IMG/VR virus record: IMGVR_UViG_3300023296_000874 | Location: 62,001-126,000 of that record | Length of the DNA: 64,000 nucleotides | Reading direction: 5' to 3' (one strand) | Shown here: positions 1 to 64,000 of the stretch, one piece after another | How positions within the stretch are numbered: position 1 is the first letter of the stretch | Layout of the letters: every line of letters begins with the position of its first letter | Translations under genes and position numbers: made by a program | Notes under the pieces: model-generated | Seen by the model: only the letters and a program-made list of their open reading frames with translations | Told to the model about the DNA's origin: nothing | Databases searched by the model: none

Positions 1-36
1 ATGCTCATAATTCCTCGGGTGTCCAGTTACTCCATC

Positions 37-63
37 AACGACGGATACCCCGAGGAAGTTAGA
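37..63 (-). promoter_or_regulatory. Class A (ECF-like) promoter motif TCTAACT-N16-CGTT with RBS-sequestering hairpin; drives a gene starting at nt 8 that runs out of the window
   Basis: Minus strand reads tctaact-tcctcggggtatccgt-cgtt. A 9-bp inverted repeat (ttcctcggg/cccgaggaa, nt 11-57) covers the GAGGA upstream of the ATG at nt 8. Confidence 0.7.
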
Positions 64-84
64 GAGAACTTGTAGGTTTCGAAC

Positions 85-1005
85 TCAGCGGCGGGTACCA
101 GTACGCACCATCAGGTTGAGGGTCTTCCCGCTCACTTTGAAGGTGGCTGTCTGTCCCCATGCGAACTCCAGCCGGTCAGATTCGATGCCGTCCCCGAAGA
201 TGACTCCACCTTCCTGCATACGCGACGTCACCTTGAGAGGAGCATCCGGCTCCACATACCCTTGCTGGATTGAAACGCCTGAGAAGGGGCTGTCCCAAGC
301 CTCTCTCACCTGAAAGATCAGCACTCCCTCTTCGGGATCTGGGAAGGGCAGAGGGTTCCGGCGCTGTGATGCGACGGAGCTTGCCCAACCCGTACAACCC
401 GTACCGGAGCTGATGATCATACCAGAGGAGCTCTGGTACTCGGTGTGCTGCTCGTAGGCGATGTCGTACTTGGCGCTCTGATGGGAGTGGTGTCCGCAGA
501 ACAGCTCGTTGAGGGCGATGATCTTCCGTCCCTCCTCTTGCGTTTCGTCGTCCTTGATCTCCACCTCCACCATTGAGCGGCGCTGAAGCTTGGCGGTGTT
601 GTTCTTGAGGTAGCCGTAGAGCAAGGGGATCTCCCGCTCACGCCACACCATCATCTTCGCCTTGTAGGAGGTGTCGGGGTTGATCCCGGCGACAGTCTGC
701 CCGTCCAGGTACTTGGCTACGTTCGGGACCAAGCCGTCCTGCCCCACAGCAACGATGATGTCACCGGGCTGAAAGACAAACCTGTCCAGATCGCTCCGGA
801 GGCAGCTCGTCTTTCGCCAGGTGTGTGGTACATCGCGGAGGGCACGGGCAGCAACTTTCAAGGTGACGGCGTGCATCCGTTCCACCTTGTCCATCGACTG
901 CCCCATCAGCTCAAGCCTGAACCTCGCCATCTGAACGGTCCCGTGCTCTACGAGCAGAGATTCGTACTCGGTGGTTCTGCGAACCACTACTACTCGAGGT
1001 TCCAC
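85..1005 (-). CDS. NAD kinase-like protein (SPFH-associated subfamily)
   Basis: GQDG in place of the NADK GGDG motif (VAVGQDGLVPNVAKY), ALNE motif and SSGMIISSGTGCTGW. Lies directly downstream of the SPFH gene, as in bacterial NUDIX-SPFH-NADK-like operons. Confidence 0.8.
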   Translation of the reverse strand: MEPRVVVVRRTTEYESLLVEHGTVQMARFRLELMGQSMDKVERMHAVTLKVAARALRDVPHTWRKTSCLRSDLDRFVFQPGDIIVAVGQDGLVPNVAKYLDGQTVAGINPDTSYKAKMMVWREREIPLLYGYLKNNTAKLQRRSMVEVEIKDDETQEEGRKIIALNELFCGHHSHQSAKYDIAYEQHTEYQSSSGMIISSGTGCTGWASSVASQRRNPLPFPDPEEGVLIFQVREAWDSPFSGVSIQQGYVEPDAPLKVTSRMQEGGVIFGDGIESDRLEFAWGQTATFKVSGKTLNLMVRTGTRR

Positions 1006-1014
1006 GGCTGCCTC

Positions 1015-2133
1015 CTACTTGCTGAGCTGCTGCACAGCTTCCAGCAGTCCGCCACCAATGGTCACGGAGCTGAGGTTGCTGAGGCCTGCGGGGATGCCCT
1101 GGATGGCCAGTGCGAGTGCGGCTTCACCCTTCTCCTCGAAGGCTGCGAGCTGAGCCTCAACCTCGGCCACGCGGGCTTCACCGAGCGCCTCTTCCTGAGC
1201 GACGGTCTGAGCGTCCACGGAGATCCGAATGGCGAGTGCCTGCTCGTCGGAAGCAGCCTTGTTCTCGAGGCGCTGGGCCTCGGCGTTGGCGGCGTCCTCG
1301 AGCTGACGTGCGGAGGTGAGCTCCTGAGCCCTGAGGTTGGCCTCAGTCTTCTTGCGCCCCTGCTCCAACTCGGCGTCCGTGCGGATGCTCACAACAGCAG
1401 CGGAGCTGGCTTCCGAGGCCTCACTGTTCACGCGGTCCTGAGCGATCAGGGCCTCGCGCTGCTTGGCGAGCAGAAGCTTGTTGTTCAGTGCCGCTTCCTC
1501 GATGGCACGCTCCTTCTCAGTAGCGTTGGCACGCCGGTCGAAGGTGGCCTCGTCAGCTTCCTGCTTGAGGCGCTCGTTGGTCTTGGTCTGGAGGGCCTGA
1601 GCAACGTCCCGGTTGGGCTTGATGCTGGTCACGCTTGCGGCGAACACCTCGATGCCGATGTCCAGCGCCTGGAGGGCGGCAAGCACAACGTCGGAGATGG
1701 CCTTGGGGTCATCCACAAGCAGCGGCTCGAGCTCCTGCTGGGAGATGTAGCTCCACGCCGCCTGCTGCGCCGTGTTGGTCAGCACCGTGGCGATGTCCGT
1801 GGAAGGGTCGCCCAGCGGAGTGCCGGTGTCGGTGTCCACAGCGAAGTTGAAGCGGGAGGCGATGTTGAGCGCCGCTTCAACTCCTACGCGCCACTGGCCC
1901 GTCGCGCTGACGGTGACGTCCTGGAAGTCCTTGGTGCGGCAGTTGAAGGTCAGCGGGACGGTCTGGTCCACGACTGGTACCTCAGAGAGGCTCGTGCCCT
2001 TGGTCCAGAACCACAGCCAGAAGCTGAGGCCGGTGCCGCTCTTGGTGACCTTGCCACCTGCAGATGCGATCAGAAAAGTGTGAGCCTCGCCACGCACGTT
2101 GCGTAGAGGCCCGAAGGTTGAGATGGTTGCCAT
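1015..2133 (-). CDS. SPFH/band 7 (flotillin-like) domain protein
   Basis: N-terminal band-7 signature (GLSFW...TKDFQDVTV), ALQT...LKQEADEATFDRRA..EKERAIEE motif, long Ala/Glu coiled coil. Confidence 0.85.
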   Translation of the reverse strand: MATISTFGPLRNVRGEAHTFLIASAGGKVTKSGTGLSFWLWFWTKGTSLSEVPVVDQTVPLTFNCRTKDFQDVTVSATGQWRVGVEAALNIASRFNFAVDTDTGTPLGDPSTDIATVLTNTAQQAAWSYISQQELEPLLVDDPKAISDVVLAALQALDIGIEVFAASVTSIKPNRDVAQALQTKTNERLKQEADEATFDRRANATEKERAIEEAALNNKLLLAKQREALIAQDRVNSEASEASSAAVVSIRTDAELEQGRKKTEANLRAQELTSARQLEDAANAEAQRLENKAASDEQALAIRISVDAQTVAQEEALGEARVAEVEAQLAAFEEKGEAALALAIQGIPAGLSNLSSVTIGGGLLEAVQQLSK

Positions 2134-2230
2134 CTTGTGTCTCCGTGATTGGGCTTGTCGCCCTTGGGTTCATACCCTCCTACTGTTCACGGTTGAAGGC
2201 GGGATAGGTTCCCGCCGACGCACATACTTT

Positions 2231-2449
2231 TCAAACGCCCTTGATGTCCCGTAGTCGCTTGAGCTCAAACGGGCTCGCGTGTTCGGTCCAATGGGTCCAC
2301 GGGTCCACACCCAGTTCCTTGCCGACGTACTCGATGTTCTCGAGCTCCTTGCCCAGATCCGTTTCCCCGACGCCATGTGGGTCGTCGGAGAAGAGGTCGA
2401 GGTAGAGCTCGAACAGCTCGGCAACGAATTCCTGGGTGCGTGGTGTCAC
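2231..2449 (-). CDS. hypothetical protein (72 aa, acidic)
   Basis: Start overlaps the stop of the upstream DUF3228 gene (GTGA); codon style typical of the window. Confidence 0.6.
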   Translation of the reverse strand: MTPRTQEFVAELFELYLDLFSDDPHGVGETDLGKELENIEYVGKELGVDPWTHWTEHASPFELKRLRDIKGV

Positions 2450-3090
2450 TCGGCAGTCTCCCGCGCGGCGAGCATTCCCTTGCCGTTCCAGAAGGTCACG
2501 GCAGCACGCAGGGCAGCTTCAAACTGCACGGCGTCCATGTTGGTGCTCGAGCCGCCGTCGAGGCCGAAGTGGTTCGCCATGAGCGTACCCGGCGTCATCG
2601 GCTGGTCGCCTTCGGTCAGCTTGCCGAGAAGTGTCACCACCTCCCACTCGCTGCCGTTCAGCTCGTCCAGACGCTCCGTGTCCTCTTCGAGAACCGAGCG
2701 GTTGTAGAGCACCACATCCACCCACATCGCCGCAGAAGGGATGCGCGGGCTTCCCAGCTTGTTGATGCGAGCCACCTTGGAGCTCTTGCGGGGCTTCTCA
2801 CCCTCGCGCCGAGCCTTGTACTCCACCACGAAGCGGTCGTCCGGGGTGATGTCCACCACGGGGCAGGTGAAGAAGGTCTCGTCGAACAGCGCGAACACGT
2901 TCAGCGGTACGATGATCACACCGTCCCGGTAGCCCTCACGCTGAGCCGCCCATTCGAGCTGCACTGCCTCCACAAGGATGTCCCACCGCTGGGTGCCCGC
3001 GTCGTCCAAGCACAGGAACTCCGTGAAAGAGGTTCCGGTGCGGTGGTGGTTCTTGCAGAAGCCACTGACGGTGATATCTTGTTTCGGCAT
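2446..3090 (-). CDS. DUF3228-like protein
   Basis: Motifs Y.ARR..E.P, DVVLYNR, WEVV, QPMTPGTLMAN..G..GGS, AV.FW resemble DUF3228. Start moved to ATG 3090 (AAGGA RBS), downstream of the promoter at 3131-3157. Confidence 0.65.
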   Translation of the reverse strand: MPKQDITVSGFCKNHHRTGTSFTEFLCLDDAGTQRWDILVEAVQLEWAAQREGYRDGVIIVPLNVFALFDETFFTCPVVDITPDDRFVVEYKARREGEKPRKSSKVARINKLGSPRIPSAAMWVDVVLYNRSVLEEDTERLDELNGSEWEVVTLLGKLTEGDQPMTPGTLMANHFGLDGGSSTNMDAVQFEAALRAAVTFWNGKGMLAARETAE

Positions 3091-3130
3091 TTGGGTCCGT
3101 TCCTTGGGTCGTTGTCCGTAGTGCTCCCCC

Positions 3131-3157
3131 AACGCATCACGCGGGGGAGCACTCAGA
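3131..3157 (-). promoter_or_regulatory. Class A promoter motif TCTGAGT-N16-CGTT overlapped by a 10-bp GC hairpin
   Basis: Minus strand reads tctgagt-gctcccccgcgtgatg-cgtt; inverted repeat gtgctccccc/gggggagcac at 3121-3152. Confidence 0.65.
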
Positions 3158-3165
3158 GGTTTTCT

Positions 3166-3855
3166 CTACTCGTCGGCCTCGGCTGCAGCGGCAGCAGCTT
3201 CCCGCGCGGTCTTGTTGGCGCGGTCGCAGCCTTCGATCTTGTCGATGAGCCCGTACTCCAGAGCCTCCTCGGCGGTCATCCAGTTGTCGAGCTGCATGTC
3301 GGCTTCGAGCTTCTCGAAGCTCTGGCCGCAGTTCTCGGCCAGCAGCCGGGTCAGCTTCTGGTGGAGGCGGTCTGTGTGCGCCATCGCCGCCTTCATGTCC
3401 TTGTACTTGCCCTGGTTGCCCGAGCTCAGCTCGTGGATCATGATCTCGCTGTTGGGGAGCGCCGAGCGGTTGCCCGCCGAGCCCGCACTGAGCAGGAAGC
3501 TACCCATGGAAGCCGCCATACCCACGACGGTCGTGTGGACGGGGCTGTCGATGAGCTGCATGGTGTCGTAGAGCGCGAGGCCGTCGATCACCGAGCCACC
3601 GGGGCTGTTGATGTACATCATGATGGGCTTGCCGGGAGCGTCCGCCTCGAGGAAGAGGAGCTGCCCAATGGCGATGCGCATCGAAACGCTGTCCACCTGG
3701 GTGCCGACGTAGATGATGCGGTCCCGCATGAGCCGGGAGAACAGGTCGAAACTCCGCTCCATTCGGCCATCGGATTCCACCACGACGGGGATGTTGTAGT
3801 TGGCAGGCAGTCCGCCGAGGGAGGCGAGTACTTCGAGCTGTTCACGAGTGGGCAT
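3166..3855 (-). CDS. clpP: ATP-dependent Clp protease proteolytic subunit
   Basis: IPVVVE..GRMERSFDLFSRLMRDRII, YINSPGGSV, catalytic AASMG (Ser), IMIHE (His), DNWMTAEEALEYGLID. Start set at ATG 3855 after ACGGAG. Confidence 0.95.
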   Translation of the reverse strand: MPTREQLEVLASLGGLPANYNIPVVVESDGRMERSFDLFSRLMRDRIIYVGTQVDSVSMRIAIGQLLFLEADAPGKPIMMYINSPGGSVIDGLALYDTMQLIDSPVHTTVVGMAASMGSFLLSAGSAGNRSALPNSEIMIHELSSGNQGKYKDMKAAMAHTDRLHQKLTRLLAENCGQSFEKLEADMQLDNWMTAEEALEYGLIDKIEGCDRANKTAREAAAAAAEADE

Positions 3856-3909
3856 TTGGTGCTCCGTTGAGGTCATTTTCACAGGACGGTGATCGGGTTT
3901 CAATAGTGC

Positions 3910-3937
3910 AACGAGTTCAACCGGCGTCGAACTCAGA
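3910..3937 (-). promoter_or_regulatory. Class A promoter motif (17-nt spacer) upstream of clpP
   Basis: Minus strand reads tctgagt-N17-cgtt. Confidence 0.55.
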
Positions 3938-3948
3938 GCGTTTCTGGA

Positions 3949-4674
3949 TCAGCCCGTCGCCCGAGCCTTGTCGCCCAACACGCTGTCGGCCGTCACGAAG
4001 GTTGCGCCCGCATCACCGAGGGTGCGGAGGCTGAAGTTCATGCCACCCTCGTCACCGCTCACGGGAGGCACATCGAGCGCCACACAGGCGTCGGTCACCA
4101 CTTCCACGGTGTAGCCACGCTCGAGCAGTCCGGTCACGAAGCCGTCAACGCAGAAGCCGCCGAGGCAGTAGCCAAACACGCGGAAGATCACGTTGTCCTT
4201 GCCGCCCATCTCTTCCACGAGGTGTGCGATGTACGCCTCAGCGATGGGGTTGCTGAAGGCGCTGTACACCTCCTTCTCGAAGTAGAGGCCGACGCCCGCA
4301 AGAGCCTCGGTCGTGAACTCCGTGGAGCCGTACACGCGGGGGCCGTTCCCAGCCTTGTCCTCGCCGATGCAGCCGTCGCCACCCCAGCTCATGGGGAGGA
4401 AGCGGAAGCGGGGAGGCAGCGTGCCGTCGAGCTTCAGCCAGTCCCAGGTGCCCTTGACGGCGTGGGTGGGGAAGATGCCACCGTTGTCGATGAACTCCCA
4501 AGCGTCGTAGCTGTGGCTGTCCACGCAGCCAATGAGGGGCTCGTTGGTGGCAAGGGCGCGAGCCACAAGGCCACGAATGCGGTCGTTGACGGTGTCGTCA
4601 GCGACGGAGAGGTTGCCGTCCTTGTGTGCGAAGGCGTTGGCGGTGTCGACGTCGACGTTGATGTAGCGGGCCAT
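3949..4674 (-). CDS. Nicotinamidase/isochorismatase-family cysteine hydrolase (PncA-like)
   Basis: Catalytic Asp (INVD), Lys (FEKEVYSAF) and Cys (GFCV); metal ligands DSH and FPTHAVKGT; G.L.V and VVTDAC motifs. Confidence 0.8.
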   Translation of the reverse strand: MARYINVDVDTANAFAHKDGNLSVADDTVNDRIRGLVARALATNEPLIGCVDSHSYDAWEFIDNGGIFPTHAVKGTWDWLKLDGTLPPRFRFLPMSWGGDGCIGEDKAGNGPRVYGSTEFTTEALAGVGLYFEKEVYSAFSNPIAEAYIAHLVEEMGGKDNVIFRVFGYCLGGFCVDGFVTGLLERGYTVEVVTDACVALDVPPVSGDEGGMNFSLRTLGDAGATFVTADSVLGDKARATG

Positions 4675-4676
4675 GA

Positions 4677-5336
4677 TCAGGTCTCCTTGGAGAAGCGGTA
4701 GGTTGTTCGTCGGCCTTTGCTCTGCTCAGTCACCGGTTCGATGACGCCCAGCGCAGTAGCCTTCTTTCTCAAGTTCGAGCTGTCTTCCGCCTTGCCCGTG
4801 ATGTGTCCCATCAGGTCGCGGTAGTCGCTCATGTTGAAGTTCATGTAGAGGAAGCCCGCAACCACGTCCGGGTCGTAGCGGTGCTTCTTGAGGAATTCCT
4901 GAGCGAACTCAAGGATGCCCCGATGGTCGAATGCAAGGTCCATGTTCAGCGCAGCGGCGAGTGGCGTCCACCCGTCGTGTCCCCTGAATACGTGGGAGAT
5001 CGGGCAGATGTGCGCCACGCTGAGCACCTTGTCGCGGGTGTCCCGGTCGAAGCCGTCAAAGACGTGCATCTGTACCGGTTGAACCTGCGCGTGTGCCTCG
5101 GGCACGTAGCGTCGTAGGGAGCGGCGTACCGCATCAAAGAGGAGTTCGTTGGGCTTCACAAACGCGCCGGGGAGCGCCAACTGGCCCATCGCCGGAGGGT
5201 TGCGCCGCCTGATGAGCTTCACGCGGAGCTCAGGGTCTACCACTACAACGTCCACCGCCAGAGGCGGGTTCTTGTACTGCGAACGGTCGTAGTCCGCAAA
5301 GTACTCTTCGTCGGTGATGTGGGTTTCGTCGGGCAC
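4677..5336 (-). CDS. NrtR-like regulator (Nudix + winged helix) with degenerate Nudix box
   Basis: Y..P.LAVDVVV, LIRR..PP..GQLALPGAFV, RD.R, LAFDH..I, C-terminal wHTH (SNLRKK...GRRTTYRF). The Nudix box reads E.LFDAVRRSLRRY and lacks the REUXEE glutamates. Confidence 0.8.
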   Translation of the reverse strand: MPDETHITDEEYFADYDRSQYKNPPLAVDVVVVDPELRVKLIRRRNPPAMGQLALPGAFVKPNELLFDAVRRSLRRYVPEAHAQVQPVQMHVFDGFDRDTRDKVLSVAHICPISHVFRGHDGWTPLAAALNMDLAFDHRGILEFAQEFLKKHRYDPDVVAGFLYMNFNMSDYRDLMGHITGKAEDSSNLRKKATALGVIEPVTEQSKGRRTTYRFSKET

Positions 5337-5356
5337 GCTGGTTATTCCTACTTGTT

Positions 5357-5413
5357 ACTTGGTACGTTTTACCTTGTTGTCAGTATAACGCCAGCGATGT
5401 GCAGAAAGTTAGA
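5357..5413 (-). promoter_or_regulatory. Class A promoter (5387-5413) with two GT-N7-AC cores, candidate NrtR operators
   Basis: tctaact-ttctgcacatcgctgg-cgtt. GT-N7-AC cores at 5362-5372 and 5379-5389 in an AT-rich intergenic stretch; the flanking palindromy is only partial. Confidence 0.55.
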
Positions 5414-5426
5414 CTTTCATTTCGAA

Positions 5427-5762
5427 CTATTCGCCATCCAATTCGCTCTTGAGGTAGGAGATGGTGCGGTCGATGTCCGGGTCGGCCAGGTAGAACCGAG
5501 CCGTGTGGTAGGGAGTGGCGTCATGGTGGCGATACATCACCACGAACCAGCCTTGTGCCTCGAAATACGTCCGGAAGCCCTCATGGTCAGGGGGCCGCAG
5601 CGACACGTCTCGGTCGCTGTACCCTCGCTCTCGGAGTCGGGCCACCCAACTGGGGTAGCGAGAGAATCCCTGGATAGTGCTCTGCGCGGCTTGGTGAGCC
5701 TCTACGGTCAGTCCCACGATCTCCGGAATGAACGGGATCGGTACCTCACAGGTGTCAAGCAT
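5427..5762 (-). CDS. hypothetical protein
   Basis: ATG 5762 preceded by GGGGAG; the longer ORF-track version overlaps the neighbouring gene. Confidence 0.55.
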   Translation of the reverse strand: MLDTCEVPIPFIPEIVGLTVEAHQAAQSTIQGFSRYPSWVARLRERGYSDRDVSLRPPDHEGFRTYFEAQGWFVVMYRHHDATPYHTARFYLADPDIDRTISYLKSELDGE

Positions 5763-5805
5763 GTACTCCCCTTCTAAGCACTCAACGTGGTCAGGTACGG
5801 AATAC

Positions 5806-6120
5806 TCAGAGGTATTTCGGGTCCTGCCACCAGTCCTGGCTTTCCAAATCAAGCATCTCGTAGAGGCGGTCTGGAAGTTCCGACAGCCCTTCCTCCCTGA
5901 ACCACTCCCCACGCCACCGAATGCGGTAGCTGCGAAGTCGCCCATGGATGTAGAACTCGGTGGGTCCCTCTTTGGGGACGAGCAGGATGACCTTCAGCGT
6001 GTAGGGGTTCCCGGTCTGAAGCTCGTTGAGGCGGCGCTCAATGTCCTTGGTGCGTCCGATCTTCACCACCCCGGTCACCGCCGCTTGGATGATGTACAGG
6101 TCCTCCCCAAACGATTTCAC
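5806..6120 (-). CDS. T5orf172 / GIY-YIG superfamily nuclease
   Basis: LYIIQ....VKIGRT.DIERRL.ELQTGNP..L, E..IH..L, RGEWF. Confidence 0.85.
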   Translation of the reverse strand: MKSFGEDLYIIQAAVTGVVKIGRTKDIERRLNELQTGNPYTLKVILLVPKEGPTEFYIHGRLRSYRIRWRGEWFREEGLSELPDRLYEMLDLESQDWWQDPKYL

Positions 6121-7073
6121 AGGAAGAACGGGCTCTCCTCTACTACCGGCTGAGCAGGCAGGAGGAAAGAGACGTAGCGGGGTGAGGGGTCGAACGGATT
6201 GAACTTGCGCTTGTAGGTCGCGTTGAAGCCATGCTTGCCACCTTCACCGATGGCTACTCCATCAGCTACGTGGGTCACACCCTGTCGCGCCATGTCGGCA
6301 AAGCAGTCGTGTTGAGCCCATGCACTCAGGTTCGGTATGCCTCTGTCACATGCCATGCCTGTCGTGTGGCCCCAGCACGTTTCTGTCATGGGTTGGTTGA
6401 GGTGGATCACGAGCGGCTCTCCGTCAATGCGGTAGAGCCGGTTGATGCCGTCCTCGTAGTGCCGGTCGAGAATGTACTCGTATTTCCGGTAGTTGATGTT
6501 CATGCCGCCGCGCTCCTTGGACTCCTTGACCCAACGCTTCATCACCGCGCGGGCCTCCTCCAGGTTTCCGGAGTCGATGGGCTCAGCCGTGTAGCCGGTG
6601 GTGGTCCGCTTGAAGGCGTTGATGTCAGCTCGGAGGCGACGCCACTTCTTTCCAGAGAGTGTGTCGATCCCTGCAATGTCGTAGGTGTACTCGCCGTACT
6701 CACTGAATTTCCCAGGAGTGAGCTTGACGCCCTCTGCCATGAAGGCCGCAGCGATATCAGCGGCCCAGGAGGCTGGGACGTTCTCAATCTTGAGGTTCTT
6801 GTCCGTGCTTCCCTTGTACGCCTGCCACCACGCAACCAACTCGGGAATGACTGCGTCCTTGTCACCGTAGGCTCGGTAGACACGGTAGTATTTCCCGTAC
6901 TTCACACTGAAGAGGAGAAGCGTGTCCTCGCTGACGACCTTGTTGCCCTTGAACACTCCGTGGTTGATGAACCCGTAAGTGTAGGGGAGGCAGTCGGTCA
7001 TTGTAGCTACACCGTCCATACGTGAACGGATGAAGGGGATGTCTGCCGTGGTCAGCGGGGTAGTTTCACTCAT
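6117..7073 (-). CDS. DUF2156 / LPG-synthase C-terminal-like double-GNAT protein (putative aa-tRNA-dependent transferase), copy 2
   Basis: EYTYD....LSGKKWRRLRADINAFKR, W....K, GVTHVADG...G...K.KF.P match the DUF2156 pattern; paralogous to 7791-8759. Confidence 0.65.
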   Translation of the reverse strand: MSETTPLTTADIPFIRSRMDGVATMTDCLPYTYGFINHGVFKGNKVVSEDTLLLFSVKYGKYYRVYRAYGDKDAVIPELVAWWQAYKGSTDKNLKIENVPASWAADIAAAFMAEGVKLTPGKFSEYGEYTYDIAGIDTLSGKKWRRLRADINAFKRTTTGYTAEPIDSGNLEEARAVMKRWVKESKERGGMNINYRKYEYILDRHYEDGINRLYRIDGEPLVIHLNQPMTETCWGHTTGMACDRGIPNLSAWAQHDCFADMARQGVTHVADGVAIGEGGKHGFNATYKRKFNPFDPSPRYVSFLLPAQPVVEESPFFL

Positions 7074-7809
7074 CGAAGAGGCTCATGTATTCGTGGTCAT
7101 CACCACCCAAGATGTCCGGGTGGATCAGGCGCTCGGGAACGTCGGGAGCTTCTGCGCCGCCTGAGGTCTCCCGGTGAAGGTAGAAGGGCCGGTTGTACTT
7201 GAGAACCGTCGTAGGGAGGAAGTCCCTCGGGCCTGTGTAGTAGAAACCGTCCACGCCGGTAGATGCAGCGATGGCTGCTTCCATGCGCGGGTCAAGAGTG
7301 GCAACCGGAATGCCCTGGCTCTTGAACTTGAGCGTGATGACTGCGTAGCCCTTCTCGGCCTTGGCGTTCAAGAGGTCGAACAGCATCCCAACGTCTTCGG
7401 GTCCGGTGGTGGTGAACAGCACGCCGCAAGAGAGGACGAAGTCCCACGTCGGGGCCTTGTTCAGCTCTTCCCAGTAGTTCCCGATGCGGAAGTCGTACTC
7501 CGGCACTCGGGTTCGGGCGTCCAGCACGTTGGCAGGGACGATGTCGAACCCTTGGTACTTCAGCTCGGGCCTCTGGTCGCGTAGCATCTCAGCCAGCGTG
7601 CCCGTGCCGCACCCACACTCGAGAATGGAGGTGGCGTTGGCTGGGATCAGGTCGATGAGGCCCTGCCAATGAGCAACCATGTCCTCGGGAGAGTACTTGT
7701 ACCACTTGAAGCGGGTGGTGTCGTCAGGGTCCTCGTACTTCCCGGCTGACCGAGTGTAGGAGTCCCGCCAACGGAGGATCGTTTCATCTGCTACTGGAAT
7801 GGAAGACAT
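7066..7809 (-). CDS. Class I SAM-dependent methyltransferase
   Basis: SILECGCGTG motif I, YQGFDI motif II, WDFVLSCGVL. Confidence 0.85.
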   Translation of the reverse strand: MSSIPVADETILRWRDSYTRSAGKYEDPDDTTRFKWYKYSPEDMVAHWQGLIDLIPANATSILECGCGTGTLAEMLRDQRPELKYQGFDIVPANVLDARTRVPEYDFRIGNYWEELNKAPTWDFVLSCGVLFTTTGPEDVGMLFDLLNAKAEKGYAVITLKFKSQGIPVATLDPRMEAAIAASTGVDGFYYTGPRDFLPTTVLKYNRPFYLHRETSGGAEAPDVPERLIHPDILGGDDHEYMSLFDE

Positions 7810-8759
7810 TCATCATCCTCATACTTGCCGTCAATGGCCAGCCTGACACCGGACACGGCACCCTCGATAGGGCGGAATTTGTCCTTGTTCTTGAAGTTGG
7901 CGACACGCTGTCCATCTGCGATGTGCGTGACGCCGCGTTGCTGAAGAAGGCAGAACGCCTCCCAGCTTGACCACTCCCACAGGCCTCGGGGCCTGAACAG
8001 CGTGCCGTCTTCCTGCTCGGTGCCCAAAGCAATCCCAAGAGTGTGAGCCCAGCACGTGTCGGTGATCTTGTGCATGATCTGAAGGGCTACGGGCTCTCCC
8101 GCCACCTTGTAGAGCAGATGCATACAATCGTCGGTCCTGAAGTTGTCGAAGGCGTAGGTGTACTGCTTGAAGTTGAGGTTGAAGACGTTCCTCACCTTCC
8201 TTGCCTGACGTGCCCACTCCTTGATGACGTACCATGCCTCCGTGTGCGTGACGTCCTCTACAACCTGGATCACTTCCCGTTCGGGGTTGTCCCTCTTGAA
8301 CTTATTGAGGTCCCGGCGAAGCCTGACGTACTTCTTGCCCGGCATCTCGGTGATGCAGTCGATGGGAATCACGTCCTCGGGCCACACGTTGCGCTCCACG
8401 GAGCCAGCGATGGTGTCGAGGTACGGGAAGAGTGCCTGTCCGGTCTCCTCCGCGAGGTACATGAAGATCAGCTTGTCAGCCTCGTCGCGATAGCGGGCAA
8501 TCCACGCCTTGAGCAGCTCAAGCTGGTCAGGCAGTGGTCCCCAAGAGCGGTAGACGCGGTAGTAGGTCTTCCCCTTGCCACGTTTGATGTGAAACAGCAA
8601 TGCCGCCGTGTCACTCTCGTAGAGATGCGCCTTGAAGGAGCTGTTCGCTCCCAGTGCGTAGGGAGGGCAGTCGTAGTAGCTCAGACTGTCCTCAGGTACG
8701 AGCGAGGCTACACGCGCCGCTGACGCTGGGGTCATGTCTGTCGTCTGAATGTCAGTCAT
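7791..8759 (-). CDS. DUF2156-like double-GNAT protein, copy 1
   Basis: EMPGKKYVRLRRDLNKFKR, YYRVYR, TCWAHTLG, GVTHIADG, K.KFRP. Clear paralog of 6117-7073. Confidence 0.65.
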   Translation of the reverse strand: MTDIQTTDMTPASAARVASLVPEDSLSYYDCPPYALGANSSFKAHLYESDTAALLFHIKRGKGKTYYRVYRSWGPLPDQLELLKAWIARYRDEADKLIFMYLAEETGQALFPYLDTIAGSVERNVWPEDVIPIDCITEMPGKKYVRLRRDLNKFKRDNPEREVIQVVEDVTHTEAWYVIKEWARQARKVRNVFNLNFKQYTYAFDNFRTDDCMHLLYKVAGEPVALQIMHKITDTCWAHTLGIALGTEQEDGTLFRPRGLWEWSSWEAFCLLQQRGVTHIADGQRVANFKNKDKFRPIEGAVSGVRLAIDGKYEDDECLPFQ

Positions 8760-9603
8760 TCATCTTGTCCGGCTGCATGAAGGTTTGCCTCACTCCGATT
8801 ACCCAGAACAAGTCACCTGGCTCGATAAAGGGAATCGATTTCGCTTCATAGATCGGGTCAAGAGCGATACCACGCCAATACGGGTCCTTGTAGGGCTGAT
8901 GGTAGTCGAGAGGAGAGCGAACGAGCGTGACCATGTCCTTCCAATGGGTGTCACGGATGTTGACCATGACGTCGCTGTCAGCTTCTTCCCACATGGAGGA
9001 GTAGTCGTTGGTGATGGGAGCGTACTTTCCAAGCCTGTCGTTGGGGTCTGCGCCCACTACAACGCCGAGCACGGGTACGTCCCACCCAATGTCGAGCAGT
9101 CCGTGGAGAAGGCCGGACAGGCTCATAGCTGAACCCACAGGAATGACGATGCGCTTCGCTTCTCGTGGAAGGTTCGCTGCCTGCCCACGGGTCTGCTGCA
9201 CGGCTTCCCAGCAATCCATTCCGAAGGGGATGTCTGCCCACCCGAGCCTCTTGGCGTCTTCCCGAGCTCGAGAGATGATGACGCTGTTGTAGCCCGCGCG
9301 GTGTTGAACCACCTCAGCTCCAGCGGCCTTGGCAGCGAGTACCTCGGGCGACAATTCACCTTCGGGAGTGTGAACCCTACACGGAATGCCGAGCTTCTGG
9401 GCGATGTGGGCGACGATGTTCACCTGCGGGCTGGATCGGCTACCCGCCGTCACCAAACCCTTCGCTCCTTGAGCGAGGTGCCAACAGGTGCGAACTTTCC
9501 CACCCGGTACTCCTCCTACAATGAACTTGTCGTCGCGCTTGACCCACACATCCCCGTGTTTCTCAACAGGGGTGAGGGCCTTGGGGTCCGTTACATGATC
9601 CAC
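8752..9603 (-). CDS. Fold-type II PLP-dependent enzyme (ACC-deaminase/TrpB-like; phage hypermodification-type)
   Basis: LTPVE...VWVKRDD....GGKVR (PLP lysine), VIPVGSAMSLSG phosphate loop, LDPIYEAK, LFWVIG. Confidence 0.85.
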   Translation of the reverse strand: MDHVTDPKALTPVEKHGDVWVKRDDKFIVGGVPGGKVRTCWHLAQGAKGLVTAGSRSSPQVNIVAHIAQKLGIPCRVHTPEGELSPEVLAAKAAGAEVVQHRAGYNSVIISRAREDAKRLGWADIPFGMDCWEAVQQTRGQAANLPREAKRIVIPVGSAMSLSGLLHGLLDIGWDVPVLGVVVGADPNDRLGKYAPITNDYSSMWEEADSDVMVNIRDTHWKDMVTLVRSPLDYHQPYKDPYWRGIALDPIYEAKSIPFIEPGDLFWVIGVRQTFMQPDKMND

Positions 9604-9664
9604 GTACTGTCCTCCGAGTGGTGCTCAGAGTCCAGTAACGGTCGAAAACGGTCCAAGTAGGCAA

Positions 9665-9994
9665 TCAGACCCGCTTCGTCACCTTGACTACTGCTTGGTA
9701 GAGGTCCGGCAGGCTCTCTTTGCCGCCCTTGGACTCTACGTTGTCCCAGTGAATGAGTGCCACAACCTGCGCGGTGTGGTCTCCATCAGCCATCCGCCTG
9801 GCAAGCTGTCCACCATCTCGAGCAGCGCCCTTCCGATCCGCGTCGGGAGAGGTGTACTCGTACTTGCCGGAGTCGGTCAAGCCTCGTGGTCGTCGGTCAG
9901 CGGCCCGGAGGATGTCCTTCCAGTTCGGATGGGGGAGGTCAGCCAGCAGTTCAGCGTGCTTCAAGGTGTCAATTCGGATGACGTGGTCTTGCAT
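9665..9994 (-). CDS. hypothetical protein
   Basis: Translationally coupled to rmlA (TGATG overlap). Confidence 0.6.
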   Translation of the reverse strand: MQDHVIRIDTLKHAELLADLPHPNWKDILRAADRRPRGLTDSGKYEYTSPDADRKGAARDGGQLARRMADGDHTAQVVALIHWDNVESKGGKESLPDLYQAVVKVTKRV

Positions 9995-10719
9995 CAGATC
10001 TCCCTCAGGGTGTCACGGATGTACGCGCCAGCTCTGAACAGTGATTCAAACGTTCCAGCGTCCGTCCACCACCCGTCACATACCCTGAAGCTGAGCTCGC
10101 CGCTTCGGAGGTAGTAGAGATGGAGGTCGGTCACTTCGAGCTCGCCCCGTTCGGAGGGCTCAAGTCGGTCAATCACGTCCCACACACGCCGGTCAAAGCA
10201 GTAGAGGCCCGTGATTGCGAGTGGGGAGATGTACTCTTTCGGCTTCTCGATGATGTGGGTCACCTTGGGGCCGCGCACCACAGCTACGCCGAAGCGGTGA
10301 GGGTCGTCCACCTCTTTGAGGAGGATGCGCCCACCACTGTCGAAGGAGCGGATGAAGTCCTCGGTCACACCAGGCTCGAACACGTTGTCGCCCAAGATGA
10401 CACACACGTCATCCCCGTCAACGAAGTCCTTGGCGTAATGCAGAGCAGCGGGGATACCGCCAGCTCCATCCTGGTAGGTGTAGTGGATGTTCACCTCGGG
10501 GCCGAAGGTCTTCTTCCCGTTGCCCAAGAGCTGAAGGAAGTCACCTGCCCAGTTGCCCCCGGTCACGATCATGATCTCTGTCACCCCTGCGCCCACGAGT
10601 GTCGCGATTGGGTAGTGAATCATGGGCTTGTCGTAGATCGGAAGCAGGTGCTTGTTGGTGACGGCGGTCAGCGGTAGTAGTCGCGAGCCGTACCCGCCTG
10701 CCAAGATGACTCCTTTCAT
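9994..10719 (-). CDS. rmlA: Glucose-1-phosphate thymidylyltransferase (RmlA/SpsI short form)
   Basis: MKGVILAGGYGSRLLPLT..TNKHLLPIYDKPMI, LGDN, IIEKP, SERGELEVTD, WTDAGT. Confidence 0.9.
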   Translation of the reverse strand: MKGVILAGGYGSRLLPLTAVTNKHLLPIYDKPMIHYPIATLVGAGVTEIMIVTGGNWAGDFLQLLGNGKKTFGPEVNIHYTYQDGAGGIPAALHYAKDFVDGDDVCVILGDNVFEPGVTEDFIRSFDSGGRILLKEVDDPHRFGVAVVRGPKVTHIIEKPKEYISPLAITGLYCFDRRVWDVIDRLEPSERGELEVTDLHLYYLRSGELSFRVCDGWWTDAGTFESLFRAGAYIRDTLREI

Positions 10720-10745
10720 GTGTATCTCCTTCTGGAGAGCCAGAC

Positions 10746-10773
10746 CTACAAATGGATCATGATCCTTTTGTAG
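10746..10773. promoter_or_regulatory. Back-to-back pair of class B (putative late) promoter motifs
   Basis: Near-palindrome ctacaaatggaTCATGAtccttttgtag gives TCATGATCCATTTGTAG on minus (toward rmlA) and TCATGATCCTTTTGTAG on plus (toward 10810). Confidence 0.7.
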
Positions 10774-10809
10774 ACGCCGGATGCAAGACCAGTCGTCTCC
10801 GGAGGCATC

Positions 10810-11376
10810 ATGGACCGCATTGCATTTGCTCAGAAGATCAGCCTACTCGCCGACAAGGTGGCGCTGGGCAGCAAGGAGCCTCTCGAGCTCGTACCGGAGG
10901 GAGGCAAGACCCCTTCGAAGAAGGAGATCTCGAAGGCGTGGCCGAACCTCACCTACAAGGGCGACACCATCCACCCTATGAAGAGTGGAAACCTCTACGA
11001 GAAGTGGCAGGACAAGGCTGAGGACAAGCTCCGAGACGATGAGGGCATCGACAGCTTCCAAGAGGTGTATCTCGGGTACGACCCCAAGAAGGACCTCTTC
11101 GTCATGGGTTGGGACCTGTGGCCCGGTGAGGAAGAGTACGACGAGGATGACGAGTACGGAGAAGACGAGGATGGCTACGGACGCTACTCCTCAGAGGGAC
11201 CTCGGAAGGCTGCCGTCAAGAAGCAGGCGAACGACATGGGCTACGCACTCGCCACCATCAAGGATGGCAGGGTGAAGAGCGTTGAGGACTACTGGCCCGG
11301 AGGTGGCTTCTACCGCCACGGGCTCAAGATTGTTCACTCCCACTACAACGGAATCCTCGACCTCAGGCTCGACTGA
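10810..11376 (+). CDS. hypothetical protein with shared N-terminal leader (putative internal virion protein)
   Basis: GGAGG RBS; N-terminus AQKISLLADKVA; acidic central tract. Confidence 0.7.
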   Translation: MDRIAFAQKISLLADKVALGSKEPLELVPEGGKTPSKKEISKAWPNLTYKGDTIHPMKSGNLYEKWQDKAEDKLRDDEGIDSFQEVYLGYDPKKDLFVMGWDLWPGEEEYDEDDEYGEDEDGYGRYSSEGPRKAAVKKQANDMGYALATIKDGRVKSVEDYWPGGGFYRHGLKIVHSHYNGILDLRLD

Positions 11377-12275
11377 TGCACCCAACCCTGAACAGACTTG
11401 CACTCCTTGAGGTCCGGCTCCGCACGGCTGAGATCAGGGAGGCGGTCCGCCATGTGGTAGCCAAGAGCTTCTACCGTAGGCGGGAGGCATCTGTTCGACA
11501 CCTCACTCCGGAGGTGCTGACTGCCTTTGCAGAGGGATTCTGTGAGCAGCCACACAACGTCCGTGAGGCAGGCATTGGCGACATCGTCAAGAAGCTCTCC
11601 AAGCTGGTGAAGCTGTTCCGTCGCGCGCCCAAGCTGCTCGAGCGGATGAAAGAGTTCCTGGGAGATCTTGACCCTCGCACGATCCTGAAGTGGGCGAAGG
11701 ACGGTGTACGTGCTGCCGGGCGGAAGATTCAGAAGGCCGTCAAGTCATGGCCGCTGGCCATGTTCTTCTTCCCCAAGAGCAAGCTTCCGTCACTGAGCGA
11801 CATGATCGCCAACATCGTCAACGGCACCCGGATTGGAGACCTGCTCAAGAAGGTACAGAGCAAGGCGGTGTCGGTAGATGTATGGCTTGAAAAGCACCCT
11901 ATCATCAAGGGGATGTCGAAGCCGGTGCTTGCGGCAGCATTCATCTTCATCTGGATCAACGTCTCTGAGATCTCGTGGGACATGGAGAGCATCTTCCGTG
12001 GCTTCACGGGGCAGATGCCCTTCAGCGAGGTACTGACCTCACTGCCTGAGAGTGCAATCGGCCTGGTGTTTGCCAGCATGGGGATTGGATACGGCTTCAT
12101 GGGACCGGTTCTCATGGCGCGCATCATTTGGCTTGTGGCCTCGAACTACGTCGAGTACGTCCCCGGACGTGGCTTCAAGGTGTTCTGGGACGTCATGGGC
12201 AAGTACACACCGGAGAGCGGTACGTTCCTCGACCGGACGCCTGACGTACAGTTCTTCAAGTGGAGCCCCTCATGA
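11376..12275 (+). CDS. hypothetical protein with hydrophobic C-terminal helices (putative virion/membrane protein)
   Basis: Coupled to the upstream gene; N-terminus LNRLALLEVRLRTA; hydrophobic segments in the C-terminal third. Confidence 0.65.
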   Translation: MHPTLNRLALLEVRLRTAEIREAVRHVVAKSFYRRREASVRHLTPEVLTAFAEGFCEQPHNVREAGIGDIVKKLSKLVKLFRRAPKLLERMKEFLGDLDPRTILKWAKDGVRAAGRKIQKAVKSWPLAMFFFPKSKLPSLSDMIANIVNGTRIGDLLKKVQSKAVSVDVWLEKHPIIKGMSKPVLAAAFIFIWINVSEISWDMESIFRGFTGQMPFSEVLTSLPESAIGLVFASMGIGYGFMGPVLMARIIWLVASNYVEYVPGRGFKVFWDVMGKYTPESGTFLDRTPDVQFFKWSPS

Positions 12276-12685
12276 GCGACAAGACCGCCGCCCGCACCCT
12301 ACGTGAGTTCCTCCTGGCCGGGCAGACTGGACAGGACGATACTCGTGAGCTGCTCCCCTACTCAGGTGTGAACGGACCCAAGGTTCGGACCCTCCCAGAG
12401 GCCATCGCACACTCCAAGACCACGTCAGAGGACAGTGAGGAGTGGTTCAAGGCGAACACCCCGTACCACGGGCGTGATGTGATCGAGCACTTCGACGAGC
12501 TTGTGGGGCAGTTCACCGGGGCAGAGGTACGACCTCGTCCCGGTAGGGACGTTGACCTCATCTCAGGGAAGAGCGGACTCCAAACAAAGGGCTACAGCGA
12601 GGACCACTACACCGCTGTGCCTCAGACCTTCGAGGAGCTTTGCCTCGCGGCAATGGACCAAGAAGGCAAGACACCAAGGGAGTAG
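12272..12685 (+). CDS. hypothetical protein
   Basis: ATGA overlap with the upstream stop; begins MSDKTAART. Confidence 0.6.
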   Translation: MSDKTAARTLREFLLAGQTGQDDTRELLPYSGVNGPKVRTLPEAIAHSKTTSEDSEEWFKANTPYHGRDVIEHFDELVGQFTGAEVRPRPGRDVDLISGKSGLQTKGYSEDHYTAVPQTFEELCLAAMDQEGKTPRE

Positions 12686-12686
12686 C

Positions 12687-13499
12687 GTGAAGCTTTCAAC
12701 TGAAATCGCAGGACTCACCCGTCGCGCGAACGTCGAGAGTGTGACCAAGCACATCCAGACGTGGGGTGACAACGAACTTCGTCACCCGACCCGGTGGCAG
12801 AACGTCATCTACCTCTGCTATGAGCTCGCCAAGAGCACTCAGACCATCGCGGTTGGCGGACCTACATGGGACGGGCCGATGCGAGAGTGGGTCTACGTCA
12901 TGCCTGATGGCATTGGTGTAGAGATGAAGGGCCTTGTGTTCAATCTTGAGCCTGAGGCCTGGTACTACGAGGTTGGGATGGCACCCTGGCCCGACGCCCG
13001 GTCGCTTGAGTTCATCGGCCACAGAGACCACTGGACCCGTGTGTGGTACTGGGTGCTTGCGACGTTGGCTGTCCACGCCGCGAACGGAAAGCCCTATGCC
13101 GGTGTGGAGCGAGTAGTCAAAGGCCGACTCGCGGGCGTGACGTACTTGCAGGGCATGGTTGACCGCATCCTCCCCAAAGCTATTGAGGCGTACCGCAAGG
13201 TTCGCGGCTTTGACCCCAGCCTTGGTGAGTTGAGCGTGTCCTTTTCGGAGATCGTTCCGCCCGATGGGAAGATCGCCGTCTACCAACGGTTCGACTGCAA
13301 AGCCAAGCAGTGCGAGGGTGCCATCAGCATTCACCCGAAGGCTCTACGTGACGAGGGTGGTGAACAGTATCTCGAAACGGTACTCACCCATGAACTTGTC
13401 CACTATCTACTCAACTCGACCAACGCGGCTGACGCCCACGGAGGAGAATTCCAAGCAGTTTCAACACTGCTCGGAATCCCCCGTGAATTCCAGGACTAA
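12687..13499 (+). CDS. SprT-like zinc metalloprotease domain protein with shared leader
   Basis: C-terminal ISIHP...LETVLTHELVH....HGGEF (SprT HExxH...HG..F). GTG start at 12687 after GGGAG gives the leader STEIAGLTRRA. Confidence 0.7.
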   Translation: MKLSTEIAGLTRRANVESVTKHIQTWGDNELRHPTRWQNVIYLCYELAKSTQTIAVGGPTWDGPMREWVYVMPDGIGVEMKGLVFNLEPEAWYYEVGMAPWPDARSLEFIGHRDHWTRVWYWVLATLAVHAANGKPYAGVERVVKGRLAGVTYLQGMVDRILPKAIEAYRKVRGFDPSLGELSVSFSEIVPPDGKIAVYQRFDCKAKQCEGAISIHPKALRDEGGEQYLETVLTHELVHYLLNSTNAADAHGGEFQAVSTLLGIPREFQD

Positions 13500-13502
13500 C
13501 CA

Positions 13503-14024
13503 ATGACAACATCAGCGAACATCAAGAACCTCTCCGGCACCGTTAGTGCTCGCAAGCCACGCGCCCCGAAGCCTGGCGAGGTGTACCAGGACCCTGAGTC
13601 GAAAGAGTGGCTTCTGCTCCCCAAGAAGTACAACTCCAAGCCTGTGCGGATTGACGCACTGCTCCAGGTAGGCGGACTACCTCGACGTCAGGGCGACAAG
13701 GTGACACTCTGGTTCTTCAGGGACCCACCCGAGGGACACAGGTACTGGACCGACATGCACGATCCCGGCGTGGAGATTGACTACAGCAACTACCACATCG
13801 CTCTGGACTACGGACGGTACTTCTTCAGGAAGCAGGACGCTCTCAAGAACGCGAGCACCTGGGACACAGGCAAGGTGGTTGGCCTCATGTCGCTGGACCT
13901 TGACCGCCTGATGCAGAATGGACAGTTCAAGCGCAACGTCGCCCTCAAGACGAAGGGGCGCGGTGCCTCCGGAGGTACGGACGTCACCTCCGGACCGTAC
14001 CTCTACGTGAAGGGCAAGTTCTAA
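13503..14024 (+). CDS. hypothetical protein with shared leader
   Basis: Begins MTTSANIKNLSGTVSA, similar to MTTSAEISLLARSYIA of 53958-54194. Confidence 0.65.
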   Translation: MTTSANIKNLSGTVSARKPRAPKPGEVYQDPESKEWLLLPKKYNSKPVRIDALLQVGGLPRRQGDKVTLWFFRDPPEGHRYWTDMHDPGVEIDYSNYHIALDYGRYFFRKQDALKNASTWDTGKVVGLMSLDLDRLMQNGQFKRNVALKTKGRGASGGTDVTSGPYLYVKGKF

Positions 14025-14299
14025 GCCTGAAGGTTCGTGACGCCGATGAGCTCCCCGAGCAGCGTGCGGCTGAGAGGTTTGCCAGGCTTGTCCTCGTACA
14101 CCTCCCGAACCACGATGCGCTGTGGCGTGCTCTTGGGCACGGACCCCCAGCCCTTGGTGTTGGGAGTGACGTCTGCTGCTGCTTCGTCCCGCATCTTGCA
14201 GTAGACGGCTTGCAGGGTGAGGTCACTGGCATGTCGCATGGTGCCGAAGACGGGCGTCTTGGACGTCAGCCGGTACAGCACATAGATGTATCCGTTCAT
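14021..14299 (-). CDS. hypothetical protein
   Basis: ATG 14299 with GAGG RBS, overlapping the stop of 14296-14487. Confidence 0.55.
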   Translation of the reverse strand: MNGYIYVLYRLTSKTPVFGTMRHASDLTLQAVYCKMRDEAAADVTPNTKGWGSVPKSTPQRIVVREVYEDKPGKPLSRTLLGELIGVTNLQA

Positions 14300-14487
14300 C
14301 GCACAACCTCGAGCGTGTAAGCGGTGAGGCCGAAGCCGCAACCGACGTGATCCTCGGCCCAGGCAATCGCCTGCTCGATGCGGGTGAAGGTCTTGCGGCG
14401 CTTGGGGTCGTCGGTGCGCTGCACACATTGGTGCTCTTCACTGAAGCCCGCGATGTCTTTGCCGCTTTGGTCTTTGAGGTAGTGCAT
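14296..14487 (-). CDS. hypothetical protein (63 aa)
   Basis: ATG 14487 preceded by CGGAG, downstream of a class A promoter. Confidence 0.6.
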   Translation of the reverse strand: MHYLKDQSGKDIAGFSEEHQCVQRTDDPKRRKTFTRIEQAIAWAEDHVGCGFGLTAYTLEVVR

Positions 14488-14492
14488 GGTGT

Positions 14493-14533
14493 CTCCGTAC
14501 CCACTCAACGAGAGCAGGTACGGAGGACTCAGA
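14493..14533 (-). promoter_or_regulatory. Class A promoter TCTGAGT-N16-CGTT (14507-14533) with RBS-sequestering hairpin
   Basis: tctgagt-cctccgtacctgctct-cgtt; inverted repeat ctccgtacc/ggtacggag (14493-14525) pairs with the GGAG RBS. Confidence 0.7.
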
Positions 14534-14535
14534 GA

Positions 14536-14703
14536 CTATGACACGTCCTTCACGTAGCTACCCGGACAGGCGAGGTTCCCGTCCTTGTCTTGAATGGACG
14601 TGTTGGTACACCTCTTCCGGAGGGGGAGTCTGGTCCACCTCACTCTGAACCCGCAGGTGTCGCAGATGTACATCGACTTCAGCAGTGGCATTCGGAACCG
14701 CAT
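14536..14703 (-). CDS. 55-aa zinc-ribbon microprotein (below the ORF-track cutoff)
   Basis: Hand translation MRFRMPLLKSMYICDTCGFRVRWTRLPLRKRCTNTSIQDKDGNLACPGSYVKDVS; GAGGTG RBS. Confidence 0.6.
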   Translation of the reverse strand: MRFRMPLLKSMYICDTCGFRVRWTRLPLRKRCTNTSIQDKDGNLACPGSYVKDVS

Positions 14704-14707
14704 CGGA

Positions 14708-14887
14708 TCACCTCTTCTTGAGAGCGATGCCGTAGCAGATCATCCGGGTGCCACAGGGCTCAACGACCTGCCTCCCGTTTCTTCCTGCGTACTCGACGGG
14801 GTTGGGGCATGAGGGGCGCAGGATGAGCCCGCGCTTGATGAAGGTGTGCCCACATGAGGGGCAGCGGTATTCCTTGGGGACGATCAT
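14708..14887 (-). CDS. 59-aa zinc-ribbon microprotein
   Basis: YRCPSCG...CPN...PCG; same Cys layout as 14536-14703. Confidence 0.6.
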   Translation of the reverse strand: MIVPKEYRCPSCGHTFIKRGLILRPSCPNPVEYAGRNGRQVVEPCGTRMICYGIALKKR

Positions 14888-14889
14888 CG

Positions 14890-15235
14890 GAGTCTTTCCA
14901 GCCGCGAACGGGCTGTCCAGCCTACACATTCCGTGCGGCTGTAATCAAGGGTCTCTGACCGACGAAGGCACCCCGCTCACGTCCAACCCCATTCTTTGCA
15001 CGGAGGAGGGAAGGTGTGAGCGGGGTGCCCAGTCGAAAGATCGCCAGTCCACTCGCTCCCTTGCCTTGGGAGTCCGCTTCGCATACAGGGGGCTGGCATG
15101 GCTCCCATCTAACCGCCCATGGTGCTCAGGCCCCTCTCGAGGCGCTGATCCATAGAGTGCATAACACTTGCCGGGTTCGAACCGGCCACTCACAGGCGCT
15201 GGCAAAAGTCTTCGGGGCTTCTCAGCCCCTTACAT
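14890..15235 (-). ncRNA. candidate structured ncRNA or long structured leader (~350 nt)
   Basis: Own class A promoter at 15242-15268; GNRA-capped hairpins (ggggct-GAGA-agcccc, gcctc-GAGA-ggggc); canonical T-arm gccgg-TTCGAAC-ccggc (15170-15186); 14-bp perfect stem 14967-14980/15016-15029; no credible ORF. Confidence 0.5.
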
Positions 15236-15241
15236 CTCTAC

Positions 15242-15268
15242 AACGAGGCGAGAGCGGCAGCACTCAGA
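15242..15268 (-). promoter_or_regulatory. Class A promoter TCTGAGT-N16-CGTT
   Basis: tctgagt-gctgccgctctcgcct-cgtt. Confidence 0.7.
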
Positions 15269-15270
15269 GA

Positions 15271-15642
15271 CTATTCCGCCCTTTCTTTGGCATCCGCCTC
15301 GTGATCGTCGATTGCCCTCTTGAGCTCAACCAGTTCGTCGTTGGCGCGGTCAAGAGCAGCTTCCAGAGAGCGTCCCGCACGTTGAAGGTCCTCTGCCACC
15401 TCTTCAGCGGCGAGTACCTTCTCCGAGGCAGCGTCGAGCAGCTCCCTCAAACTCTCAATCGAGCCGAGGTGTGGGCGGTAAAACTTGAGCTGTCCCTGCA
15501 CGTACTCAATCGAGTTGCTGGGGTCAGTGTGGTTGATCCTGTTCGCAAGATCCCAAACCATTCGGACGGCCGCAGCCAGGTCGGACTTTGAGTACCTGCT
15601 CGCCTGTCGGGAGAGATGGCTGATGCGGTCTGAAACGTTCAT
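15271..15642 (-). CDS. coiled-coil protein with shared leader (putative internal virion protein)
   Basis: GGAGG RBS; begins MNVSDRISHLSRQA; class B motif 25 nt upstream. Confidence 0.7.
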   Translation of the reverse strand: MNVSDRISHLSRQASRYSKSDLAAAVRMVWDLANRINHTDPSNSIEYVQGQLKFYRPHLGSIESLRELLDAASEKVLAAEEVAEDLQRAGRSLEAALDRANDELVELKRAIDDHEADAKERAE

Positions 15643-15666
15643 GAGGCCTCCGTTGATGAGGCGGGT

Positions 15667-15683
15667 CTACAAACGGATTATGT
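15667..15683 (-). promoter_or_regulatory. Class B (putative late) promoter motif
   Basis: Minus strand ACATAATCCGTTTGTAG, overlapping the topA stop. Confidence 0.7.
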
Positions 15684-17963
15684 CGCAGGCGTCTCGGGAA
15701 GAGGGTTGTAGTCCCCTATGGCGTTGCACACGAAGTCGCAGTGCTCGCTCCACTTCTTGCAAGCGTAGAAGGCCTTCTTCTTTTTCTTGCTGTACCGCTC
15801 CACCACGAAGTCTTCACACTTCGGGCAGATGCCACATGGAACCGGGTGCGTACCACGGCAGCCTTCGCCAGTACACTTCAGGTACTCGCCGTAGCGTCCC
15901 GTCGTCTTGACCATCGGATCTTCACACTTGTCACACACGATGCCTGGATAGATCTCGTCAGGCACAACCTCGACGTTCGGGTCAACCCATGAGGCCTTCC
16001 CCTTGCACTTCGTCTCCTTGTACTTGGTGCATCCCCACCAGTTGCCCCACTTACCCGCCTTGAGCTCCATTGGAGCCTCGCACTTCGGGCACTCAGGGAT
16101 CTCAACTCCCTCGCCAACCTCAGGAGGTGGCTCAGGGACGTGGATCTGAGGGAGGCCGTTGGCGTCACGGAGCAGAACTCCGGCGTCATCAGTCAGGCAG
16201 GTAGTCTTGCAGTCCGGGTACTGGTCGCATGTGTACCAGAAGCTTTCACCACCGGTCTCAGGCTTCTTGAGGATGTACCCGACGCCGCACGCTGGGCACT
16301 TGTCCTCAGTGCGGAAGAGGAACTTGGCGTCACCCTCGCGGGCTCCCTTGAGGTCCGCCTTGAAGGGTGTGTACCACTCCTCGAGCACGCTGACGTAGGT
16401 GGCGCTTCCGGCAGCCACTTCATCGAGCTTGTCTTCCATCTCAGCGGTGAAGGTGGGGTCAACCAGCTTCGGGAAGAAGGTCACCATGTAGTCGAACACC
16501 ATCTTGCCGAGGTCTGTCGCCTGGAAAGAGCGTCCGGCCTTGACGGCGAACTTGCGGGTCAGGAGCGTCTTGAGGGTGGACGCGTAGGTAGCGGGTCGCC
16601 CAACTCCGTCGCTCTCCATCTTCTTCACCAGCGAGGCGTCGCTGTATCGGCCCGGAGGCTGGGTGAACTTCTGCTCCAGCTCGATGTCGGTGAAGGGAAT
16701 CTCGTCGCCTTCGTTGATGTCAGGGAGGATCACGTCCGCCGTACCGGAGCCGTACACCTTCAGGAAGCCGTCGAACAGCATCTTGGAGCCGTTGAGCTTG
16801 AAGTTGACGGGCAGCTTGGTGTCGATGCTCACAAGCTCAACCCGGAGCTGCTCGAAGACGGCGTCTGCCATCTGAGATGCCCAGTAGCGGTTGCGGATGA
16901 GCTCGAACAGTCTGAACTGGTCACCGGTCAATGCGCCGGGGTCTTCACCCGTGGGGCGAATGGCCTCGTGAGCCTCCTGGCTGGCCTTCTTGTTCTTGTA
17001 CTTGTTCTCCGAGTCGGAGATGTGGTCCTTGCCTTGAGCCTTCTCAAGCTCGTCCCTCATGGCAGCCATCTTCTCCTTGTCGATGGAGGTGCTGTCTGTA
17101 CGGTGGTAGGTGATGACGCCCGCTTCGAAGATCTTCTGCGCGGTGATCATCGTCTTGTCGACGCTCCAGCCGAGCATGTTGTTCCCGGCCTGCTGAAGGG
17201 TCGCGGTGGTGAAGGGAGCGGCGGGCTTGCGCCTACGCTCTGAACGCTTCACGCTCGACACACGGAGCTTCTTGCAGCTCTCGTTCATGAGCTGCCGGAT
17301 GCCTTGAGAGGTCTTCGCCGTGCGAATGGTCTTCGCCTTGTTGTTGACGCCGTACAGCCGAGGCTTGTAGCCGTCGCACACTGCGTCAATCAGCCAGTAC
17401 TCCTCAGGGATGAAGGCTTCGATCTCCCTCTCCCTATCGACAACGTACTTGAGCGCCACGCTCTGCACACGTCCGGCTGAGGCACCGGCAATGCCCTTAC
17501 GCCACATGATAGGGCTGACACGGTAGCCGACAAGGCGGTCAATCACGCGCCTGCCCTGCTGAGCCTCGAACAGGTTGTTGTCGATCTCACCCGGATCAGC
17601 GATGGCTGCGAGTACGGCAGGCTTCGTGATGGAGTGGAACAGGACGCGGTGGACGGTCTTCCCGCGCTTGGGAAGCTTGGAGGCGATGTGTACGGCAATA
17701 GCCTCGCCTTCACGGTCGGGGTCAAGAGCGAGATAGATGATCTCGTGCTTCTTGGCCTCATCGACAATCGCCTTGATCGTACCACCTTTGCCACTGATGA
17801 CTTCGTAGGTGGGATCGTAGGTCTTGCTACGGGTGTTGACTCCGACCTTCTTGGGCGGAAGATCAATCACATGGCCCTTGGTTGCCATGATCTTGAAACT
17901 CCCGCCCAAGATGGAACTGAGCTTGCGGATTTTGTTCGGGCTTTCGATGATTACGAGCGGCAC
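15678..17963 (-). CDS. topA: DNA topoisomerase I (type IA) with C-terminal zinc ribbons
   Basis: LVIIESPNK, DPDREGEAIA, SAGRVQS, ITYHRTDS (catalytic Tyr), QEAHEAIRPT, GVGRPATYA; four C4 zinc ribbons. Confidence 0.97.
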   Translation of the reverse strand: MPLVIIESPNKIRKLSSILGGSFKIMATKGHVIDLPPKKVGVNTRSKTYDPTYEVISGKGGTIKAIVDEAKKHEIIYLALDPDREGEAIAVHIASKLPKRGKTVHRVLFHSITKPAVLAAIADPGEIDNNLFEAQQGRRVIDRLVGYRVSPIMWRKGIAGASAGRVQSVALKYVVDREREIEAFIPEEYWLIDAVCDGYKPRLYGVNNKAKTIRTAKTSQGIRQLMNESCKKLRVSSVKRSERRRKPAAPFTTATLQQAGNNMLGWSVDKTMITAQKIFEAGVITYHRTDSTSIDKEKMAAMRDELEKAQGKDHISDSENKYKNKKASQEAHEAIRPTGEDPGALTGDQFRLFELIRNRYWASQMADAVFEQLRVELVSIDTKLPVNFKLNGSKMLFDGFLKVYGSGTADVILPDINEGDEIPFTDIELEQKFTQPPGRYSDASLVKKMESDGVGRPATYASTLKTLLTRKFAVKAGRSFQATDLGKMVFDYMVTFFPKLVDPTFTAEMEDKLDEVAAGSATYVSVLEEWYTPFKADLKGAREGDAKFLFRTEDKCPACGVGYILKKPETGGESFWYTCDQYPDCKTTCLTDDAGVLLRDANGLPQIHVPEPPPEVGEGVEIPECPKCEAPMELKAGKWGNWWGCTKYKETKCKGKASWVDPNVEVVPDEIYPGIVCDKCEDPMVKTTGRYGEYLKCTGEGCRGTHPVPCGICPKCEDFVVERYSKKKKKAFYACKKWSEHCDFVCNAIGDYNPLPETPAT

Positions 17964-18025
17964 AGGTATTCCTCCATCGCTCCATCAAATGCCAAAATCA
18001 AGCCCGCAGTAGCGAACTCAACTTC

Positions 18026-18316
18026 TCAGCGACGGCCGTTCACCTTGTCGGCCATGAGGTTCGAGCTCTTGTAGGTGACCTTCAGGTAGGGCTCGACGTA
18101 GCTCTTCTCACCCGTGCGCGGGTTGCGGGCCTGGCGGTCGCCCTTCTTGACGGAGCGGAAGGTACCGAGGCCGGTGACGGTCACAGCGCCTCCCTCTTCG
18201 TTGAGCTCACCCTGCAGGGAGCCGACGAAGCCCTTCAGGGCTTCACGCACCTGGGCGTCGTTGAGGTTGGTGGAGCCGACGATGTCAGCGACGAGGGTAT
18301 TCATGGTAAGTGCCAT
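18026..18316 (-). CDS. HU/IHF-family DNA-binding protein
   Basis: VTVTGLGTF....R.ARNPRTGE. Confidence 0.9.
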   Translation of the reverse strand: MALTMNTLVADIVGSTNLNDAQVREALKGFVGSLQGELNEEGGAVTVTGLGTFRSVKKGDRQARNPRTGEKSYVEPYLKVTYKSSNLMADKVNGRR

Positions 18317-18426
18317 GTTGGAATCTCCAGATTCGTTGTCTGTTAAGTACTCAGGCCCGTACCTTGGACCACATCACTCAGACACCGGAATCATGCAGAA
18401 ACCTAAAATCTACACCTCGAACTCGC

Positions 18427-19251
18427 TTAGAAAGCCACGGCGGTCACCCCATCAAGGATGAAAGCGTAGCGGAAGGTCAACCCTACCACTGCTGGGTCCC
18501 CAGGCCGCTCAGGGTCCTGGCTTTGTACGCTCGGTCCGTCCATGCAAAGCCACCCCAATCCATCCACTATAGTCACAGGACACCCTACCAGCGAGACAGT
18601 GCGAATGCCTCGATACATATCGAGACCCGTACCAAGGTTCGATAGGTCTTGCACCTCACGAACCATCAGGGCGTTGAGCAGTCCGGGGTCGCCTACGACG
18701 CGTGCTCGGTCGTGGTCGCGAATGTTCATCCAGGCCTCGTTGAAGGTGCCGGGGACGGAGATTGCGGTGAGCTGCTCGTAGTATGCCTCCTCAAGCTCCC
18801 TGTCCATCATAGAGCGCGCCAGGCTGAGTGCTCTGTCGATCGCCTCCATGCTTCGGTCACGTCGCACTTCATCGGTGATCTCTACTGGGATGGTGCGGGT
18901 GATGACCGGGGTCACTACGCGCTCACTGCTTTCGTCAGTGAGGACGCGGTGGGTGATGAACTCCTGCTCCAGAGGGGAGATGTTCCGGACCATGATGTTG
19001 GTCAGGACGGGAGACCGTGACTGTTCGGTGTTGCCCGACCACACGCTCTGGTCTTCGTGGAGGTAGTCTGCTACCTCAGCCGTGAAGCTACCGCTGGTCC
19101 CGCCGCTGAAGTCAGCCGCGTCGTCGTAGTAGGCTACGAGGTTGGACTGCCCTCGAAGCCGTGAGCTTGGCTCCGGTGGTGTTGGAGCTTTGGGTGGTTG
19201 TGGCGGTGGTTGCCACACTCCCAGCAGTAGTTCAAGCTTCGGATGTGCCAT
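18427..19251 (-). CDS. hypothetical protein
   Basis: 274-aa ORF with ACGGAG RBS; no recognised motif. Confidence 0.55.
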   Translation of the reverse strand: MAHPKLELLLGVWQPPPQPPKAPTPPEPSSRLRGQSNLVAYYDDAADFSGGTSGSFTAEVADYLHEDQSVWSGNTEQSRSPVLTNIMVRNISPLEQEFITHRVLTDESSERVVTPVITRTIPVEITDEVRRDRSMEAIDRALSLARSMMDRELEEAYYEQLTAISVPGTFNEAWMNIRDHDRARVVGDPGLLNALMVREVQDLSNLGTGLDMYRGIRTVSLVGCPVTIVDGLGWLCMDGPSVQSQDPERPGDPAVVGLTFRYAFILDGVTAVAF

Positions 19252-19330
19252 GCTCCGTCAGACAAGCGACAGCCCCCAAAGTCGTGAAACTCAAGGGGCT
19301 GCCGGGGAGGCCTCAAAGGCTTATGGAGGG

Positions 19331-20917
19331 CTATTCCACCTCGAAGCTGTCTCCCGAATCAACCGCGTGGGCAAACCGGGCGCGGACGCCGTCTCCGGTC
19401 TCCTCGTCCTTACCCACCCACTCGATGATTCCTTCGAGCTGCTCGCGCATGGTCACCAGGAGGCTGGGCTTGGCACGCACAGCGTTCACAAGGTCCTCCG
19501 TGCTGAGTCCGCGCTTCCCGTCGGAGTACGCCGTGAAGAGCGCGGAGCCAACCGCACCTTCGATCTCGGAGCCGGAGCGTGTGGGCGAGGCCTGCACGAG
19601 GGCGTCGAGGTCGAAGTCAGCCGGGTCGCGGCCCTTCGCACGGATCTGAATCTCCCAAATCTGCTTCCGCTGGGCTTCCTCGGGGAGGCCCACAAAGAAG
19701 ATCTCGTCGAAGCGCCGGAGCAGTTCGGGCGGGAGCTCCGTGATGTTGTTGGCCGTTGCCATCAGGATCACGTCGTCCTCGCACTCCTGCATCCAGTTGA
19801 GGAAGGTACCGATCACGCGGGCGGTGGTGCCGGAGTCGCTGAAGGAGCTGCTCTGCATACCCGCGAGGCCCTTCTCAATCTCGTCGATCCACACGATGCA
19901 CGGAGCCATGCTCTCCATCGTGTTGAGCGCGCGCCGCATGTTGCTCTCGCTCTGTCCAACCTGCCCGCCGAAGAGGCGTGCGGGGTCGAACTTGATGAGC
20001 GGCAGTCCGTAGCGGGAGGCGATGGCCTTGCAGATGAGGCTCTTGCCGTTGCCGGGGAGGCCAACCTGCATGACGCCCTTGAAGCGCGGCAGTCCGTAGT
20101 CCTTGGCTTCCTGGAGCCAGGAGCCGTTGCGCTCGTCGAGGTACTTCTTGAGGGCACCCATGCCGCCCACGTCCTCGAAGGTGAGGTTGGGGTTCACCAG
20201 TTCGAGCAGCGGGTTCTTCTTGATCACCTCGCGCTTGGCGAGGCGAACGTGGGCTGCGGTCAGCATCTTGAACTGAGCCAGCGAAGCGAGGGCGCACTGC
20301 TCGGCCTCGTAGTGGGTCATGCCCGCCATGGCCTCAGCCACATCCTGCGTGTTCACAGGCCCCTTCAGCCGTCGGCTGAGGTGGTCGGAGCTGAGGATGC
20401 CGTCGAGCATCGCCTTGTGGTCGGCCACCGTCGGGAGGTCGAAGTACACAACACGGAACATGCGCTCCATGCCAGCGGGGATCTGGAGGGTGTGCCCCAC
20501 GAAGATCAGGCTCTTGAAGGCCTGCCGGTTCATCTGGCACTGTTCGGCGAGGTCCTCGAGGCGGCGGCTCAGCATCGGGTCACGCCCGCTGAGGATCGTC
20601 TTCTCGGCCCCGAGCATCACCGTGTAGAGGCGTCCGTCGGGGGTCGGCTCGGTCAGGAGCCCGGCGAGGAAGGTGTTGGGGTCGCTGGTCGCGGTGTCCA
20701 GTCGGGCACCCGCCACGTTGTCCCAGAAGCCGATGTACTCGGCCAGCGTCTTGCGGCCCAGGCTCTGCTTCCAAACGCGGAAGTCGTGGCGCTTCTTGCT
20801 GGAGTACTCGGTGTGGAGCCACTTCAGGAAGCGTCCGGGCTCGTCAGTCACCACGTAGATGAAAGGAGCCAGGGTGGAAACTACCTGGCGAACTTCGGGA
20901 TTGTCTGTCTTCGGCAT
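19331..20917 (-). CDS. Ycf46-like AAA+ ATPase
   Basis: Degenerate N-terminal AAA module, then TFEDVGGM..LK, Walker A GLPGNGKS, Walker B IVWIDEIEK, ATAN....LPPELLRRFDEIFFV.LP, SGSEIE. Confidence 0.9.
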   Translation of the reverse strand: MPKTDNPEVRQVVSTLAPFIYVVTDEPGRFLKWLHTEYSSKKRHDFRVWKQSLGRKTLAEYIGFWDNVAGARLDTATSDPNTFLAGLLTEPTPDGRLYTVMLGAEKTILSGRDPMLSRRLEDLAEQCQMNRQAFKSLIFVGHTLQIPAGMERMFRVVYFDLPTVADHKAMLDGILSSDHLSRRLKGPVNTQDVAEAMAGMTHYEAEQCALASLAQFKMLTAAHVRLAKREVIKKNPLLELVNPNLTFEDVGGMGALKKYLDERNGSWLQEAKDYGLPRFKGVMQVGLPGNGKSLICKAIASRYGLPLIKFDPARLFGGQVGQSESNMRRALNTMESMAPCIVWIDEIEKGLAGMQSSSFSDSGTTARVIGTFLNWMQECEDDVILMATANNITELPPELLRRFDEIFFVGLPEEAQRKQIWEIQIRAKGRDPADFDLDALVQASPTRSGSEIEGAVGSALFTAYSDGKRGLSTEDLVNAVRAKPSLLVTMREQLEGIIEWVGKDEETGDGVRARFAHAVDSGDSFEVE

Positions 20918-20929
20918 TTTGGAGGCCCT

Positions 20930-21075
20930 CCTGTCGGGGGAGAAACCCGACGTGCCGTGTTGATTGTATGTGTTGTCTGCACTGGCCCAACCCCGTCCCG
21001 CTTGGCTTGCGCCTTGCGGGTACGGGGGAGGGGGTCCTGGTACCGGTCTCCGTCCGCCGCCCGAAGGCGGCTTCA
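20930..21075 (-). other. structured intergenic RNA element (UUCG and GCAA tetraloop hairpins)
   Basis: gccgcc-TTCG-ggcggc (21056-21071); ccccgt.cccgc-aa-ggc-GCAA-gcc-aa-gcggg.acgggg (20991-21027); gtcggg/cccgac hairpin next to the AAA RBS. Confidence 0.5.
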
Positions 21076-21085
21076 GGAGGCAGCA

Positions 21086-21427
21086 TCAGCCAACGGCAAC
21101 CTGCAGCACGATCTCGCCGCGCTCGGTCACCTCGGAGAGAACCGTGTGGCCCTGCATCGCGAGGTTGTAGCGGACGTGGCGGGCCATGGAGTTGCGGTAC
21201 CACTCGCCCACAACGTAGGCGATGTCCGAGTCCATGGAGGACGCCGAGGGGTTGTCGAGGTTCAGCTTGAGGGCGTTGCCGTAGCGGTTGAACTTCCGGT
21301 CGGAGAAGGTCAGGACGGTGTCGCCACCCTCCTTGCTCTCGCTGAACGCGATGCCGCGATCGTTGAGCTCGTCCTTGAGGGAGTCTGCGCTGCCGAAGTG
21401 GCCCTGAACGGTGATCTTGTGGCTCAT
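21086..21427 (-). CDS. DUF1257 (Ycf35)-like protein
   Basis: Begins MSH...L...L..RG, ends Y......A.QG..V.E....GEIVLQV; adjacent to a Ycf46 AAA gene. Confidence 0.6.
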   Translation of the reverse strand: MSHKITVQGHFGSADSLKDELNDRGIAFSESKEGGDTVLTFSDRKFNRYGNALKLNLDNPSASSMDSDIAYVVGEWYRNSMARHVRYNLAMQGHTVLSEVTERGEIVLQVAVG

Positions 21428-21497
21428 GGTGTTGTCCTTGCTCGAGTTAGGGGCTCTTGAAGTCCCCTTGGGTTACGCACTTGTTGTCCACTCCTCT

Positions 21498-21524
21498 AAC
21501 GCTCGTAAACGCGGAGAAGTTAGA
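21498..21524 (-). promoter_or_regulatory. Class A promoter TCTAACT-N16-CGTT
   Basis: tctaact-tctccgcgtttacgag-cgtt. Confidence 0.7.
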
Positions 21525-21536
21525 ATCGAAGTCGGA

Positions 21537-21743
21537 TCAGTTGACGCCGGGGATGCTGAGGCCGACGTTCACGGGCTGCGGGGTTCCCTGCAGCTCATCG
21601 TGGCCGGTCACCTGGCCCAACGAACGGGTGAGGGTGAGGATCTTGGCGCAGGCCTGGGTCTGCTGGGTGCCCTCGGTCTTGAGGTCGGTCGTAACCGTGC
21701 CCTTGTCGCCAATGCGGATCTCGTAGATGCTTCGCTCGCTCAT
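21537..21743 (-). CDS. DUF2997-like small protein
   Basis: 68 aa; I.I...G.V.......G....C...T..LG.V pattern; gene context. Confidence 0.55.
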   Translation of the reverse strand: MSERSIYEIRIGDKGTVTTDLKTEGTQQTQACAKILTLTRSLGQVTGHDELQGTPQPVNVGLSIPGVN

Positions 21744-21805
21744 GTCGTTGTCCTTCTGAAGTCGGTCCGGCTTGCTTGCCGGGCCAGGTTGCTTGCTTCC
21801 CCTCT

Positions 21806-21832
21806 AACGCGCTCACCTCGTGGAGAGTTAGA
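21806..21832 (-). promoter_or_regulatory. Class A promoter TCTAACT-N16-CGTT
   Basis: tctaact-ctccacgaggtgagcg-cgtt. Confidence 0.7.
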
Positions 21833-22223
21833 GAGTTTCTTTTCGCTTTCTAATTCGAACCAGAGTCTGCTCTGCTACCGGACAAGATGGTGTTGTGCTT
21901 CTCGGCGTACCGTCTGCGGATTCCTCAGGAGCTTCGTAGTCGATCGTCAACCCTTCCCCATCAGTCTGGCTTGCTTCTGCTTCAAGAGCCACTCCCTCGG
22001 CGTGGATTTGTTCCACGAGGGCAGTAGGATCGCTGACAGACACGGCGCAGACGCGGAACGAGCACTTGCCGCCCGGCTCAATGTCGAGGCCCCGGATCAC
22101 GGATGACTCAGGGAACACACCCGCGCGGCGCAGTTCATCAGCTCCAAAGCGGTCCAGTAGGAAACGGAGCAGCTCCGTCTCATCGATGGGCACGGTCAGC
22201 TCTACTTTCTGAACATCAGACAT
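21828..22223 (-). CDS. hypothetical protein
   Basis: Coupled ORF in the polA-downstream operon. Confidence 0.55.
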   Translation of the reverse strand: MSDVQKVELTVPIDETELLRFLLDRFGADELRRAGVFPESSVIRGLDIEPGGKCSFRVCAVSVSDPTALVEQIHAEGVALEAEASQTDGEGLTIDYEAPEESADGTPRSTTPSCPVAEQTLVRIRKRKETL

Positions 22224-22527
22224 CTGCGAACACCACTCTGAGTCGGGATTTGATGATGGCTTCCACTTCCCACTTGCCCAGCGTGTACATCAGGCGGGGA
22301 TCGGAACCCAGCCGGTCTTGAACGTACTGAAGCACTTCCACACGGAGGAGCTCGTACTGGTCTGTCGTCAAGACAACGTCGTGGGTCTGATACCGGATTC
22401 GAACTCCAGCACCCTTCCGGTTGCCCGGTGTGGGATGCCCTACCTCGCAGAGGTCTCTGATCAGGGGAATGACGAGGGGTGTCAGCAACGTCTCAATCTG
22501 TAGTAGGTCGAGTGTGGCTGTCATCAC
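22216..22527 (-). CDS. hypothetical protein
   Basis: Overlapping start/stop with both neighbours. Confidence 0.55.
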   Translation of the reverse strand: MMTATLDLLQIETLLTPLVIPLIRDLCEVGHPTPGNRKGAGVRIRYQTHDVVLTTDQYELLRVEVLQYVQDRLGSDPRLMYTLGKWEVEAIIKSRLRVVFADV

Positions 22528-23018
22528 TTCCTCTTCTTGCCGGGGATGCGGATGGTGGCATTCTTGCCCACCTTCGCGTCAATAGCACCCGAAAAGTCCA
22601 CACTCCATGGGTCCTGCTCAGGCGTCTCCCATTCCTTGTGCATGGTCGCAGCGGTAGGCGCTGACCAAGGGTCCTTCGGGCGCTGTGCGGCTTTCTGGGC
22701 CTTGTCGAGGTCATCAACCGCCGCGTCTACCTTTACGGAGGGCTCTACCACTGTGTCGGGGTCTGCGCGGTGTACGATCTCGTCCGGGTAGTTCGACAGC
22801 GGACTGAGTGGTTGTTCAGCCTCGGGATCTACGAACTCAAGGAGGTGCTCGTGTCGCTTGATCTTCGCCTGTGTGGCGTTGTCGGTGTAGCCCGAGCGGA
22901 AACATCGGTTGTTGACGCACCCTTGGGTACAGACGACAGCCACAAACTCGTCGATGTTGACCTTGCTTCCGGGGTTGCATTCCCCCATCAAGTCAACCTG
23001 GCCTCTTAGAGTCCCCAT
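22524..23018 (-). CDS. hypothetical protein with Cys-rich N-terminus
   Basis: C...F...C...C....C cluster; overlaps the polA stop. Confidence 0.6.
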   Translation of the reverse strand: MGTLRGQVDLMGECNPGSKVNIDEFVAVVCTQGCVNNRCFRSGYTDNATQAKIKRHEHLLEFVDPEAEQPLSPLSNYPDEIVHRADPDTVVEPSVKVDAAVDDLDKAQKAAQRPKDPWSAPTAATMHKEWETPEQDPWSVDFSGAIDAKVGKNATIRIPGKKRK

Positions 23019-25594
23019 TCAACCGCCTTGTACTGGAAGTACTGTGAGTCCACCCTGATTTCACGGGTGGCGTTCAGCACGGCTCCCGTCTCACTCTTGA
23101 GTACGAGCTTCGTGGTGCCTGAACCGGTCAGGATGAACAGAGCCTCGAGCTTCCGGAGCTTGTTCTTCGTGTACGGTCCGCACACTACGTATTCAAGCAC
23201 CTCATCACCGGATGCAACAGTGGGAACCTCCTGAACCGGCTCCGGCTCCGCTTCCGGTGCGCTTCCGGAAGCTTCCGGTGCGGGCGCTGACGTCTCCACG
23301 TTCTCTGGAGTAGGTGGAGGAGTGGAAGCTTCCGGTGCGCTTCCGGATACTTCCGGAGCAGCAGGCGTCGGTGGTGCCTCACCTGCGGGCGTCGGGTCCT
23401 GGTCAGGTCCGTTGTAGGTGCGTCCGTCAAAGTAGAGGTCTCCGGGGTGCAGGGGCTTCACACCTTCTCGCAGACACTTCAGTACGGGAGCGGGCGGCTT
23501 CCATGCGTTGTTCGCTTCGCCCCAGTTCGATCCCCACTCGATGTCCACGGTCAGCGGGATCTTCCACCCCTTCGGTCCGCAGCGGCTCATTACCAGGCCC
23601 AGCTCAGGCATGATGATGAACTTCATGCTGTCCCGCACCTCGAACACGATTTCATCGTGTACGGTGAGGAGGATGCGGCAGTCCTCGCGCCAGCCATTCC
23701 TCTCGATCAGCTTGTCGCACATCACCATCGCGATCTTCGTGATGTCTGCCGACGTACCCTGAACCACCGTGTTCACGGAGGTGCGCTCACCGAACGAGCG
23801 GAGGCGCTTGTCGTCCTCCAACATCTCGGGGATCAGCCGGATGCGCCCGAACGAGGTCTTCACCATCTGGGTCTTGGCGGCTTGCGAGTGCTGCTTCTTG
23901 ATCCACCGCTTGATGCCCGGCAGGTTGTCGAGGAAGCTCTTCTGGATGCGGTAGCCCTCATCCTCGGGGACGCCAATGTTGCGCGCCAGCGTCTTGCCAC
24001 CGGCTCCGTAGAGGATGCCGAAGTTGACGCCCTTGCTCTTGCCACGGTACGGCTCTTCAGAGGTGCCGAACACCGCCACACTGGTCTGGGAGTGAATGTC
24101 CCCTACCTTCTCGTGACAGTAGGGGCAGTGATGCCATAGCGGGCTGTTGCCGATGATCTCGTAGTCGTCGCCGTACTTCTTCTTGCACTCGTTGTGGTTG
24201 AACTCGGTCACCCATTTCGACTCACCGCTCTGGTTGCCCGCAATGCGGAGCTCAACACCAGCGAAGTCGATCGCGGCAATGACGAAGCCGTCTCGAGCAA
24301 TGAACCCCTTGCGGATATTCGGCTTGCCCTTCTTGACTTTCGGTACCGCCTGTGCGTTGACGCCCGTGTACCCCTGGTCGGAGCGTCCACCGGGAGCAGC
24401 AAACCGCCCAGTAGGAGCGCCACAAGCCATGATGCCGAAGCGGCCGTCGTTGAACTGGTCGACGTTGTTGATGAGGTTGTTGAGGTAGGTGCCGCGCAGC
24501 TTGAGGAGCTGTCGGTACTTCACCACCATCGTCAGAGCGGGATACTTGCCCTTGTACTTGGAGTCCAACTCCTCGAGCGTGCCCGCGTCTGTCTTCCACT
24601 GCGCGCCGCTGGGTGTCTTGCCCGCGTTGGGGACGCTGAGCTTGTCGAACAGGGCCTCACCGAGTGCCTTGGCACTCCCGATGTTGAGCTCGCTGTCGCC
24701 TACGAGCTTCCGGATGTCGGTCTCCATCTGCTCCGCTTCGAGCTTCAGTCCGTCATCCAAGCCCTGAAGGTAGTCAACGTCAATGCGGAACCTGTTGCGG
24801 CTCATGCGGCGCAAGACTCCAATCAACATCTTCTCGATCTTGTAGATCGTGCCCTGAGCCTTCAGGTTGAGGTTGTCCTTGTAGAGGTTCCAGAGGTGCC
24901 AGGTGCAGATGCCGTCACCGGAGGCATACACGTAGGCTTCCTCGGGGTGCAGCTCCTCGAACTGAGGGATCTTGGTCCCCTTGGGGAACAGGCTCTTGAA
25001 CTCGATCATCTGCCAACCGAGAATGTCCTTGCTCTGCGACTTGAGGCCGATCCGCTTCCTGTTGCTGTCTACCAGCCAACCCATGACCTGCGTGTCGTCG
25101 AACTTGTCGGGCTGCTCCGGTACGTTGAAGCCCTCGCCCCACATCATCTCCGTGTCGAAGGTGGCGTTGTGGTAGATGCAGATGCAGTTGTCGAGTAGAC
25201 GCTGGATCTGCTCAGCCACCGGCTTCCACGGGAGGTTTCCGTTGTCCGGGTTGGAGATGCTGTCGTGAGCGGAAACGTGCCTGACGGGCGCGTAGAAGCC
25301 GACCTCACCGTCGTAGCAGAGAGCGAACCCTACGATGTGGTGGACGGGTCTACCGCCTTCCAAGGGGTGTCCTCCGTAGACACGGGTATCCAGCCCCTGG
25401 GTCTCGAGGTCGATGACCACCGCGCCGGATGCAATAGCAGCATCCACCACTTCGGTCAGCACCGCGAGATCGTCGATCAGTACGAAGGCCTTCTCCTGCA
25501 TCCATGGCTGGATGGCCTCTTCACTGAGCCCGCCTACGGCATTACCAAAGGGGTCGAATTGGACTTCAATGCCCTTCTTCCATTCACGAGCCAT
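23006..25594 (-). CDS. polA: Family A DNA polymerase (3'-5' exonuclease + polymerase, no 5'-3' exonuclease)
   Basis: ExoI DLET, ExoII YHNATFD, ExoIII YASGD; motif A IDFAGVELRI, motif B RGKSKGVNFGILYG, motif C TVHDEI. Confidence 0.95.
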   Translation of the reverse strand: MAREWKKGIEVQFDPFGNAVGGLSEEAIQPWMQEKAFVLIDDLAVLTEVVDAAIASGAVVIDLETQGLDTRVYGGHPLEGGRPVHHIVGFALCYDGEVGFYAPVRHVSAHDSISNPDNGNLPWKPVAEQIQRLLDNCICIYHNATFDTEMMWGEGFNVPEQPDKFDDTQVMGWLVDSNRKRIGLKSQSKDILGWQMIEFKSLFPKGTKIPQFEELHPEEAYVYASGDGICTWHLWNLYKDNLNLKAQGTIYKIEKMLIGVLRRMSRNRFRIDVDYLQGLDDGLKLEAEQMETDIRKLVGDSELNIGSAKALGEALFDKLSVPNAGKTPSGAQWKTDAGTLEELDSKYKGKYPALTMVVKYRQLLKLRGTYLNNLINNVDQFNDGRFGIMACGAPTGRFAAPGGRSDQGYTGVNAQAVPKVKKGKPNIRKGFIARDGFVIAAIDFAGVELRIAGNQSGESKWVTEFNHNECKKKYGDDYEIIGNSPLWHHCPYCHEKVGDIHSQTSVAVFGTSEEPYRGKSKGVNFGILYGAGGKTLARNIGVPEDEGYRIQKSFLDNLPGIKRWIKKQHSQAAKTQMVKTSFGRIRLIPEMLEDDKRLRSFGERTSVNTVVQGTSADITKIAMVMCDKLIERNGWREDCRILLTVHDEIVFEVRDSMKFIIMPELGLVMSRCGPKGWKIPLTVDIEWGSNWGEANNAWKPPAPVLKCLREGVKPLHPGDLYFDGRTYNGPDQDPTPAGEAPPTPAAPEVSGSAPEASTPPPTPENVETSAPAPEASGSAPEAEPEPVQEVPTVASGDEVLEYVVCGPYTKNKLRKLEALFILTGSGTTKLVLKSETGAVLNATREIRVDSQYFQYKAVEWGL
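23240..23360 (-). repeat. imperfect direct repeat encoding the PolA Pro/Ala linker (APE.SGSAPEA x2)
   Basis: cttccggtgcgcttccgga occurs twice. Confidence 0.7.
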
Positions 25595-25642
25595 GGGGCG
25601 TCCTTGCTTGTAGGTTCATCATGTGCCCTCAAACGGCGAGGT

Positions 25643-26062
25643 TCACTCGCTTCCACCGTTCTTGTTTGCCACGCGGACCGCAATATATCCATCCCGCCAC
25701 AGGTTGATGAGTTCCGTCAGCTCCGGGGAGTGCTCGTCGTTGGCGTCCACTATGCGGAGGAGGTCGCAGGCGTTGTTCCGCAGGTCCTGACACTTCTTCT
25801 CGTGCCAGCCAAAGCAGCCCGGCCCCCAGAGATGACATCGCCTGTTCGGGACTCGGTCCAGACACTGCTTCGGGTAGTAGCGCACCTGAAGCAGCAGTGG
25901 AACCGCGTACCTGTCAAGGGCGAGGCGTATGTCATTGACGAGGACCAAACTGACGAGACTATCGACCCACTCAGGAGCGTCGGTGTACGCTACCTGTGCT
26001 ATCTTGTGTACCTTCTCGAACTCGTCGTAGACCGAGAAGCGTTGCGTGATGCTGAACTTCAT
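25643..26062 (-). CDS. hypothetical protein (Cys-containing)
   Basis: GGAG RBS; lies upstream of polA. Confidence 0.6.
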   Translation of the reverse strand: MKFSITQRFSVYDEFEKVHKIAQVAYTDAPEWVDSLVSLVLVNDIRLALDRYAVPLLLQVRYYPKQCLDRVPNRRCHLWGPGCFGWHEKKCQDLRNNACDLLRIVDANDEHSPELTELINLWRDGYIAVRVANKNGGSE

Positions 26063-26141
26063 GCTCCATTTTACACTGGGATTAGGGCTCGAGCCGTGAA
26101 ACAGAGGTCACATCAGTTCCATGACCCACGGAGGTCAATGA

Positions 26142-27035
26142 ATGTCTGAAGCCAATTCCACTGCGTTCCACCACAGCCCTGACGGCCACTGGGAATTCCA
26201 CGACGGACGTGCGGTCTTTGAGAAGCTGCCCGCCAACCTGTACTCCCTGTCTACGGGGCGGTTCGGAGCTATTCATCTCGTACCCGCCACCATGGAGGTA
26301 GACGAGGTGGTGCCCTTGCCGAACCCTCAGGCGCTCCGCGCCAAGACTCTCGCATCTCGCTTCCTTTCAGGGGAGTTCGATGAGAGCCTCAAGAGCATGG
26401 GCCTTCTGAAGAAGATGGCGATGTTGCTGTGGGGTGTGCCGGGGACAAGCAAGTCGGTGACGATCTTCGAGATCACCGGAGACGCCATCAGGAAGGGATG
26501 GATCGTCATCCGTGCCACCACGAACGTCGACCTACTGGTGGACGCCTTGCGCGCCATCCGTGCGGTTGAGCCGGATCGTGGCATCATGGTGATCTGGGAA
26601 GAGTTCGAGGACGTAGTGACGCACCGGGAGGCTTCCTTGTTGGAGCTGCTCGACGGTGGGAACCAGATCCCCGGCGTCTTCTACATCATGACCACCAACT
26701 ACATCAAGATGATCCCGCCCCGGATCTTCCTCCGCATGAGGCGCATCCCCTTCCAGGTGGAGTTCATGTACCCCGGCGACGATGAGCGTCGTGCCTTCTT
26801 CAATGCGAAGATCCCCACCGCTCGCGCGGCAGAGATCGACGTAGAGGATTGGGTGATCAAGACGAAGGGCTTCAGCCTGGATCAATGCGCCCAGGTGATC
26901 CTCGCGGTGTTTGCTTTCCAGAGCACCATCGAGGCCGTCATTGAGGATCTCGCCTTGCGCTTGGCTGCCGTCGGTGCGGAAGATCCCGAAGCTGACGATG
27001 CCGAGGATGATGAGTACTACGAAGAGGATGAATGA
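26142..27035 (+). CDS. AAA+ ATPase
   Basis: Walker A WGVPGTSKS, Walker B variant VIWEEFE, LLELLDG, MTTNY; acidic tail. Confidence 0.8.
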   Translation: MSEANSTAFHHSPDGHWEFHDGRAVFEKLPANLYSLSTGRFGAIHLVPATMEVDEVVPLPNPQALRAKTLASRFLSGEFDESLKSMGLLKKMAMLLWGVPGTSKSVTIFEITGDAIRKGWIVIRATTNVDLLVDALRAIRAVEPDRGIMVIWEEFEDVVTHREASLLELLDGGNQIPGVFYIMTTNYIKMIPPRIFLRMRRIPFQVEFMYPGDDERRAFFNAKIPTARAAEIDVEDWVIKTKGFSLDQCAQVILAVFAFQSTIEAVIEDLALRLAAVGAEDPEADDAEDDEYYEEDE

Positions 27036-27042
27036 GGGCCGG

Positions 27043-27843
27043 TTAGGAGTCCTTACGCTCCACCGGGAGTGTACTCCTGATGCCCCATGTGTTCTTCGCC
27101 CAGAAGGTCTCGAGTGCGAAGTAGCCGCCGAGCATGGTGATCTGGTACGTGAGAACGGGCACCCAAGGCACCGAGCCGAGTAGGGCGGTAAACACTCCCA
27201 GCATCACCACCGCGCTTGTTGTCCGGTACGTCAGGGCCTTGGCGGCGCTGCGCTTGGTCTCTACCTGATCGTCCTCGGTGATGCCGAAGTTGCTGTCGTG
27301 CCACAGGCGCTCATGCACCAGGCTGAAGAAGGTCATCATCACCGAGTAGCCGGTGAGCAGCCACAGGCTCAGTCCGAGCTTCCAAAGCACAAGGGAAAAT
27401 ACTCCGAGTGCGAGGGTGCGGTAGAGCAGCATCTTGGCTGCCGTCCGGTAGCCGGTGCTCATGGCGCTGCGGTCCGGTTCCCAAGGCACACGTCCACGGC
27501 ACCGGTCGTAGGTGCGGAAGCCGAAGATGGCGATGGGGTACACGATGGGCTCACCGTGTAGGAGCAGCACGATGGGGATGAGCTCGGGGAGGCCGACGTT
27601 CCAGAGGATGATGGGGATCACCACGTCCTCGAACAGTTCCCACACCACGGCGAAGACGAAGAAGCGGGGGCCTTGGCTCTTGAGCAGCTTCTTGAGCTCG
27701 CGCCAAGTTTCGAAGATGTTGACCTTCTCCCAGATCTCTCCGGCAGCCCAGCACCATGCACGTCGTAGATGTTTCAGCACTTCTGAACCTCCGTGTTGTA
27801 CTGGAAACGCATCCAGTGTCCGGAAACTCAGAGGTGTGGTCAA
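27043..27843 (-). CDS. membrane protein with two DUF2061-like repeats
   Basis: RTAAKMLLYR...VHERLW and RSAAKALTYR...ALETFW repeats; several TM helices. Confidence 0.6.
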   Translation of the reverse strand: MTTPLSFRTLDAFPVQHGGSEVLKHLRRAWCWAAGEIWEKVNIFETWRELKKLLKSQGPRFFVFAVVWELFEDVVIPIILWNVGLPELIPIVLLLHGEPIVYPIAIFGFRTYDRCRGRVPWEPDRSAMSTGYRTAAKMLLYRTLALGVFSLVLWKLGLSLWLLTGYSVMMTFFSLVHERLWHDSNFGITEDDQVETKRSAAKALTYRTTSAVVMLGVFTALLGSVPWVPVLTYQITMLGGYFALETFWAKNTWGIRSTLPVERKDS

Positions 27844-28106
27844 TCGTCCTTGAAGAGCAGGTCGATGCGGTTGGAGGGCTGTACTTCCTCGACACCCTTG
27901 GCGGTGTCCTCAAAGGCCACTGAGAGGGTCACGTCGTAGGTGTTGACGTTGATGAGGTCTACGTCGTCCATCCGTGCAATCTTGGCTTCCATCCGTGCTA
28001 CCGCAAGGGTGAGAGCCTGCTTGAGTGTGGTGCAACCCTCTTCAATCAGATTGCCGACGACCTCGTGGTCGATGTCGATGTGTAGCGTGATTTTACCGTG
28101 CGGCAT
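27840..28106 (-). CDS. hypothetical protein
   Basis: Coupled ORF. Confidence 0.55.
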   Translation of the reverse strand: MPHGKITLHIDIDHEVVGNLIEEGCTTLKQALTLAVARMEAKIARMDDVDLINVNTYDVTLSVAFEDTAKGVEEVQPSNRIDLLFKDD

Positions 28107-28722
28107 CGAAGTCCTCTTCGGGGGGTAGCATGTCCCGAACCTTGCCTATCCACTGTAGGAGGCGCTTGTTGGTGGGGCCTGGCTTCTCGTCGTCGTACAT
28201 GAAATAGATCTTGTCAAGTACATAGGACACACGAACGAACCTCTTCAGGCCAATCGATGTCCGATTGGTGCGGAGCATTGCCTCGCAGACGGCGAACTGT
28301 CTCTTGGGGTCCACCGCAACAACGCGGTTTGATATGCCCTTGAGCTCGTCAGCTACATCAGCCGCGAGTTCGATATCATCGTACCTGATTCGGTACTGTT
28401 GCTCGAGGTACCGGAGGGACTCAACGAAGCTGGCTTCACGCGCACGCTGGATGAAGCCGATCACGTCCAAGGGGCGTTCAGTACAGACCCAGCAGTAGTA
28501 GGTCTCGTAGTCGTCCCTCTCGCCTGCCGGGTAGTACCGAGCAGACGGCTTGAGGTCTTTGCCTGACTTGGCGTGGCTGGTGCTGAAGCAGCAGCGCATC
28601 TGAGCAGAGCGGTCCTCGAACCTGGGCTCAGCACCGTACTCAATCATCGCTGAGTGGAGCGATGCGGTCTCCTTCACCCGGTCAATGCGGTGCCGGAAGA
28701 AGTCCTCGCGGGACAGAAGCAT
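28093..28722 (-). CDS. stand-alone primase-type CHC2 zinc-finger protein
   Basis: C.F..H....D.KPSA......YYCWVC....DVIGFIQ......F.E....L; no TOPRIM domain. Confidence 0.75.
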   Translation of the reverse strand: MLLSREDFFRHRIDRVKETASLHSAMIEYGAEPRFEDRSAQMRCCFSTSHAKSGKDLKPSARYYPAGERDDYETYYCWVCTERPLDVIGFIQRAREASFVESLRYLEQQYRIRYDDIELAADVADELKGISNRVVAVDPKRQFAVCEAMLRTNRTSIGLKRFVRVSYVLDKIYFMYDDEKPGPTNKRLLQWIGKVRDMLPPEEDFDAAR

Positions 28723-29037
28723 TCAAGCAACCGCGCGAAGGAGGATCGGTACTACCTGCTCTTGTACCTCGACGGAGGGGATGGAGAACACGCGACTCAT
28801 GCAGTGCTTGCACTTCATGATGTGGTTCAAGTGGCCGAGCGATGCGCTATCCCAATGGTAGCTCGCGTCTTGCACCGAGCTGTCGTCGGTATAGAGGCTG
28901 AGCCAGCCGAGAAGAGCTTCGTGACCCATGTAGGTGCAGGGGTCGGAGTAATCCGTCCCCACTACGAGCCTTTTGCCGTGGATGATGAGTCTGTCGTAGA
29001 CTCTCAACATTCTCAGATGTGCTGTTACGGGTGCCAT
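28723..29037 (-). CDS. hypothetical protein
   Basis: H...CxxC motif; lies between dnaB and the Zn-finger gene. Confidence 0.5.
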   Translation of the reverse strand: MAPVTAHLRMLRVYDRLIIHGKRLVVGTDYSDPCTYMGHEALLGWLSLYTDDSSVQDASYHWDSASLGHLNHIMKCKHCMSRVFSIPSVEVQEQVVPILLRAVA

Positions 29038-29044
29038 GTGGGTC

Positions 29045-30520
29045 CTACTCGTTTACCAGTGAGTCCCCGATGCCGAGCTCGTCGAGGATGTTGCCATCAT
29101 CATCTTCTGAGTCCACGGGGTTCCGGATTCGGCGCGATTGGAAGTGAACTGAAGCGGTGAATGGCTTGAAGTGGTTGCCGTCTCTGTTCTTTAGACAACC
29201 AATCTTCACTTCGTTGTTATCTCGAAGTTCAGTCGTGTCCCCGAGGAAGGTGTAGGTGATCAGGCTGGCGCTACGTTCTGCCTCGTTTGCCCACGAGAGA
29301 GCGTCGAGCTTGTAGTGCCCCTGGTTCTTGCAGGCTTCCTTCCAACCGTTACGGTTGGCCTGGAAGGGAGTACACACCGGGATACCCTCGCCGTCGTTGA
29401 AGTTCAGCGCCAGCAGGCTGAGGTCCTTCATCACGTAGTTCATAGCCATGGCGAAGTTGTTCACCGAGCGGCCCGTCGAGTTCTCAATGAGTCCGGCGTG
29501 ATCTGCGATGATCAATCCGAGTTCAGCCTTGCGGTGCTCCACTTCAGCCTTCAGCTTCATTTCGGGCACGGTGATCTCGCCAGCGGGGCGCTCAACGATG
29601 ATGCGTCCGTAGTCCTGCGACATCCGGTCCTCAAAGTCAGCCGCCACGTCGCGTAGCAGAGCCTCTTCCTCTCCAGTCAGCTCACCATCACGGAGCCGTC
29701 CGTAGTCGATGTAGCGGGCGTTGCCGGAGCGTGTCCGGAACTTGTCGTGGGTGGAGTGGATGCAGTAGAGGATGCGCCGTACCTGCTCGTACTTCATCTC
29801 GAGGCTGAAGTACATGCAGTTCCATCCGTAGTGGATGGCGGTGTTGTAGGCGTAGTTGAGGGCCAGCGTGGTCTTGAGCTCTCCAACGAACCCCAGCATC
29901 AACATCAGCTCGCCAGGACGTAGTCCCTTGGTGATGTGGTCGATGTTGCTGAGGCCCATGAGCCGTCCGATCTTCGGGTTGGTCTTCTGGAGCTCGTACT
30001 CCTGAAGTACCTCGTCGCCGTCCTCAACGATGTTGCCCTTGAGCTTGCCGTTGCTCTCTACGGTGAGTAGCTCGTCGGCCCCAGCAATGAAGTGCTCAAC
30101 CGCGTCACGCACGCCCTTCTTCAAGGGGCCGCGTTTCTCGAACCTCATGCCGCTGCTCTTGATGACGGCGGTCTCACGGAGCAGGCTGTCGAGCTTGCGC
30201 TGCTTCTGCTCTGCGTAGAGCGTCTTGCACAACCGTCTGAAGTTGGAGCGGATGTAGCCTGAGCCCTCCCGAATCTCCGCAAGACGCTCCGACACATCGG
30301 GTCTCCCCTCAGCCTCGAAGTAGTCAATCACGGATTGGTTGGAGGGCAGCTCGCTCTCACGGCTCTCGCCGAAAAAGTCTTGCACGTACCGGTAGATGTC
30401 TTCGTCCTGCTCCCGTAGGAACTCGATCCCGCTCTCAACGAACTGAAAGTAGTTCGAACGCAGGTTCTCTTGGGACGTACCATCGGCATAGTCAATGAGG
30501 GAGTGGAGGATGCGCTTCAT
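29045..30520 (-). CDS. Replicative DnaB-like (SF4) helicase
   Basis: GLRPGEL, Walker A GFVGELKTT, YFSLEM, IIADH, QANR, KNRDG. Confidence 0.9.
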   Translation of the reverse strand: MKRILHSLIDYADGTSQENLRSNYFQFVESGIEFLREQDEDIYRYVQDFFGESRESELPSNQSVIDYFEAEGRPDVSERLAEIREGSGYIRSNFRRLCKTLYAEQKQRKLDSLLRETAVIKSSGMRFEKRGPLKKGVRDAVEHFIAGADELLTVESNGKLKGNIVEDGDEVLQEYELQKTNPKIGRLMGLSNIDHITKGLRPGELMLMLGFVGELKTTLALNYAYNTAIHYGWNCMYFSLEMKYEQVRRILYCIHSTHDKFRTRSGNARYIDYGRLRDGELTGEEEALLRDVAADFEDRMSQDYGRIIVERPAGEITVPEMKLKAEVEHRKAELGLIIADHAGLIENSTGRSVNNFAMAMNYVMKDLSLLALNFNDGEGIPVCTPFQANRNGWKEACKNQGHYKLDALSWANEAERSASLITYTFLGDTTELRDNNEVKIGCLKNRDGNHFKPFTASVHFQSRRIRNPVDSEDDDGNILDELGIGDSLVNE

Positions 30521-30526
30521 GTGGGC

Positions 30527-31375
30527 CTACAGCTTGAAATCTTTGATGATGTTGTTGGTGCGCGAGTTGTGGCTACGGTCACCGCCGCCACCCTTCCCGT
30601 CTTCACCGTTCCGGGTACGCTTGGAGGTGAACTCCGCAAGGTCCTTCTCAGGCTCGTAGTCCGGGTCGTCGTCGGGGTCATACGTGTCTTCCCAATCAGG
30701 CTCGGCCTGCACCTTCTCCCTGATCACTTCCGCGCGGATAGCAGCAACCCGTGCCTCGGGCCTGTGGGCCTCATCCTTCTTGCGCTTCCACCCGTTGCTC
30801 TCGAAATTCCGGCGCAACAGGTTGTCCAGTTCATCGCTCCACTCAAGGCACTGCTCAGTGAGTGGGCGTGGGCTAACGATCCAGGTGGTGCGGAAGCTGA
30901 TTAGCCGGAGCATGAGCAGCTCGCAGATCACTCCGGAGAGGGCGATGTTCTTGTAGCCCTGCACTCCGAGGCGTAGCACCAAGAAGGGGTACTCAGCGAT
31001 CTCGGCAACGTTCTGGGCGCTGATGGAGTTGGGGTTGCCCAGGAAGGCTTGCAACACGTCGGTGTCAGTGACGTAGGCCCAGCGGGCGTTCAGGCCGAGC
31101 TTGATGAACGCTGACTTGAGGTGGGGGTTGATATCGTCATCGTCCACCACGAGGAACGTGTTGGTCTTGAGCTTCTTGAGCAGGGAGCTGTTCTTCGCGG
31201 GAGGCACACGGTACAGATGCATTCCGAGCTTGCGGGCATAGAGGCTCCGCTGCAGGCAGATGCATCTCTTCGCGTTCAGGCTGTCCACGAAGATGTGCCC
31301 CGTGCCGCCACAGCGTTTGCAGTTGGCATCTGCGGGCATTATTCCTCCGGTTGGGTGGGGTTGGTCACAGGCCAT
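30527..31375 (-). CDS. DnaC/DnaI-like helicase loader, degenerate ATPase
   Basis: N-terminal CKRCGGTG...CIC zinc motif; LVLRLG and ELL..R.....TWI echo the DnaC Walker B region; immediately upstream of the helicase. Confidence 0.5.
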   Translation of the reverse strand: MACDQPHPTGGIMPADANCKRCGGTGHIFVDSLNAKRCICLQRSLYARKLGMHLYRVPPAKNSSLLKKLKTNTFLVVDDDDINPHLKSAFIKLGLNARWAYVTDTDVLQAFLGNPNSISAQNVAEIAEYPFLVLRLGVQGYKNIALSGVICELLMLRLISFRTTWIVSPRPLTEQCLEWSDELDNLLRRNFESNGWKRKKDEAHRPEARVAAIRAEVIREKVQAEPDWEDTYDPDDDPDYEPEKDLAEFTSKRTRNGEDGKGGGGDRSHNSRTNNIIKDFKL

Positions 31376-31421
31376 TCAACCGTTCGACCACCCGTGACAC
31401 GGCGAACTTGGATAGTGTTCA

Positions 31422-33155
31422 TCAAGTCGTACTCGCCTTGAACTTCTTCTTGCCGCCCGCACGGAGCCTTTCAGCGTCCGCTCGAATGCTGTTCATGAGG
31501 TCCTTGAGGTTTGACGAGGTGTCAAACTGGAGCGCGCCCTTGGTCTGCTCTCCAAGCACTTGCTTGATCACCTTGCTCTTCTTCTTCACGGCGGCGAGCA
31601 CGTAGTCGTCAATGGTGCCCTTGCACATGAGGTGGAAGGCTACGACGGTCTCATGCACCGAGCCAATGCGGATCATCCGTCCGAGTAGCTGGTCGTAGTC
31701 ACCGGGGCTCCACGGGATGTCGTAGAACACAAAGGCGGACGCAGCTTGAAGGTTGAGAGCCTCGGTTCCAGCCGGTGTCAGCAGAATGACGTTCGGCCAC
31801 TGCTTGTCACGTATGCCTCGAAGCTGAGAGCGGCACGTCCGCATTACTTCGCGCTTGGTACGCTCATCGGCCCCTGGTCCAACCGTCTTGGTGAGGAAAC
31901 GCTTGAGAGCGGCGTGGTCTTCCGTGAACATGAGCTTGTTCAGTGTGCGCTGATGCTCGTTCTCGTCTCCGGTGATCCGGGCGGTGTTGTAGTCTTGGTG
32001 CTGCAACTCGCGCTGTAGGATGTTGATCATCTTCTTGTAGCGGCTGAAGATGATCACCTTCTCGCCCTTGAGCTCGTCGTTGAGCAGTCGGTAGAGCTCC
32101 TTCTCCTTCTCGGAGGTGCCCGGCATACCGATACATTCAGGGTGGTTGACGATCTGCTGGAAGTACCCGATGCGGGTCAGCGGCGTCATCTCCTTCTCAA
32201 CCTCTTCCCCGGTGTCCGCAGCTACGACGGTCAGTACGTCGCCCAGAGCCTGGGTGTAGAGGTCCCACTGGCCTGGGCTCATGCCGCACGGGATTTCCTT
32301 GGTCACCAGGTCAGGCAACTCGGTCGACACGTCGTACTTGTTGCGCCCAAGGAAGAAGGGGTCGATCATGTCGCGGAAATGGTCGACGTTCTTGTAGCCC
32401 ACGACCATCGGGATCTTGCGTCCGCCGATGTCCCGCTTCTTCTCAATGCAATAGTGGAGCTTGAACTTCGTGATGCCCTGGAAGAGGGGCGGGTAGACCA
32501 CCTTGAAGATGCCGTAGCCCTCGAGCAGGCTGTTCTTGAGCAGGGTGGCGGTCAGCCCGTACACGCGCCGGGCCTTGTCCGATACCATCCGAGCTACCTT
32601 GTGGGTCTTGCTCGTGTAGGTCTTGCACGCCGTCACCTCGTCCATGACGAGCATGAAGTTGCCGTTGGCGTTGATGTGGTGCTCGTAGAGCCGGTAGTCT
32701 TCCCTGTAGAAGTGGTAGTGCATCACAAGGACGTTGGCGGTGGGGTCGTTCCAGAAGTCCTCGTACTGCTTGACCCGGCTGGCCTTGCCGAAGTTCTCAA
32801 GGCGGCGGCAGTCGATGCCATCCGTGAACTTCTCAAACTCATCCACCCACTGCGCCGTAGCGGACTTGGGTGCGATCACGATCATCTTGAGCGTCGGGTC
32901 CTTCTCCAGAAGGTACGAGTACGCGCCGATCACCTCAATGGTCTTGCCGAGACCGGTTCCATCCCCCAGTACCATGCGGCTCATCTTGAGCATGTGCATG
33001 ATGCCGATGACTTGGTAGTACCTGAAGTCTACCCAGTCCTTGATGAATCGATTCCCCTTCAGCTTGACGCCCGTTTGGCCCCGAAGCTTCAGAAGCGACG
33101 GGTATGCCTTCGGGCGCGGCGGTTGGGGTAGAACTACTTTCGGTGGTGGAGCCAT
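31422..33155 (-). CDS. SNF2-family helicase
   Basis: YQ, LGDGTGLGKT, IAPKS...QW..E, VMDEV, LTATLLKN, KVIIFS, ALNLQAA, WSPG...Q..GR..RIG. Confidence 0.9.
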   Translation of the reverse strand: MAPPPKVVLPQPPRPKAYPSLLKLRGQTGVKLKGNRFIKDWVDFRYYQVIGIMHMLKMSRMVLGDGTGLGKTIEVIGAYSYLLEKDPTLKMIVIAPKSATAQWVDEFEKFTDGIDCRRLENFGKASRVKQYEDFWNDPTANVLVMHYHFYREDYRLYEHHINANGNFMLVMDEVTACKTYTSKTHKVARMVSDKARRVYGLTATLLKNSLLEGYGIFKVVYPPLFQGITKFKLHYCIEKKRDIGGRKIPMVVGYKNVDHFRDMIDPFFLGRNKYDVSTELPDLVTKEIPCGMSPGQWDLYTQALGDVLTVVAADTGEEVEKEMTPLTRIGYFQQIVNHPECIGMPGTSEKEKELYRLLNDELKGEKVIIFSRYKKMINILQRELQHQDYNTARITGDENEHQRTLNKLMFTEDHAALKRFLTKTVGPGADERTKREVMRTCRSQLRGIRDKQWPNVILLTPAGTEALNLQAASAFVFYDIPWSPGDYDQLLGRMIRIGSVHETVVAFHLMCKGTIDDYVLAAVKKKSKVIKQVLGEQTKGALQFDTSSNLKDLMNSIRADAERLRAGGKKKFKASTT

Positions 33156-33208
33156 GCTCCCCTGAACGGGAGCATTTTGGCCTCAGTCGCGATTCTGCAG
33201 GGGGAATC

Positions 33209-33703
33209 TCAATCCTCGTAACCGCCGCCATCCTCCCAGGGAAGTCGCCGCAAGCTCCGAAGGATTGTCATGTGCTCCGGTGAAACTCGATCCTGTACCT
33301 GCTGCACAAACGCGTCGTAGCCGGGCATGAGGATGTCGGAGTAGTTTCCCGCCAGGCGATCGTACACGGAGCGAAGCTCTGCGGCCTCTGGAGATCCCAT
33401 CCCCAGCACGGTCGATTCCAGGACAATGGCTTCAATCTCGCGCAGCAGAGCCAACCGAGGCCCTCGATTGAAGGGTACCCGGTCAGCACCCGCTGGAAGG
33501 AGGAGGTTCGGGTGTGCCCGTTCCTCCTCCGTCGCTACGAGCCAGTGACAGATCTCGTGCCGGACGCCAGGCGCGTCATCGCAGAAGATGCTGGTGTAGT
33601 TCTGTTGGGAAAACGGCTTCGGGGAGGGTGGGGTCTGTACCCATTCCTTCCCGGTGATGAGATTCGCTGCCTCTTCTACACTGTCAACTGCGCTGAAACT
33701 CAA
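33209..33703 (-). CDS. hypothetical protein
   Basis: Start reassigned to TTG 33703 (ACGGAG RBS) because the ORF-track ATG lies inside the promoter motif. Confidence 0.5.
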   Translation of the reverse strand: MSFSAVDSVEEAANLITGKEWVQTPPSPKPFSQQNYTSIFCDDAPGVRHEICHWLVATEEERAHPNLLLPAGADRVPFNRGPRLALLREIEAIVLESTVLGMGSPEAAELRSVYDRLAGNYSDILMPGYDAFVQQVQDRVSPEHMTILRSLRRLPWEDGGGYED

Positions 33704-33753
33704 ATGGTACTCCGTGTTGTATATCCAACGGAGTACCATTGAGAAAACTCAGA
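33703..33753 (-). promoter_or_regulatory. Class A promoter TCTGAGT-N16-CGTT (33727-33753) with 13-bp RBS-sequestering hairpin
   Basis: tctgagt-tttctcaatggtactc-cgtt; perfect inverted repeat aatggtactccgt/acggagtaccatt. Confidence 0.7.
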
Positions 33754-35035
33754 GCAGTTCTGCCGCCAAAGCCGCCAGAGCACTACGTTCACCCTTGGTG
33801 AGCGTCACGTGTCCTGCCATGGCATGTCCCTTGAACCGCTCAATGACGTACGTCAATCCGTTGCTCAGGCTGTCAACGTAGGGATTGTCGATCTGTGCCG
33901 GGTCACCCGTGAGCACAATCTTGGTCCCTTCGCCAGCGCGCGTGAGGATCGTCTTCACCTCGTGAGGTGTGAGGTTCTGAGCCTCGTCGATGATCATGAA
34001 CTGGTTGGGGATCGAGCGGCCTCGGATGTAGGTCAGAGGCTCTACCTCAACCACCCCGGTGTCAAGCAGGTACTGGTAGTTCTTGCCACCGCGCCCATTG
34101 GCGTCCTTCTTGGTGGATCCAACCATCAGCTCAAGGTTGTCGAAGATCGGCTTCATCCAGGGATTCAGCTTCTCTTCGATGGTGCCCGGCAGGTAGCCGA
34201 GGTCCTTGCCCATGGGGAAGATGGGCCTACTCACCAGCACCTTGCGGTACTTGTGCGCGTCAGCCGTGAGCGCCATTCCTGCGGCCAGAGCAAGTAGCGT
34301 CTTGCCTGTACCAGCGATGCCGCTGATGGTCACGAGGTTGATGTCGGGATTCATCAGGAGGTGGAGAGCGAAGAGCTGCTCCTTGTTGCGCGGGTGAATG
34401 CCCCACACACCTTCATCGTTCTTGGGCAGGAGGTGTAGCTCATCATCCTGAAGCTGAGCGAGGCCGCTCTGCTTCCCGTTCTTCACCAGCACAAACTGGT
34501 TCTCAACCAACCCCTCAAAGTCGTTGGGAAGGAAACAGTCGCGGAACAGACGGTCGACGGTGGCGGTGTCTACATGCACTTCAGCGAAGCCAGTGTAGAG
34601 GCCATCACTCTCGACGCCTACTCCGGCAGTCTGGTAATCCTCCGAGGTCACGCCAATGGCGTCACCCTTGATCCTCATGTTGGTGTCCCGGCTCACGAGA
34701 ATGACGTTGTCGTCGTCCTTGCGGAGGTCCTGGGCTACACGGATGATCTGATTGTCGTTGCTGCTCTCAGCCAATGGGTCGTCAGTGAACGCTACGCGCA
34801 GGGTGCCGCCTCCTGGGAGGTCGACGCCTTCCCTGAGGGATCCCTGCTCGCGAAGTCCATCGAGGAAACGGGATACATACCTTGCGGCGTACCCAATCTC
34901 ACTCATGTCCTTCTTGAAGGTATCGATCTCTTCAATCACCGTCATGGGGATTACAAGATCGTTCTCTTCGAAGCGGCTGAGTGCCGTGTGGTCGTATAGC
35001 AGAACGTTGGTGTCGAGGACGTAGGTTCGCTTCAC
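33749..35035 (-). CDS. phoH: PIN-PhoH (PhoH2/YlaK-type) protein
   Basis: YVLDTNVLL PIN domain, RNKEQ, GIAGTGKT, GYLPG..EEK, YIRGRS, IIDEAQN, GD..QID. Confidence 0.95.
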   Translation of the reverse strand: MKRTYVLDTNVLLYDHTALSRFEENDLVIPMTVIEEIDTFKKDMSEIGYAARYVSRFLDGLREQGSLREGVDLPGGGTLRVAFTDDPLAESSNDNQIIRVAQDLRKDDDNVILVSRDTNMRIKGDAIGVTSEDYQTAGVGVESDGLYTGFAEVHVDTATVDRLFRDCFLPNDFEGLVENQFVLVKNGKQSGLAQLQDDELHLLPKNDEGVWGIHPRNKEQLFALHLLMNPDINLVTISGIAGTGKTLLALAAGMALTADAHKYRKVLVSRPIFPMGKDLGYLPGTIEEKLNPWMKPIFDNLELMVGSTKKDANGRGGKNYQYLLDTGVVEVEPLTYIRGRSIPNQFMIIDEAQNLTPHEVKTILTRAGEGTKIVLTGDPAQIDNPYVDSLSNGLTYVIERFKGHAMAGHVTLTKGERSALAALAAELL

Positions 35036-35135
35036 TCCAAACTCCTGGTTCAGTGGTCTACGCTCTTGTGTCTAATCGCGCGCACCTATGGCGCACGAGT
35101 ACCTTACAACTCGTTTGTCTCCTTGAGGGTCTGTA

Positions 35136-35774
35136 TTAGAACGCGAAGTACCAGCCGAGGGACGGTGTGAACACCGGGGGCGTGATCTCTGCCTCTCCCA
35201 ACTTGAACGGCCAAGTCCACCTCGCATCGATTTCGATACCGCTGTTACGGAAGACGTCAAAGCCCACACCAGCTCCGAAGCTGCGTGCGCCGACGTACGC
35301 ATTGACATTGAACTTGCGGAAGTAGAGGAAGTCCAGCGATACGCCCAGGTCAAACAGACGCATCGGGTCTTCTACAATGTGAGGACTCTCAAGAACCAGC
35401 CAACTGAGCTGAAGCTTGGGTCGCGCGCGGAAGCCTCCCTGGGGCGGCTCCTTCCTCCGCACATCTACATCAACACCAAGCTCAAGCTCTGCGCTGAGCG
35501 TGCCCCAAGTCAACAGGCCCGGAATGAGCTGCGCGCCCGTGCCGTTGCTGTACACTCGGTAGCGTTCATCCGTAGTGATCACTACGGGCTCGCTGAATGT
35601 GATTGTTGGGGTGCCTTCCTCAATGACGGCAAACTCCTCGAGCTTGTCATGCACGTCGGCGTACTGCTCATCCGTGAGGCACACGTAGCCTTCGGGGCAA
35701 TCCACCGGGAGCGGCTCTTGCGCCAAAGCAGGCACAGAGAGGAGGGTCAGTAGAGCAACAAGCAGTAGTCTCAT
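35136..35774 (-). CDS. secreted protein with C-terminal beta-barrel (outer-membrane) signature; spanin-like candidate
   Basis: Sec signal MRLLLVALLTLLSVPALA; amphipathic beta strands ending PSLGWYFAF. Confidence 0.55.
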   Translation of the reverse strand: MRLLLVALLTLLSVPALAQEPLPVDCPEGYVCLTDEQYADVHDKLEEFAVIEEGTPTITFSEPVVITTDERYRVYSNGTGAQLIPGLLTWGTLSAELELGVDVDVRRKEPPQGGFRARPKLQLSWLVLESPHIVEDPMRLFDLGVSLDFLYFRKFNVNAYVGARSFGAGVGFDVFRNSGIEIDARWTWPFKLGEAEITPPVFTPSLGWYFAF

Positions 35775-35823
35775 GTGGTACAGCTTACCGTCGTAGATGG
35801 CGATTGGGAAGTTTCTCGAGGGA

Positions 35824-36381
35824 TCAAGCCCTCGGAGTAGGCAGTCCGTTCAGTAGGTCCCGCGCTGAGTGCTTGGACTCACTATTGGTCTTCACCACGT
35901 ACACCTGCGGGCGTACCTCAATCACACTCTCAACATCCGTGTCCTGAATTCCCGTGGGGAGCTGCACTTCGTGGTCCTTCCCCTCAGCGGTGGTCACTGT
36001 GATGGTTCCCTTGTCACGGAAGGGGTTGGTGGGCGTGGTCCACTCGCGTGTTTCCCACTGCGTCCACCCGTTGTCGTCTGCTTCACCGACAGGGATCTCG
36101 CTGCCATCCTCACGAACGCGCTTGTCGGAGACGGTGTTGGCAGCCGCTACCACACTCTCGGAGCCTTTGGGACGTCCGAACAGGTACTTGAGGATGCCGC
36201 CGATGTTGATGTCGATACCCGACTTGAGCAGCATGAAGCCGCCTACAACCACGAAGATCGCAAGCACCAACGCTACGGGGTAACGAACCAGCCAGGTCAG
36301 AACGGTCTTGAAACCGTTGAGGAGGTTCTGGAAGAAGAGCTTGGTGATGTCACCAAAGGTCGGCTCAGTAGTCTCGGGCAT
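35824..36381 (-). CDS. single-TM inner-membrane protein (i-spanin-like candidate)
   Basis: TM segment YPVALVLAIFVVVGGFML followed by a soluble domain; GGGG RBS before ATG 36381. Confidence 0.5.
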   Translation of the reverse strand: MPETTEPTFGDITKLFFQNLLNGFKTVLTWLVRYPVALVLAIFVVVGGFMLLKSGIDINIGGILKYLFGRPKGSESVVAAANTVSDKRVREDGSEIPVGEADDNGWTQWETREWTTPTNPFRDKGTITVTTAEGKDHEVQLPTGIQDTDVESVIEVRPQVYVVKTNSESKHSARDLLNGLPTPRA

Positions 36382-36389
36382 CTTGCCCC

Positions 36390-38429
36390 CTATCGGCGTC
36401 GGATGTCTGTTGGCATGTCTCGCTTGTTGCCACGAGTGTAGATGTCGGTCAGCCACTTCTTCTGTCGGTCGCTGAGGTCGTCCCAGTTCTTCACACGGCG
36501 GCGCTTCACAAGGCTGTTGATGAACCCTGCCTCGCTACCCGCCCGCATCGTCTGCGTGCAGGAGGTGAAGAACTCATCGAGTGTCATGCGTCCGTTGGTG
36601 GGCGTCTTCGTGAAGCTGCCAGGCGCGGCTACGGGAGCGGCGCTCGAAGCAGAGGCGGGAGCAGTCGGTACCACACTACGGGAGCTGATGCCTCGGAGCC
36701 AACGGAGCTGTCCGGGGCTGAGGTCCTTGATCCTCTTGTACCGGCGCTGCATGTCCTCTACGAACTGTACCTCGCGCTGGGCGCTTGGGTCCTTCAGGCG
36801 GTCAGCTTCCGCAACCAGGTCCTTGTACTCCTGAAGGTCGCGGATATCCTGCTGCTCGGCTGCGGCTGCACGCTTGGCTTCCAGCTTGGCAGCGTCGTCG
36901 TCTGCCTTGGTCTGCTGCTGCTGTGCCGCGCGGGCGTCTGCAATGGCGTCACGGAAGGCGTCTGAGCTACCCATGAGGCGGTTCAGAAGGTCACCGTTCC
37001 GTACCAATGCTTCGGCGGGGACGCTGCATCGCTGGTAGGTGGCGGAGAGGCCGAGGCGCGTGAGGTCGGAGAGCTTGATGTCACCCGCGTCGATGGTGCT
37101 GAACACAGCGGCCTTCAAATCCACCGAGGAGATCGTGGTCACCTTGCGGATGGGGTGGTCGGGTGGAACTGAGCTGCTCCACGAGCTCGCGGGGCGGTAA
37201 TCCCAGCTTGAGCACTTGAGCATGTTGTAGAGCTGAGCGTGTCCGGGGTTTCGGCTGATCCAGTCTCCATAGGTCCACTGCCGGATGAACACGTTGGCGT
37301 CAGTGCTTGGCGCGGTCAGGTTGTGCCTGCGGCCTCCACTGTTGGTGAGCATGGCGTCGATGTTGGTCAGCCGTGCCTCGTAGTCGCTGTACTGCTCATC
37401 TACGATGTGGATCGTTGCTTCCTTCCACTCGTCGATGTACCCCTTGAGGCGGGTACGGTTTCCCACTTCCTTCTTCATGGTGGCGAAGTGGGAGATCACA
37501 TCCCCTTCCACGTCGCTTTGCTTGTCCTCAAGGTCATCAATCTGGCCCTGAATGAAGTTGCGGTACTCACGGAGGATGAGGTCGTATGCCTGCGTAGGCG
37601 TGCCGTACTGCAAGAGCAGTCGGAGCTGCGTCTCGTACTCAACGAAGAGCTGAAGCTTCTTCTCGTCGCTCACCTTCACCCGGTCGATCTTCTGCTTCCT
37701 ACGAATCTTGTCGGGGATTTCCTTCACCAACGTAGTCCTGTAGGTGTCTTCCATCACGCGGCGCATGACGCTCACGTTCCGTACCCACTTGGCGAAGGAG
37801 TCAGAGAGCTGGAACCCCGCCACGCGGCGGAAGGTAGCGAGCTTCGCCTGGAACTCGCCAATGTCGAATCCGTTGGGGAGGTCAGCCTGAAGGGTCTTCA
37901 GCGAGGCGAAGATGGCGTCCTGTCGGTCCCACACGTCAAGGGTGGTGGCATCAACGGCATCGAAGCGCCTGTCCTGCAACCGGGCACGCAACCTGTTGAG
38001 GTAGATGTTCAGTTCCTGCTTGGTGAACCCGCTGAGGACCACGTAGGTCAGGATGCAAGAGGAGCCCAGAACCATCGTGTGATGGTTGAGCTTGTTCTCG
38101 ATCTGGAAGTGGTAGACGATCGGGTTGTGTCCACAGAGCTCGCACTTGCCGTTGCTCTCTGCCCACTGCTTCTTCAGCGCCCACTCCATCTTCGCATCGT
38201 CGTAGGAGTCAGCGTTGGAAACGGCAATCAGGCTGCGCTTCTGCTTCTCTTCAAAGCCTGAGCCTGATGCACCATCGAGGGCAGCGGAGAGGTCGTCAAC
38301 GGCGCTCTCAAGTTCTGCGACCGTGTCGAGGTCGCTGTCGTTACGGAAAGACATTCCCTTCTTAGACCCAGGCTGAGCCGGGTCCGTGCGAAAGAAAAGC
38401 ATCTCATCACGAGCAAATCGAAGAGCCAT
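36390..38429 (-). CDS. 679-aa hypothetical protein with CxxC-H-C zinc motif and two C-terminal helical repeats
   Basis: CELCGHNPIVYHF...LGSSCI; repeats E..F...M......LS..Q..WL..I; class B motif upstream. Confidence 0.7.
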   Translation of the reverse strand: MALRFARDEMLFFRTDPAQPGSKKGMSFRNDSDLDTVAELESAVDDLSAALDGASGSGFEEKQKRSLIAVSNADSYDDAKMEWALKKQWAESNGKCELCGHNPIVYHFQIENKLNHHTMVLGSSCILTYVVLSGFTKQELNIYLNRLRARLQDRRFDAVDATTLDVWDRQDAIFASLKTLQADLPNGFDIGEFQAKLATFRRVAGFQLSDSFAKWVRNVSVMRRVMEDTYRTTLVKEIPDKIRRKQKIDRVKVSDEKKLQLFVEYETQLRLLLQYGTPTQAYDLILREYRNFIQGQIDDLEDKQSDVEGDVISHFATMKKEVGNRTRLKGYIDEWKEATIHIVDEQYSDYEARLTNIDAMLTNSGGRRHNLTAPSTDANVFIRQWTYGDWISRNPGHAQLYNMLKCSSWDYRPASSWSSSVPPDHPIRKVTTISSVDLKAAVFSTIDAGDIKLSDLTRLGLSATYQRCSVPAEALVRNGDLLNRLMGSSDAFRDAIADARAAQQQQTKADDDAAKLEAKRAAAAEQQDIRDLQEYKDLVAEADRLKDPSAQREVQFVEDMQRRYKRIKDLSPGQLRWLRGISSRSVVPTAPASASSAAPVAAPGSFTKTPTNGRMTLDEFFTSCTQTMRAGSEAGFINSLVKRRRVKNWDDLSDRQKKWLTDIYTRGNKRDMPTDIRRR

Positions 38430-38443
38430 AGTGCCAGACCTCT

Positions 38444-38487
38444 GCGGGGGAAGGTTCTACCCCTCCCCCGCCACAAAACGATTATGA
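38444..38487 (-). promoter_or_regulatory. Class B motif (38471-38487) followed by a GC-rich hairpin
   Basis: TCATAATCGTTTTGTGG; hairpin gcggggga.gg/cc.tcccccgc. Confidence 0.6.
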
Positions 38488-38494
38488 ACCGACG

Positions 38495-39247
38495 CTACGG
38501 AGTATCGCCCCAAGGAGGAGCATCACCAACGGTAGGCTGCGTCTCTCCAATCACCATGCCGGGATCGGTACGCTCGTCTACGGGCTCCATGGCGTCGTCT
38601 GGCAAGTCGAACGGTACGTCCCGCCCCGGTGCCCCACCACCGCCACTAAAGCCGCCTCCGTAGCCACCACCGCCGCCTCCACCACCTGGGAGGCTAAAGC
38701 CCCCAGCGTTCTTGCTGCTCCAGGAATCAATGAACGCCTTCATGGGCTCAGTGAACTTGGTTCCGAGGTTGTAAGCCAGCAGTCCAAGGTTGGTCAGGAA
38801 CAGCATGGATAGCACGCCAAGGTACAGCGTAGCAAGCGGGCTGTTCACGTCCTGAGAGGTACGCAGCGAAACCATCGCCATCACACACATCGTGAGGAAC
38901 GTCACCATCGTGAGCCAGAAGCTCACACGTCCAAGGCTGACCTTCCACCTGCCGTCCTTGCTCTTCTCATAGAACAGAGGGGCAATGCGGTCAAACCTCT
39001 TTCGAGGACGGTGTTCAGCACCCGCACCGGGTCCGTCGATGTCGTTGTGGTCGTCGAAATGGAGCGGTGACTCTCGACGCGCGGTGATGACCGGGGCGCG
39101 AGAAGTTGTCGCTCGGGGAGCTGACAACTGTTGACGTGTCTTCTTCACCGCGAAGACCACGGCGAGTACTACAAGAAGGATGAGTGCGGAAACCAGGCCG
39201 GTTCCAAGCCAGGGCACACCGAACAGATCCCAGTGGATAAAGTCCAT
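38495..39247 (-). CDS. putative holin (3 TM helices)
   Basis: Three hydrophobic segments, E..DG...SLGRV.F motif, directly downstream of the endolysin. Confidence 0.55.
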   Translation of the reverse strand: MDFIHWDLFGVPWLGTGLVSALILLVVLAVVFAVKKTRQQLSAPRATTSRAPVITARRESPLHFDDHNDIDGPGAGAEHRPRKRFDRIAPLFYEKSKDGRWKVSLGRVSFWLTMVTFLTMCVMAMVSLRTSQDVNSPLATLYLGVLSMLFLTNLGLLAYNLGTKFTEPMKAFIDSWSSKNAGGFSLPGGGGGGGGYGGGFSGGGGAPGRDVPFDLPDDAMEPVDERTDPGMVIGETQPTVGDAPPWGDTP

Positions 39248-39284
39248 GAGATTTACCTACAGAATAGGGTTGTCGTGTTGGTGT

Positions 39285-40019
39285 CTATGTGTTTGGGACG
39301 GACGCGCCGTTTGCCTTCAAGAAGGATACAAGCCAACTGTCGATCATCTCCAGTGCATCCGGGTCACGGGTAGCAGATACCCATCCGTTTGCCTGCTTGA
39401 TCTGCGTGATGGCTGCCTTGGTGTTCCTACCGACAATGCCGTCGATAGTACCGATGTCAATTCCGTAGGCGAGGATCTGGCCCTGCACCCACGCGGCCTC
39501 ATCGTCCTTCACTTCTCGAATGTCAACGCCGATGTCCAGGATGGCTGCACGTACCGCCATCTTGTAGCCTTCAAGGCGTCGGACGTTCTGGAACTCCCCA
39601 CGACACTCGAAGTGCCAGGCCTCGCTCTTGCGGGAGTTGGGCTCAGAGATGATCGGCACCACGTTGTAGCGTGCGGCGATACCCCAGAACACCTCAAGGA
39701 AGTTGTCACCCAAGGGTCGGAGTGCCCCAAGGTCAACGTCCATTGCTCGGCCAGCCTCATGGAAACTTGATCCGGGCGGTGGAGAGTAGCTCCTCTTTCG
39801 GCCCGTCTTGTAGTCCATGTGAGCCTTGAGCTGCATGTCGTAGGATCGGAACAGGTCCGAGAGCCTCAACTTGCCGCCCGCCACCCTCACATCATCTTCG
39901 ATGTTTCGAATGGAGCTGATGAAGTCAGGGGTGCAGAGGGCCATCCGCTTCGGGAGCGCAACGAAGTTGCCCTTCACCTTGTAGATGGATTCAATGCTGA
40001 TCGGAATGAGTTCAGTCAC
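39285..40019 (-). CDS. Endolysin, peptidase M15 family with PG-binding domain
   Basis: FRSY..Q, PGSSFHEAGRAMD (SxHxxGxAxD), EAWH, IDGIVGRNT..AI. Confidence 0.85.
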   Translation of the reverse strand: MTELIPISIESIYKVKGNFVALPKRMALCTPDFISSIRNIEDDVRVAGGKLRLSDLFRSYDMQLKAHMDYKTGRKRSYSPPPGSSFHEAGRAMDVDLGALRPLGDNFLEVFWGIAARYNVVPIISEPNSRKSEAWHFECRGEFQNVRRLEGYKMAVRAAILDIGVDIREVKDDEAAWVQGQILAYGIDIGTIDGIVGRNTKAAITQIKQANGWVSATRDPDALEMIDSWLVSFLKANGASVPNT

Positions 40020-40029
40020 TTAGCGTCTC

Positions 40030-43000
40030 CTACACCTTGGTTGCGTAGAGCCTGTCGACGTAACAGCTCACGGCAGTATTGGCTGCCGAGCCCGTGTTGT
40101 CGATAACAAAGCGCCCTACAACATCTCCTGAGGTGATGGTAGTACCGGAAAAGGTGCCAGTGCCCACTGTAGTCAGGTCCCAGCTCACGGAAGTTGTACC
40201 TCCCGCAGATACCAGGATTCCAACGCGGTGCCACTCAGTATCCAGCACCGTCGTGGTGAGGATGGTCACATCACCCGTGCCAGTCAGCTCGTTGTGGACG
40301 GTGATGGTGTAGAAGCTCGTCGCAGGGTTGAACGTTACGCTGATCAGGTCGTTGTAGGTGCTTCCCTGCCTGCTCTGGTACTTGAGGTCAAAGGTGTTTC
40401 CGGTCGGGATTGTGGAGCTGAGCAGCTTGAAGCTGAACTGCAGGTTCACAAGATCCGTACCGAACTCGCCCGCCGAAGAGCTGATCTCTCGGAACGCGGT
40501 GTCTGTACCAACCCGTCCGGTTCCCGTGAACAACCCGCTGCGATCCCCAATGAAGGATTCTGCGTCAGATACCCTGAAGGCTCGTGGGTGGTTCGTGCTC
40601 CAGCCTTCGGATGCGCTCAGGGCTTGTACGGGGAACTTGCCCACCGGGTATGACATGAAGTTGTCAAGGAAGCTCACTTCAAAGACGCCGGGCTGCGTGG
40701 TGCCTACTGAGAAGGCGTCTTCGAGGATGGATACCTTACCGTCACCTGCTCGGGCCATGAGGTCAAAGGCCCCAAGAGATCCGATGTTGCGGAACACCAC
40801 CTGGGTGTCAGTGTAGTCCACAATCCACTGGTCAAGCTGGATCCAGTCAGCGGTGGCTCCAGCCGCGCGGGATCGGATGAAGTACTCGACGCCGTTGCCC
40901 TTGTCCGCTGCCTTAACGGGAGCGAGGTTGACGCCCGAAACGGTCATGGCGTCCCCTACAGACATGACGCGTGGGTACACCTCGTAGAGGTTGGGCATCC
41001 CAACCCGCGCCGTAGCAGATGGCACCACCACCTGAGTATCGTCTTCCATGAAGGGTACGAGGAGGGGCTGGTGGGTCAGGGGCCGTCCGATGCAGCGGTA
41101 CCGGTCGATAGCAGAGGCTCCCTCACCCACACCTGCGGAGCTGATGTGGGCTACCGCGCGCTGTTCCCGGTAGAGGTTCTGTACGTTGAACACTGGGTTC
41201 ACAACTGAGGTGAGAATCACCATCTGGAGCTCGCCTCCACGTCCCTTGAGTACCTTCGGGTTGGTGGTGACGTGCTCAGGCAGTGCAAAGTTCGAGGGCG
41301 CTTCTTCCTTGAAGTTCCTCACCAACATCGCGGTGCAGTAGAGCCCACGGAACCCCACCTTGATGTCCCTGTTGCCAGTTTCCAAAGAGCCTCCGGAGAA
41401 GTCTCCGGCCTGGTTGTACCCGGCACCTCCTCGAGTCACTCGGAACTGAGTCAGAGTGCTGGTGGAGATGTTGCCCTGGCTGAGGGTGATCATAGAACCC
41501 GCACCCAAAGCGTCGGAGGCGCGGGTGCTGTCCTGAATCTCACTACTGGGGTTGCTGCCTTGCCCACCGATGAAGAAGAAGCTGCCTCCTCCGGAGCCGG
41601 ATTCGAGATCCTCACCTACGAAGTCGGCATCGCGGTAGCGTGCGCCAAGGGGGAGTCGGGTGATGAATCCAGCCCGGTCAGGGGATACGTCACTCAGGGG
41701 GAGGGTCTCATGCCGAGGTGCGTCTGCCGGGATGCTGTTCCCGATGTTCCTCTGGTCATAGTACCGCCCGCCCGCAAGCCCACTGAACCGTGCGGTGCCC
41801 AGGGAGGTGAAGAACTCAGCGGTGGCGAGTACCTCGTAGTGGAAGGGCGTCCCCAGATCGTAGCCGGTCAGTGCGGTGTCCAGGTCCGTGAGATCGGTGG
41901 GGCTCACGAGGCCGCGATTGTTGAACGGCTCGGGTGTCGTGGAGCCAAAGGGCTCGTACCTGTCGTAGATGCTTCCCTGGTATGGGACGCGGGTGTAGGT
42001 GATCTGAGCAATGGCGCTTGCGGGCAGTGCCTGTGGCACCACAACACTCAACGTCACAGTCTCATCCACTCCAGTCACCTGTTCGTGTGCGGCAAGGATG
42101 CCGTTCGAGGTGATGAACCCTTCTCGGAAGCCAAACAGGTTCGCTACCACCACGTACTCGGTCGCTGCCGCGTATCCAGTGATTGCGCCGGGGAGGATCG
42201 TGAAGGTCACGTCCAGGTTGGTCCCGGTGCGTCCAATCCAGATGTTCGGGTCGATGTTCGAGGTCTCAATGCTGGCATTGAGGAGGTTGGTACCCGCGAT
42301 GCTGTTGGTGTCAAAGTCACTCGCCTCGAAGATGCCAATCACCCGTCCCAGTCCGATGTACTGAGGAAGCTCGATGCCTCCTGTGACGGTGTTCACCTTG
42401 CAGCCAATCTTGTCCGGGGTGCCGGAGTCAAGGGCCTCGTAGGCGATGCTGTCTTCCCTGGCGAGTACGCTGTTCCCTACGAAGGTGTCGTCGTCGAAGT
42501 CGGAGCGCCCAAGTAGGTTGAGCACCACTTCCGAGGAGGCATCTGATTCGTCAATGGCCCAAACGTGCAGGCCCGTGTGGAACACGCCAGTAGAGGCAGC
42601 CACAATGGGGATCGCATGGGAGCCAAGACTCGGGAGGTACGCCTTGGGTACCTCGAGGCAGTACCGTGTGTCAAACAGGCTGTAGAAGGCGTGTGTCGGG
42701 GAGAAGGTAGCGTTCTCTCGGGGTACAAGAGCTACGTTCACCCTCTGGAAGGGCTGTACTACGGCGGTCTTGGAGCTCTCGTCGAAGTATGCCTCTGCCT
42801 CAACCCAGGCAGCGCTGGATGCGGCGGGGTTGGCGAAGTCGGGGCTCTCAGCCAAGCTGCGCACGTCGAGGTAGTTGATACCTGAGGTGCTCGCCAACCG
42901 TGTCAGCACGGAGCTGGTGGGGTTGGTGTAGTTGATCTGATGCACCTTGCGCGGGATCACGGAGAGGCCCTGTCCGGCTGGGTAGTGCATCAAGAAGTCA

Positions 43001-44862
43001 ATCCACAGGTCGAGCTGTAGGTTGGCAGTCTGAAGCGTCGAGGAGGAAGAAGAGGTCTCACCGTTGATGCTGGTAAGAGTCACGAGCATCTCTGTCGTGG
43101 TTGCCACAGCCGTACCAACAAACACGGGGGGTCGAATGATGAAGTTCGACGTCGTGTCTGGGTTGGTTCCCCACACCGGGTCGACGCTGATCTGGTTCGC
43201 GCTGTCGATCAGGGTGATGGTGCGCTGCTGCCCCTGTCCCAATCCGCTTGTGATCTCTACGGCCCATCCTGCCCACTGGTCAGAGTCAGCAGAGAAGGTG
43301 GTGAAGGATCCCGTGCTCACCAGCGTACTCGAAGTAGAGGAGGCAACCGCTCCTGCCGCTACGGGCTCATGTCCGAGGTAGGTCAACTCAATCTCACCCG
43401 TCAGCATCTGGGAAGGGTAGTCCTCACCGTTGAGGCTGTCGGGGTGTGTGATCGAGATGATGTCGCCGGGCATCCACTTGCTGGGGTCCACACCGAACGA
43501 GGGGCTCGTTGCTTCCTTGGAGGCTGCAGCGGTGATGTTCAGGTTCCGGCCCTGGTACATAGGCACGTCAGTGAACAGGCGGCGGGTGCCGTCGGGCTCG
43601 CCAATCAGGATGGTGGAAGCGTTGTCCGTGCCCGTGTTGTTCAGCTCGTCAGTCACGAGGTAGGAGGTGCCGAACTGGCTGCCGCCAACGGTCGTGAACT
43701 TCGGAGTGGTCTGAAGGAAGTTGCTGAACAGGCTCTGAAGGTTCTCCATCAGGATGGAGTCGTAGTCATGCGCGCCGGGCTGAACGTGTGCTCGGAGGTC
43801 AATGACGTCGTCAGAGGTCACGAAGTCCGAGAACATGCCGTCCGGTCGGTCCGAGACGGGAGCAGCGGAAAGCTCACCCGATGTCAGGGGGCAGCCGTTG
43901 ACGGGATCTCCTTCAACGTACCCGGTCGGGGGTGATGTGCGAGCTACGCCGCCGTTGATGGTGCTGATGCCCCAACCGCCCCGGTTCCTGCGTCGCACCA
44001 TGCACACTGGAATCGCGTAGGTGTAGCCGTCAACGCTCACAAGGCCGTTGGTGGGGTCGCCGTCTCCGGCCCGCCACAAGCCTTCGTCTCCGTCCACGGG
44101 GTAGAATGCCATATCAGCCGCGCCCGCCAACGTCAGGGCGTCTCCGGGCGTCAGGTTGGCACGAGCGGTGACGTTGGCTGTGTCCTCAAACCCGGTGGGG
44201 AATGAAACGGCGTCAATGGAGTCCACCATGCGGAGTCGGTACTGGATCTGAACGCGCTTGGTGGTCTCTGCTCCAATGTCTGCGCGGAGCAGGTCATCGG
44301 TGAGGTTGGTGCCTCCGAACTCGGTGTTGCCGTACTTGTAGATGCCCGTTGCGCTGGGCTTCCCTTCAGTGCTGCTGTTCACCGTGATGAGCTTCTTCCA
44401 CACTTCGAGGAACACGAAGTTGGTCTCAAAGCCGCTGGTCGGTCCGTAGGGGAGGAGGATCTTGTTCCGGAAGTCGTCGTCGTTGAGGGTCAGCTCCTCA
44501 TTGACGTTGGTTCCCACAACGGGAATCATCCAGCCGTTCACGTTGGCCCAGGTGATGGGCTCAAGTCCTGCCGTCTCGTTGGACGCAGTGTCGGTCACTA
44601 CCTCCTTCTGCCGTCCGAAGAACAGGTAGTTCGAGAAGCTGGTGTGGAAGTGCCAATCCTGGTGGGCCAGGTTGGGAGCGCCAATGAAGCCGGAGGGCAT
44701 GAGCGCGCGGATGTTCTTGGCGCGCTCCTCATTGTTGATCTGACCGACAAGGTTCAGCTCTGCGTCCGTTGGCGGCATGTTGCGCTGCCAAACGAGGAGC
44801 TGATACGCTGTGTCCTTGGGATCAAGGACGATGGTTACGTCGGTGCCGAGATTGTCAGCCAT
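40030..44862 (-). CDS. large baseplate/tail-fibre-attachment structural protein (1610 aa)
   Basis: PP.D.E.N, VFLEVW, ETTKRVQIQYRLR, VDG..YAIP.C.V.RRN, DRPDG motifs; paralog of 50310-52886; C-terminal Ig-like and lectin-like beta domains. Confidence 0.75.
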   Translation of the reverse strand: MADNLGTDVTIVLDPKDTAYQLLVWQRNMPPTDAELNLVGQINNEERAKNIRALMPSGFIGAPNLAHQDWHFHTSFSNYLFFGRQKEVVTDTASNETAGLEPITWANVNGWMIPVVGTNVNEELTLNDDDFRNKILLPYGPTSGFETNFVFLEVWKKLITVNSSTEGKPSATGIYKYGNTEFGGTNLTDDLLRADIGAETTKRVQIQYRLRMVDSIDAVSFPTGFEDTANVTARANLTPGDALTLAGAADMAFYPVDGDEGLWRAGDGDPTNGLVSVDGYTYAIPVCMVRRRNRGGWGISTINGGVARTSPPTGYVEGDPVNGCPLTSGELSAAPVSDRPDGMFSDFVTSDDVIDLRAHVQPGAHDYDSILMENLQSLFSNFLQTTPKFTTVGGSQFGTSYLVTDELNNTGTDNASTILIGEPDGTRRLFTDVPMYQGRNLNITAAASKEATSPSFGVDPSKWMPGDIISITHPDSLNGEDYPSQMLTGEIELTYLGHEPVAAGAVASSTSSTLVSTGSFTTFSADSDQWAGWAVEITSGLGQGQQRTITLIDSANQISVDPVWGTNPDTTSNFIIRPPVFVGTAVATTTEMLVTLTSINGETSSSSSTLQTANLQLDLWIDFLMHYPAGQGLSVIPRKVHQINYTNPTSSVLTRLASTSGINYLDVRSLAESPDFANPAASSAAWVEAEAYFDESSKTAVVQPFQRVNVALVPRENATFSPTHAFYSLFDTRYCLEVPKAYLPSLGSHAIPIVAASTGVFHTGLHVWAIDESDASSEVVLNLLGRSDFDDDTFVGNSVLAREDSIAYEALDSGTPDKIGCKVNTVTGGIELPQYIGLGRVIGIFEASDFDTNSIAGTNLLNASIETSNIDPNIWIGRTGTNLDVTFTILPGAITGYAAATEYVVVANLFGFREGFITSNGILAAHEQVTGVDETVTLSVVVPQALPASAIAQITYTRVPYQGSIYDRYEPFGSTTPEPFNNRGLVSPTDLTDLDTALTGYDLGTPFHYEVLATAEFFTSLGTARFSGLAGGRYYDQRNIGNSIPADAPRHETLPLSDVSPDRAGFITRLPLGARYRDADFVGEDLESGSGGGSFFFIGGQGSNPSSEIQDSTRASDALGAGSMITLSQGNISTSTLTQFRVTRGGAGYNQAGDFSGGSLETGNRDIKVGFRGLYCTAMLVRNFKEEAPSNFALPEHVTTNPKVLKGRGGELQMVILTSVVNPVFNVQNLYREQRAVAHISSAGVGEGASAIDRYRCIGRPLTHQPLLVPFMEDDTQVVVPSATARVGMPNLYEVYPRVMSVGDAMTVSGVNLAPVKAADKGNGVEYFIRSRAAGATADWIQLDQWIVDYTDTQVVFRNIGSLGAFDLMARAGDGKVSILEDAFSVGTTQPGVFEVSFLDNFMSYPVGKFPVQALSASEGWSTNHPRAFRVSDAESFIGDRSGLFTGTGRVGTDTAFREISSSAGEFGTDLVNLQFSFKLLSSTIPTGNTFDLKYQSRQGSTYNDLISVTFNPATSFYTITVHNELTGTGDVTILTTTVLDTEWHRVGILVSAGGTTSVSWDLTTVGTGTFSGTTITSGDVVGRFVIDNTGSAANTAVSCYVDRLYATKV

Positions 44863-44892
44863 TAGGTGTCCTCATCTGATTTGATTTTGATC

Positions 44893-45510
44893 TCAGGTCC
44901 GCCACAGCACAGCGTAGTACCCGAGGTACAAATCACGAGCTGTCGTGTTGGTGAACCGTAGGCGAAGATTGGTGCTCGGGTTCGAAGAGGTGAACGCCGT
45001 CTGGTCCGTGATGGTGTCCCAGTTGGAGCCGTTGTCTGTAGAAGCTTCAACCTTGATGGCTGAGGACGCTTCCTCAACGTACTGAGCCTGCGTGTCGTTG
45101 GCTTGTCCCATTGCGTAGGTCAGGCTGTAGACACTGAAGTATGGCACAAGCTGCACGGGCGTCCCGCCCATTGCTACGGCCTTGGTAGTGAGCTCTCCAT
45201 CACTGGTGCCCTGAGCCTTCACCATCCACTCGTAGGCACCAACCTCGGCACGGTGCGAACCGACGGTGTCGTCCACCTTCGTCGCGTTGTCGAGTTCGTT
45301 GTACTCGATGTTGGGGAAGTCCGGGTAGAACGCTACCAACTCAGCCTGCTTCGCAGTCTTGAGGTCGGCATAGGTCGCCGGAGTGTCGATGGCAAACCCG
45401 TCAGGCAGGTCCACAAGGAACAGCCCGGTGACAGAGAAGTTCACGTCGCCCACGAAGGGGTGGACGATGCTCTCGTCGAACTTGCTGATCAGAAAGTGCA
45501 GGCTACTCAT
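44893..45510 (-). CDS. tail structural protein (beta-sandwich)
   Basis: S.DNG.NW...LRLRF pattern; located in the tail operon. Confidence 0.6.
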   Translation of the reverse strand: MSSLHFLISKFDESIVHPFVGDVNFSVTGLFLVDLPDGFAIDTPATYADLKTAKQAELVAFYPDFPNIEYNELDNATKVDDTVGSHRAEVGAYEWMVKAQGTSDGELTTKAVAMGGTPVQLVPYFSVYSLTYAMGQANDTQAQYVEEASSAIKVEASTDNGSNWDTITDQTAFTSSNPSTNLRLRFTNTTARDLYLGYYAVLWRT

Positions 45511-45525
45511 GTGTGTTCCTCAGTA

Positions 45526-48500
45526 TCAAACAACGGTGAGGTTGTTGGCGGAATTGGTCCAGGTGTTGTCATGGAGATCGGGCCACTGGTCATCGCCAGA
45601 ATCACTGTCGATGTTGCCTACCATGACGCCCTGAGCGGGTGGCCAGTTGGTCCCCCGCTGTCCACCGTCGATGCTGTTGTTCACATCCTCGGTGGCATTG
45701 TCTCGAGCAATGTTCCCATTGATGATCACGCCTCCGGGGATGGTCCCCGCGATGGTGGAAACCAGGGATCCGCCTCCATCCTGCTCTCCCGCAACTCCGG
45801 TGTAGATCCGGAAGCCGTTGGAGTTCACGTTCAAGGTGTTGTTGCACACGCTCAACTCCATCACGCGGCCACGCATGATGAGGTACATGCCGTACTCACC
45901 GTTGCCGTAGCAGTTGTTGTCGTTGAACAGGATGCCCGTCATCTGCGCGTTGACGCTGGCCGAGCTCGTTGAGTGTCGCCATCGAATGCCGTCCTCACCG
46001 TTGCTGGTGCATACGTTGGAGCACACGCTCATTCCGCGCACGGAGAATTGAGTGGCGGTGTTCACTCCGTCAATGAAAATGCCGTGGTTGGTGTTGTCGC
46101 TACAGGAGTTTCCAGTGATGCTGAGCCCGCGTAGCTGGCCCGTGGCAGTCGTCGAAGGGGAAATGTAGATGCCGTGATCACCGCAGCTCCAGATGTTGTT
46201 CCCATTCACGTGGATGCCATCAGGGCTGGCGGTCTCCGAAAGGTCCAGGAGGATGCCCGAGCCGCCACAATCCCAGATGGAATTGTTGCTGATGTTGATC
46301 TGATCCGGGGAGGTAGTCGTAGTCCCAAACTCAACCAGAATGCCGTCCGCCTCTGTCTCAATCCGGTTCGAGCAGATTGAGATGTTCTGAAACTCGGATA
46401 GGATGGGGTCTTCAATGTCGAGGTGGATACCGTGGCCGTTGCCACCGGTAAGCATGTTCCCACTGATATCCACATCGGAGATGCCCATGTCACCGGTTGA
46501 GCTGCCGAGGCGGATCTGCCCAACGGCTGCGCCCGAGGTCCCACAGTTGTCGAAGAAGTTGGAGATGATCTGAATCTGAGTCACCCGAATACCAGTCGGG
46601 TTGATGTAGATAGCGCTGTAGTTGACGCTCGTGTAGGCAACCAGGTGGAACGTGTTGTTCTGAATCCGAATGTCGTCCATGGTACCGCTCGCGGCGTCGA
46701 TATCCTCAATGTGGATTCCATACGAGCCAATCAGGTAGAACGTGTTGTCGGTGATGGTCAGCATCCGGAGGTGCGGTGAGGTGCCACCCGCGAGGTTCAG
46801 CTTGATGCCTTCAAGAGTCGCTGTGCTGAATGTGTCCTCGAAGTTGTTGCCCGTGATGGTGGTTCGGTACACCGTATCTGTCTCAAAATGCACCATCCGG
46901 CCACCGGAGCCTACGAACTGGTTCCCCTTCACGGTGGCTCGAACAACGCCGCCCGTCGTGGATCCGAAGTAGAGGTGGTCCGACAGGGAGTCGCTCAGCG
47001 CCTCAGCGATGTTGTCTGAGATGTTGACGTTCGTGATGTCGTTCTGAGCCTCAATAGAGAAGCTCATGTCATCCGTCTTGTAGATGTTGTTGCCCAGGGC
47101 AATCAACCTGTTCAGGTTGCCAGCTCCGGTGTGTCCGGCGTAGATCTTGAGGAACGTGTTCCACTCAGTGCAGTGGTTGTTGTTCACGGTGACGTTGTCG
47201 ATATCCGCAGTGTGTGAGCTCAAAGAGATCGCAGCGCCGTGCGAGGATCCCTGGAACTGGTTGCCGCTGATCACGAAGTCCTTGAAGTCTCCACTGTTGA
47301 TGCTCTGCGCGGATAGGTTGATGCCGTCATCCGTGCCTGCTGTCGCATCCGTAATGTGGTTGCCGGTGATGGTCACGGAGTAGAAGCTACCGTACCCATC
47401 AGTGCCTCCCTCAATGGCGTTATCGGTGATGAGGTCAAGCTGGTTGTCGCTGATCACCAAGTTCCGGAGAACACACGGGTCGCCCACAGTCCCATCCGCC
47501 AGTACGGCAATTCCGTTGCCTCGGACATTGTCAATGGTGTTGTCGGTGACGGTCACCATCTTCAGCACAAAGGTTCCGGCTGAGATGGTTCCGGGCTCCA
47601 CCCGCACCACAATACCGGCGTCGTCCGTGTTGGTGATAGAGTTGCCAGTCACCTTGTGGCCCTGCTTGGTGGTCGTACCGGAGCTATCGTTCCTGTACGC
47701 AACCTCGATGCCCACGCCGCGAGCGGTACCCTTGATGAGGCACTGTGCGATGACGTTGCTTGTGATGTTCAACCTATCGCAGTTCTCAGCGTAGATCCCG
47801 TAGGCGTTCACGTGAGTGCCAGACGGCTGGTAGCTCGTGCCCGTGTTGTTCACGAGCTGGCCAATGTCGTAGATGTTGTTGCCTGAAACAAGGGCTCCTG
47901 TCACATACTCGAGGCCGATGGCCTTGGTGCCCGTGTTCTCCCAGGTCTCACCGCTCGTGGTAGAGGCTACGGCAATGTTCGAGATCGTGTTCCCTGAGAT
48001 GGTCAAGTGGCTCAGCATCGAGGCATTGGAGCCCTGAGCTTCAATGCCCGTAATCAGCCGGGTGATCTGGTTGTTGTTGATTGAGATGTGACGATGTCCG
48101 GGAGATCCGCCGCTGTAAGAAGCATGGATACCAACACCGGTCACATCAGTGCTGGATCCAATGAACCCGTCAATGATGTTGTCGCTGATGTTGGTGTTTC
48201 GAACGTACTGGGAGAGTGAGATACCGAAGGTGGCAACCGAGTTGATCTGGTTCCCTACGATACTCATTCCGATGGTGCGGTCACTGGCTGAGTTCGCACC
48301 TTCAAGGTAGATGCCGCCGCCCACGTCGTTGCAGTCCATCACGTTGTCGTTGATGGTACCGCTGGTGATCTCGTCGAGGTACACGTAGAACGCGCCCGCC
48401 TCTGCCACCCCTGAGCGGAAGTGGTTGCCCGTCACCTGTACCTCATTGGCAGTGGTGATGAAGATCGAGTGGTTCTCTGCTGCCTCAAACTGGCAACCCG

Positions 48501-50280
48501 TCACTACAACCTTGTCGATCGCGTTGCTGGTCGAATTGTAGATGTCGTAGTAGTTGCCGATGAACGTACATCCCTGAAGGACGGTGATGTCAGAGCCACT
48601 CTTCAGAGTGATGCCACAGCCCTTGGGAGTGCCGGAGTCGTTGTACCAGTTGCCGAACGTAGTGTTGGTGATGGTGCAGTTCTGAGCCCGAAGGTCGATG
48701 CCGAAGGGGTCTTCGGTAGTCCAGGAGGTCTTGGTGCAAACGAGCTGGCAGTCAACAATCCGGGTACCCGATCCGTCGATTCGAATTCCAACGATACCGT
48801 CAGCCGCTCGGCCCGTAACCGAGGAGGTGGATACCACCGTGTTCCCGCCCTGCAAGTACATCCCCGTTGCCGTGTCAACCATCTGGCAGTCGGAGATGAT
48901 CAAGCCATCAACGCTACCGTCAGTCTCAAGGCCCGTGGTTGCATCTCGGACGGTACACCCGCTGACCGTGTTCCCCAGCGTGGCACCACCAAGCTCAATT
49001 CCTACCGTGCCCCCGAAGAGGTCGATGACGGTGTCAGATAGCGTGTTGCTCTCACTACGGAGAAATACACCCGTATCGAACTTCGAGATGTAGCAGGCGT
49101 CTACCTTGTTGGATCCCTCGCCCGGCGTAGGAGCCTGAGCCGTAGTACCAATCTCGATAGCCGAGCCGGATCCCCCACCGACGCTCTTGATGATGCAATC
49201 ACGGATGATGCACCGATCCGGCCGTCGGATGCTGATGCCCGTGTCAGATACATCCTGAACGTTGCAGTTGAACATCCGGAATCGCTGTGTGGCCGATCCA
49301 AACTCAGCGAGGTTCACTGCATACGTGTAGGGAGTGCCACCGTCCACGAAGACGCAGTGGTCAATAGTCAGCCCATCGGAGTTCCCCGTCGAGTCACTGA
49401 TCGCCTCGCAGCCCGTGTGCTTGCTGCTGAAGGCCAGGTCCTTGAAGGTGACGTTGTCCTGTCCGTTGAGCAGGAAGTTCGAGGTGGTGTTCGCCCCCGT
49501 CTCAATGATGGTGCCTGAGCCCTCACCACGGATGGTGATGTTGCCTACGGGGAGCACTACGTCCTGAAGTACATGCCCACCACGGAGGACGATCTCGGAG
49601 CGGAGTTCGCTTCCGCTCGGCTGGTAGGTCTCGATCCAGGCAAGCGCGGCCTCAACACTCATGAAGTTGCCTTCAGAGCGCTCGTCGTGTGTCGGGTTGG
49701 AGGATCCGGCCCGTACCGTGATGGAGGGCTTGCGGTCAGCTCCGTACACGAACATACGGAGATCGCTGACGTCCGTGACGCCCGATCCGTCAGTAGTCAG
49801 CTTCCACAGTACGACGTTGCCGCTGCTTGCGGAAGGGATGCCCGCACTCTGCTTCATGTCGTTGTCAGCGGGGTCGATGTAGAGGTATCGCGTAGCTGTG
49901 GCGTCTACCGTCACTTGCTGTCCGGATACGTCCGTGGCGGTACCGTTGATGAGTACCTTGGAGTTCGCCACCAAGGTCACGGAGAGTCCTGCGGTGTTGG
50001 TACCGCACTCTCCGAGCACGCCAGGCGAGCTGTGCTCGTCAAGGGTCGCCCCAACCTGCGTCAGTGCAGACTCAACCTCATCCCCGTCGTAGCGGTCCTG
50101 AGTGTCGAGCAGGCTGATTGCCGACGCATCGTGAGCATCGACAGGGTCAAGCAGGTGGGCGGTGAGCCCTGAGGATGTCGTCAGATCAAAATCAAGGGCT
50201 TGCTCAGAAACGGTCTTGTCGAGATCGCGTCCGGGTCGGCCAACCTTGTTGAGATCAATCGGGTCCTTGGATACTGGCAT
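45526..50280 (-). CDS. tailspike / receptor-binding protein with very long right-handed beta-helix
   Basis: H......HDASAIS fibre motif, then more than 1200 aa of I.GN.I/GI PbH1-type repeats. Confidence 0.85.
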   Translation of the reverse strand: MPVSKDPIDLNKVGRPGRDLDKTVSEQALDFDLTTSSGLTAHLLDPVDAHDASAISLLDTQDRYDGDEVESALTQVGATLDEHSSPGVLGECGTNTAGLSVTLVANSKVLINGTATDVSGQQVTVDATATRYLYIDPADNDMKQSAGIPSASSGNVVLWKLTTDGSGVTDVSDLRMFVYGADRKPSITVRAGSSNPTHDERSEGNFMSVEAALAWIETYQPSGSELRSEIVLRGGHVLQDVVLPVGNITIRGEGSGTIIETGANTTSNFLLNGQDNVTFKDLAFSSKHTGCEAISDSTGNSDGLTIDHCVFVDGGTPYTYAVNLAEFGSATQRFRMFNCNVQDVSDTGISIRRPDRCIIRDCIIKSVGGGSGSAIEIGTTAQAPTPGEGSNKVDACYISKFDTGVFLRSESNTLSDTVIDLFGGTVGIELGGATLGNTVSGCTVRDATTGLETDGSVDGLIISDCQMVDTATGMYLQGGNTVVSTSSVTGRAADGIVGIRIDGSGTRIVDCQLVCTKTSWTTEDPFGIDLRAQNCTITNTTFGNWYNDSGTPKGCGITLKSGSDITVLQGCTFIGNYYDIYNSTSNAIDKVVVTGCQFEAAENHSIFITTANEVQVTGNHFRSGVAEAGAFYVYLDEITSGTINDNVMDCNDVGGGIYLEGANSASDRTIGMSIVGNQINSVATFGISLSQYVRNTNISDNIIDGFIGSSTDVTGVGIHASYSGGSPGHRHISINNNQITRLITGIEAQGSNASMLSHLTISGNTISNIAVASTTSGETWENTGTKAIGLEYVTGALVSGNNIYDIGQLVNNTGTSYQPSGTHVNAYGIYAENCDRLNITSNVIAQCLIKGTARGVGIEVAYRNDSSGTTTKQGHKVTGNSITNTDDAGIVVRVEPGTISAGTFVLKMVTVTDNTIDNVRGNGIAVLADGTVGDPCVLRNLVISDNQLDLITDNAIEGGTDGYGSFYSVTITGNHITDATAGTDDGINLSAQSINSGDFKDFVISGNQFQGSSHGAAISLSSHTADIDNVTVNNNHCTEWNTFLKIYAGHTGAGNLNRLIALGNNIYKTDDMSFSIEAQNDITNVNISDNIAEALSDSLSDHLYFGSTTGGVVRATVKGNQFVGSGGRMVHFETDTVYRTTITGNNFEDTFSTATLEGIKLNLAGGTSPHLRMLTITDNTFYLIGSYGIHIEDIDAASGTMDDIRIQNNTFHLVAYTSVNYSAIYINPTGIRVTQIQIISNFFDNCGTSGAAVGQIRLGSSTGDMGISDVDISGNMLTGGNGHGIHLDIEDPILSEFQNISICSNRIETEADGILVEFGTTTTSPDQINISNNSIWDCGGSGILLDLSETASPDGIHVNGNNIWSCGDHGIYISPSTTATGQLRGLSITGNSCSDNTNHGIFIDGVNTATQFSVRGMSVCSNVCTSNGEDGIRWRHSTSSASVNAQMTGILFNDNNCYGNGEYGMYLIMRGRVMELSVCNNTLNVNSNGFRIYTGVAGEQDGGGSLVSTIAGTIPGGVIINGNIARDNATEDVNNSIDGGQRGTNWPPAQGVMVGNIDSDSGDDQWPDLHDNTWTNSANNLTVV

Positions 50281-50309
50281 TGGTGTTCTTTCCTATGCTT
50301 CTGAGTCTA

Positions 50310-52886
50310 TCAGAGGAGGCCGAGGCCGATCTGGTACTTCCGGGGGCTAACGATGGGGTTGCCCTTCAGTCGGTACAGAGCGACACAGCTATCTCCGCCA
50401 CCAGCCAGGTCAAAGGCTACGGCGTTTTGTTCGTCATTTGATGTACGGGTGAAAACCATGAGGAGCAAAGTTCCTCGCTTTCCAACCAGTGTGTCTTCTA
50501 CGCAAACAGCGATGCATGGGTAGAGCACACGATGTGGCTTGTCGCCTTGAAGGGATTTGGCGTGGACGCTGGGCTGGTAGATAACCGGGCTTCCAAGCAC
50601 CACATCGTCGTAGGCGCTGCCTCTCAACTCGCTGTAGTAGCTCCGTCCCTCGCCGTCTGTACCCACACTCGTGAAGGCCAGGAAGGGTACGTGCGCCAAG
50701 GGCACATTCACGGGCAACCTGATGAGGCCCCCGTCCGTACCAAAGTCATCCACGCTCAACGCCTGATCGAAGTTCAGGAGGTGGTCTCCGGCATTCATGG
50801 AGGCGTTTGAGGAAGGGAACTGGGAGGCTGGCGAAACGTAGGGGTAGCCCGCGTTGTGTCCACCCGATCCAGCGGTAGTGGTGTAGAGCCAATCAGGAGC
50901 GTAGAGCATGTGGAGGTTCACGTCGGCTACGTTCAAGCCGCCCGCGCCCACGTTGAGGCTCTGCTGTGCGGGGCTCTGGTAGTACAGGGAGCACTGCGAA
51001 ACTGCGGGGAGCGGCTCCTTGCTGATGTAGTCCACGATCATCGCACGGTGAGCAGCGGGTACTGCGGTGTGGAGGATGATGTTGTCCTCCGTGCCGATGC
51101 CCAGATACAGGTTGGTGCTCTTGCCGGGGTCTGCCACGCCGTCGTAGATGCCGGTCACCGTTCGGATCTGGTGAGGCAGGTGTGTCTCTCCTGTAGTCCG
51201 AGAGGTGATGGCGAGGTCCGTGTAGGTGAACTGCACCACCAGGCACGCGGTCCGGCTGGGCTTGTAGAACAGGCTGTCGGGATCCATGGTAGTCGATACC
51301 ATGCCGCCTGGAACCACGTTCTCGTACACCAAGCCATCACCCGCAGTCAGCGTAGTGATGTCACCCGAAGTGCCGATGCCTTCCTGGTAGAGGTGCGGTG
51401 TGCGGCTGAGGCCCGCGTCACCGGGGAACATGACGCCCACCTTCACGAATAGCGTGCCGCCTGTGCGGCTACCTACCGGGATGTTGGTGTCAAAGTCCGG
51501 GGAGAGTACGACGGTCAGGGTCTTGGTGTTCAAACCCGTCACGGAGAAGTCAACGGAGGAGTACCCACTGAGGGTCCCCATCACTTCAATGCGCTCAAAC
51601 AGCCCGTCAGATGCCACCGGGAGGCCGATGTCGAACGTGTCTCCGGCTCCCCAGATGCCGCCCGTGATGGCTACGGTTCGGTCACCGAGTGTGATCTCTT
51701 GGAACACCTCGTTGCCGGTCACCGCGTCGCTGAAGTGCTTGCGGAAGGCGTCTGCCTCCCCAATGAGCGTAGCGCCAGGAGTGTCAACGGGTCCAACCTC
51801 GTCGATTGCCCGGATGTACGTGCCGCGCCCACCACCGCCGAGGTTGTGGTCCTCGAAGTCGGTCTTGAGCTTGTTGTCGAGCAGCCAGGCGAAGTTCCTC
51901 TTGAGCATGGCTTCCATGTCCCAATCAGCGCTCACCGTCTTGCGGAGGTCCAGGATGTCCTGCTCAACGACGTCATCGTGAGCAAAGCCGGTGGGTGAGG
52001 TGCCCGAGCCACCGTTCTGGTTGGTGTCCTGAGCCCAGGTGGTCTGGTTCCGACGTGCCACGGCGCAGAGCGGGATCGCGTAGATGTTCCCGTCTACCGT
52101 GTGGGTGGTCGTGTTGTGTCCGCTGGATACCCAAAGGCCGGGGTCACCATCGACGTTGCTGCTGGTAAATGCGATGGCTGACGGGGAGGAGTCAGGGCCT
52201 TGTGCCAGTACGTTGCCGGTGTCGTCCAGCCCGTCGGGGTAGGAGTACATGTCCACGTCTTCAACGATGCGGATGCGCCACTGGATCTGCACACGCCTGG
52301 ATGTCTCCGCACCTACACCGCCGTCCAACACGTCATCGACGAAGTTGTCAGCGGTAGGGGAGTCTACCCAACCGTTGTAGAAGATCTTGCCGTTGGCGTC
52401 ACGGTGTCCGTTGGTGGTGTCCGTGGCAGCGGTGCCCGTCAGGGGCGCACGCCATACCTCAATGAACACGAGGTCCCAGCGCTTCGCACCAACGCCTGTC
52501 GGGGCCGCTGGTAGCGTGATGGTGAGCCACTCTTCGTTCTTCTCCTGCAGGTTCACGAGCATGTCAGCTACGTGAGCTACCTGTCCGGGTCCGAAGTAGA
52601 AGGTATTGGCAGTGGTGCCGCCGCCGAAGGTCTTTTCGTTCCTGAAGTTGCCTGGCTCATCGATGTAGCCAGTGCCGACAGGGAACACGTCGGGGCTGAA
52701 GTAGTCCCGGCTGAACAGAAATCCCGAGCAGATCTGCCCGGATCGGTAGAGGTGCTTGAGGAAAAGTTCGCCCGCGAGGTTGAACTCTTTGTCCAGCGGT
52801 GGTCTGCCCGTGCGCCAGGTTACCTGTTCGAGCGACTTGTTGTCGGGCTCGAGGTATCCGCTCACGGGACCGAAGTCCTTGCTCAT
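50310..52886 (-). CDS. baseplate/tail structural protein (858 aa), paralog of 40030-44862
   Basis: GRPPLDKEFN, VFIEVW, GAETSRRVQIQWRIR, DPGLW, VDGNIYAIPLCAVARRN. Confidence 0.75.
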   Translation of the reverse strand: MSKDFGPVSGYLEPDNKSLEQVTWRTGRPPLDKEFNLAGELFLKHLYRSGQICSGFLFSRDYFSPDVFPVGTGYIDEPGNFRNEKTFGGGTTANTFYFGPGQVAHVADMLVNLQEKNEEWLTITLPAAPTGVGAKRWDLVFIEVWRAPLTGTAATDTTNGHRDANGKIFYNGWVDSPTADNFVDDVLDGGVGAETSRRVQIQWRIRIVEDVDMYSYPDGLDDTGNVLAQGPDSSPSAIAFTSSNVDGDPGLWVSSGHNTTTHTVDGNIYAIPLCAVARRNQTTWAQDTNQNGGSGTSPTGFAHDDVVEQDILDLRKTVSADWDMEAMLKRNFAWLLDNKLKTDFEDHNLGGGGRGTYIRAIDEVGPVDTPGATLIGEADAFRKHFSDAVTGNEVFQEITLGDRTVAITGGIWGAGDTFDIGLPVASDGLFERIEVMGTLSGYSSVDFSVTGLNTKTLTVVLSPDFDTNIPVGSRTGGTLFVKVGVMFPGDAGLSRTPHLYQEGIGTSGDITTLTAGDGLVYENVVPGGMVSTTMDPDSLFYKPSRTACLVVQFTYTDLAITSRTTGETHLPHQIRTVTGIYDGVADPGKSTNLYLGIGTEDNIILHTAVPAAHRAMIVDYISKEPLPAVSQCSLYYQSPAQQSLNVGAGGLNVADVNLHMLYAPDWLYTTTAGSGGHNAGYPYVSPASQFPSSNASMNAGDHLLNFDQALSVDDFGTDGGLIRLPVNVPLAHVPFLAFTSVGTDGEGRSYYSELRGSAYDDVVLGSPVIYQPSVHAKSLQGDKPHRVLYPCIAVCVEDTLVGKRGTLLLMVFTRTSNDEQNAVAFDLAGGGDSCVALYRLKGNPIVSPRKYQIGLGLL

Positions 52887-52925
52887 GTTGCTCCTCTAAT
52901 CTGGATGTGGTGTGTATTTGGGGGT

Positions 52926-52965
52926 GGAACAGGGCGCTGGGGTCCGGGGTCCCAGCACCCATTCC
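52926..52965. terminator. GC-rich intergenic hairpin
   Basis: ggaa..ggg.gctggg/cccagc.ccc.ttcc; no clear U-tract. Confidence 0.35.
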
Positions 52966-52980
52966 GATCTTCAGGTTGGA

Positions 52981-53193
52981 TCAACCACCAGCACCCGGAC
53001 CACCGCTCTCCTGGTTCGCGCCGACAGCGGCACTTGCAGAAGCAGTGTTGTTCACGGTGAGGCCTGCACGCAGGCCGGGGTTGAGCTTGGGAGGACCACC
53101 GCCGAGAGACGGGATGTGCGTGTTGACGCTGGTCTTCACCTTGCCATTGAGGCTGATGCTTCGCATCTTGAGCCGGTTGTAGTAAACAGCCAT
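52981..53193 (-). CDS. small hypothetical protein
   Basis: GGAGAG RBS; located in the structural operon. Confidence 0.5.
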   Translation of the reverse strand: MAVYYNRLKMRSISLNGKVKTSVNTHIPSLGGGPPKLNPGLRAGLTVNNTASASAAVGANQESGGPGAGG

Positions 53194-53274
53194 GAGTTTC
53201 TCTCCAGTTTGGTTTTTCGACGTCGAATTGCCTGATGGATGTGTGTATCTGAGGAGTATAGCCTCGTAAGGTCC

Positions 53275-53949
53275 CTACTCCGAATTACTGCTCTCATGGA
53301 TTTCGTAGGACAACTCTCCAAGCTTCAAGGCAGTCTTCTGGATCTCGGCCCGAAGGGATTTCAGTTGGCGGTCCTGTCCATCGAGTAGGGGGCCGTAGCC
53401 GGAGAGGAGCTCAAGTTCGTGAGCGATACCTCCGATGCCTCTGTGGAGCCAGTTGACAGAATCCTTGAAGTGGGTTTCGTAGTACCTATCGCCGCCGCGC
53501 GAGTGTTTGGCTGAAGTCACAGCCTTGTCAGCAGCAGTCGTGCCCCCACCGAGCATTCCTGAAATGTCTCCGAGTCCCGAGTCGAGGTCCTCAATGGCAT
53601 CTTGTACCGCCACGATCTCAGAGTGGAAGGCGTCCATGGCACTGGAGCCTCCCATCTCGTCCGGTAGCTTATCAAACTCTTCAGTCACGTCACCGAGCGC
53701 GTCGGTAAGTCGGCTCATGGCACGCTTGAAGTGCTTGCGGTAGATCGGGTCCGACGAGGCCTGCACCGTCCGCGCAAGGCGGCTGATGTTGTCAGAAAGG
53801 CTCGCCTTGAAGGTGTGGTCAGGCTTCATGTTCTTGTAGATTCCCATGATGTACGCATAGTTGCCGCCCTTGCCCGCTTCAGCAGCGATTTCCTTGGCAC
53901 GGTCCCACTTGTGTTCGTCGCGGGGTGTGTCAACTACGCCACCGGGCAT
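53275..53949 (-). CDS. putative virion protein with an internal copy of the shared leader
   Basis: N-terminal E..W..AK......YAYIMGIYK.M module, then KA-SLSDNISRLARTVQA, then helical domains. Confidence 0.7.
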   Translation of the reverse strand: MPGGVVDTPRDEHKWDRAKEIAAEAGKGGNYAYIMGIYKNMKPDHTFKASLSDNISRLARTVQASSDPIYRKHFKRAMSRLTDALGDVTEEFDKLPDEMGGSSAMDAFHSEIVAVQDAIEDLDSGLGDISGMLGGGTTAADKAVTSAKHSRGGDRYYETHFKDSVNWLHRGIGGIAHELELLSGYGPLLDGQDRQLKSLRAEIQKTALKLGELSYEIHESSNSE

Positions 53950-53957
53950 GTCAGCTC

Positions 53958-54194
53958 CTACTTGTTTTCTTGGATGGAAGAGAACCTGTGCAACGTCTTC
54001 CGCATGTCCTGCAGCCGGTCACGCGCCTTTTCGGGCGAGTAGCTCAGCAGAGCCAGAATCTCATCAACTTCCTTCACAAGAGGCTTCACAACTACGGTCG
54101 GCTTGCCGGTGTCGCGGACGTCCATGTCCATGTAGCGAGCGCGGTCGGCAATGTAGGAGCGAGCAAGGAGGGAAATCTCAGCGGATGTGGTCAC
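53958..54194 (-). CDS. small protein with shared leader
   Basis: GAGG RBS, GTG start, MTTSAEISLLARSYIA. Confidence 0.65.
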   Translation of the reverse strand: MTTSAEISLLARSYIADRARYMDMDVRDTGKPTVVVKPLVKEVDEILALLSYSPEKARDRLQDMRKTLHRFSSIQENK

Positions 54195-54210
54195 AATCGG
54201 TACCTCTCTA

Positions 54211-54816
54211 TCAGAAGGTCACGCGCCACACAAACGTCAGGGTCATGGAGCCTGGCTTGTTGATGACGTTGAAGTTGCGGACGTTGAGGAACGAGTCGTA
54301 GTTCCTACGGTCCACCGAGGGGTCATTCCAAGAGCCTTGAGCAATCGGAGTAGCCACAAGCGGCGGGGTGATGTCTACAGCGGCACACACGATGCCCATC
54401 TCAACCAGAGGCCCTACGGCTTCAGACGTGCTGTACGTCACAGTGAAGTCGAGGATGTTGGTCGGGATGGCCGATGTGGAGCCACCAGCGTCGATGAAGT
54501 CAATGGCACTGAACTGCTTGCGGTCGATCTCAGCGTAGAGGGAGCCCTGTGTGGCTGCCGCTGCTGGGACGCTCTGTAGGTCCCACCCGGCGTCCCCAGT
54601 TCCTACTGCGAGTGCAAACGCACCAGCCGAGGGCTCTGTAGGGTCAGCCACCAAACGGGCCACGAGGATGCTCGCGTCGTTGGTGATGACGTTCTTGCCG
54701 AGGTAGGTGAAGGCCTTCTTCTCACCCGGACGCTCCATCTTGTACCAGATCTGACCCGTGAAAGGGATCGACCGAGATACTTCAATGAGCGGGGGGTGTG
54801 CAAGCTGCTCAATCAT
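54211..54816 (-). CDS. tail-collar/fibre-attachment protein
   Basis: KNVITN....LVARL, AVGTG, L..EI.RK, EA.GPL.EMG, F.VINK.....LT..W..TF. Confidence 0.7.
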   Translation of the reverse strand: MIEQLAHPPLIEVSRSIPFTGQIWYKMERPGEKKAFTYLGKNVITNDASILVARLVADPTEPSAGAFALAVGTGDAGWDLQSVPAAAATQGSLYAEIDRKQFSAIDFIDAGGSTSAIPTNILDFTVTYSTSEAVGPLVEMGIVCAAVDITPPLVATPIAQGSWNDPSVDRRNYDSFLNVRNFNVINKPGSMTLTFVWRVTF

Positions 54817-54970
54817 TGGTCTTCTTCTCTGGCTTTGGTTTTGTGTCTTCCTTGGCAGTGTAGCCCTGACGCAGGTCAACGTTCACGGCCTTGCCGTCCG
54901 GCTCTTGTAGCCTGACGACCATTACATCCGCACGGATGGGCTTCTGAAATCTGTCCGACGCTCTGGGCAT
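54809..54970 (-). CDS. small hypothetical protein (53 aa)
   Basis: GGGAG RBS, ATG 54970, first gene after a class B motif. Confidence 0.55.
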   Translation of the reverse strand: MPRASDRFQKPIRADVMVVRLQEPDGKAVNVDLRQGYTAKEDTKPKPEKKTND

Positions 54971-54996
54971 GGTGTCTCCCAAGTGAACTGCCCCAG

Positions 54997-55013
54997 CTAC
55001 AAACGGATTATGA
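54997..55013 (-). promoter_or_regulatory. Class B (putative late) promoter motif
   Basis: TCATAATCCGTTTGTAG at the head of the tail operon. Confidence 0.75.
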
Positions 55014-55042
55014 CAGCGAGGGAATCTGGCCGTCATACGGTC

Positions 55043-55474
55043 ATGCCACATGATGTCGACAAGCGTATCTGGGTTCTGACTGATGACGGCTCTGAGGAGC
55101 CGCCAGCAGACCTATTTCCTGAGGACGCCCCGGAATCGGCTCCTCAGGTAGAAACCATTCCTGACCGTTCGTATGGGGGTCCAATACCCCTGCAGCAGGG
55201 AGTAGCCTTGCCGGATGTGCCTACGACCAGGGTCACCATTCAGGGTCCCTACGCGGATGCTGTAGCGGCAGCTATCTTGATGCACGCGGCACCGGGGCTC
55301 AGGCTACAGTCGCAGGCCACTACGGAGGGGAGAGTGGACCTGCTGTTCGACACGAACTCGGACATGCTGTGGCGGGTGCTCAATGGGGAAGCAGTCGAGG
55401 ACGAAGAGGCCGAAGCTGACTCGAACAGTGACGCGGTCAACCCTCCAGAGGATCCCTACGACATGTTCCTCTGA
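55043..55474 (+). CDS. acidic hypothetical protein
   Basis: Fills the gap between minus-strand genes; start uncertain. Confidence 0.5.
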   Translation: MPHDVDKRIWVLTDDGSEEPPADLFPEDAPESAPQVETIPDRSYGGPIPLQQGVALPDVPTTRVTIQGPYADAVAAAILMHAAPGLRLQSQATTEGRVDLLFDTNSDMLWRVLNGEAVEDEEAEADSNSDAVNPPEDPYDMFL

Positions 55475-55476
55475 TC

Positions 55477-57549
55477 CTACGGCGGTGAGCCCAGCACCAA
55501 GTCCCGCTCGTTTGAGGGAAGGTGGCTTGTGGTTGCTCCGAGGATCACCGTGATGTCACCCTCGTCATTCCAATGCCCCAGCAGCTCGTTGTTGAACAGG
55601 ACGTCCGAGCCGTTGAAGTTGCTCTCGTTCATCACGAACATGCCGGTCAGATCGTAGCTCTCGCCTCGCCCTGTCTCGCCGCCGATGCCCAAGTTGGAGA
55701 GTGGGGAGTCTGTAATGGCTGCGGTGTCAAAGTCGTCGGAGTCAGGTACGGTCACTGAGGCTGTCTGCGTGAGCTGACATCCCTCTACTCCCTCGAAGTT
55801 GTTGAGCAGGTCCGTACCGTTGAGGTCGCTCTGGTTGAAGATGAACAGCCCATCTTCGTCGCAGAAGGGGATGCTCGGGAAGGTGAACGTCTCTTCCAAG
55901 CCGTCATCGATGCTCAGCCCAACGAGTCCATCGTCACAGGCCACATGGATGAGGCCTTCCTCTCCGGTCTCCGTCTTGGACAGGTTCAGAGGAGCGCTGA
56001 AGTGCTCGCCCGGTGTGAGGGTCACCCATGTCAGTGCTGGGTTCTCGGATGCTACTTCTTGAGGTGTGTCGCCGCCCCATGCAGAGGAACCCCAATCCAC
56101 ATCGCCGAAGGAGCCGTACTCGGAGAGGTCAATGCCGTCCTCAAGCTCGAACACCGGGTTGCCCGCGATCTTCGTCTCGACGATCGGTGTCCCTTCGTTC
56201 AGTGGGTGCTCGAGTCCGCTCGCATCGGTCTGGTCCGGAGATAGAACGTAGTTGGCCCAGTTGAGTACGTGACGGTGTCCGAAGATTCGGCCGTCCGTAT
56301 CGCTGATCTGGTGCGGGGGCTCGTTCAGTACGAGGCGCGTGGGGTCGTTGAGGCCTGCGGTGTAGGCGGTCTCAAAGCCCTCGTAGCTCCAGTACACCTG
56401 CTTCGGGTTGATGGCCTGTACGGAGTTGAGTACCCAACGTACCGGGAACTTCTCGTAGCCACCGCCCCAGATGGTCCGGCCCGGCTGGTTGAGCAGCAGT
56501 CCGAAGGAGGTGTTCTTCCAGTAGTTGTACTCGACAACTACCGTGTCTGAAGGGACCACGGGTGCCGACAGGGTGATGATGCCGGATGCACCATCCACGT
56601 CCGCTACCGTCACGACGGTGCCGTTGACGGTGACTGTCACGTCGTCAGCGCCGCCGATGTTGGGGCTGGTGTCCGCGTCCGTGATGGGGCCGTTGGACGT
56701 GTAGATGAGTAGCCCCGCCATGCCCGAGAAGTCCTCGGTGACCGGGATGGCCTTGTTGACGCCCAAGCGGTCGCGGCCCTCTACTCCCTCACAGTACTTG
56801 CGTGCATCGTCGTAGTCGTGGTCCCAGATGTTCTCGGTCTTCACCGTGTCGTCGGCGTTCTTCACCAACTCCATCAGGTCAGTGAAGATGAACCTGAGCA
56901 CGTAGAGCGTGTGTGCGGGCTTCACCAGCTTGAGCAGGAAGTCCAGCTTGACGCTGATGTCCTGGAAGTTGCGGCTGATGTTCTCGGTGAGCTCGAAGTC
57001 CACCCGGAAGCCGAACTGATCGCTGATGTCAAAGGCGCTCAGCGGGTTGCGTGCGTCCTTGAAGTTCTCACTGAGCGTAACCACGCCCTCTTCGCCCACG
57101 AAGCGCTCGATGCCCGCCACGATGTTCGCGGGGGTGGATCCTCCGAAGAAGATCGCCACAAGCGACTGAACGAAGTCGCAGAACTCCTGGCTACTGAAGA
57201 TGCTGAGCTGAAGATTCTTGTTCAACGCCAGCATGGAGCCGAGCTTCTGGTAGGCCAGGTCAGCGCGGTTGTCGCAGTATGCCGGTGTGTTGAAGTAGGT
57301 GTCGCCCTCGAGGTCCTCAATCGCCAACCGGATGCGAGCGAACTCGATGGCGTAGGCCCGGAGTGCGATGGCGTAGTTGGGTCCGGTGATCGAGCTCTGG
57401 TAGTTGGAGGGGAGGACGTTGCGGAGATCCTTCTCAATCTCGAGCGACTTGTCCTTCAACCTTGTCCTAAAGACCTTGCCTTCCCGACCGACCTGGCTGA
57501 ACGCCCGTCGGTTCCGGATGTCAAGTAGTCTGAAGAAATCAACGGCCAT
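55477..57549 (-). CDS. baseplate wedge protein (gpI/gp7-like)
   Basis: LPSNY, F.GSTP.NI, L.LVKPAHT motifs typical of the partner of baseplate J; FxxN.S..NG repeats. Confidence 0.7.
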   Translation of the reverse strand: MAVDFFRLLDIRNRRAFSQVGREGKVFRTRLKDKSLEIEKDLRNVLPSNYQSSITGPNYAIALRAYAIEFARIRLAIEDLEGDTYFNTPAYCDNRADLAYQKLGSMLALNKNLQLSIFSSQEFCDFVQSLVAIFFGGSTPANIVAGIERFVGEEGVVTLSENFKDARNPLSAFDISDQFGFRVDFELTENISRNFQDISVKLDFLLKLVKPAHTLYVLRFIFTDLMELVKNADDTVKTENIWDHDYDDARKYCEGVEGRDRLGVNKAIPVTEDFSGMAGLLIYTSNGPITDADTSPNIGGADDVTVTVNGTVVTVADVDGASGIITLSAPVVPSDTVVVEYNYWKNTSFGLLLNQPGRTIWGGGYEKFPVRWVLNSVQAINPKQVYWSYEGFETAYTAGLNDPTRLVLNEPPHQISDTDGRIFGHRHVLNWANYVLSPDQTDASGLEHPLNEGTPIVETKIAGNPVFELEDGIDLSEYGSFGDVDWGSSAWGGDTPQEVASENPALTWVTLTPGEHFSAPLNLSKTETGEEGLIHVACDDGLVGLSIDDGLEETFTFPSIPFCDEDGLFIFNQSDLNGTDLLNNFEGVEGCQLTQTASVTVPDSDDFDTAAITDSPLSNLGIGGETGRGESYDLTGMFVMNESNFNGSDVLFNNELLGHWNDEGDITVILGATTSHLPSNERDLVLGSPP

Positions 57550-57587
57550 GTTCGGTCCTCTTATGGATCTGATCTGTCAAGCCTGAC

Positions 57588-57604
57588 CTACAAATGCAGT
57601 ATGA
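57588..57604 (-). promoter_or_regulatory. Class B promoter motif variant
   Basis: TCATACTGCATTTGTAG, 39 nt upstream of the baseplate gene. Confidence 0.6.
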
Positions 57605-57616
57605 CAGCATTTCCAT

Positions 57617-57643
57617 TCTGACTTCCAGCACCACATCACCGTT
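57617..57643 (+). promoter_or_regulatory. Class A promoter TCTGACT-N16-CGTT
   Basis: tctgact-tccagcaccacatcac-cgtt. Confidence 0.7.
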
Positions 57644-57668
57644 ATATGAGAAATCGGAGGAACGACAC

Positions 57669-58100
57669 ATGCCCAAAACCCTCGCCGTCTATGCAGGCGC
57701 ATTCCTGACCTCCCGTGGCAAGACCGCGCTGCGCCTTTGGTGGCAAGCCAACGTCAGTCCGCTGGAGAGTAAGAGCTTCGGCCATCACATGACCATCAAG
57801 TTCAAGCCCTCAGATGAGGAGCTGTACGAGTTGATGGAGCGCCTCGGTGGCGTAGGTGAGACCGTTCAGTTGCGCATCGTGGGCTACGCCGAGGACGCGG
57901 ACCTGGGAGTGCAGGCGGTGGTTGTGGAAGGCGTCTACTCCACCAACGACAACCCCCACGTCACTGTCGCCACGGACGGAGCCAAGCCTTTCCTGAGCAA
58001 CAAGCTCCTCAAGCGGGGCTATACCGACGTGCGCGGAGCCGCCCTCGAAGCTCGGCTCGGATACTTCGACGGACGCGCCGACCGCTTCGAGCTGCCTTAG
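57669..58100 (+). CDS. 2H phosphoesterase (cyclic phosphodiesterase fold)
   Basis: Two HxT motifs (HHMTI, PHVTV) and P..SN.LL; GGAGG RBS before ATG 57669. Confidence 0.75.
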   Translation: MPKTLAVYAGAFLTSRGKTALRLWWQANVSPLESKSFGHHMTIKFKPSDEELYELMERLGGVGETVQLRIVGYAEDADLGVQAVVVEGVYSTNDNPHVTVATDGAKPFLSNKLLKRGYTDVRGAALEARLGYFDGRADRFELP

Positions 58101-58205
58101 TATTCCACACTATCAACGGCTTTCCGTTGTAGAATGGAGTACTGGCATTCTGTCATCACACGAGAAGAGACTATTCCCACTCCCTGCGAAAAAGACGACC
58201 CCTTC

Positions 58206-58232
58206 CCTGAGAATACGGGCACATGGTCCGTT
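58206..58232 (+). promoter_or_regulatory. degenerate class A promoter CCTGAGA-N16-CGTT
   Basis: Same spacing as the consensus, two mismatches. Confidence 0.45.
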
Positions 58233-58270
58233 GAGTCTCTGAACCCCTTTCGGAGACCCAATACCCAACC

Positions 58271-59275
58271 ATGATACTCCTTGTAATCGCTGTAACCGCA
58301 GTTGTACTTGCCTCGGCGCTCTGCTCCGGCTCTGAAGCCGCCTTGATGGCAATGCCCAACGTGCGTGTTCGCCAGCTCGCGGAGGAAGGTGGCTCAACAG
58401 CCGCCATACTGCTCCGGTTGAAAGACAACCTCGACAGGCCCATTGCTGCCATCGTGGTTCTCAACAACATCGCCAACATCGTCGGCTCCATCGTGGTTGG
58501 TGGGATTGCTACTGACGTGCTCGGAAGTGCCTACCTCGGTGCCTTCTCAGCCGTGTTGACCTTCGCCATCATCCTCTTCGCAGAGATCATCCCCAAGAGC
58601 ATCGGCACCAACTACCCGGAGCGCATCAGCCTCCTGATTGCACGACCGCTCAGTGCGATCTCGTGGTTGCTGACCCCGGCACTCTGGATGCTCGAACAGG
58701 TGACCAAGCTCATTGGCGGACCCAACGGTGCTACGGCAGCGGACGAGGCTACCTTGCGCTTCATGGTGCGGGAAGCCGGACGTGAGGACCAGATTGAGGA
58801 GGATGAGCGCGACATGATCCTCCGGGTGTTCAGCCTCAACGACCTGACCGCCAGCGACATCATGACTCCCCGTACCGCGATGACCTACCTCCGCGCTGAC
58901 CTGACTGCCAAGGAGCAGGAGGCCCAGATCAAGGCGTCACAGCACTCCCGCATCATCGTTGTGGGTGAGACGCTCGACGACGTGGTGGGCGTGGTGATGC
59001 TGAGGGACTTGCTCCTCTCGCTCATGAATGGCGGACTGCTACCGAAGCCTGTGCCTGCCGCCTTTGTCAGCCCCGACATGCCCGCCGATGAGCTCATGCG
59101 GCACTTCCTACCCGCGCGGAACCACATGGCTCTCGTGCGGGGAGAGTACGGCGCGGTACATGGCTTGGTGACCCTCGAGGACGTCCTTGAGATCGTTGTT
59201 GGCGAAGAGATTGTTGACGAGACTGACCGTGACGACGACATGCAGGCTGTTGCACGGGACCGCGCTACATCCTGA
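58271..59275 (+). CDS. CNNM/CorB-family (DUF21 + CBS) Mg2+/metal transport protein
   Basis: SALCSGSEAAL, LNNIANI, IILFAEIIPKS, DIMTPR, HSRI.V, EYG...GLVTLEDVLE.VVG.EIVDETD. Confidence 0.92.
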   Translation: MILLVIAVTAVVLASALCSGSEAALMAMPNVRVRQLAEEGGSTAAILLRLKDNLDRPIAAIVVLNNIANIVGSIVVGGIATDVLGSAYLGAFSAVLTFAIILFAEIIPKSIGTNYPERISLLIARPLSAISWLLTPALWMLEQVTKLIGGPNGATAADEATLRFMVREAGREDQIEEDERDMILRVFSLNDLTASDIMTPRTAMTYLRADLTAKEQEAQIKASQHSRIIVVGETLDDVVGVVMLRDLLLSLMNGGLLPKPVPAAFVSPDMPADELMRHFLPARNHMALVRGEYGAVHGLVTLEDVLEIVVGEEIVDETDRDDDMQAVARDRATS

Positions 59276-59281
59276 ATAGCC

Positions 59282-59326
59282 TCTGAGTGATCAGGCGCTC
59301 CGTCCGTTACCTGTGCAGCACGGAGC
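59282..59326 (+). promoter_or_regulatory. Class A promoter TCTGAGT-N16-CGTT (59282-59308) with RBS-sequestering hairpin
   Basis: tctgagt-gatcaggcgctccgtc-cgtt; gctccgt/acggagc pairs with the GGAG RBS. Confidence 0.7.
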
Positions 59327-59331
59327 ACAAC

Positions 59332-59553
59332 ATGGCCCTCGCCCAGCGACAAGACAGCACCACCGACCAGATCGAAACCGTCATCGAAGAGGCGCGCAAG
59401 CAGGACTTCCCCGTGGCATGGCTCGAGGACTGGGAAGACTGGACGCGCTCAGAGAGCGCGGACCTCGTGGGGTGCTACTGCATCATCGCTGATGAGGCCG
59501 GGTGCTACGACGCCAAGGACGCCATCATGCGCAAGTGGGAAGCTGCCTCATGA
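59332..59553 (+). CDS. hypothetical protein
   Basis: ATG 59332 after ACGGAG. Confidence 0.6.
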   Translation: MALAQRQDSTTDQIETVIEEARKQDFPVAWLEDWEDWTRSESADLVGCYCIIADEAGCYDAKDAIMRKWEAAS

Positions 59554-59837
59554 TCGGACGCACCATCACCTGCTACCCGATGGACGGGACCAAGCCCCAG
59601 TTCGAACTCGAAATCACGAACAGTGGGCGCGGGCTCATTGATCTTCGTGTCAAAGGGACAGGCGACGGTGTGAACTGGACCGGATTCCAGTTCGACGGCT
59701 ACAACCGACCGCATCAGTTCAAACCCGAGTGGCTGCATACAGTCCGCTTCCACGGCTACCTCATCAAGGGCAGCGGCAAAAACCGCGACGTGATGGAGGT
59801 GGACTTCTGGCTGAAGGAGATAGACAGTGCCGACTGA
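59550..59837 (+). CDS. hypothetical protein
   Basis: ATGA coupling with the upstream gene. Confidence 0.55.
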   Translation: MIGRTITCYPMDGTKPQFELEITNSGRGLIDLRVKGTGDGVNWTGFQFDGYNRPHQFKPEWLHTVRFHGYLIKGSGKNRDVMEVDFWLKEIDSAD

Positions 59838-60741
59838 GACCATCGCAAACCCCAACTTCAGCATCGTCCTACCCGGAGCCTGTCAGGCTCGTTGTGGGTT
59901 CTGCTATTGGAAACGCTCGGACAATGAGCTACGCCTCAAGGCGTGGGCATCTGAGCTGAACCGCGTGCTGGGAGCCCTGCCCCCACAGTTCAAGACCCTC
60001 TCCCTCACCGGAGGAGAGACTGTACTCAGCCCCTACCTCAAGCGTGCGCTGAGTGTGATCGAGCTCCACAAGGAGCGCTTCGACCGAGTGGTGCTGACCA
60101 CCAACGGGGGGTCTCCCAAGAACTTCGACAAGCTGAGGGACCTGTTCGACGGGGTGGTGGACCACATCAACCTCTCACGTCACGCCCTCAACGAGCTTGA
60201 GAACCGTGCGGCCTTCGGAGACTGCAAGACCATCAACTGGGAAGAGACCGAGACCTTCTGCACCAAGATGGCTGAGGTTGGAATCGACGTGACCATCAGC
60301 GCCGTGCTCGGCATCTGGTGGGGAGAGATGATCCTCGGAGAGTGGGTAGGAGCCGACAAGGCATACACCCGCGCATTCCTCGCCAAGTGCAAGAGCGTTG
60401 GAGCCGGAGCGGTATTCCTCCGCAAGCTTCACGGCACGCTCGACACTCACCCGTTGCAGGACAACTTCAGCGAAGAGGCCACGGTGGAGCATGGCTGCCC
60501 GACGTGCAAGGACTTCGTCATGACCATCGACGGGGTGCGCGTGCATTGGAAGTACAGCACGCTCGAGCCAAGCGATGATCTCGGCCTTGTGTACGAGGTG
60601 ATTCTGCAGCCCGACGGTAGGATGACTACCGGATGGACCACCGACGAGCCCTACGAGCTCCCAGTGCCCGAGCCAGTGCGGGCCTCGGTGGCAAGCTCTA
60701 CATCAGGGTGCGGAGGTACTACTCGGAGCTGCGGTAGCTGA
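59827..60741 (+). CDS. radical SAM enzyme
   Basis: CQARCGFC (CxxxCxxC), SLTGGE, LTTNG, HINLSRH. Confidence 0.9.
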   Translation: MPTETIANPNFSIVLPGACQARCGFCYWKRSDNELRLKAWASELNRVLGALPPQFKTLSLTGGETVLSPYLKRALSVIELHKERFDRVVLTTNGGSPKNFDKLRDLFDGVVDHINLSRHALNELENRAAFGDCKTINWEETETFCTKMAEVGIDVTISAVLGIWWGEMILGEWVGADKAYTRAFLAKCKSVGAGAVFLRKLHGTLDTHPLQDNFSEEATVEHGCPTCKDFVMTIDGVRVHWKYSTLEPSDDLGLVYEVILQPDGRMTTGWTTDEPYELPVPEPVRASVASSTSGCGGTTRSCGS

Positions 60742-63700
60742 TCAGAAATCGTTGCCGTACTCATCGCCCGTGCCGGTGTAGGTCATCTGCACCTGGCCGA
60801 GTGTGAGGTACTCCATCACGAAAGCCTCAATGTCACCCGTGCCGCTCTCGCCATCAACGATGTAGGAAGCCGCCCAGGTGTGGTCCTCAGGCGTTTCTCC
60901 CTTCGGCAAACTCACCAACACGCGGTTCGCTGTCACAATGCCAGCATCCAACAGCAAACCGCCCAGGCCGCAGTCACATACGTCGAAGCCCAAACGTCCA
61001 ACGATCAGAGCGGAGCCGGGGTTGCTCTCCAGCTCGCAGAAGTCGCTCTCAAGCTCAAACAGCGTCATCGGCTGGTCGTCCATGAAGACGCCACGGTGAA
61101 GTGTGTTGGGTCCTCCACCCGTTGAGGTGTTGAAGGTGAGCTGCTGGTTGATGAGCCACACGTCCGCTTCCTGTCCCTCAACTACCTTTGTGGAGTCGGA
61201 GTCCAGAGCGTCACGGAGGATCAGGGAGCCGTCGCTCTTGTGCATCAGGGTGAGTGGGAGCACCACGTAGCTCACCTCATTCACTTCCTCGATGGCGTGG
61301 ATCACATCCGATTGGTGCAGATCCTCTCCAATCTGGAGACGGTTCACGAGGTGGGAGAGGTTGGTGCGGATGTCAATGTCCACGTCCGCCTGATCTGCAT
61401 TGTCCTTGAGCACTACGGTCGCCGAGATCTCCACCTCGTTCTCAATGCTCTGCTTCACCAGCACATCCGCCGTCACATGCCGCATCACGTCCACCTTGGC
61501 GGCTACGAGCTGGAGCACGTTGTTCACGGAGTAGGATACGGTGAAGTTCTCCTCAGCCGTGTAGGCCACAATCACCTTCTCACCGTTGAGAATGGTGCCT
61601 GACTCGTTGCGGGCGATCTTCGGAGCCGTGGTTAGGTCTCCTCCGGTGAGGAACACGTCGGGTGTTGCAGAATCCCCCTGGTCGGTGGTGTAGGTGACGG
61701 TGCCCGCCGTGTTGGTGATCACGATGGTCGTCTCGTCGACGCCTACAGATCCGAGCTTGACGGAGGTGCTGCCTACGAGCACTACACCCTCGTCCGTCAC
61801 CGTGGTCGGGTCGCCTGTGGGAACCCCGTTCGCCTGTACCACGTTGATCTGGTCGCTGGCCTCAACGGAGTAGCCGAACAGGAGTGGGTCTTCGGTCTTG
61901 CTGAGCGAGTAGTTCTCCGTGGTCAACGTGCTTGCAGAGCTTGTGATGCCGGAGATATCTCGGATGGGTTGCACTACGGGCTCGAACGGATCGCTGTCCC
62001 GGTACTTGTAGTCGCCGATGAGGATGTCATCTTCATCCACATCAGGCTGAGGAATGTTCACGTCAAGCTGGATGGTGCGGTAGTCCGTGATCGTCACGCC
62101 GCTCAGGTCAAAGTCCTGTCCCGTAGAAGTGTTCCTCAGCCCGTAGCCCAAGGAAGCATCGTTCAGCATGGCGAAGATCGGAGTGGCCTCGGTCACTGCG
62201 GCAGAAGTCGTCCGGAAGGTCAGGAGCGAGGCCTCGCCCACTGCTTCAAAACGCACGTTGAGGTCTTGGAGGTACTGGAAGGCAAAGGTCTCCTGCACCT
62301 CGATGATTGCCGTGCCCTGGATCCAGAGGTCCACCTTGCCGCCGATGTGCTTCTCACGTACATCGTCCCAGTCCCGCATCATCAGGCTCTCACCCGCTTC
62401 CTCAACACGGGCGCGGTGTACGCCGGAGGTGTCAAGTGCCGTGCGGAGGTAGCCTCCTGAGGTGCCACGGTCCACACTGACGTAGGAGAGCATGGCTCGC
62501 TCAGCGAGACTGAGGTTGCTCTCCTGATCCTGTCCAAAGGTGGTGGCCTCGTTGTTGACGACACTGCTGAACCCGGAGGCTGAGGTAGATGTGATGGCTC
62601 CCGCCGCCACGTTTCCCGTCGCCCCTGCGGTCACGGCAGAGATGGAGACGGTCAGCTCGTAGAAGCCCGTGTTCGCGTTGAAATACGAGCTACCATTGGC
62701 CGCTGACATGGTCTTGCTCGCAGAGGTCACGAAACTCTGCGAGCTGGTGCCCGCAGCGCTATCTCCTCGGCTTGTCAGTGTGGTGCCCGCATCCACAACC
62801 AAGTCCTTACTCGGGGCCGACGTCCGGCGCATGACGGCCTGTCCGATGGCCTTGGTTGCTCCCATACGCTCAGTGAGCGAGTTCATGGCGAGCTTGGTGA
62901 ACGTCTCGTCGATGAGCGTCTGCACCTCAGCTTCGGTCAGAGCTACCGCAAGGGCGAGTGCCTGCTTGTAGTTCGATTCCTTGTAGGCGATGCTGGTGCC
63001 CGTCTGCTGAGGGTCATCGATCTGAATGAGCGTCAGGAAGCTCTGGGCTCGGCTCATGAAGTCGATGAGCAGCCAGATGCGGTTCATCTCCCACGCGGGC
63101 GGGTCTACGTGGATGTCACGGGTCACTGAGCCGGGGCGCACATCGATGTTCGACTGAACCCTGAGGATCTCGGTGATGAGTCCCTGCTGGATGGTGTTCA
63201 GGTTGCGGGGCGTGAGGTCCTTGACCCGCGTGCTCAGCACCAACGGCAGTCCTACAAGCTCACTCGAGAAGGTGCTCTCGTACTCAATGGCCAGGCTTGG
63301 GTCGTAGGCCAATGCCGTAGCGACGTAGTAGATCTCCTGGGTCAGTGCGATAGGGCTGAACAGAGCCTGCGCCGCATCCTGCTGCGGGTAGTCCGTCGCT
63401 GTGGAGTCGTTGGCGCGGACGTGGTTGAAGGCGTACACGTAGAACTTGTTCAGGGTCTGAACGTTGATGCTCGTGTCGATGATGACGTTGCTGTCGTCTG
63501 GGTCCACTTCTCGGTCGGTGGTTTCCACCGTGGACACTACCTTCTCCACCACCTCTTTGTAGTCATCTACGAGGCGGGTGTTGAGCAGTGTGTAGCCCGC
63601 AAGTCCGCCACCCGGCTCGGAAGCTGAGTAGAAGTTGAATCCTACGGTCATCGTGTCGCGCTCTACATCAGCGAGCAGCACGTCCTCAATGTGGGTAGCC

Positions 63701-64000
63701 AGGAACTCCACGCGGTTCGCGTACCGGTCAATCTTGATGCCGGTTGGTGCGTCAATGAGGAACCCAAGGGAGCCGTCAGAGACGTAATGAATGGTGAGCG
63801 TAGCTGCCGTGCTGAGGGAGCCGTCGTACCCTTCCGCCTGGATGAGGAAGACGTTCTGCCCCTCCACAAGCTGCGGGTTCGAGGGAAGTGTCAAGCTCCA
63901 CTCGCCATCTGAGAGTACAATGCCGCCTGTTGACCCTGTCGAACCGGTGGATCCGGTAGAGCCCGTGGTGCCCGTAGTCCCGGTACCTCCGGTTGTACCA
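60742..64000 (-). CDS. baseplate J-like (gp6-like) wedge protein, 5' end outside the window
   Basis: DVRPGSVTRD, R.GAT.A.G, A...G..GNV..G.I, V.N......G.D.ESN..L..R, GGKVDLW; the frame stays open to nt 63999 with G-x-T repeats. Confidence 0.85.
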   Translation of the reverse strand, partial: GTTGGTGTTGTTGSTGSTGSTGSTGGIVLSDGEWSLTLPSNPQLVEGQNVFLIQAEGYDGSLSTAATLTIHYVSDGSLGFLIDAPTGIKIDRYANRVEFLATHIEDVLLADVERDTMTVGFNFYSASEPGGGLAGYTLLNTRLVDDYKEVVEKVVSTVETTDREVDPDDSNVIIDTSINVQTLNKFYVYAFNHVRANDSTATDYPQQDAAQALFSPIALTQEIYYVATALAYDPSLAIEYESTFSSELVGLPLVLSTRVKDLTPRNLNTIQQGLITEILRVQSNIDVRPGSVTRDIHVDPPAWEMNRIWLLIDFMSRAQSFLTLIQIDDPQQTGTSIAYKESNYKQALALAVALTEAEVQTLIDETFTKLAMNSLTERMGATKAIGQAVMRRTSAPSKDLVVDAGTTLTSRGDSAAGTSSQSFVTSASKTMSAANGSSYFNANTGFYELTVSISAVTAGATGNVAAGAITSTSASGFSSVVNNEATTFGQDQESNLSLAERAMLSYVSVDRGTSGGYLRTALDTSGVHRARVEEAGESLMMRDWDDVREKHIGGKVDLWIQGTAIIEVQETFAFQYLQDLNVRFEAVGEASLLTFRTTSAAVTEATPIFAMLNDASLGYGLRNTSTGQDFDLSGVTITDYRTIQLDVNIPQPDVDEDDILIGDYKYRDSDPFEPVVQPIRDISGITSSASTLTTENYSLSKTEDPLLFGYSVEASDQINVVQANGVPTGDPTTVTDEGVVLVGSTSVKLGSVGVDETTIVITNTAGTVTYTTDQGDSATPDVFLTGGDLTTAPKIARNESGTILNGEKVIVAYTAEENFTVSYSVNNVLQLVAAKVDVMRHVTADVLVKQSIENEVEISATVVLKDNADQADVDIDIRTNLSHLVNRLQIGEDLHQSDVIHAIEEVNEVSYVVLPLTLMHKSDGSLILRDALDSDSTKVVEGQEADVWLINQQLTFNTSTGGGPNTLHRGVFMDDQPMTLFELESDFCELESNPGSALIVGRLGFDVCDCGLGGLLLDAGIVTANRVLVSLPKGETPEDHTWAASYIVDGESGTGDIEAFVMEYLTLGQVQMTYTGTGDEYGNDF

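What the first reader, a model, noticed from the sequence alone, without database searches (positions are those of the whole stretch)
8..59332. Promoter-embedded anti-Shine-Dalgarno hairpins: a repeated read-through-silencing device
In four class A promoters the spacer is the reverse complement of the RBS region of the next gene: 11-57 (9 bp), 14493-14525 (9 bp), 33703-33740 (13 bp perfect) and 59297-59326 (7 bp). The predicted TSS falls in the loop. A read-through transcript from upstream would therefore bury the RBS, while a transcript from the local promoter lacks the 5' arm and is translatable. This logic is established for a few T4 late genes (e, soc, I-TevI). Here it appears to be reused repeatedly at ECF-like promoters of small unknown genes, which flags those genes as possibly toxic or tightly timed effectors.
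Basis: partly seen in the sequence, partly recalled or inferred. Interest (0 to 1): 0.72.

Follow-up and report, generated by a model that had tools for sequence, protein, structure and literature searches.

The report
Phage promoters that hide ribosome sites
In an uncultivated jumbo phage, about a third of one promoter family carries, inside the promoter, a stretch complementary to the next gene's ribosome-binding site. Transcripts reading through from upstream would therefore fold the site away, a trick already known from phage T4, B. subtilis sigG and E. coli sigma-54 promoters.

Summary
All four hairpins exist at the stated coordinates. Three are on the minus strand, which is the coding strand there. 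They sit in a real promoter-like family, CTCTGA(G/C)T-N16-CGTT, about 9 nt upstream of a conserved TA. There are 16 exact copies in the 257.5-kb jumbo-phage contig against 0 for the reversed pattern.

Across 26-29 such promoters, complementarity between the promoter and its own Shine-Dalgarno (SD) region far exceeds the controls:
- At least 7 bp in 10/29 class A genes against 12/274 other genes (p=4e-6).
- Energy to expose the SD: 7.4 kcal/mol in own read-through leaders, 4.9 in promoter-swapped chimeras, 2.0 in leaders truncated at the predicted start (permutation p<5e-5).

Sites 1-3 are individually significant. Site 4 (7 bp) is not. A fifth strong case lies at window 27782-27832, with more elsewhere in the genome, for about 10 of 26 in all. 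A second promoter class (CATAATCCnTTTGTAG, n=21) shows no such effect.

The T4-like read-through-silencing reading is the best explanation, but it rests on computation only. No start site is mapped and no close relatives exist for covariation. The claim about small, possibly toxic effector genes is not supported. Downstream genes are 56-523 aa and include an NAPRTase-like enzyme, DUF1848 and a membrane protein. No sigma factor was found. This is a new member of a known kind.

The parts
37..64 (-). Class A promoter of site 1 (CTCTAACT-N16-CGTT). It drives a 523-aa NAPRTase-like gene that starts at window 8 and runs off the window.
   Evidence: motif; gene family; homologues cover 97-100% of the 523-aa reading.
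11..57 (-). Site 1 anti-SD hairpin. 5' arm TTCCTCGGG (57..49), 3' arm CCCGAGGAA (19..11) covering SD GAGGAA. ATG at 8..6.
   Evidence: Hairpin dG -20.6 kcal/mol. SD opening energy 11.1 against a median of 4.8 for swapped promoters, higher than all 25 swaps. Spacer-shuffle p=0.007.
14507..14534 (-). Class A promoter of site 2 (CTCTGAGT-N16-CGTT). It drives a 63-aa ORF (14296-14487).
14493..14525 (-). Site 2 anti-SD hairpin. CTCCGTACC pairs with GGTACGGAG (9 bp Watson-Crick, 14 pairs with G-U). The -10 CGTT lies in the loop.
   Evidence: z=-3.27; dG -24.4; opening 13.4 against 5.1; 0/150 shuffles reach it.
33727..33754 (-). Class A promoter of site 3. The TGA inside the -35 box is the stop codon of the upstream PhoH gene (33749-35035). 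The promoter drives a 164-aa ORF that starts at TTG 33703.
   Evidence: (PhoH).
33703..33740 (-). Site 3 anti-SD hairpin, 13 bp perfect. AATGGTACTCCGT pairs with ACGGAGTACCATT. The 5' arm includes CGT of the -10, and the 3' arm covers the SD and the first base of the start codon.
   Evidence: z=-5.25; 0/200 shuffles; dG -20.4; opening 14.1 against 4.9; 0/150 shuffles.
59281..59308 (+). Class A promoter of site 4. It drives a 73-aa ORF (59332-59553).
59297..59326 (+). Site 4 hairpin, 7 bp (GCTCCGT pairs with ACGGAGC). It is present but individually at chance level.
   Evidence: z=+0.45; dG -11.3; opening 6.8 against median 5.1, rank 9 of 25; 20% of shuffles at least as high.
27782..27833 (-). 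The class A promoter spans 27806-27833. Its -35 box and first spacer bases, TCTGAGTTTCCG (27832..27821), pair with CGGAGGTTCAGA (27793..27782) over the SD of a 245-aa membrane-protein gene (GTG at 27780). There is also an inner 6-bp stem around the -10.
   Evidence: dG -22.0; opening 10.4 against 4.9; 0/150 shuffles. The orthologous gene in L030 is also sequestered, by a different sequence.
3121..3158 (-). Class A promoter with a 10-bp hairpin, GTGCTCCCCC (3152..3143) pairing with GGGGGAGCAC (3130..3121). It flanks the -10 but does not cover the real RBS, so it is a counter-example.
   Evidence: SD opening only 0.5 kcal/mol.
3910..3938 (-). Class A promoter (17-nt spacer) without an anti-SD device.
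5784..5811 (-). Class A promoter without an anti-SD device.
   Evidence: opening 2.9, rank 22.
15242..15269 (-). Class A promoter followed by a GC hairpin (GGGGCT-GAGA-AGCCCC) and CTTTTG. No adjacent ORF start.
21806..21833 (-). Class A promoter (CTCTAACT variant) with a long leader and no device.

Best explanation
The window belongs to a jumbo phage of at least 257 kb. Its genes lie in long same-strand arrays with no detectable intrinsic terminators.

One promoter family (class A) has the form CTCTGA(G/C)T-N16-CGTT, with a probable start about 9 nt downstream at a conserved TA. It is inserted directly between genes and followed after 11-20 nt by the SD, often ACGGAG.

In about 10 of 26 of these promoters, part of the promoter is complementary to the gene's own SD or start codon. 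The complementary part is the free 16-nt spacer, sometimes with the -35 box or the CGT of the -10.

An RNA arriving from upstream contains both arms and folds into a hairpin of -9 to -24 kcal/mol that buries the RBS. An RNA started at the local promoter begins in the loop, lacks the 5' arm and has an open RBS. These genes would then be translated only when class A promoters fire, and would be insulated from read-through.

Shown here: the motif, the hairpins, their enrichment, their specificity to class A and to the RBS, and the predicted open state of truncated leaders.

Inferred: that the motif is a promoter, where the start site is, that read-through occurs, and that translation is blocked.
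For: - Motif enrichment and the position profile with conserved TA at +35/36.
- Own against cross pairs, p about 1e-4.
- Class A genes against other genes, 34.5% against 4.4% with at least 7 bp, p=4e-6.
- SD opening energy 7.41 for own leaders, 4.88 for swapped, 2.04 for truncated, p<5e-5. Seven promoters beat all 25 swaps.
- CTCC/CCTC occurs in 15/29 spacers against 16-18% in controls, p about 3-5e-5.
- The 13-, 12- and one of the two 9-bp longest complements fall on the RBS window; the other 9-bp one (genome 177552) falls 10-19 nt inside the coding region. In two long-leader promoters the spacer pairs with the distant RBS rather than with the nearest sequence.
- Class B promoters (n=21) show no effect, p=0.71, which serves as a negative control.
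- There is no excess of intrinsic terminators, so read-through is expected.
- Devices tend to sit where a same-strand gene ends within 60 nt upstream: 10/15 against 3/12, p=0.038.
- Additional class A promoters on other contigs show the same bimodal pattern, with 5/13 sequestered at rank 0-1.
- Relative L026 (PhoH 70% identical) has, in the same PhoH-to-SNF2 slot, a non-homologous gene behind a class A promoter. A different 12-14-bp anti-SD hairpin starts in its -10.
- Precedents: T4 e/soc/49/I-TevI (PMC3014915), sigG (PMC5942855), sigma-54 insulators (10.1101/086108).
Against: - No start site or expression data exist.
- No close relatives were available, so there is no true compensatory-change test.
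- Site 4 is at chance level, and about 60% of class A promoters lack the device.
- Two perfect hairpins flank the -10 without touching the RBS: window 3121-3152, and L067:789 with 12 bp.
- Sense and antisense strands fold equally well, so wobble pairs do not prove an RNA-level, sense-strand function.
- The context association is weak. With the stricter device definition it is 8/15 against 2/11, p about 0.08 (hand-computed hypergeometric).
- The polymerase or sigma factor that reads the motif is unknown.
Confidence: 0.62

Rival explanations
1. Generic intergenic RNA hairpins. These could be 3'-end stabilisers, processing sites or non-canonical terminators of the upstream message. They would overlap the SD only because the roughly 55-nt gap is filled by promoter and RBS, leaving the spacer and the leader as the only free places for arms.
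For: Two strong hairpins flank the -10 without covering the RBS (window 3121-3152, L067:789). Relative L026 has a terminator-like hairpin with the -35 box in its loop. Leaders are so short that almost any 3' arm hits the SD.
Against: The 3' arms are not followed by U-tracts, and none is scored as terminator-like. In the long-leader promoters at genome 180666 and 151078 the spacer pairs with the distant RBS or start codon rather than with nearby sequence. Anti-SD tetramers are specifically enriched in spacers. Class B promoter junctions show nothing comparable.
Confidence: 0.15
2. Translational coupling. The hairpin closes the downstream RBS until a ribosome finishing the upstream gene melts it. 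On polycistronic RNA the downstream gene would then be translated only together with its neighbour.
For: Devices are commonest where a same-strand gene ends within 60 nt upstream. In several cases the stop codon is the TGA inside the -35 box, and the 5' partner region starts at or before the stop (genome 89833, 76534, 40987, 180011).
Against: In most strong cases the 5' arm starts 8-27 nt or more beyond the stop codon, at or past the reach of a terminating ribosome (sites 1, 3, 4; genome 14862, 11215, 152093). Non-promoter junctions in the same genome carry such hairpins at near-background rate, 4.4% against 2.3%. Stop-to-start distances of 50-75 nt are long for reinitiation.
Confidence: 0.08
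3. DNA-level palindromes around the -10 and start site. These could be operators for regulators, or cruciform or single-strand structures that modulate promoter activity. On this reading SD overlap is incidental.
For: The stems are mostly perfect Watson-Crick, and sense and antisense strands fold equally well. Hairpins at window 3121-3152 and L067:789 are centred on the -10.
Against: Arm sequences differ at every promoter, so no common binding protein is plausible. Arm positions shift relative to the -35 and -10 but keep covering the SD. Loops of 12-40 nt are poor for cruciforms.
Confidence: 0.06
4. Chance plus motif composition. The CT-rich promoter consensus (CTCT, CGT) and a conserved ACGGAG SD would pair by accident.
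For: Swapped promoters still raise SD opening energy from 2.0 to 4.9 kcal/mol. Site 4 is indistinguishable from shuffles. ACGGAG is conserved at class A genes.
Against: Own pairs beat cross pairs, which share the same consensus, with p<5e-5. Perfect stems of 13, 12 and 9 bp do not occur among the 812 cross pairs beyond 2 at 9 bp.
Confidence: 0.04

Closest known systems
Phage T4 genes e, soc, 49 and I-TevI (also I-TevII/III, Aeh1 mobE): RBS hairpins with a late promoter in the 5' arm
   Same: A long read-through transcript sequesters the SD or start codon in a helix. A promoter immediately upstream of the RBS starts transcription inside the structure, so the short transcript lacks the 5' strand and is translated (PMC3014915, section 29).
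   Different: The promoter type differs. T4 late promoters are a single TATAAATA element read by gp55. Here the motif is bipartite, CTCTGAGT-N16-CGTT, with an unknown sigma factor. The 5' arm here lies in the -35/-10 spacer. About a third of one promoter class uses the device. The timing may be inverted, because the other class (B), which drives the tail sheath, looks late. Nothing has been tested experimentally.
CT-rich anti-SD insulators inside E. coli sigma-54 promoters (Levy et al., bioRxiv 10.1101/086108)
   Same: Short CT-rich motifs inside the promoter, within about 25 bp upstream of the SD, pair with the RBS and silence expression from read-through. They are enriched in one promoter class relative to others. 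Here CTCC/CCTC occurs in 15/29 spacers against 16-18% in controls, and even swapped promoters give about 3 kcal/mol of basal sequestration.
   Different: This is not a sigma-54 promoter, since it lacks the GG-N10-GC arrangement. Many stems here are long (9-14 bp) and tailored to the individual gene rather than 3-5-nt generic motifs. The setting is a phage genome.
Bacillus subtilis sigG: a large hairpin blocks translation of the spoIIG read-through transcript
   Same: The hairpin cannot form in transcripts that start at the gene's own sigma-dependent promoter, and it blocks translation of upstream-initiated RNA (PMC5942855).
   Different: That is a single cellular gene with a stem of more than 20 bp. 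Here the device is repeated across a phage promoter family.
ECF sigma-factor promoters
   Same: The -10 core is CGT-containing, the spacer is a fixed 16 nt, and the distance to the probable start is short (ECF consensus from general knowledge).
   Different: The -35 box, CTCTGAGT, lacks the (G)GAAC signature. No sigma-70-family gene was detected in the 257-kb contig.

Membership tests
T4-type promoter-in-hairpin RBS sequestration | The SD and/or start codon is paired in a stable helix in the upstream-initiated transcript. | tested here: met
   Predicted only. Hairpins are -9 to -24 kcal/mol. SD opening energy is at least 8 kcal/mol in 11/26 own leaders against 13% of swapped ones. Sites 2 and 3 have z=-3.3 and -5.3.
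T4-type promoter-in-hairpin RBS sequestration | A promoter lies within the 5' arm or loop, so the locally started transcript lacks the 5' arm. | tested here: inconclusive
   The 5' arms lie between the -35 and -10 of a strongly enriched bipartite motif, and truncated leaders are open at 2.0 kcal/mol. However, promoter activity and the start site are inferred, and no RNA data exist.
T4-type promoter-in-hairpin RBS sequestration | Long transcripts are poorly translated and short ones well translated. | not testable with these tools
   This needs reporter fusions, toeprinting or ribosome profiling.
T4-type promoter-in-hairpin RBS sequestration | The structure is kept in relatives through compensatory change. 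| tested here: inconclusive
   Only distant relatives were found. L026 has a different hairpin before a non-homologous gene in the same slot. Orthologous 245-aa gene: SD unpaired 0.13 in this phage, 0.25 in L030, 0.41 in L026. Near-identical copies are invariant.
Sigma-54 promoter-embedded anti-SD insulators | A CT-rich anti-SD motif lies inside the promoter within about 25 bp of the SD and is enriched in that promoter class. | tested here: met
   CTCC/CCTC occurs in 15/29 spacers against 18% of genome windows (p=5e-5) and 15.7% at the same offset in other genes (p=3e-5).
Sigma-54 promoter-embedded anti-SD insulators | A sigma-54 (-24 GG / -12 GC) promoter. | tested here: not met
   The motif is CTCTGAGT-N16-CGTT. 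It works like this family but is not a member.
ECF sigma promoter | A -35 box with the AAC signature, a 16-17-nt spacer and a CGT-type -10. | tested here: inconclusive
   The spacer of 16 nt and the CGTT -10 are met. The -35 box is CTCTGA(G/C)T, and only the minor CTCTAACT variant has AAC.
ECF sigma promoter | A cognate sigma-70-family or ECF sigma gene. | tested here: not met
   No significant hit came from Sigma70_r2, r4, r4_2 or TIGR02937. No T7-like or multisubunit RNA polymerase was found. The contig is only 81% complete and the host is unknown.
Intrinsic terminator | A GC-rich stem followed by a U-tract. | tested here: not met
   None of the four hairpins is reported, and terminator-like sites are at or below shuffle expectation.

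The most novel reading that the evidence does not exclude
The class A promoter, its short leader and an unusual (C)ACGGAG SD may form one co-evolved cassette of about 50 nt in a clade of uncultivated jumbo phages. The promoter consensus itself (CTCT in the -35 box, CGT in the -10) is partly anti-SD, so every copy insulates a little (about 3 kcal/mol). Gene-specific spacer sequences then tune insulation from none up to more than 20 kcal/mol. This would be a genome-wide, graded system that decides gene by gene whether read-through RNA is translated, read by an as yet unidentified sigma factor or polymerase. It may also travel with inserted accessory genes, since non-homologous genes occupy the same slot in this phage and in L026.
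Probability: 0.2. Interest if true: 0.65.

Novelty: new member of a known kind. Interest (0 to 1): 0.45.

Why it matters
If true, translational insulation against read-through is not a curiosity of a few T4 genes. It would be a routine design element in large phage genomes that pack promoters between genes without terminators.

It would also give a sequence-only way to sort genes of uncultivated phages into two groups: those translated only from their own promoter, and those also expressed by read-through. The same signature would locate transcription starts, because the start must lie between the arms.

The promoter family and a second one (CATAATCCnTTTGTAG) are themselves useful annotations for a phage group whose transcription machinery is unknown.

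Tried and rejected
- RNA-seq: no public RNA run holds this phage, so no start-site mapping was possible and read laying was not used.
- Relatives for covariation:
  - A megablast of window 30000-40000 against phage GenBank records found nothing.
  - IMG/VR PhoH relatives are at most 53% identical, with other promoters.
  - The promoter-pattern scan of IMG/VR found only an identical copy.
  - PhoH, PolA and NAPRTase homologue contigs are mostly too distant and lack the motif (L027-L032, L045-L047). One contig had no DNA.
  - A 99.6%-identical strain has no changes in the three promoters it covers.
- Extra contigs from the metagenome pattern scan share no protein similarity with this contig and are probably its missing part, so they are not phylogenetically independent. 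The genome search could not read those records.
- The mean per-base unpaired probability proved an insensitive metric. With it, spacer shuffles gave p=0.18 for the 13-bp site 3. It was replaced by SD opening energy.
- The sense-versus-antisense folding test for RNA-level selection showed no asymmetry and is inconclusive.
- The sigma and RNA polymerase search was negative. A weak Sigma70_r4 hit lies in a shadow ORF, and a weak r2 hit in a 583-aa protein was not confirmed.
- Rfam and tRNA scans of the window found nothing.
- The 'small toxic effector' idea is rejected on gene sizes and families.

Full report
**What the window is.** The window is bases 62001-126000 of a 257,533-bp IMG/VR virus contig. 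CheckV estimates it as 81% complete, and it is the JGI record Ga0222664_1000010. GC is about 0.59. It encodes PolA, topoisomerase I, DnaB, an SNF2 helicase, PhoH and beta-helix fibre proteins. Nearly all genes between 1-10.7 kb and 14-57.5 kb lie on the minus strand. It is a jumbo phage with no cultured or close sequenced relative in the phage collection.

**Checking the observation.** Sites 1-3 have to be read on the minus strand.
- Site 1: TTCCTCGGG pairs with CCCGAGGAA (9 bp) before an ATG at position 8.
- Site 2: CTCCGTACC pairs with GGTACGGAG (9 bp, 14 pairs with G-U) before the ATG at 14487.
- Site 3: AATGGTACTCCGT pairs with ACGGAGTACCATT (13 bp) before TTG 33703.
- Site 4 (plus strand): GCTCCGT pairs with ACGGAGC (7 bp) before ATG 59332.

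In each case the 5' arm sits in the spacer of a bipartite motif and the 3' arm covers the SD.

**The promoter family.** The motif is CTCTGA(G/C)T-N16-CGTT.
- There are 16 exact copies in the genome against 0 for the reversed pattern. The window has 8 copies of the core against 0.44 expected.
- With one mismatch, or the CTCTAACT variant, 29 copies lie 36-75 nt upstream of a start codon on the coding strand.
- The spacer is 16 nt in 44 of 61 relaxed hits.
- A conserved (R)TA lies 8-9 nt after CGTT (A in 21/29), which I take as the probable start. This placement is an inference.
- The leader is only 11-20 nt, and its SD is unusually often ACGGAG: 12/29 against 15/274 other genes, p=4e-7.
- No sigma-70-family protein, T7-like polymerase or multisubunit polymerase was detected in the contig. 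'ECF-like' is therefore only a resemblance (a CGT-type -10 and a 16-nt spacer).
- Sigma-70-type promoters and intrinsic terminators are at or below shuffle expectation in the window, and none of the four hairpins scores as terminator-like. Read-through between neighbouring genes is thus to be expected.

**Is the complementarity more than chance?** Several controls agree.
1. Own against cross pairs. I paired each promoter (box to +34) with its own RBS or with the RBS of the other 28 promoters. Cross pairs keep all consensus elements. The own pairs have a perfect complement of at least 7 bp in 8/29 against about 1.7 expected (p about 2e-4), and mean length p about 1e-4.
2. Other genes. A complement of at least 7 bp between -58..-19 and -18..+3 occurs in 10/29 class A genes against 12/274 others (Fisher p=4e-6). 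The cross-control rate is 2.3%.
3. Opening energy. This is the free energy needed to expose the SD. It averages 7.41 kcal/mol in the native read-through leader, 4.88 when the upstream half is swapped for another class A promoter, and 2.04 in leaders truncated at the predicted start. The permutation p is below 5e-5. At least 8 kcal/mol is reached in 11/26 own leaders against 13% of swapped ones and 0 truncated ones.
4. Motif content. The anti-SD tetramers CTCC/CCTC occur in 15/29 spacers against 18% of genome windows and 15.7% at the same offset in other genes (p=5e-5 and 3e-5).
5. Negative control. A second promoter-like family, (t)CATAATCCnTTTGTAG, has 21 copies with a downstream gene, one of them the tail sheath, so it is probably late. 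It shows no effect: 0.401 own against 0.387 swapped, p=0.71.

The distribution is bimodal. The native leader beats all 25 swaps at genome positions 62064 (site 1), 76534 (site 2), 95754 (site 3), 14862 (12 bp, 23 kcal/mol), 152093, 177552 and 180666. It is second best at 89833 (window 27833) and 11215. About 60% of class A promoters show nothing.

Per site, spacer shuffles reach the observed opening energy in 0.7% (site 1), 0/150 (site 2), 0/150 (site 3) and 20% (site 4) of trials. Whole-leader z-scores are -0.92, -3.27, -5.25 and +0.45. Sites 1-3 stand on their own. Site 4 is credible only as a weak member of an enriched class.

**Does the pairing track the RBS?**
- When each promoter is compared with the 240 nt downstream, the 13-bp, 12-bp and one of the two 9-bp best complements fall on the RBS window. 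The other 9-bp complement, at genome 177552, falls 10-19 nt inside the coding region.
- Six of the 15 best complements of at least 7 bp fall on the RBS window, where about 11% would be expected.
- In two promoters with 70-nt leaders (genome 180666 and 151078), the spacer pairs with the distant start codon or SD rather than with nearby sequence.
- In every strong case the 5' arm ends at or before position +28 from the box start, and the 3' arm begins at +33 to +45. Any start between them removes the 5' arm.

**Context.** Devices are more frequent where a same-strand gene ends within 60 nt upstream: 10/15 against 3/12, one-sided p=0.038. With the stricter opening-energy definition this becomes 8/15 against 2/11 and 0/5 at divergent junctions, p about 0.08 by my hand-computed hypergeometric. 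The association is suggestive, not firm.

**Relatives and replication.** Close relatives are lacking.
- L026 (Logan contig, PhoH 70% identical, GC 0.56) uses the same promoter family. In the same PhoH-to-SNF2 slot it carries a non-homologous 146-aa gene. The leader of that gene forms a different 12-14-bp hairpin (GTTCCTTTGGGT pairs with ACCCAAAGGAAC) that starts in the -10. Its z-score is -4.07, and the SD is 0.00 unpaired in the long leader against 0.63 in the short one.
- For the orthologous 245-aa membrane-protein gene, SD unpaired probability is 0.13 in this phage. In L030 it is 0.25, with a different arm sequence and a CGTC -10. In L026 it is 0.41.
- A metagenome scan found further contigs from the same and sister samples that use class A promoters. 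They share no nucleotide or protein similarity with this contig and are probably its missing part.
- Among 13 further promoters (11 on those contigs, 2 on L026), 5 have the SD sequestered with rank 0-1 among swaps. The permutation p is 0.07-0.09, and a binomial p from my arithmetic is about 0.04.

**The downstream genes.** They are not a coherent 'small effector' set. They include:
- a 523-aa NAPRTase-like protein at site 1, where homologues cover the whole reading;
- DUF1848 (293 aa);
- a DUF6283/phrog_5443 protein (187 aa);
- a 245-aa multi-pass membrane protein;
- several unknown ORFs of 56-183 aa.

Median length is 165 aa with the device against 210 without, p=0.35. The genome median is 194 aa.

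**Mechanism and rivals.** The best explanation is read-through insulation of the T4 e/soc/49/I-TevI type (PMC3014915). It equally resembles the sigG case (PMC5942855) and the CT-rich anti-SD insulators found inside E. coli sigma-54 promoters (10.1101/086108). I put it at about 0.62.

The main rival holds that these are generic intergenic hairpins forced onto the SD by compaction. Two perfect -10-flanking hairpins that miss the RBS keep it alive: window 3121-3152 and L067:789.

Translational coupling is unlikely for most sites, because the 5' arm lies beyond the reach of a terminating ribosome. A DNA-level role could not be excluded by the wobble-pair test, but it is disfavoured by the diversity of arm sequences.

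If class B is late and class A earlier, the logic here would run opposite to T4. Class A genes would be kept silent on late read-through RNA. This is speculation.

**Verdict.** It is a new member of a known kind of regulation, notable mainly for its frequency within one promoter class of an uncultivated jumbo phage.

Noticed in passing
window 15667-15682 (-), 10746-10761 (-) and 10758-10773 (+), 54997-55012 (-), 57588-57603 (-), 38471-38486 (-); about 15 more in genome 128-238 kb: A second promoter-like family, (t)CATAATCCnTTTGTAG, lies 15-75 nt upstream of start codons. One copy precedes a tail-sheath gene, so it is probably a late class. A similar motif (CATAaTCTGTTTGTAg) occurs in the distant relative L031. 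It shows no anti-SD enrichment.
   Followed up: partly
window 10746-10773: Two class B motifs sit back to back on opposite strands and share GATCATGATC in the divergent intergenic region. This looks like a compact bidirectional promoter palindrome.
   Followed up: no
window 3121-3152 (-); L067:789-840 (+): Perfect 10-bp and 12-bp hairpins flank the -10 of class A promoters without touching the real RBS. One arm is SD-like and the other anti-SD-like. Their function is unexplained.
   Followed up: partly
window 15195-15269 (-): This class A promoter has no adjacent ORF start. A GC hairpin (GGGGCT-GAGA-AGCCCC) and CTTTTG follow the probable start. It could be a small RNA, a 5' stabiliser or an attenuator. 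There is no Rfam hit in the window.
   Followed up: no
all class A promoters (e.g. window 33710-33716, 59320-59325): The SD of class A genes is unusually often (C)ACGGAG at a fixed distance from CGTT: 12/29 against 15/274 other genes. The AC is not explained by ordinary 16S pairing. Promoter, leader and SD look like one conserved cassette.
   Followed up: partly
window 33749-33751, 5806-5808; genome 40982-40984: The TGA inside the -35 box CTCTGAGT serves as the stop codon of the upstream gene in several junctions, so the gene end and the promoter overlap.
   Followed up: partly
L027:11348-14413, L028:2445-5510: In a distant relative the SNF2 helicase is 1021 aa against 577 aa here, and it carries a LAGLIDADG_3 domain. 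This probably reflects an intein or homing-endonuclease insertion.
   Followed up: no
L048, L071, L075, L069, L067 (contigs Ga0222664_1000209, _1000173, Ga0222673_1000142, Ga0075113_1001243): These contigs come from the same or sister metagenomes and have the same GC and the same class A promoters, but no similarity to this contig. They are probably the missing roughly 19% of this phage genome.
   Followed up: partly
window 6-8 (site 1 gene start): The public gene call for the NAPRTase-like protein is 496 aa, which is 95% of the 523-aa reading. Homologues align over 97-100% of the 523-aa reading that begins at the ATG behind the SD GAGGAA. The public start therefore looks too far downstream.
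   Followed up: partly

What the first reader, a model, noticed from the sequence alone, without database searches (positions are those of the whole stretch)
37..59308. Eleven-copy bipartite promoter TCT(G/A)A(G/C)T-N16-CGTT defining an ECF-like regulon of non-structural genes
The motif occurs at 37-63, 3131-3157, 3910-3937 (N17), 5387-5413, 14507-14533, 15242-15268, 21498-21524, 21806-21832 and 33727-33753 on minus, and 57617-57643 and 59282-59308 on plus, with a degenerate copy at 58206-58232. It always lies at a gene boundary, is always oriented with the downstream gene, and has an almost invariant 16-nt spacer. A CGTT -10 element with a rigid spacer is characteristic of ECF sigma promoters. 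Inference: a phage-encoded or co-opted host ECF-type sigma drives early/middle host-takeover genes.
Basis: partly seen in the sequence, partly recalled or inferred. Interest (0 to 1): 0.7.

Follow-up and report, generated by a model that had tools for sequence, protein, structure and literature searches.

The report
Phage promoter class with own sigma
A repeated two-part DNA signal in front of the non-structural genes of an uncultured 257-kb salt-lake phage is a real promoter class of the ECF type. The phage itself encodes a very divergent ECF-like sigma factor that most likely reads it, so this is a new example of a known phage strategy.

Summary
TCT[GA]A[GC]T-N16-CGTT occurs 12 times in the window against 0.06 expected. 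There is also one N17 copy and one degenerate copy. The whole record (257,533 bp, an IMG/VR virus from salt-lake metagenomes) holds 34 copies against about 1.2 expected. Of these, 32 are intergenic and all 34 point at the next gene, usually 19-50 nt before an SD-led start codon. The genes behind them are non-structural: replication, nucleotide metabolism, ClpP, IF3, aminoacyl-tRNA synthetases. Structural blocks carry a second motif, tCATAATCCnTTTGTAg (26 copies). No sigma-70-type promoters, intrinsic terminators or phage RNA polymerase were found. About 22 kb left of the window lies a 583-aa gene whose N-terminal 200 residues form a divergent ECF sigma (hhalign 96%; Foldseek top hits are ECF sigmas). 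It is fused to four C-terminal repeats and is preceded by its own copy of the motif. Related phages that carry this sigma also have the motif at matching intergenic positions. No transcription-start data exist, so the sigma-promoter link is inferred. Verdict: a real promoter class and a new variant of the known phage sigma/promoter pair.

The parts
37..63 (-). Class A promoter-like site, TCTAACT-N16-CGTT. The next gene starts 28 nt downstream and runs out of the window's left end (523 aa, weak NAPRTase-like hit).
3131..3157 (-). Class A site, TCTGAGT-N16-CGTT, before gene 2446-3090 (214 aa, DUF3228). The spacer and the downstream leader form a 12-bp inverted repeat.
3910..3937 (-). Class A site with a 17-nt spacer, before the ClpP gene 3166-3855.
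5387..5413 (-). Class A site, TCTAACT type, before gene 4677-5336 (219 aa, NUDIX).
5784..5810 (-). In natural strain variants a cluster of changes around it leaves both conserved blocks intact.
14507..14533 (-). Class A site before gene 14296-14487 (63 aa).
15242..15268 (-). Class A site with the second-best PWM score in the genome. It is followed by about 310 nt without a credible ORF (14930-15236) that fold stably.
21498..21524 (-). Class A site (TCTAACT ... CGTTAGAG) before gene 21086-21427 (113 aa) and the AAA+/RFC-like gene 19331-20917.
21806..21832 (-). Class A site (TCTAACT ... CGTTAGAG) before gene 21537-21743 (68 aa). The same position carries a class-A-like site in the relative L018 (13621).
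27806..27832 (-).
33727..33753 (-). Class A site before an ORF that most likely starts at TTG 33703 (164 aa), followed by the SNF2 helicase gene 31422-33155. A 15-bp inverted repeat spans the spacer and the SD/start.
57617..57643 (+). Class A site at a divergent junction, back to back with a class B motif at 57589-57603 (-). It precedes gene 57669-58100 (143 aa).
58206..58232 (+). Degenerate class A copy, cCTGAGa-N16-CGTT, 38 nt before ATG 58271 (334 aa, CNNM/CBS).
59282..59308 (+). Class A site before gene 59332-59553 (73 aa).

Best explanation
The motif is the -35 element (TCT[G/A]A[C/G]T) and -10 element (CGTT) of one promoter class of an uncultured, tailed, roughly 260-300-kb phage of a salt-lake bacterium. 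The phage has no RNA polymerase of its own in the 257 kb held, so host core polymerase must do the work. The most likely specificity subunit is a phage-encoded, very divergent ECF-type sigma factor. This is a 583-aa protein encoded at G000:C1:37901-39652 (minus strand), about 22 kb left of the window. Its N-terminal 200 residues form sigma2 and sigma4 domains, and its C-terminal 380 residues are four tandem repeats of about 90 aa. Holoenzyme with this sigma would start transcription about 7-9 nt after CGTT, giving short leaders of about 15 nt with a GGAG Shine-Dalgarno sequence. That would express the non-structural genes: replication, nucleotide metabolism, protease, translation-related and other auxiliary genes. 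The sigma gene has its own copy of the motif and sits behind another copy that heads its operon, so it would amplify itself as cellular ECF sigmas do. Structural genes use a different, single-block motif. Shown here: the motif, its placement, the fold and family of the sigma candidate, and their co-occurrence in relatives. Inferred: that the motif is transcribed from, that this sigma reads it, and the timing.
For: The motif is enriched 200-fold in the window and about 28-fold in the genome, with a rigid spacer. Of 34 copies, 32 are intergenic and all 34 are co-oriented with the next gene. CGTT usually lies 19-50 nt before the start codon. Extra conservation (R at +7 and A at +9 and +12 after CGTT, then the SD) fits a start site. 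At three divergent junctions a class A and a class B motif stand back to back, exactly where promoters must be. No sigma-70-consensus promoters or intrinsic terminators exceed chance. No Rfam family matches. No T7-like or multisubunit RNA polymerase was found. Evidence for the sigma candidate: it is the best hit of Pfam Sigma70_r2 in six frames and the best hit of two home-made sigma HMMs. Its family alignment against 10 bacterial ECF sigmas gives hhalign probability 96.2% and E 2.7e-9 over 150 columns that span sigma2 to sigma4. The PolA-family control gives 0.05%. For the AF2 model, nearly all of the top 25 or so Foldseek PDB hits are ECF sigmas, including SigH, SigL, sigmaE, CnrH, AlgU and BldN. 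JGI names one homologue a sigma24 family protein. A class A copy (N17) lies 36 nt before its start codon. Relatives that carry the sigma homologue (39-61% GC, groundwater and other sources) have 10 class-A-like sites against 2.7 expected. Nine are on the coding strand, and those checked lie in intergenic gaps. Several sit at matching positions: before the DUF1848-small ORF-sigma operon, before the Metallophos gene, and before the 68/69-aa gene. The geometry, 7-mer-N16-CGTx, equals that of ECF41 promoters, and autoregulation and fused C-terminal domains are known ECF traits (PMC3426412).
Against: There are no transcription-start data: no RNA run was listed. The sigma domains do not reach any Pfam or NCBIfam threshold, and the AF2 model is only moderate (pLDDT 70, pTM 0.41). 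Only 9 of 34 sites have the 'AAC' typical of ECF -35 elements. If every promoter in the sigma region needs the sigma, its first expression is unexplained. The record is estimated 81% complete, so another sigma or a polymerase may lie in the missing part. Enrichment in relatives is modest and rests on short loci. The second motif (class B) is also conserved in relatives, so assigning the sigma to class A rather than class B rests on promoter architecture and on a small presence/absence pattern.
Confidence: 0.6

Rival explanations
1. The motif is a promoter class, but a host ECF or other alternative sigma reads it and the phage co-opts that sigma. The phage's own sigma-like protein would then serve another promoter class, for example class B, or another role.
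For: The architecture is ECF-like. No host-type sigma-70 promoters are seen that could express a phage sigma first. A host sigma would solve that bootstrapping problem. Class B is also conserved in relatives, so the phage sigma could belong to it.
Against: The motif recurs at matching positions in relatives from different habitats with 39-61% GC. These are unlikely to share one host ECF sigma. It was not seen in the two relatives for which no sigma homologue was returned. Class B is a single 16-nt block without a -35/-10 pair, which is unlike ECF promoters. The sigma gene carries class A, not class B, upstream.
Confidence: 0.2
2. The motif is read by host primary-sigma holoenzyme remodelled by a phage activator that binds the heptamer, as in T4 MotA/AsiA-type sigma appropriation.
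For: It is bipartite with a fixed distance, like T4 middle promoters. The phage has a T4-like replication set with an RFC-like AAA+ protein.
Against: The downstream element is CGTT, not a TAnnnT -10. A two-domain ECF-like sigma is present and self-associated with the motif. MotA and AsiA families were not searched for, so this rests on architecture alone.
Confidence: 0.07
3. The motif acts in RNA, not DNA. It would be an intercistronic processing, stability or translational-control element of polycistronic transcripts.
For: Many sites sit in inverted repeats whose 3' arm covers the SD or start codon. Cognate pairing is stronger than non-cognate pairing (-17.2 against -13.7 kcal/mol, permutation P < 1e-4).
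Against: Stable folding of the 80 nt before start codons is a general property of intergenic regions in this genome and is not specific to class A (z -1.27 against -1.0, P 0.19). Stem positions vary while the two blocks and their spacing are fixed. The spacer sequence is not conserved. The motif occurs at divergent junctions where no upstream transcript exists. No Rfam family matches.
Confidence: 0.04

Closest known systems
ECF (group 4) sigma factors and their promoters, for example ECF41 (TGTCACA-n16-CGTC) and E. coli sigmaE
   Same: The promoter is bipartite with a 7-mer, a rigid 16-nt spacer and a CGT-containing -10. The sigma has only sigma2 and sigma4 domains. The sigma gene is preceded by its own promoter. 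A C-terminal extension is fused to the sigma, as in ECF41 (PMC3426412).
   Different: The sigma is encoded by a phage. It is too divergent for the Pfam and NCBIfam models tried. Most -35 elements read GAG or GAC instead of AAC. The extension is four tandem repeats of about 90 aa of unknown fold, not the ECF41-type domain. No anti-sigma was identified. The regulon has at least 34 promoters covering about half of a 257-kb phage genome.
Phage-encoded sigma factors that redirect host polymerase (phiEco32 gp36 and phage 7-11; B. subtilis SPO1 gp28 and gp33/34; T4 gp55)
   Same: A phage without its own polymerase uses its own sigma to switch host polymerase to a phage-specific promoter class (PMC12276001, PMC8948821; SPO1 and T4 from my own knowledge). 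Jumbo phages that lack a polymerase commonly encode sigma factors (PMC7824862).
   Different: The sequence family differs. Here the promoters are fully bipartite and ECF-like, and the sigma carries a long repeat extension. None of the function has been tested.
T4-type late promoters (a single -10-like block read by gp55 with a sliding clamp)
   Same: Applies only to the second motif, class B. It is a single conserved block without a -35, in front of structural genes, in a phage with an RFC-like clamp-loader gene.
   Different: This is a resemblance only. No gp55 or gp33 homologue was sought or found, and class B is not the finding under review.

Membership tests
ECF-type (group 4 sigma) promoter | Bipartite -35/-10 with a nearly fixed spacer of about 16-17 nt | tested here: met
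   31 copies have N16, 3 have N17 and none has N15.
ECF-type (group 4 sigma) promoter | 'CGT' in the -10 element | tested here: met
   CGTT is invariant by construction of the search. It is also kept in PWM-found weak copies and in relatives.
ECF-type (group 4 sigma) promoter | 'AAC' in the -35 element | tested here: not met
   Only the TCTAACT subclass (9 of 34) has AAC. The others read GAC or GAG. Relatives mostly have TCTAAC.
ECF-type (group 4 sigma) promoter | Transcription starts a few nt downstream of the -10 | not testable with these tools
   No RNA run was listed for this phage. There is only indirect conservation of R/A 7-12 nt after CGTT.
ECF-type (group 4 sigma) promoter | The sigma gene is preceded by its own promoter (autoregulation) | tested here: met
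   An N17 copy lies 36 nt before the sigma-like gene and another copy heads its operon. The operon-head position is conserved in L213 and L220.
Sigma-70 family, group 4 (ECF) sigma factor, for the 583-aa protein | Sequence match to the curated family models (Pfam Sigma70_r2, r4, r4_2, Sigma70_ECF; TIGR02937) | tested here: not met
   The best hit is 9.5 bits for r2. The others gave nothing.
Sigma-70 family, group 4 (ECF) sigma factor, for the 583-aa protein | Sigma2 and sigma4 domains in order, detectable by profile-profile and fold comparison | tested here: met
   hhalign gives 96.2% and E 2.7e-9 across the whole ECF profile, against 0.05% for the control. Foldseek PDB top hits are ECF sigmas at probability 0.9-1.0, though E is only 3e-3 to 0.1 and the model has pLDDT 70.
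Sigma-70 family, group 4 (ECF) sigma factor, for the 583-aa protein | Binds core RNA polymerase and confers promoter specificity | not testable with these tools
   The complex-prediction job with promoter DNA was not folded.
Primary sigma-70 promoter (TTGACA-N17-TATAAT) | Match to both hexamers | tested here: not met
   Consensus matches are at or below chance in two 20-kb stretches. Class A has CGTT at the -10.
Known structured RNA families (Rfam 15) | Covariance-model match at the gathering score | tested here: not met
   No match in the 64-kb window.

The most novel reading that the evidence does not exclude
The phage may run a closed sigma circuit. No host-type promoter is visible anywhere in the 257 kb, and the sigma gene sits behind its own promoter class. 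The first sigma molecules might therefore arrive with the virion, or be made through cross-recognition by a host ECF sigma. The four winged-helix-like C-terminal repeats could be the built-in module that tethers, times or delivers the sigma. An injected, self-amplifying ECF sigma would be a takeover mechanism not described so far.
Probability: 0.12. Interest if true: 0.75.

Novelty: new variant of a known kind. Interest (0 to 1): 0.5.

Why it matters
The result gives a sequence-only map of the transcription programme of an uncultured huge phage. That map holds about 34-40 promoters for non-structural genes, 26 of another class for structural genes, and a candidate sigma factor that standard family models miss. 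The sigma-promoter pair is directly testable in a heterologous host. It would add a new orthogonal ECF-like sigma/promoter pair and a new sigma architecture with four fused repeats. It also shows that a clade of large phages from groundwater, salt lakes and other waters shares this system.

Tried and rejected
- **Transcription starts.** I looked for RNA-seq runs holding the phage. None was listed, so starts could not be mapped.
- **Population variation.** Natural strain variants gave only anecdotal support. One cluster of changes spares both conserved blocks at 5784-5810. A second stretch was almost invariant.
- **Host identity.** ClpP matched Clostridia at only 50-55% and was uninformative. 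The phage has no tRNA genes.
- **Close relatives.** There are none in cultured phages or IMG/VR. PolA identity is at most 36%, and the sigma has no IMG/VR relative.
- **Other sigma hunts.** Batch Pfam scans of about 190 non-structural proteins, PHROGs on 20 candidates and paralogue clustering found no further sigma.
- **Phage RNA polymerase.** It is rejected for the part of the genome held.
- **Hairpin-gated translation.** I considered that the promoter-spanning hairpins gate translation specifically at class A. The control showed similar fold stability before genes without the motif, so I demoted this to a side note.
- **Sigma-DNA complex.** The complex-prediction job for sigma with DNA was not folded. 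It counts neither for nor against binding.
- **C-terminal repeats.** PDB sequence searches with the sigma N-terminal domain gave only noise. The Atlas search on the C-terminal repeats gave only weak winged-helix leads.
Full report
**What the window is.** The window is bases 62,001-126,000 of a single 257,533-bp IMG/VR virus record. The record has 59.5% G+C, is classed as linear, and CheckV estimates it 81% complete. Near-identical sequence is held by DNA runs labelled salt lake metagenome. Gene content shows a tailed phage of a bacterium. It has a sheath-like protein, baseplate J and a beta-helix fibre, together with PolA, a topoisomerase, an SNF2 helicase, DnaB and an RFC-like AAA+ protein. 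It also carries many auxiliary genes: ClpP, IF3, L7/L12-like proteins, two aminoacyl-tRNA synthetases, peptide deformylase, Cpn10 and an OmpA-domain protein. No cultured phage is close.

**Check of the observation.** The pattern TCT[GA]A[GC]T-N16-CGTT has 12 exact matches in the window against 0.06 expected.
- The N17 copy at 3910-3937 is real, and so is the degenerate copy at 58206-58232.
- Genome-wide there are 34 copies: 31 with N16, 3 with N17 and none with N15. Markov-1 simulations give a mean of 1.2.

I called genes with a simple codon-usage caller trained on the long ORFs of this genome. It gave 320 genes and 91.5% coding. Against these calls, 32 of 34 copies lie in intergenic gaps (P about 2e-32), and the two exceptions overlap doubtful calls. 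In all 34 cases the next gene downstream is on the motif's strand. CGTT usually lies 19-50 nt before the start codon, with GGAG in between. The motif often begins 2-3 nt after the stop codon of the preceding gene.

An alignment of the sites shows extra conservation. There is a C just before the heptamer, T/C-rich bases after it, a purine right after CGTT, and R, A, A at +7, +9 and +12. A PWM finds about six weaker intergenic copies.

**Context.** The genes behind the motif form four blocks, in genome coordinates:
- the minus-strand block from 11 to 96 kb;
- the plus-strand block at 119-122 kb;
- the plus-strand block at 170-197 kb;
- the plus-strand block at 238-241 kb.

All are non-structural.

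K-mer enrichment in upstream regions revealed a second motif, tCATAATCCnTTTGTAg. It has 26 intergenic, co-oriented copies and is a single block with no -35 partner. It lies mainly before the structural blocks. At three divergent junctions a class A copy and a class B copy stand back to back.

Several other signals are absent:
- Sigma-70-consensus promoters and intrinsic terminators do not exceed chance.
- There is no Rfam match in the window.
- There are no tRNA genes.
- I found no T7-like or multisubunit RNA polymerase: the Pfam six-frame searches were negative, the DxDGD motif is absent, and the large unknown proteins gave no polymerase hit.

The phage therefore seems to rely on host core polymerase, and classes A and B are its two visible promoter classes.

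**Who reads the motif.** Curated sigma models found nothing significant in six frames. The best weak Pfam Sigma70_r2 hit (9.5 bits) fell in a 583-aa ORF at G000:C1:37901-39652 on the minus strand. Two HMMs that I built from 30 bacterial sigma genes and ran without filters on all six-frame ORFs ranked the same ORF first.

The N-terminal 200 residues of this protein show the usual ECF landmarks by eye. Six homologues at 48-62% identity exist in metagenomes, and JGI names one of them a sigma24 family protein.
- **Profile comparison.** The family alignment (A8) was compared with an alignment of 10 bacterial ECF sigmas (A9). hhalign gives probability 96.2% and E 2.7e-9 over 150 columns, from sigma2.1 to the end of sigma4.2. 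The PolA family against the same ECF alignment gives 0.05%.
- **Fold comparison.** An AF2 model (pLDDT 70) has two helical domains joined by a disordered linker. Its Foldseek matches in the PDB are almost exclusively ECF sigmas: M. tuberculosis SigH and SigL, E. coli sigmaE, CnrH, AlgU and BldN. Probabilities are 0.9-1.0, but E-values are only modest.
- **C-terminal half.** The remaining 380 residues are four tandem repeats of about 90 aa, with only weak winged-helix leads.

The gene has an N17 class A copy 36 nt upstream. Its operon (a DUF1848-like gene, a small ORF, then the sigma) is headed by another copy at 40960-40986.

**Relatives.** PolA homologues at 54-64% identity lie on large contigs from groundwater, marine and other metagenomes, with syntenic replication modules. 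The sigma homologues lie on some of the same phages.

In loci of sigma-bearing relatives (39-61% G+C), class-A-like sites occur 10 times against 2.7 expected. I allowed at most one mismatch in the heptamer, with N16 and CGTT. Nine of the ten are on the coding strand, and those checked lie in intergenic gaps. Three positions match ours:
- ahead of the DUF1848-small ORF-sigma operon (L213 8837, L220 3539);
- ahead of the Metallophos gene (L216 17670);
- ahead of the 68/69-aa gene beside the AAA+ gene (L018 13621).

Two relatives for which no sigma homologue was returned (L015, L017) show no credible class A site in 22 kb each, although L017 has class-B-like sites. This pattern is small, but it links class A rather than class B to the sigma. 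It also argues against a host sigma, because hosts of such different composition and habitat are unlikely to share one ECF specificity.

**Mechanism and its limits.** The geometry, a 7-mer, 16 nt and CGTx, is that of ECF promoters such as ECF41. Autoregulation and fused C-terminal regulatory domains are known ECF traits (PMC3426412). Phage-encoded sigmas that redirect host polymerase are well known, also in jumbo phages without a polymerase (PMC7824862, PMC12276001, PMC8948821).

My best explanation is therefore a phage ECF-like sigma that reads about 34-40 promoters of the non-structural genes. Four things are not shown:
- any transcription start (no RNA run was listed);
- binding of the sigma to core polymerase or to DNA (the complex job was not folded);
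- the timing of expression;
- how the sigma is first made, given that no host-type promoter is visible.

The AAC signature of ECF -35 elements is present in only 9 of 34 sites. About 19% of the genome is missing.

**Hairpins.** Many sites lie in inverted repeats that pair the spacer, and sometimes the heptamer, with the leader and SD. Cognate pairings are stronger than shuffled pairings. However, the 80 nt before start codons fold about as stably at genes without the motif. I therefore treat the hairpins as a general intergenic feature of this compact genome and not as part of the promoter. One sub-pattern is specific. Five of the seven N16 TCTAACT sites tabulated are followed by CGTTAGAG, which makes CTCTAAC/GTTAGAG a palindrome. 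None of the other sites has this. Its meaning is open.

**Verdict.** The system is a new variant of a known kind: a phage sigma with its cognate promoter class. It is of moderate interest, chiefly because the sigma escapes standard models, has an unusual four-repeat extension, and is directly testable.

Noticed in passing
window 10747-10761 (-), 10758-10772 (+), 15668-15682 (-), 38472-38486 (-), 54998-55012 (-), 57589-57603 (-); 26 copies genome-wide: A second promoter-like motif, tCATAATCCnTTTGTAg. It is a single block with no -35 partner. All copies are intergenic and co-oriented, mostly before structural gene blocks. Similar copies occur in the closest relatives (L017, L018). It may be the late promoter class, and its reader is unknown.
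   Followed up: partly
window 14930-15236 (-): About 310 nt without a credible ORF lie directly behind a very strong class A site, the second-best PWM score in the genome. They begin with a GC hairpin plus a T-run, contain a tRNA T-arm-like GGTTCGAACCC, and fold stably (-137.8 kcal/mol, z -3.1). There is no Rfam or ARAGORN match. This may be a phage non-coding RNA.
   Followed up: partly
G000:C1:37901-39652 (-), = L004:7904-9652; residues 205-583 of P0047: The sigma-like protein carries four tandem repeats of about 90 aa (motif NPYRRG..W..L..G...RRPADQ). Homologues have two to four repeats, and one has a repeat at the N-terminus. Only weak winged-helix leads were found.
   Followed up: partly
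window 21498-21524 and 21806-21832, and genome 27922, 37003, 170522: In the TCTAACT subclass the bases after the -10 read CGTTAGAG, so the -35 and the -10 region form a perfect 7-bp palindrome. This is absent from the TCTGA[CG]T sites and is not kept in relatives.
   Followed up: partly
window 21-100: In one salt-lake run (X4) a strain about 97-98% identical has this stretch, which includes the promoter at 37-63, replaced by 331 other letters.
   Followed up: no
whole record; window 3166-3855 for ClpP: The phage carries a large set of translation and proteostasis genes: IF3, two L7/L12-like proteins, a class II (D/K/N) synthetase and a Glu/Gln-tRNA synthetase, peptide deformylase, Cpn10 and ClpP. 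It has no tRNA genes.
   Followed up: partly
window 40030-44862 (-) and 50310-52886 (-): The 1610-aa and 858-aa proteins of the tail/fibre block share a 446-residue region at 30% identity (blastp E 6e-35). Neither has a Pfam match.
   Followed up: no
window 1-20000 and L002 1-20000: Sigma-70-consensus promoters and canonical intrinsic terminators are at or below chance level in this genome.
   Followed up: partly

What the first reader, a model, noticed from the sequence alone, without database searches (positions are those of the whole stretch)
85..5413. NAD/ADP-ribose response cluster: dead-Nudix NrtR sensor, nicotinamidase, ClpP, DUF3228, SPFH and NAD-kinase-like
The co-oriented cluster is headed by an NrtR-like protein whose Nudix box lacks the catalytic glutamates. 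NrtR proteins are established ADP-ribose-responsive repressors of NAD salvage genes. NAD-depleting anti-phage effectors (SIR2/TIR) yield ADP-ribose and nicotinamide, the ligand and substrate of the first two genes. Inference: an inducible counter-defence or NAD-reconstitution module distinct from the described NARP1/NARP2 gene sets, joined to the uncharacterised SPFH + NADK-like membrane pair. No NAPRTase or NMNAT is visible in the window; the run continues past nt 1.
Basis: partly seen in the sequence, partly recalled or inferred. Interest (0 to 1): 0.7.

Follow-up and report, generated by a model that had tools for sequence, protein, structure and literature searches.

The report
Phage NAD salvage genes with NrtR regulon
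A salt-lake jumbo phage carries bacterial NAD-recycling genes (nicotinamidase, a nicotinate phosphoribosyltransferase relative, an NrtR-type regulator) plus a regulator-linked gene pair of unknown function (an SPFH protein and an NAD-kinase-like enzyme). This is a new variant of the known phage habit of rebuilding NAD, and nothing yet shows it is a counter-defence system.

Summary
The window lies in a 257.5-kb IMG/VR phage record. On the minus strand it encodes:
- an NrtR-like protein with a dead Nudix box
- a nicotinamidase with an intact D-K-C triad and D-H-H metal site
- ClpP
- a split DUF3228 gene
- an SPFH protein
- a protein with an NAD-kinase fold

It is a divergent PncB-type gene. The genome also has Prs and NadD-like genes, but no NadE, NAMPT or PnuC was found in this ~81%-complete record.

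Main new result: SPFH + NADK-like is a conserved bacterial pair (79 of 80 loci) with an NrtR gene beside it in 65 of 80. It matches the unexplained "nrtX-nrtY" NrtR targets of Rodionov 2008 in Proteus and Streptomyces.

ClpP and DUF3228 sit behind their own phage-wide promoter-like motifs and occur in none of the bacterial modules, so they are probably passengers.

NrtR-headed NAD clusters also exist in Bacillus phage G and in huge phage LR756504.

The counter-defence reading is untested. The candidate operators do not rise above chance, and "membrane pair" is unsupported.

Verdict: a new variant of a known kind, of moderate interest.

The parts
4677..5336 (-). NrtR-like regulator (219 aa): degenerate Nudix domain plus C-terminal winged helix
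   Evidence: 3gz5 2.9e-15; AraR 5bs6 5e-12. The Nudix box is dead. The relative L106 keeps the same dead box, and its C-terminal region is strongly conserved. The protein sits on a very long branch in the NrtR tree.
3949..4674 (-). PncA-type nicotinamidase (241 aa) with a ~40-aa insertion
   Evidence: Invariant D10/K134/C175 and D52/H54/H71. The family profile's best PDB hits are nicotinamidases. Homologues lie in Myxococcota operons of the form pncB-like, nadE, pncA, nrtR.
3166..3903 (-). ClpP protease subunit (245 aa), a probable passenger
   Evidence: Pfam 2.7e-63, NCBIfam ClpP 2.5e-71. It has its own promoter-like motif at 3910-3938. It is absent from the bacterial NrtR modules and present in the same order in relatives L095/L106.
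2446..3132 (-). DUF3228 protein, N-terminal part (likely start ATG at 3090)
   Evidence: Pfam 1.5e-11. Only three clusters were found among 5.8 billion proteins, this phage's own included. It is 66% identical to L095:447-1292. Promoter-like motif at 3131-3158.
2231..2449 (-). 72-aa ORF: the detached C-terminal piece of the DUF3228 protein
   Evidence: It aligns to residues 221-276 of the single 281-aa ORF of relative L095.
1015..2133 (-). Soluble SPFH/Band_7 protein with a long C-terminal helical region (372 aa); equals nrtX
   Evidence: Pfam 3e-15. No transmembrane segment. It lies immediately upstream of the kinase in 79/80 bacterial loci. The arrangement in Proteus and Streptomyces matches nrtX-nrtY (PMC2330246).
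85..1005 (-). NAD-kinase-fold protein (306 aa); equals nrtY
   Evidence: AF2 pLDDT 91. All 50 best listed Foldseek matches are NAD kinases. Conserved GxDG, NE and TGTGxTGW motifs. The family has 5249 database hits.
1..8 (-). First codons of a 523-aa divergent PncB-type NAPRTase (genome 60437-62008)
   Evidence: TIGR01513 1.2e-24, PF04095 over cut-off in the genome search. Family profile: 2f7f 3.5e-32 and human NAPRT 1.3e-29, against ~1e-9 for animal NAMPTs and 4e-13 over the N-terminal part only for a bacterial NAMPT-related entry. Homologous to the first gene of the Myxococcota pncB-like, nadE, pncA, nrtR operons.
5337..5426 (-). 90-nt leader of nrtR holding two GT-N7-AC 21-mers (5355-5375, 5374-5394) and the palindrome GAAAGT-N3-ACTTTC (5404-5418)
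   Evidence: The core resembles the GTA-N5-TAC cores of sites found upstream of nrtR in bacterial loci L029 and L041 and upstream of the salvage genes in phage LR756504. It is not significant against shuffles.
5784..5811 (-). Phage-wide promoter-like motif CTCTGAGT-N16-CGTT upstream of a small ORF (about 5427-5762) that precedes nrtR
2198..2216 (-). Hairpin GGCGGGA-N5-TCCCGCC between the DUF3228 pieces and SPFH
   Evidence: A hairpin stands at the same place in relative L095.

Best explanation
This is a mosaic of host-derived NAD-metabolism genes in a jumbo phage of salt lakes, whose closest cellular homologues are in Myxococcota.

Shown:
- The phage encodes a nicotinamidase (nicotinamide to nicotinate) and a divergent PncB-type NAPRTase (nicotinate + PRPP to NaMN).
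- Elsewhere in the genome it encodes a Prs-like PRPP synthetase and a NadD-like adenylyltransferase. Together these cover the Preiss-Handler route up to NaAD.
- No NAD synthetase was found in the ~81%-complete record.
- The phage also carries the bacterial NrtR-regulon pair SPFH + NAD-kinase-fold enzyme (nrtX-nrtY) and one highly diverged NrtR-family protein with a dead Nudix box.

Inferred:
- During infection these genes recycle nicotinamide and keep up the NAD(P) pool.
- The NrtR-like protein binds DNA as a repressor and lets go when ADP-ribose, the other product of NAD cleavage, accumulates. It would tune at least the nrtR-pncA unit.
- The kinase phosphorylates NAD(H) or a closely related adenine dinucleotide, with the SPFH protein as its partner.
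- ClpP and the split DUF3228 gene are passengers with their own phage promoters.

Whether the benefit to the phage is general metabolic supply or escape from NAD-depleting defence is open.
For: Gene identities.

Salvage genes outside the window: NAPRTase, Prs-like (TIGR01251 146.9 bits, over its 113-bit cut-off), NadD-like.

Bacterial sources:
- Myxococcota operons pncB-like, nadE, pncA, nrtR.
- nrtR, SPFH, NADK-like module in 65/80 loci, and SPFH-kinase in 79/80, across at least six phyla.
- 21-bp GT-N7-AC palindromes in front of the module.
- The Proteus divergent arrangement and the Streptomyces unlinked arrangement are as listed for nrtX-nrtY in PMC2330246.

Phage relatives:
- Gene order is kept in a relative with 66-78% amino-acid identity (L095, L096, L106).
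- A more distant relative has nrtR-like, pncA ... a 521-aa ORF with no Pfam hit (the size of the pncB-like gene; homology not tested, no DNA held), nadE.

Independent precedents of NrtR-headed NAD clusters in phages:
- Bacillus phage G gp273-gp283.
- LR756504, an NrtR with a NAMPT cluster and NrtR-type sites.

ADPR release of NrtR from DNA is established for two bacterial NrtRs (PMC2330246).
Against: - No activity, expression or regulation data exist, and no RNA run was listed.
- The phage NrtR-like protein is extremely diverged (branch 3.9 changes per site) and its WHD hit is below Pfam's cut-off.
- The candidate operators score no better than shuffled DNA, and none precedes SPFH, the NAPRTase, Prs or NadD.
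- NadE is missing from the record.
- The PncB-like, NadD-like and NADK-like proteins all fall below curated NCBIfam cut-offs, so their substrates could differ.
- ClpP lies near an NrtR in a second, unrelated huge phage, so 'passenger' may be wrong.
Confidence: 0.6

Rival explanations
1. This is a dedicated, ADP-ribose-induced counter-defence regulon. Host SIR2/TIR-type NADases make ADPR and nicotinamide. ADPR releases the phage NrtR, which switches on PncA and PncB-based resynthesis and the SPFH-kinase pair, and so rescues the phage from abortive infection.
For: - The ligand and substrate logic fits the first two genes.
- Three other phage NAD pathways are proven anti-defence systems (bioRxiv 10.1101/2024.02.11.579819; PMC13464706).
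- NrtR-headed NAD clusters recur in three unrelated large phages.
- In one Haliangium-like contig the bacterial module sits next to a SIR2_2 gene.
Against: - No operator rises above chance, and none precedes the other genes.
- The genes lie in several transcription units with constitutive-looking phage promoters.
- The route needs four to five steps and a NadE that the record lacks.
- There are no PADLOC matches apart from one sub-threshold ShosT match on the Prs-like protein.
- Jumbo phages carry NAD genes widely, and a plain metabolic reading has been offered for them (PMC11662467).
Confidence: 0.22
2. The phage NrtR-like protein acts on the host rather than on phage genes. As a diverged copy, it would occupy host NrtR operators or pair with host NrtR, and so reprogramme the host NAD regulon. 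The neighbouring phage genes would be expressed independently.
For: - The protein is extremely diverged, yet its C-terminal DNA-binding part is conserved between phage relatives.
- There is no convincing operator in the phage genome.
- Infection by jumbo phage PA5oct up-regulates the host's pncA-pncB1-nadE operon (PMC7318152); that operon is listed as a predicted NrtR target in Pseudomonas aeruginosa (PMC2330246).
Against: - The host is unknown, so its operators cannot be compared.
- Tight nrtR-pncA spacing (2 nt) is conserved in relatives.
- In LR756504, NrtR-type sites do precede phage salvage genes.
Confidence: 0.1
3. The neighbourhood is accidental. These are unrelated accessory genes that accumulated in a variable region of a jumbo phage and share no function.
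For: - Related phage contigs have different inserts between pncA and the pncB-like gene.
- DUF3228 sits next to RtcB in another relative.
- ClpP and DUF3228 have separate promoter-like motifs and hairpins.
Against: Five of the genes (NrtR, PncA, PncB-like, SPFH, NADK-like) belong to two bacterial modules that are each NrtR-linked. That is unlikely by chance in 6 kb.
Confidence: 0.08

Closest known systems
Bacterial NrtR regulons (Rodionov et al. 2008, PMC2330246), including pncA-pncB(-nadE) operons and the unexplained nrtX-nrtY pair
   Same: - A regulator with a Nudix-like domain and a winged helix next to pncA.
- A PncB-type gene.
- SPFH + NADK-like arranged as in the nrtR<>nrtX-nrtY loci of Proteus and the unlinked nrtX-nrtY of Streptomyces.
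- GT-N7-AC palindromes in front of the bacterial copies.
   Different: - Here the genes lie in a phage.
- Two separate bacterial modules are merged beside a single, very diverged NrtR.
- Gene order is nrtR-pncA rather than pncA-nrtR.
- ClpP and DUF3228 are intercalated.
- No significant operator was found.
Bacillus phage G gp273-gp283 (NC_023719)
   Same: A jumbo phage with a true NrtR (NUDIX + NrtR_WHD, 3.3e-9) heading an isochorismatase, NAPRTase, NadD and NadE cluster.
   Different: - Phage G has canonical PncB, NadD and NadE in one cluster plus KptA.
- It has no SPFH, NADK-like, ClpP or DUF3228 gene there.
- Its NrtR is annotated only as a MutT/NUDIX hydrolase.
NAD-jumbo phages with Preiss-Handler clusters (PMC11662467)
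   Same: Large phages that carry pncB/nadD/nadE-type genes in clusters.
   Different: That paper does not mention NrtR or NAD kinase, and was not searched for SPFH. This phage lacks NadE in the record.
NARP1, NARP2 and NARP3 phage NAD reconstitution pathways
   Same: A phage-encoded route that turns NAD breakdown products or precursors back into NAD.
   Different: - No Namat or NAMPT: only a NAPRTase-clade protein was found.
- No PnuC.
- The route goes through nicotinate and needs NadE.
- None of the NARP sets is described with an NrtR regulator or an NAD-kinase-like gene in the papers read.
NAD kinases (for example human mitochondrial NADK2, 7r4j)
   Same: The same fold (TM 0.74) and GxDG, NE and glycine-rich motifs.
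   Different: - About 20% identity.
- No Pfam NAD_kinase hit, and scores are far below NCBIfam cut-offs.
- It is always paired with an SPFH protein.
- Its substrate is unknown.

Membership tests
NrtR family of Nudix-related regulators | N-terminal Nudix-fold effector domain (often non-catalytic) | tested here: met
   PF00293 2.9e-5, over its cut-off. 3gz5 2.9e-15 over residues 5-193. The box is degenerate, as it is in 60 of 72 NrtRs of the bacterial loci examined.
NrtR family of Nudix-related regulators | C-terminal NrtR-type winged-helix DNA-binding domain | tested here: inconclusive
   PF21906 scores 19.8 bits against a cut-off of 27. However, the NCBIfam NrtR model aligns residues 6-210 and AraR 5bs6 aligns to residue 204. 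The region is the best-conserved part in relative L106.
NrtR family of Nudix-related regulators | 21-bp palindromic operator with a GT-N7-AC core upstream of target genes | tested here: inconclusive
   Two such 21-mers lie in the nrtR leader (5355-5375, 5374-5394). A PWM built from 14 sites (12 from bacterial NrtR modules, 2 from phage LR756504) scores them at or below shuffled maxima, and there are none at the other genes.
NrtR family of Nudix-related regulators | DNA binding relieved by ADP-ribose | not testable with these tools
   Needs EMSA or ITC.
PncA nicotinamidase | Asp-Lys-Cys catalytic triad | tested here: met
   D10, K134 and C175 are invariant in 19 homologues. The regions holding D10 and C175 align to PncA 1ilw.
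PncA nicotinamidase | Asp-His-His metal site that sets nicotinamidases apart from other isochorismatase-fold hydrolases | tested here: met
   D52, H54 and H71 are invariant. The motif DSH...FPxH(C/A)VKGT aligns to the nicotinamidases 1ilw, 2h0r and 29iv.
PncB nicotinate phosphoribosyltransferase | Type II PRTase core closest to NAPRTases, with the conserved His of the GTxxH motif | tested here: met
   Family profile: 2f7f 3.5e-32 and 4yub 1.3e-29, against ~1e-9 for animal NAMPTs and 4e-13 over the N-terminal part only for a bacterial NAMPT-related entry. The motif G281-H282-E283 is invariant and aligns to GTHAHS.
PncB nicotinate phosphoribosyltransferase | Score above the curated equivalog cut-off | tested here: not met
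   TIGR01513 scores 87 bits against a cut-off of 297. The protein belongs to a small separate subfamily of 344 representative clusters.
NAD kinase | NAD-kinase two-domain fold with GGDG-type, NE and glycine-rich motifs | tested here: met
   All 50 best listed Foldseek matches are NAD kinases. Motifs GxDG, ALNE and TGTGxTGW are conserved.
NAD kinase | Family-model membership and NAD phosphorylation | tested here: not met
   No Pfam hit. NCBIfam scores are about 20 bits against cut-offs of 211-316. Activity cannot be tested here.
NARP1 (Adps + Namat) | NAMPT-like Namat next to a PRPS-like Adps | tested here: not met
   The only PF04095 protein belongs to the NAPRTase clade. The Prs-like gene lies about 8.5 kb further along the same strand and passes the Prs subfamily cut-off.
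NARP2 (NAMPT + NMNAT) | Nicotinamide phosphoribosyltransferase | tested here: not met
   No NAMPT-type match in the genome. The record is about 81% complete.
NARP3 (PnuC + NadR) | PnuC-like transporter | tested here: not met
   PF04973 was not found in the genome. NadR was not searched for.
SPFH/Band 7 membrane scaffolds | SPFH domain | tested here: met
   PF01145 3e-15.
SPFH/Band 7 membrane scaffolds | N-terminal membrane anchor | tested here: not met
   There is no hydrophobic segment at the N-terminus. The highest 19-residue Kyte-Doolittle mean is 1.74, inside the domain. The bacterial family consensus also starts without one.

The most novel reading that the evidence does not exclude
The SPFH + NAD-kinase-fold pair (nrtX-nrtY) is an ADP-ribose-induced response to NAD cleavage that is widespread in bacteria. 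In this reading a scaffolded kinase converts NAD, or a cleavage-derived nucleotide, into a phosphorylated form. This phage has captured the pair together with an NrtR sensor and Preiss-Handler enzymes, making a fourth, regulated type of phage NAD-reconstitution and counter-defence system.
Probability: 0.15. Interest if true: 0.8.

Novelty: new variant of a known kind. Interest (0 to 1): 0.55.

Why it matters
NAD depletion is a major bacterial anti-phage strategy, and three phage pathways that rebuild NAD have been described since 2024.

- This locus shows that large phages also carry the bacterial sensor of NAD cleavage (NrtR) with their salvage genes. That is true of this phage, of Bacillus phage G and of a 636-kb huge phage.
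- It puts a name and a fold on nrtX-nrtY, predicted NrtR targets left unexplained since 2008: a soluble SPFH protein and an NAD-kinase-fold enzyme. The pair is conserved across at least six phyla.
- That makes a long-standing gap directly testable: what does a cell, or a phage, switch on besides NAD synthesis when ADP-ribose rises?

Tried and rejected
- Megablast of the region against 50,697 phage records found no match.
- tblastn of PncA and of the NADK-like protein against phages found no match.
- IMG/VR pattern scans with single proteins found no relatives.
- PADLOC gave no hits apart from one sub-threshold ShosT match on the Prs-like protein.
- The NrtR tree cannot place the phage protein with either the pncA-linked or the SPFH-linked NrtRs, because its branch is too long.
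- Complex prediction of SPFH with the kinase, using paired alignments, returned 'no answer' and is not evidence either way.
- The Atlas search for DUF3228 returned only low-scoring leads.
- No RNA sequencing runs were listed.
- The palindrome GAAAGT-N3-ACTTTC occurs once, which is no more than chance.
- GGTA-N5-TACC occurs 8 times genome-wide, and the only copy next to an NAD gene is the one in the nrtR leader.
- The PWM of 14 NrtR-type sites (12 bacterial, 2 from LR756504) found no site above shuffled maxima.
- An apparent GGAAC-N16-CGT promoter before SPFH was rejected; it is part of a hairpin that is also present in the relative.
- Sampling 201 Actinomycetota genomes gave 5 with the kinase, but organism names are hidden. 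The nrtX-nrtY identification was therefore made on named plasmid-collection records instead.
- The 'Acinetobacter phage MD-2021a' hit is a prs, PRTase, nrtR locus flanked by ordinary bacterial genes. I judged it a bacterial contig and disregarded it.
- An active Nudix hydrolase role for 4677-5336 was rejected.
- A Namat or NAMPT identity for the 523-aa protein was rejected.

Full report
**Setting.** The window is bases 62001-126000 of a 257,533-bp IMG/VR virus record that CheckV rates about 81% complete. The window also encodes a Baseplate_J protein, a beta-helix fibre protein, family A DNA polymerase, DnaB, an SNF2 helicase, PhoH and topoisomerase. This is therefore a tailed jumbo phage. Near-identical DNA occurs in many salt-lake metagenomes. 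It has no close relative in 50,697 deposited phage records.

**Observation check.**
- NrtR-like protein (4677-5336). It matches NUDIX and, below cut-off, NrtR_WHD. It aligns over nearly its whole length to the NCBIfam ADPR-responsive repressor model, to Shewanella NrtR 3gz5 (2.9e-15) and to Bacteroides AraR. Its Nudix box is G57-x5-N63-x7-RRSLRR, so every catalytic glutamate is lost. That is normal for this family: 60 of 72 NrtRs of the bacterial loci examined also lack a canonical box.
- Isochorismatase-fold protein (3949-4674). This is a nicotinamidase by every sequence criterion. In 19 homologues the triad D10/K134/C175 and the metal ligands D52/H54/H71 are invariant. The family profile finds nicotinamidases first in the PDB (1ilw 3.4e-20, 2h0r, 3r2j, 2wt9, 3pl1).
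- ClpP is unambiguous (2.7e-63).
- 306-aa protein (85-1005). It has no Pfam hit, but a confident model (pLDDT 91) has only NAD kinases among its 50 best listed Foldseek matches. The best is human NADK2 (E 1.3e-19, TM 0.74). The GxDG, NE and TGTGxTGW motifs are conserved.
- Neither this protein nor the SPFH protein has a transmembrane segment, so 'membrane pair' is unsupported.

**Beyond nt 1.** The gene that begins at window nt 8 (genome 60437-62008, 523 aa) is a divergent NAPRTase.
- It scores TIGR01513 1.2e-24 and PF04095 over cut-off in the genome search.
- A profile of 30 family members hits E. faecalis and human NAPRTases at 3.5e-32 and 1.3e-29. Animal NAMPTs reach only ~1e-9, and one bacterial NAMPT-related entry (7yqo) reaches 4e-13 over the N-terminal part alone.
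- Namat, the NARP1 enzyme, is 36% identical to NAMPT (PMC12774641). This protein is therefore not Namat.
- It represents a small subfamily of 344 representative clusters.

Further along the same strand lie LysRS, a 737-aa unknown, an R2K ATP-grasp protein, RlaP, a Prs-like protein that passes the Prs subfamily cut-off, and a polynucleotide kinase. A NadD-like gene lies at about genome 238.6 kb. The only PF02540 signal is an asparagine synthase, so no NadE was found. No NAMPT, PnuC, NAD-dependent ligase or macro domain was found either.

**Where the salvage genes come from.** Homologues of the nicotinamidase (45-58% identical) sit in Myxococcota/Nannocystaceae chromosomes. There they form operons of an unannotated ~450-500-aa gene, nadE, pncA and nrtR. 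The first gene is the homologue of the phage NAPRTase (2e-48 to 3e-63). A related phage-like contig carries nrtR-like, pncA, seven small ORFs, a 521-aa ORF with no Pfam hit (the size of the pncB-like gene; its homology could not be tested because no DNA is held), and nadE. It shares the neighbouring topoisomerase and PALP genes with this phage. A closer relative (66-78% amino-acid identity, three short contigs) keeps the order nrtR, pncA, two small ORFs, ClpP, DUF3228, SPFH, kinase.

**The SPFH-kinase pair.** The kinase family has 5249 database hits. In 80 loci from GTDB species genomes, the SPFH gene lies immediately upstream in 79; the exception is a 1.7-kb contig. An NrtR gene is adjacent in 65. 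None has a homologue of the phage PncA, ClpP, DUF3228, NAPRTase or Prs within 7 kb at phmmer E<=1e-5. The loci span Myxococcota, Alphaproteobacteria, Actinomycetota, Chloroflexota, Planctomycetota and Acidobacteriota. The two genes usually abut or overlap. Several loci carry clear 21-bp GT-N7-AC palindromes just upstream of nrtR.

Rodionov et al. (PMC2330246) listed predicted NrtR targets of unknown function, 'nrtX-nrtY'. They gave them as nrtR<#>nrtX-nrtY in Proteus mirabilis and as an unlinked #nrtX-nrtY in Streptomyces. In a P. mirabilis record I find a divergent nrtR, two operators (TTAATGTCATAAGGACACTAA, 16 of 21 palindromic), then SPFH and the kinase. In a Streptomyces plasmid I find two operators, then SPFH and the kinase, with no nrtR nearby. 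I therefore identify nrtX as the SPFH protein and nrtY as the NAD-kinase-fold protein. I found no later work on them. No deposited phage has the kinase. A co-folding attempt gave no answer.

**ClpP and DUF3228.** Both are preceded by a bipartite motif, CTCTGAGT-N15-17-CGTT. It occurs 16 times in the genome, against 0.15 in shuffles, and 8 times in the window, against 0. Most copies lie about 15-50 nt upstream of a visible ribosome-binding site and start codon, so I read it as a phage promoter class. A third copy precedes the small ORF in front of nrtR. Hairpins follow ClpP and precede SPFH, and hairpins stand at the same places in the relative.

The DUF3228 gene is split. ORF 2231-2449 aligns to the C-terminus of the relative's single 281-aa ORF. 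DUF3228 has only three clusters in 5.8 billion proteins, this phage's own included, and sits beside RtcB in another relative. I conclude that the finding is at least four transcription units, not one operon, and that ClpP and DUF3228 are probably passengers. One caveat: the unrelated huge phage LR756504 also has a ClpP 1.6 kb upstream of its NrtR.

**Regulation.** The nrtR leader (5337-5426) holds two overlapping-adjacent GT-N7-AC 21-mers. Their GTA-N5-TAC core resembles the sites found upstream of nrtR in bacterial loci L029 and L041 and upstream of the salvage genes in LR756504. A PWM built from 14 sites (12 bacterial, 2 from LR756504) ranks one of them third in the genome, but below shuffled maxima, and the other not at all. 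No site precedes SPFH, the NAPRTase, Prs or NadD. The phage protein is a very long branch, so its operator may have drifted. Its C-terminal region is strongly conserved in the relative, which argues that it still binds DNA. Regulation is thus plausible but not shown.

**Precedents in phages.**
- Bacillus phage G encodes gp273, a true NrtR (NrtR_WHD 3.3e-9) annotated only as MutT/NUDIX. It is followed by an isochorismatase, NAPRTase, KptA, NadD and NadE.
- LR756504 encodes a strong NrtR (WHD 1.9e-20), followed by a Nudix fusion and NAMPT, with two NrtR-type sites directly upstream.
- Preiss-Handler clusters in jumbo phages are published (PMC11662467), without mention of NrtR.
- NARP1/2 (bioRxiv 10.1101/2024.02.11.579819) and NARP3 (PMC13464706) use other enzymes.

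**Mechanism.** The best-supported reading is a phage-borne Preiss-Handler salvage set (PncA, PncB-like, Prs, NadD-like, with NadE from the host or from the missing 19% of the genome) plus the NrtR-regulon pair. Together they would keep up NAD(P) in the infected cell, with an ADPR-sensing repressor tuning at least nrtR-pncA (confidence 0.6). Gene identities are shown. Activities, ligand, operator and benefit are inferred. A dedicated ADPR-induced counter-defence regulon is a narrower version of this reading and has no direct evidence (0.22). Action of the phage NrtR on the host regulon (0.1) and accidental juxtaposition (0.08) remain possible.

**Verdict.** This is a new variant of a known kind. 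Its main value is the link it exposes between NrtR, a soluble SPFH protein and an NAD-kinase-fold enzyme, in bacteria and now in a phage.

Noticed in passing
window 3131-3158, 3910-3938, 5784-5811, 14507-14534, 15242-15269, 27806-27833, 33727-33754 (all minus strand), 59281-59308 (plus strand): The bipartite motif CTCTGAGT-N15-17-CGTT occurs 16 times in the genome against 0.15 in shuffles. Most copies lie about 15-50 nt upstream of a visible ribosome-binding site and start codon. It is probably a phage promoter class with ECF-sigma-like architecture. No Sigma70_r2 domain was found in the genome.
   Followed up: partly
window 2231-3132: The DUF3228 gene is split into two overlapping ORFs (2446-3132 and 2231-2449). 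A related phage contig has one 281-aa ORF (L095:447-1292). This could be a frameshift, an assembly error or a real split.
   Followed up: partly
window 6117-7073 and 7791-8759; genome 58817-60310: Two paralogues of the MprF C-terminal (LPG_synthase_C, aminoacyl-tRNA-dependent transferase) domain flank a methyltransferase and a PALP enzyme. A full-length phage lysyl-tRNA synthetase lies 6 kb further along the same strand. This may be a Lys-tRNA-dependent modification system.
   Followed up: no
L109 (LR756504) 5659-12632: A 636-kb huge phage has ClpP, then four small ORFs, a strong NrtR, a Nudix fusion and NAMPT. Two NrtR-type palindromes lie directly before the salvage genes. This is a second case of ClpP near a phage NrtR.
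   Followed up: partly
L107 (Bacillus phage G) 5854-12576: gp273, annotated MutT/NUDIX hydrolase, is a true NrtR. It heads an isochorismatase, NAPRTase, KptA, NadD and NadE cluster.
   Followed up: partly
L014 1470-6679: A Haliangium-like contig has NrtR, DUF4291, Band_7, NADK-like and then a SIR2_2 protein, which hints at a link between the module and NAD-consuming enzymes.
   Followed up: no
L008 10001-11095: A related phage contig encodes a fusion of T5orf172/MUG113 with the nicotinamidase-like domain. In the window, a stand-alone T5orf172 gene (5806-6120) lies two genes upstream of nrtR.
   Followed up: no
genome 30769-31131, 41281-41595, 168650-168973, 186306-186668, 216274-216597: Five further Nudix ORFs with strong matches lie in the same phage genome, one of them inside a 697-aa open frame. 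Any of them could be an ADP-ribose pyrophosphatase.
   Followed up: no
genome 49352-58813 (L003 3352-12813): An RNA-repair-like set lies on the same strand further along from the NAD genes: polynucleotide kinase/phosphatase, RlaP, an R2K ATP-grasp protein and a 737-aa unknown.
   Followed up: no
genome 238610-250000: Other host-like metabolic genes occur here: methylthioribulose-1-phosphate dehydratase next to the NadD-like gene, and a glutamine-hydrolysing asparagine synthase.
   Followed up: no
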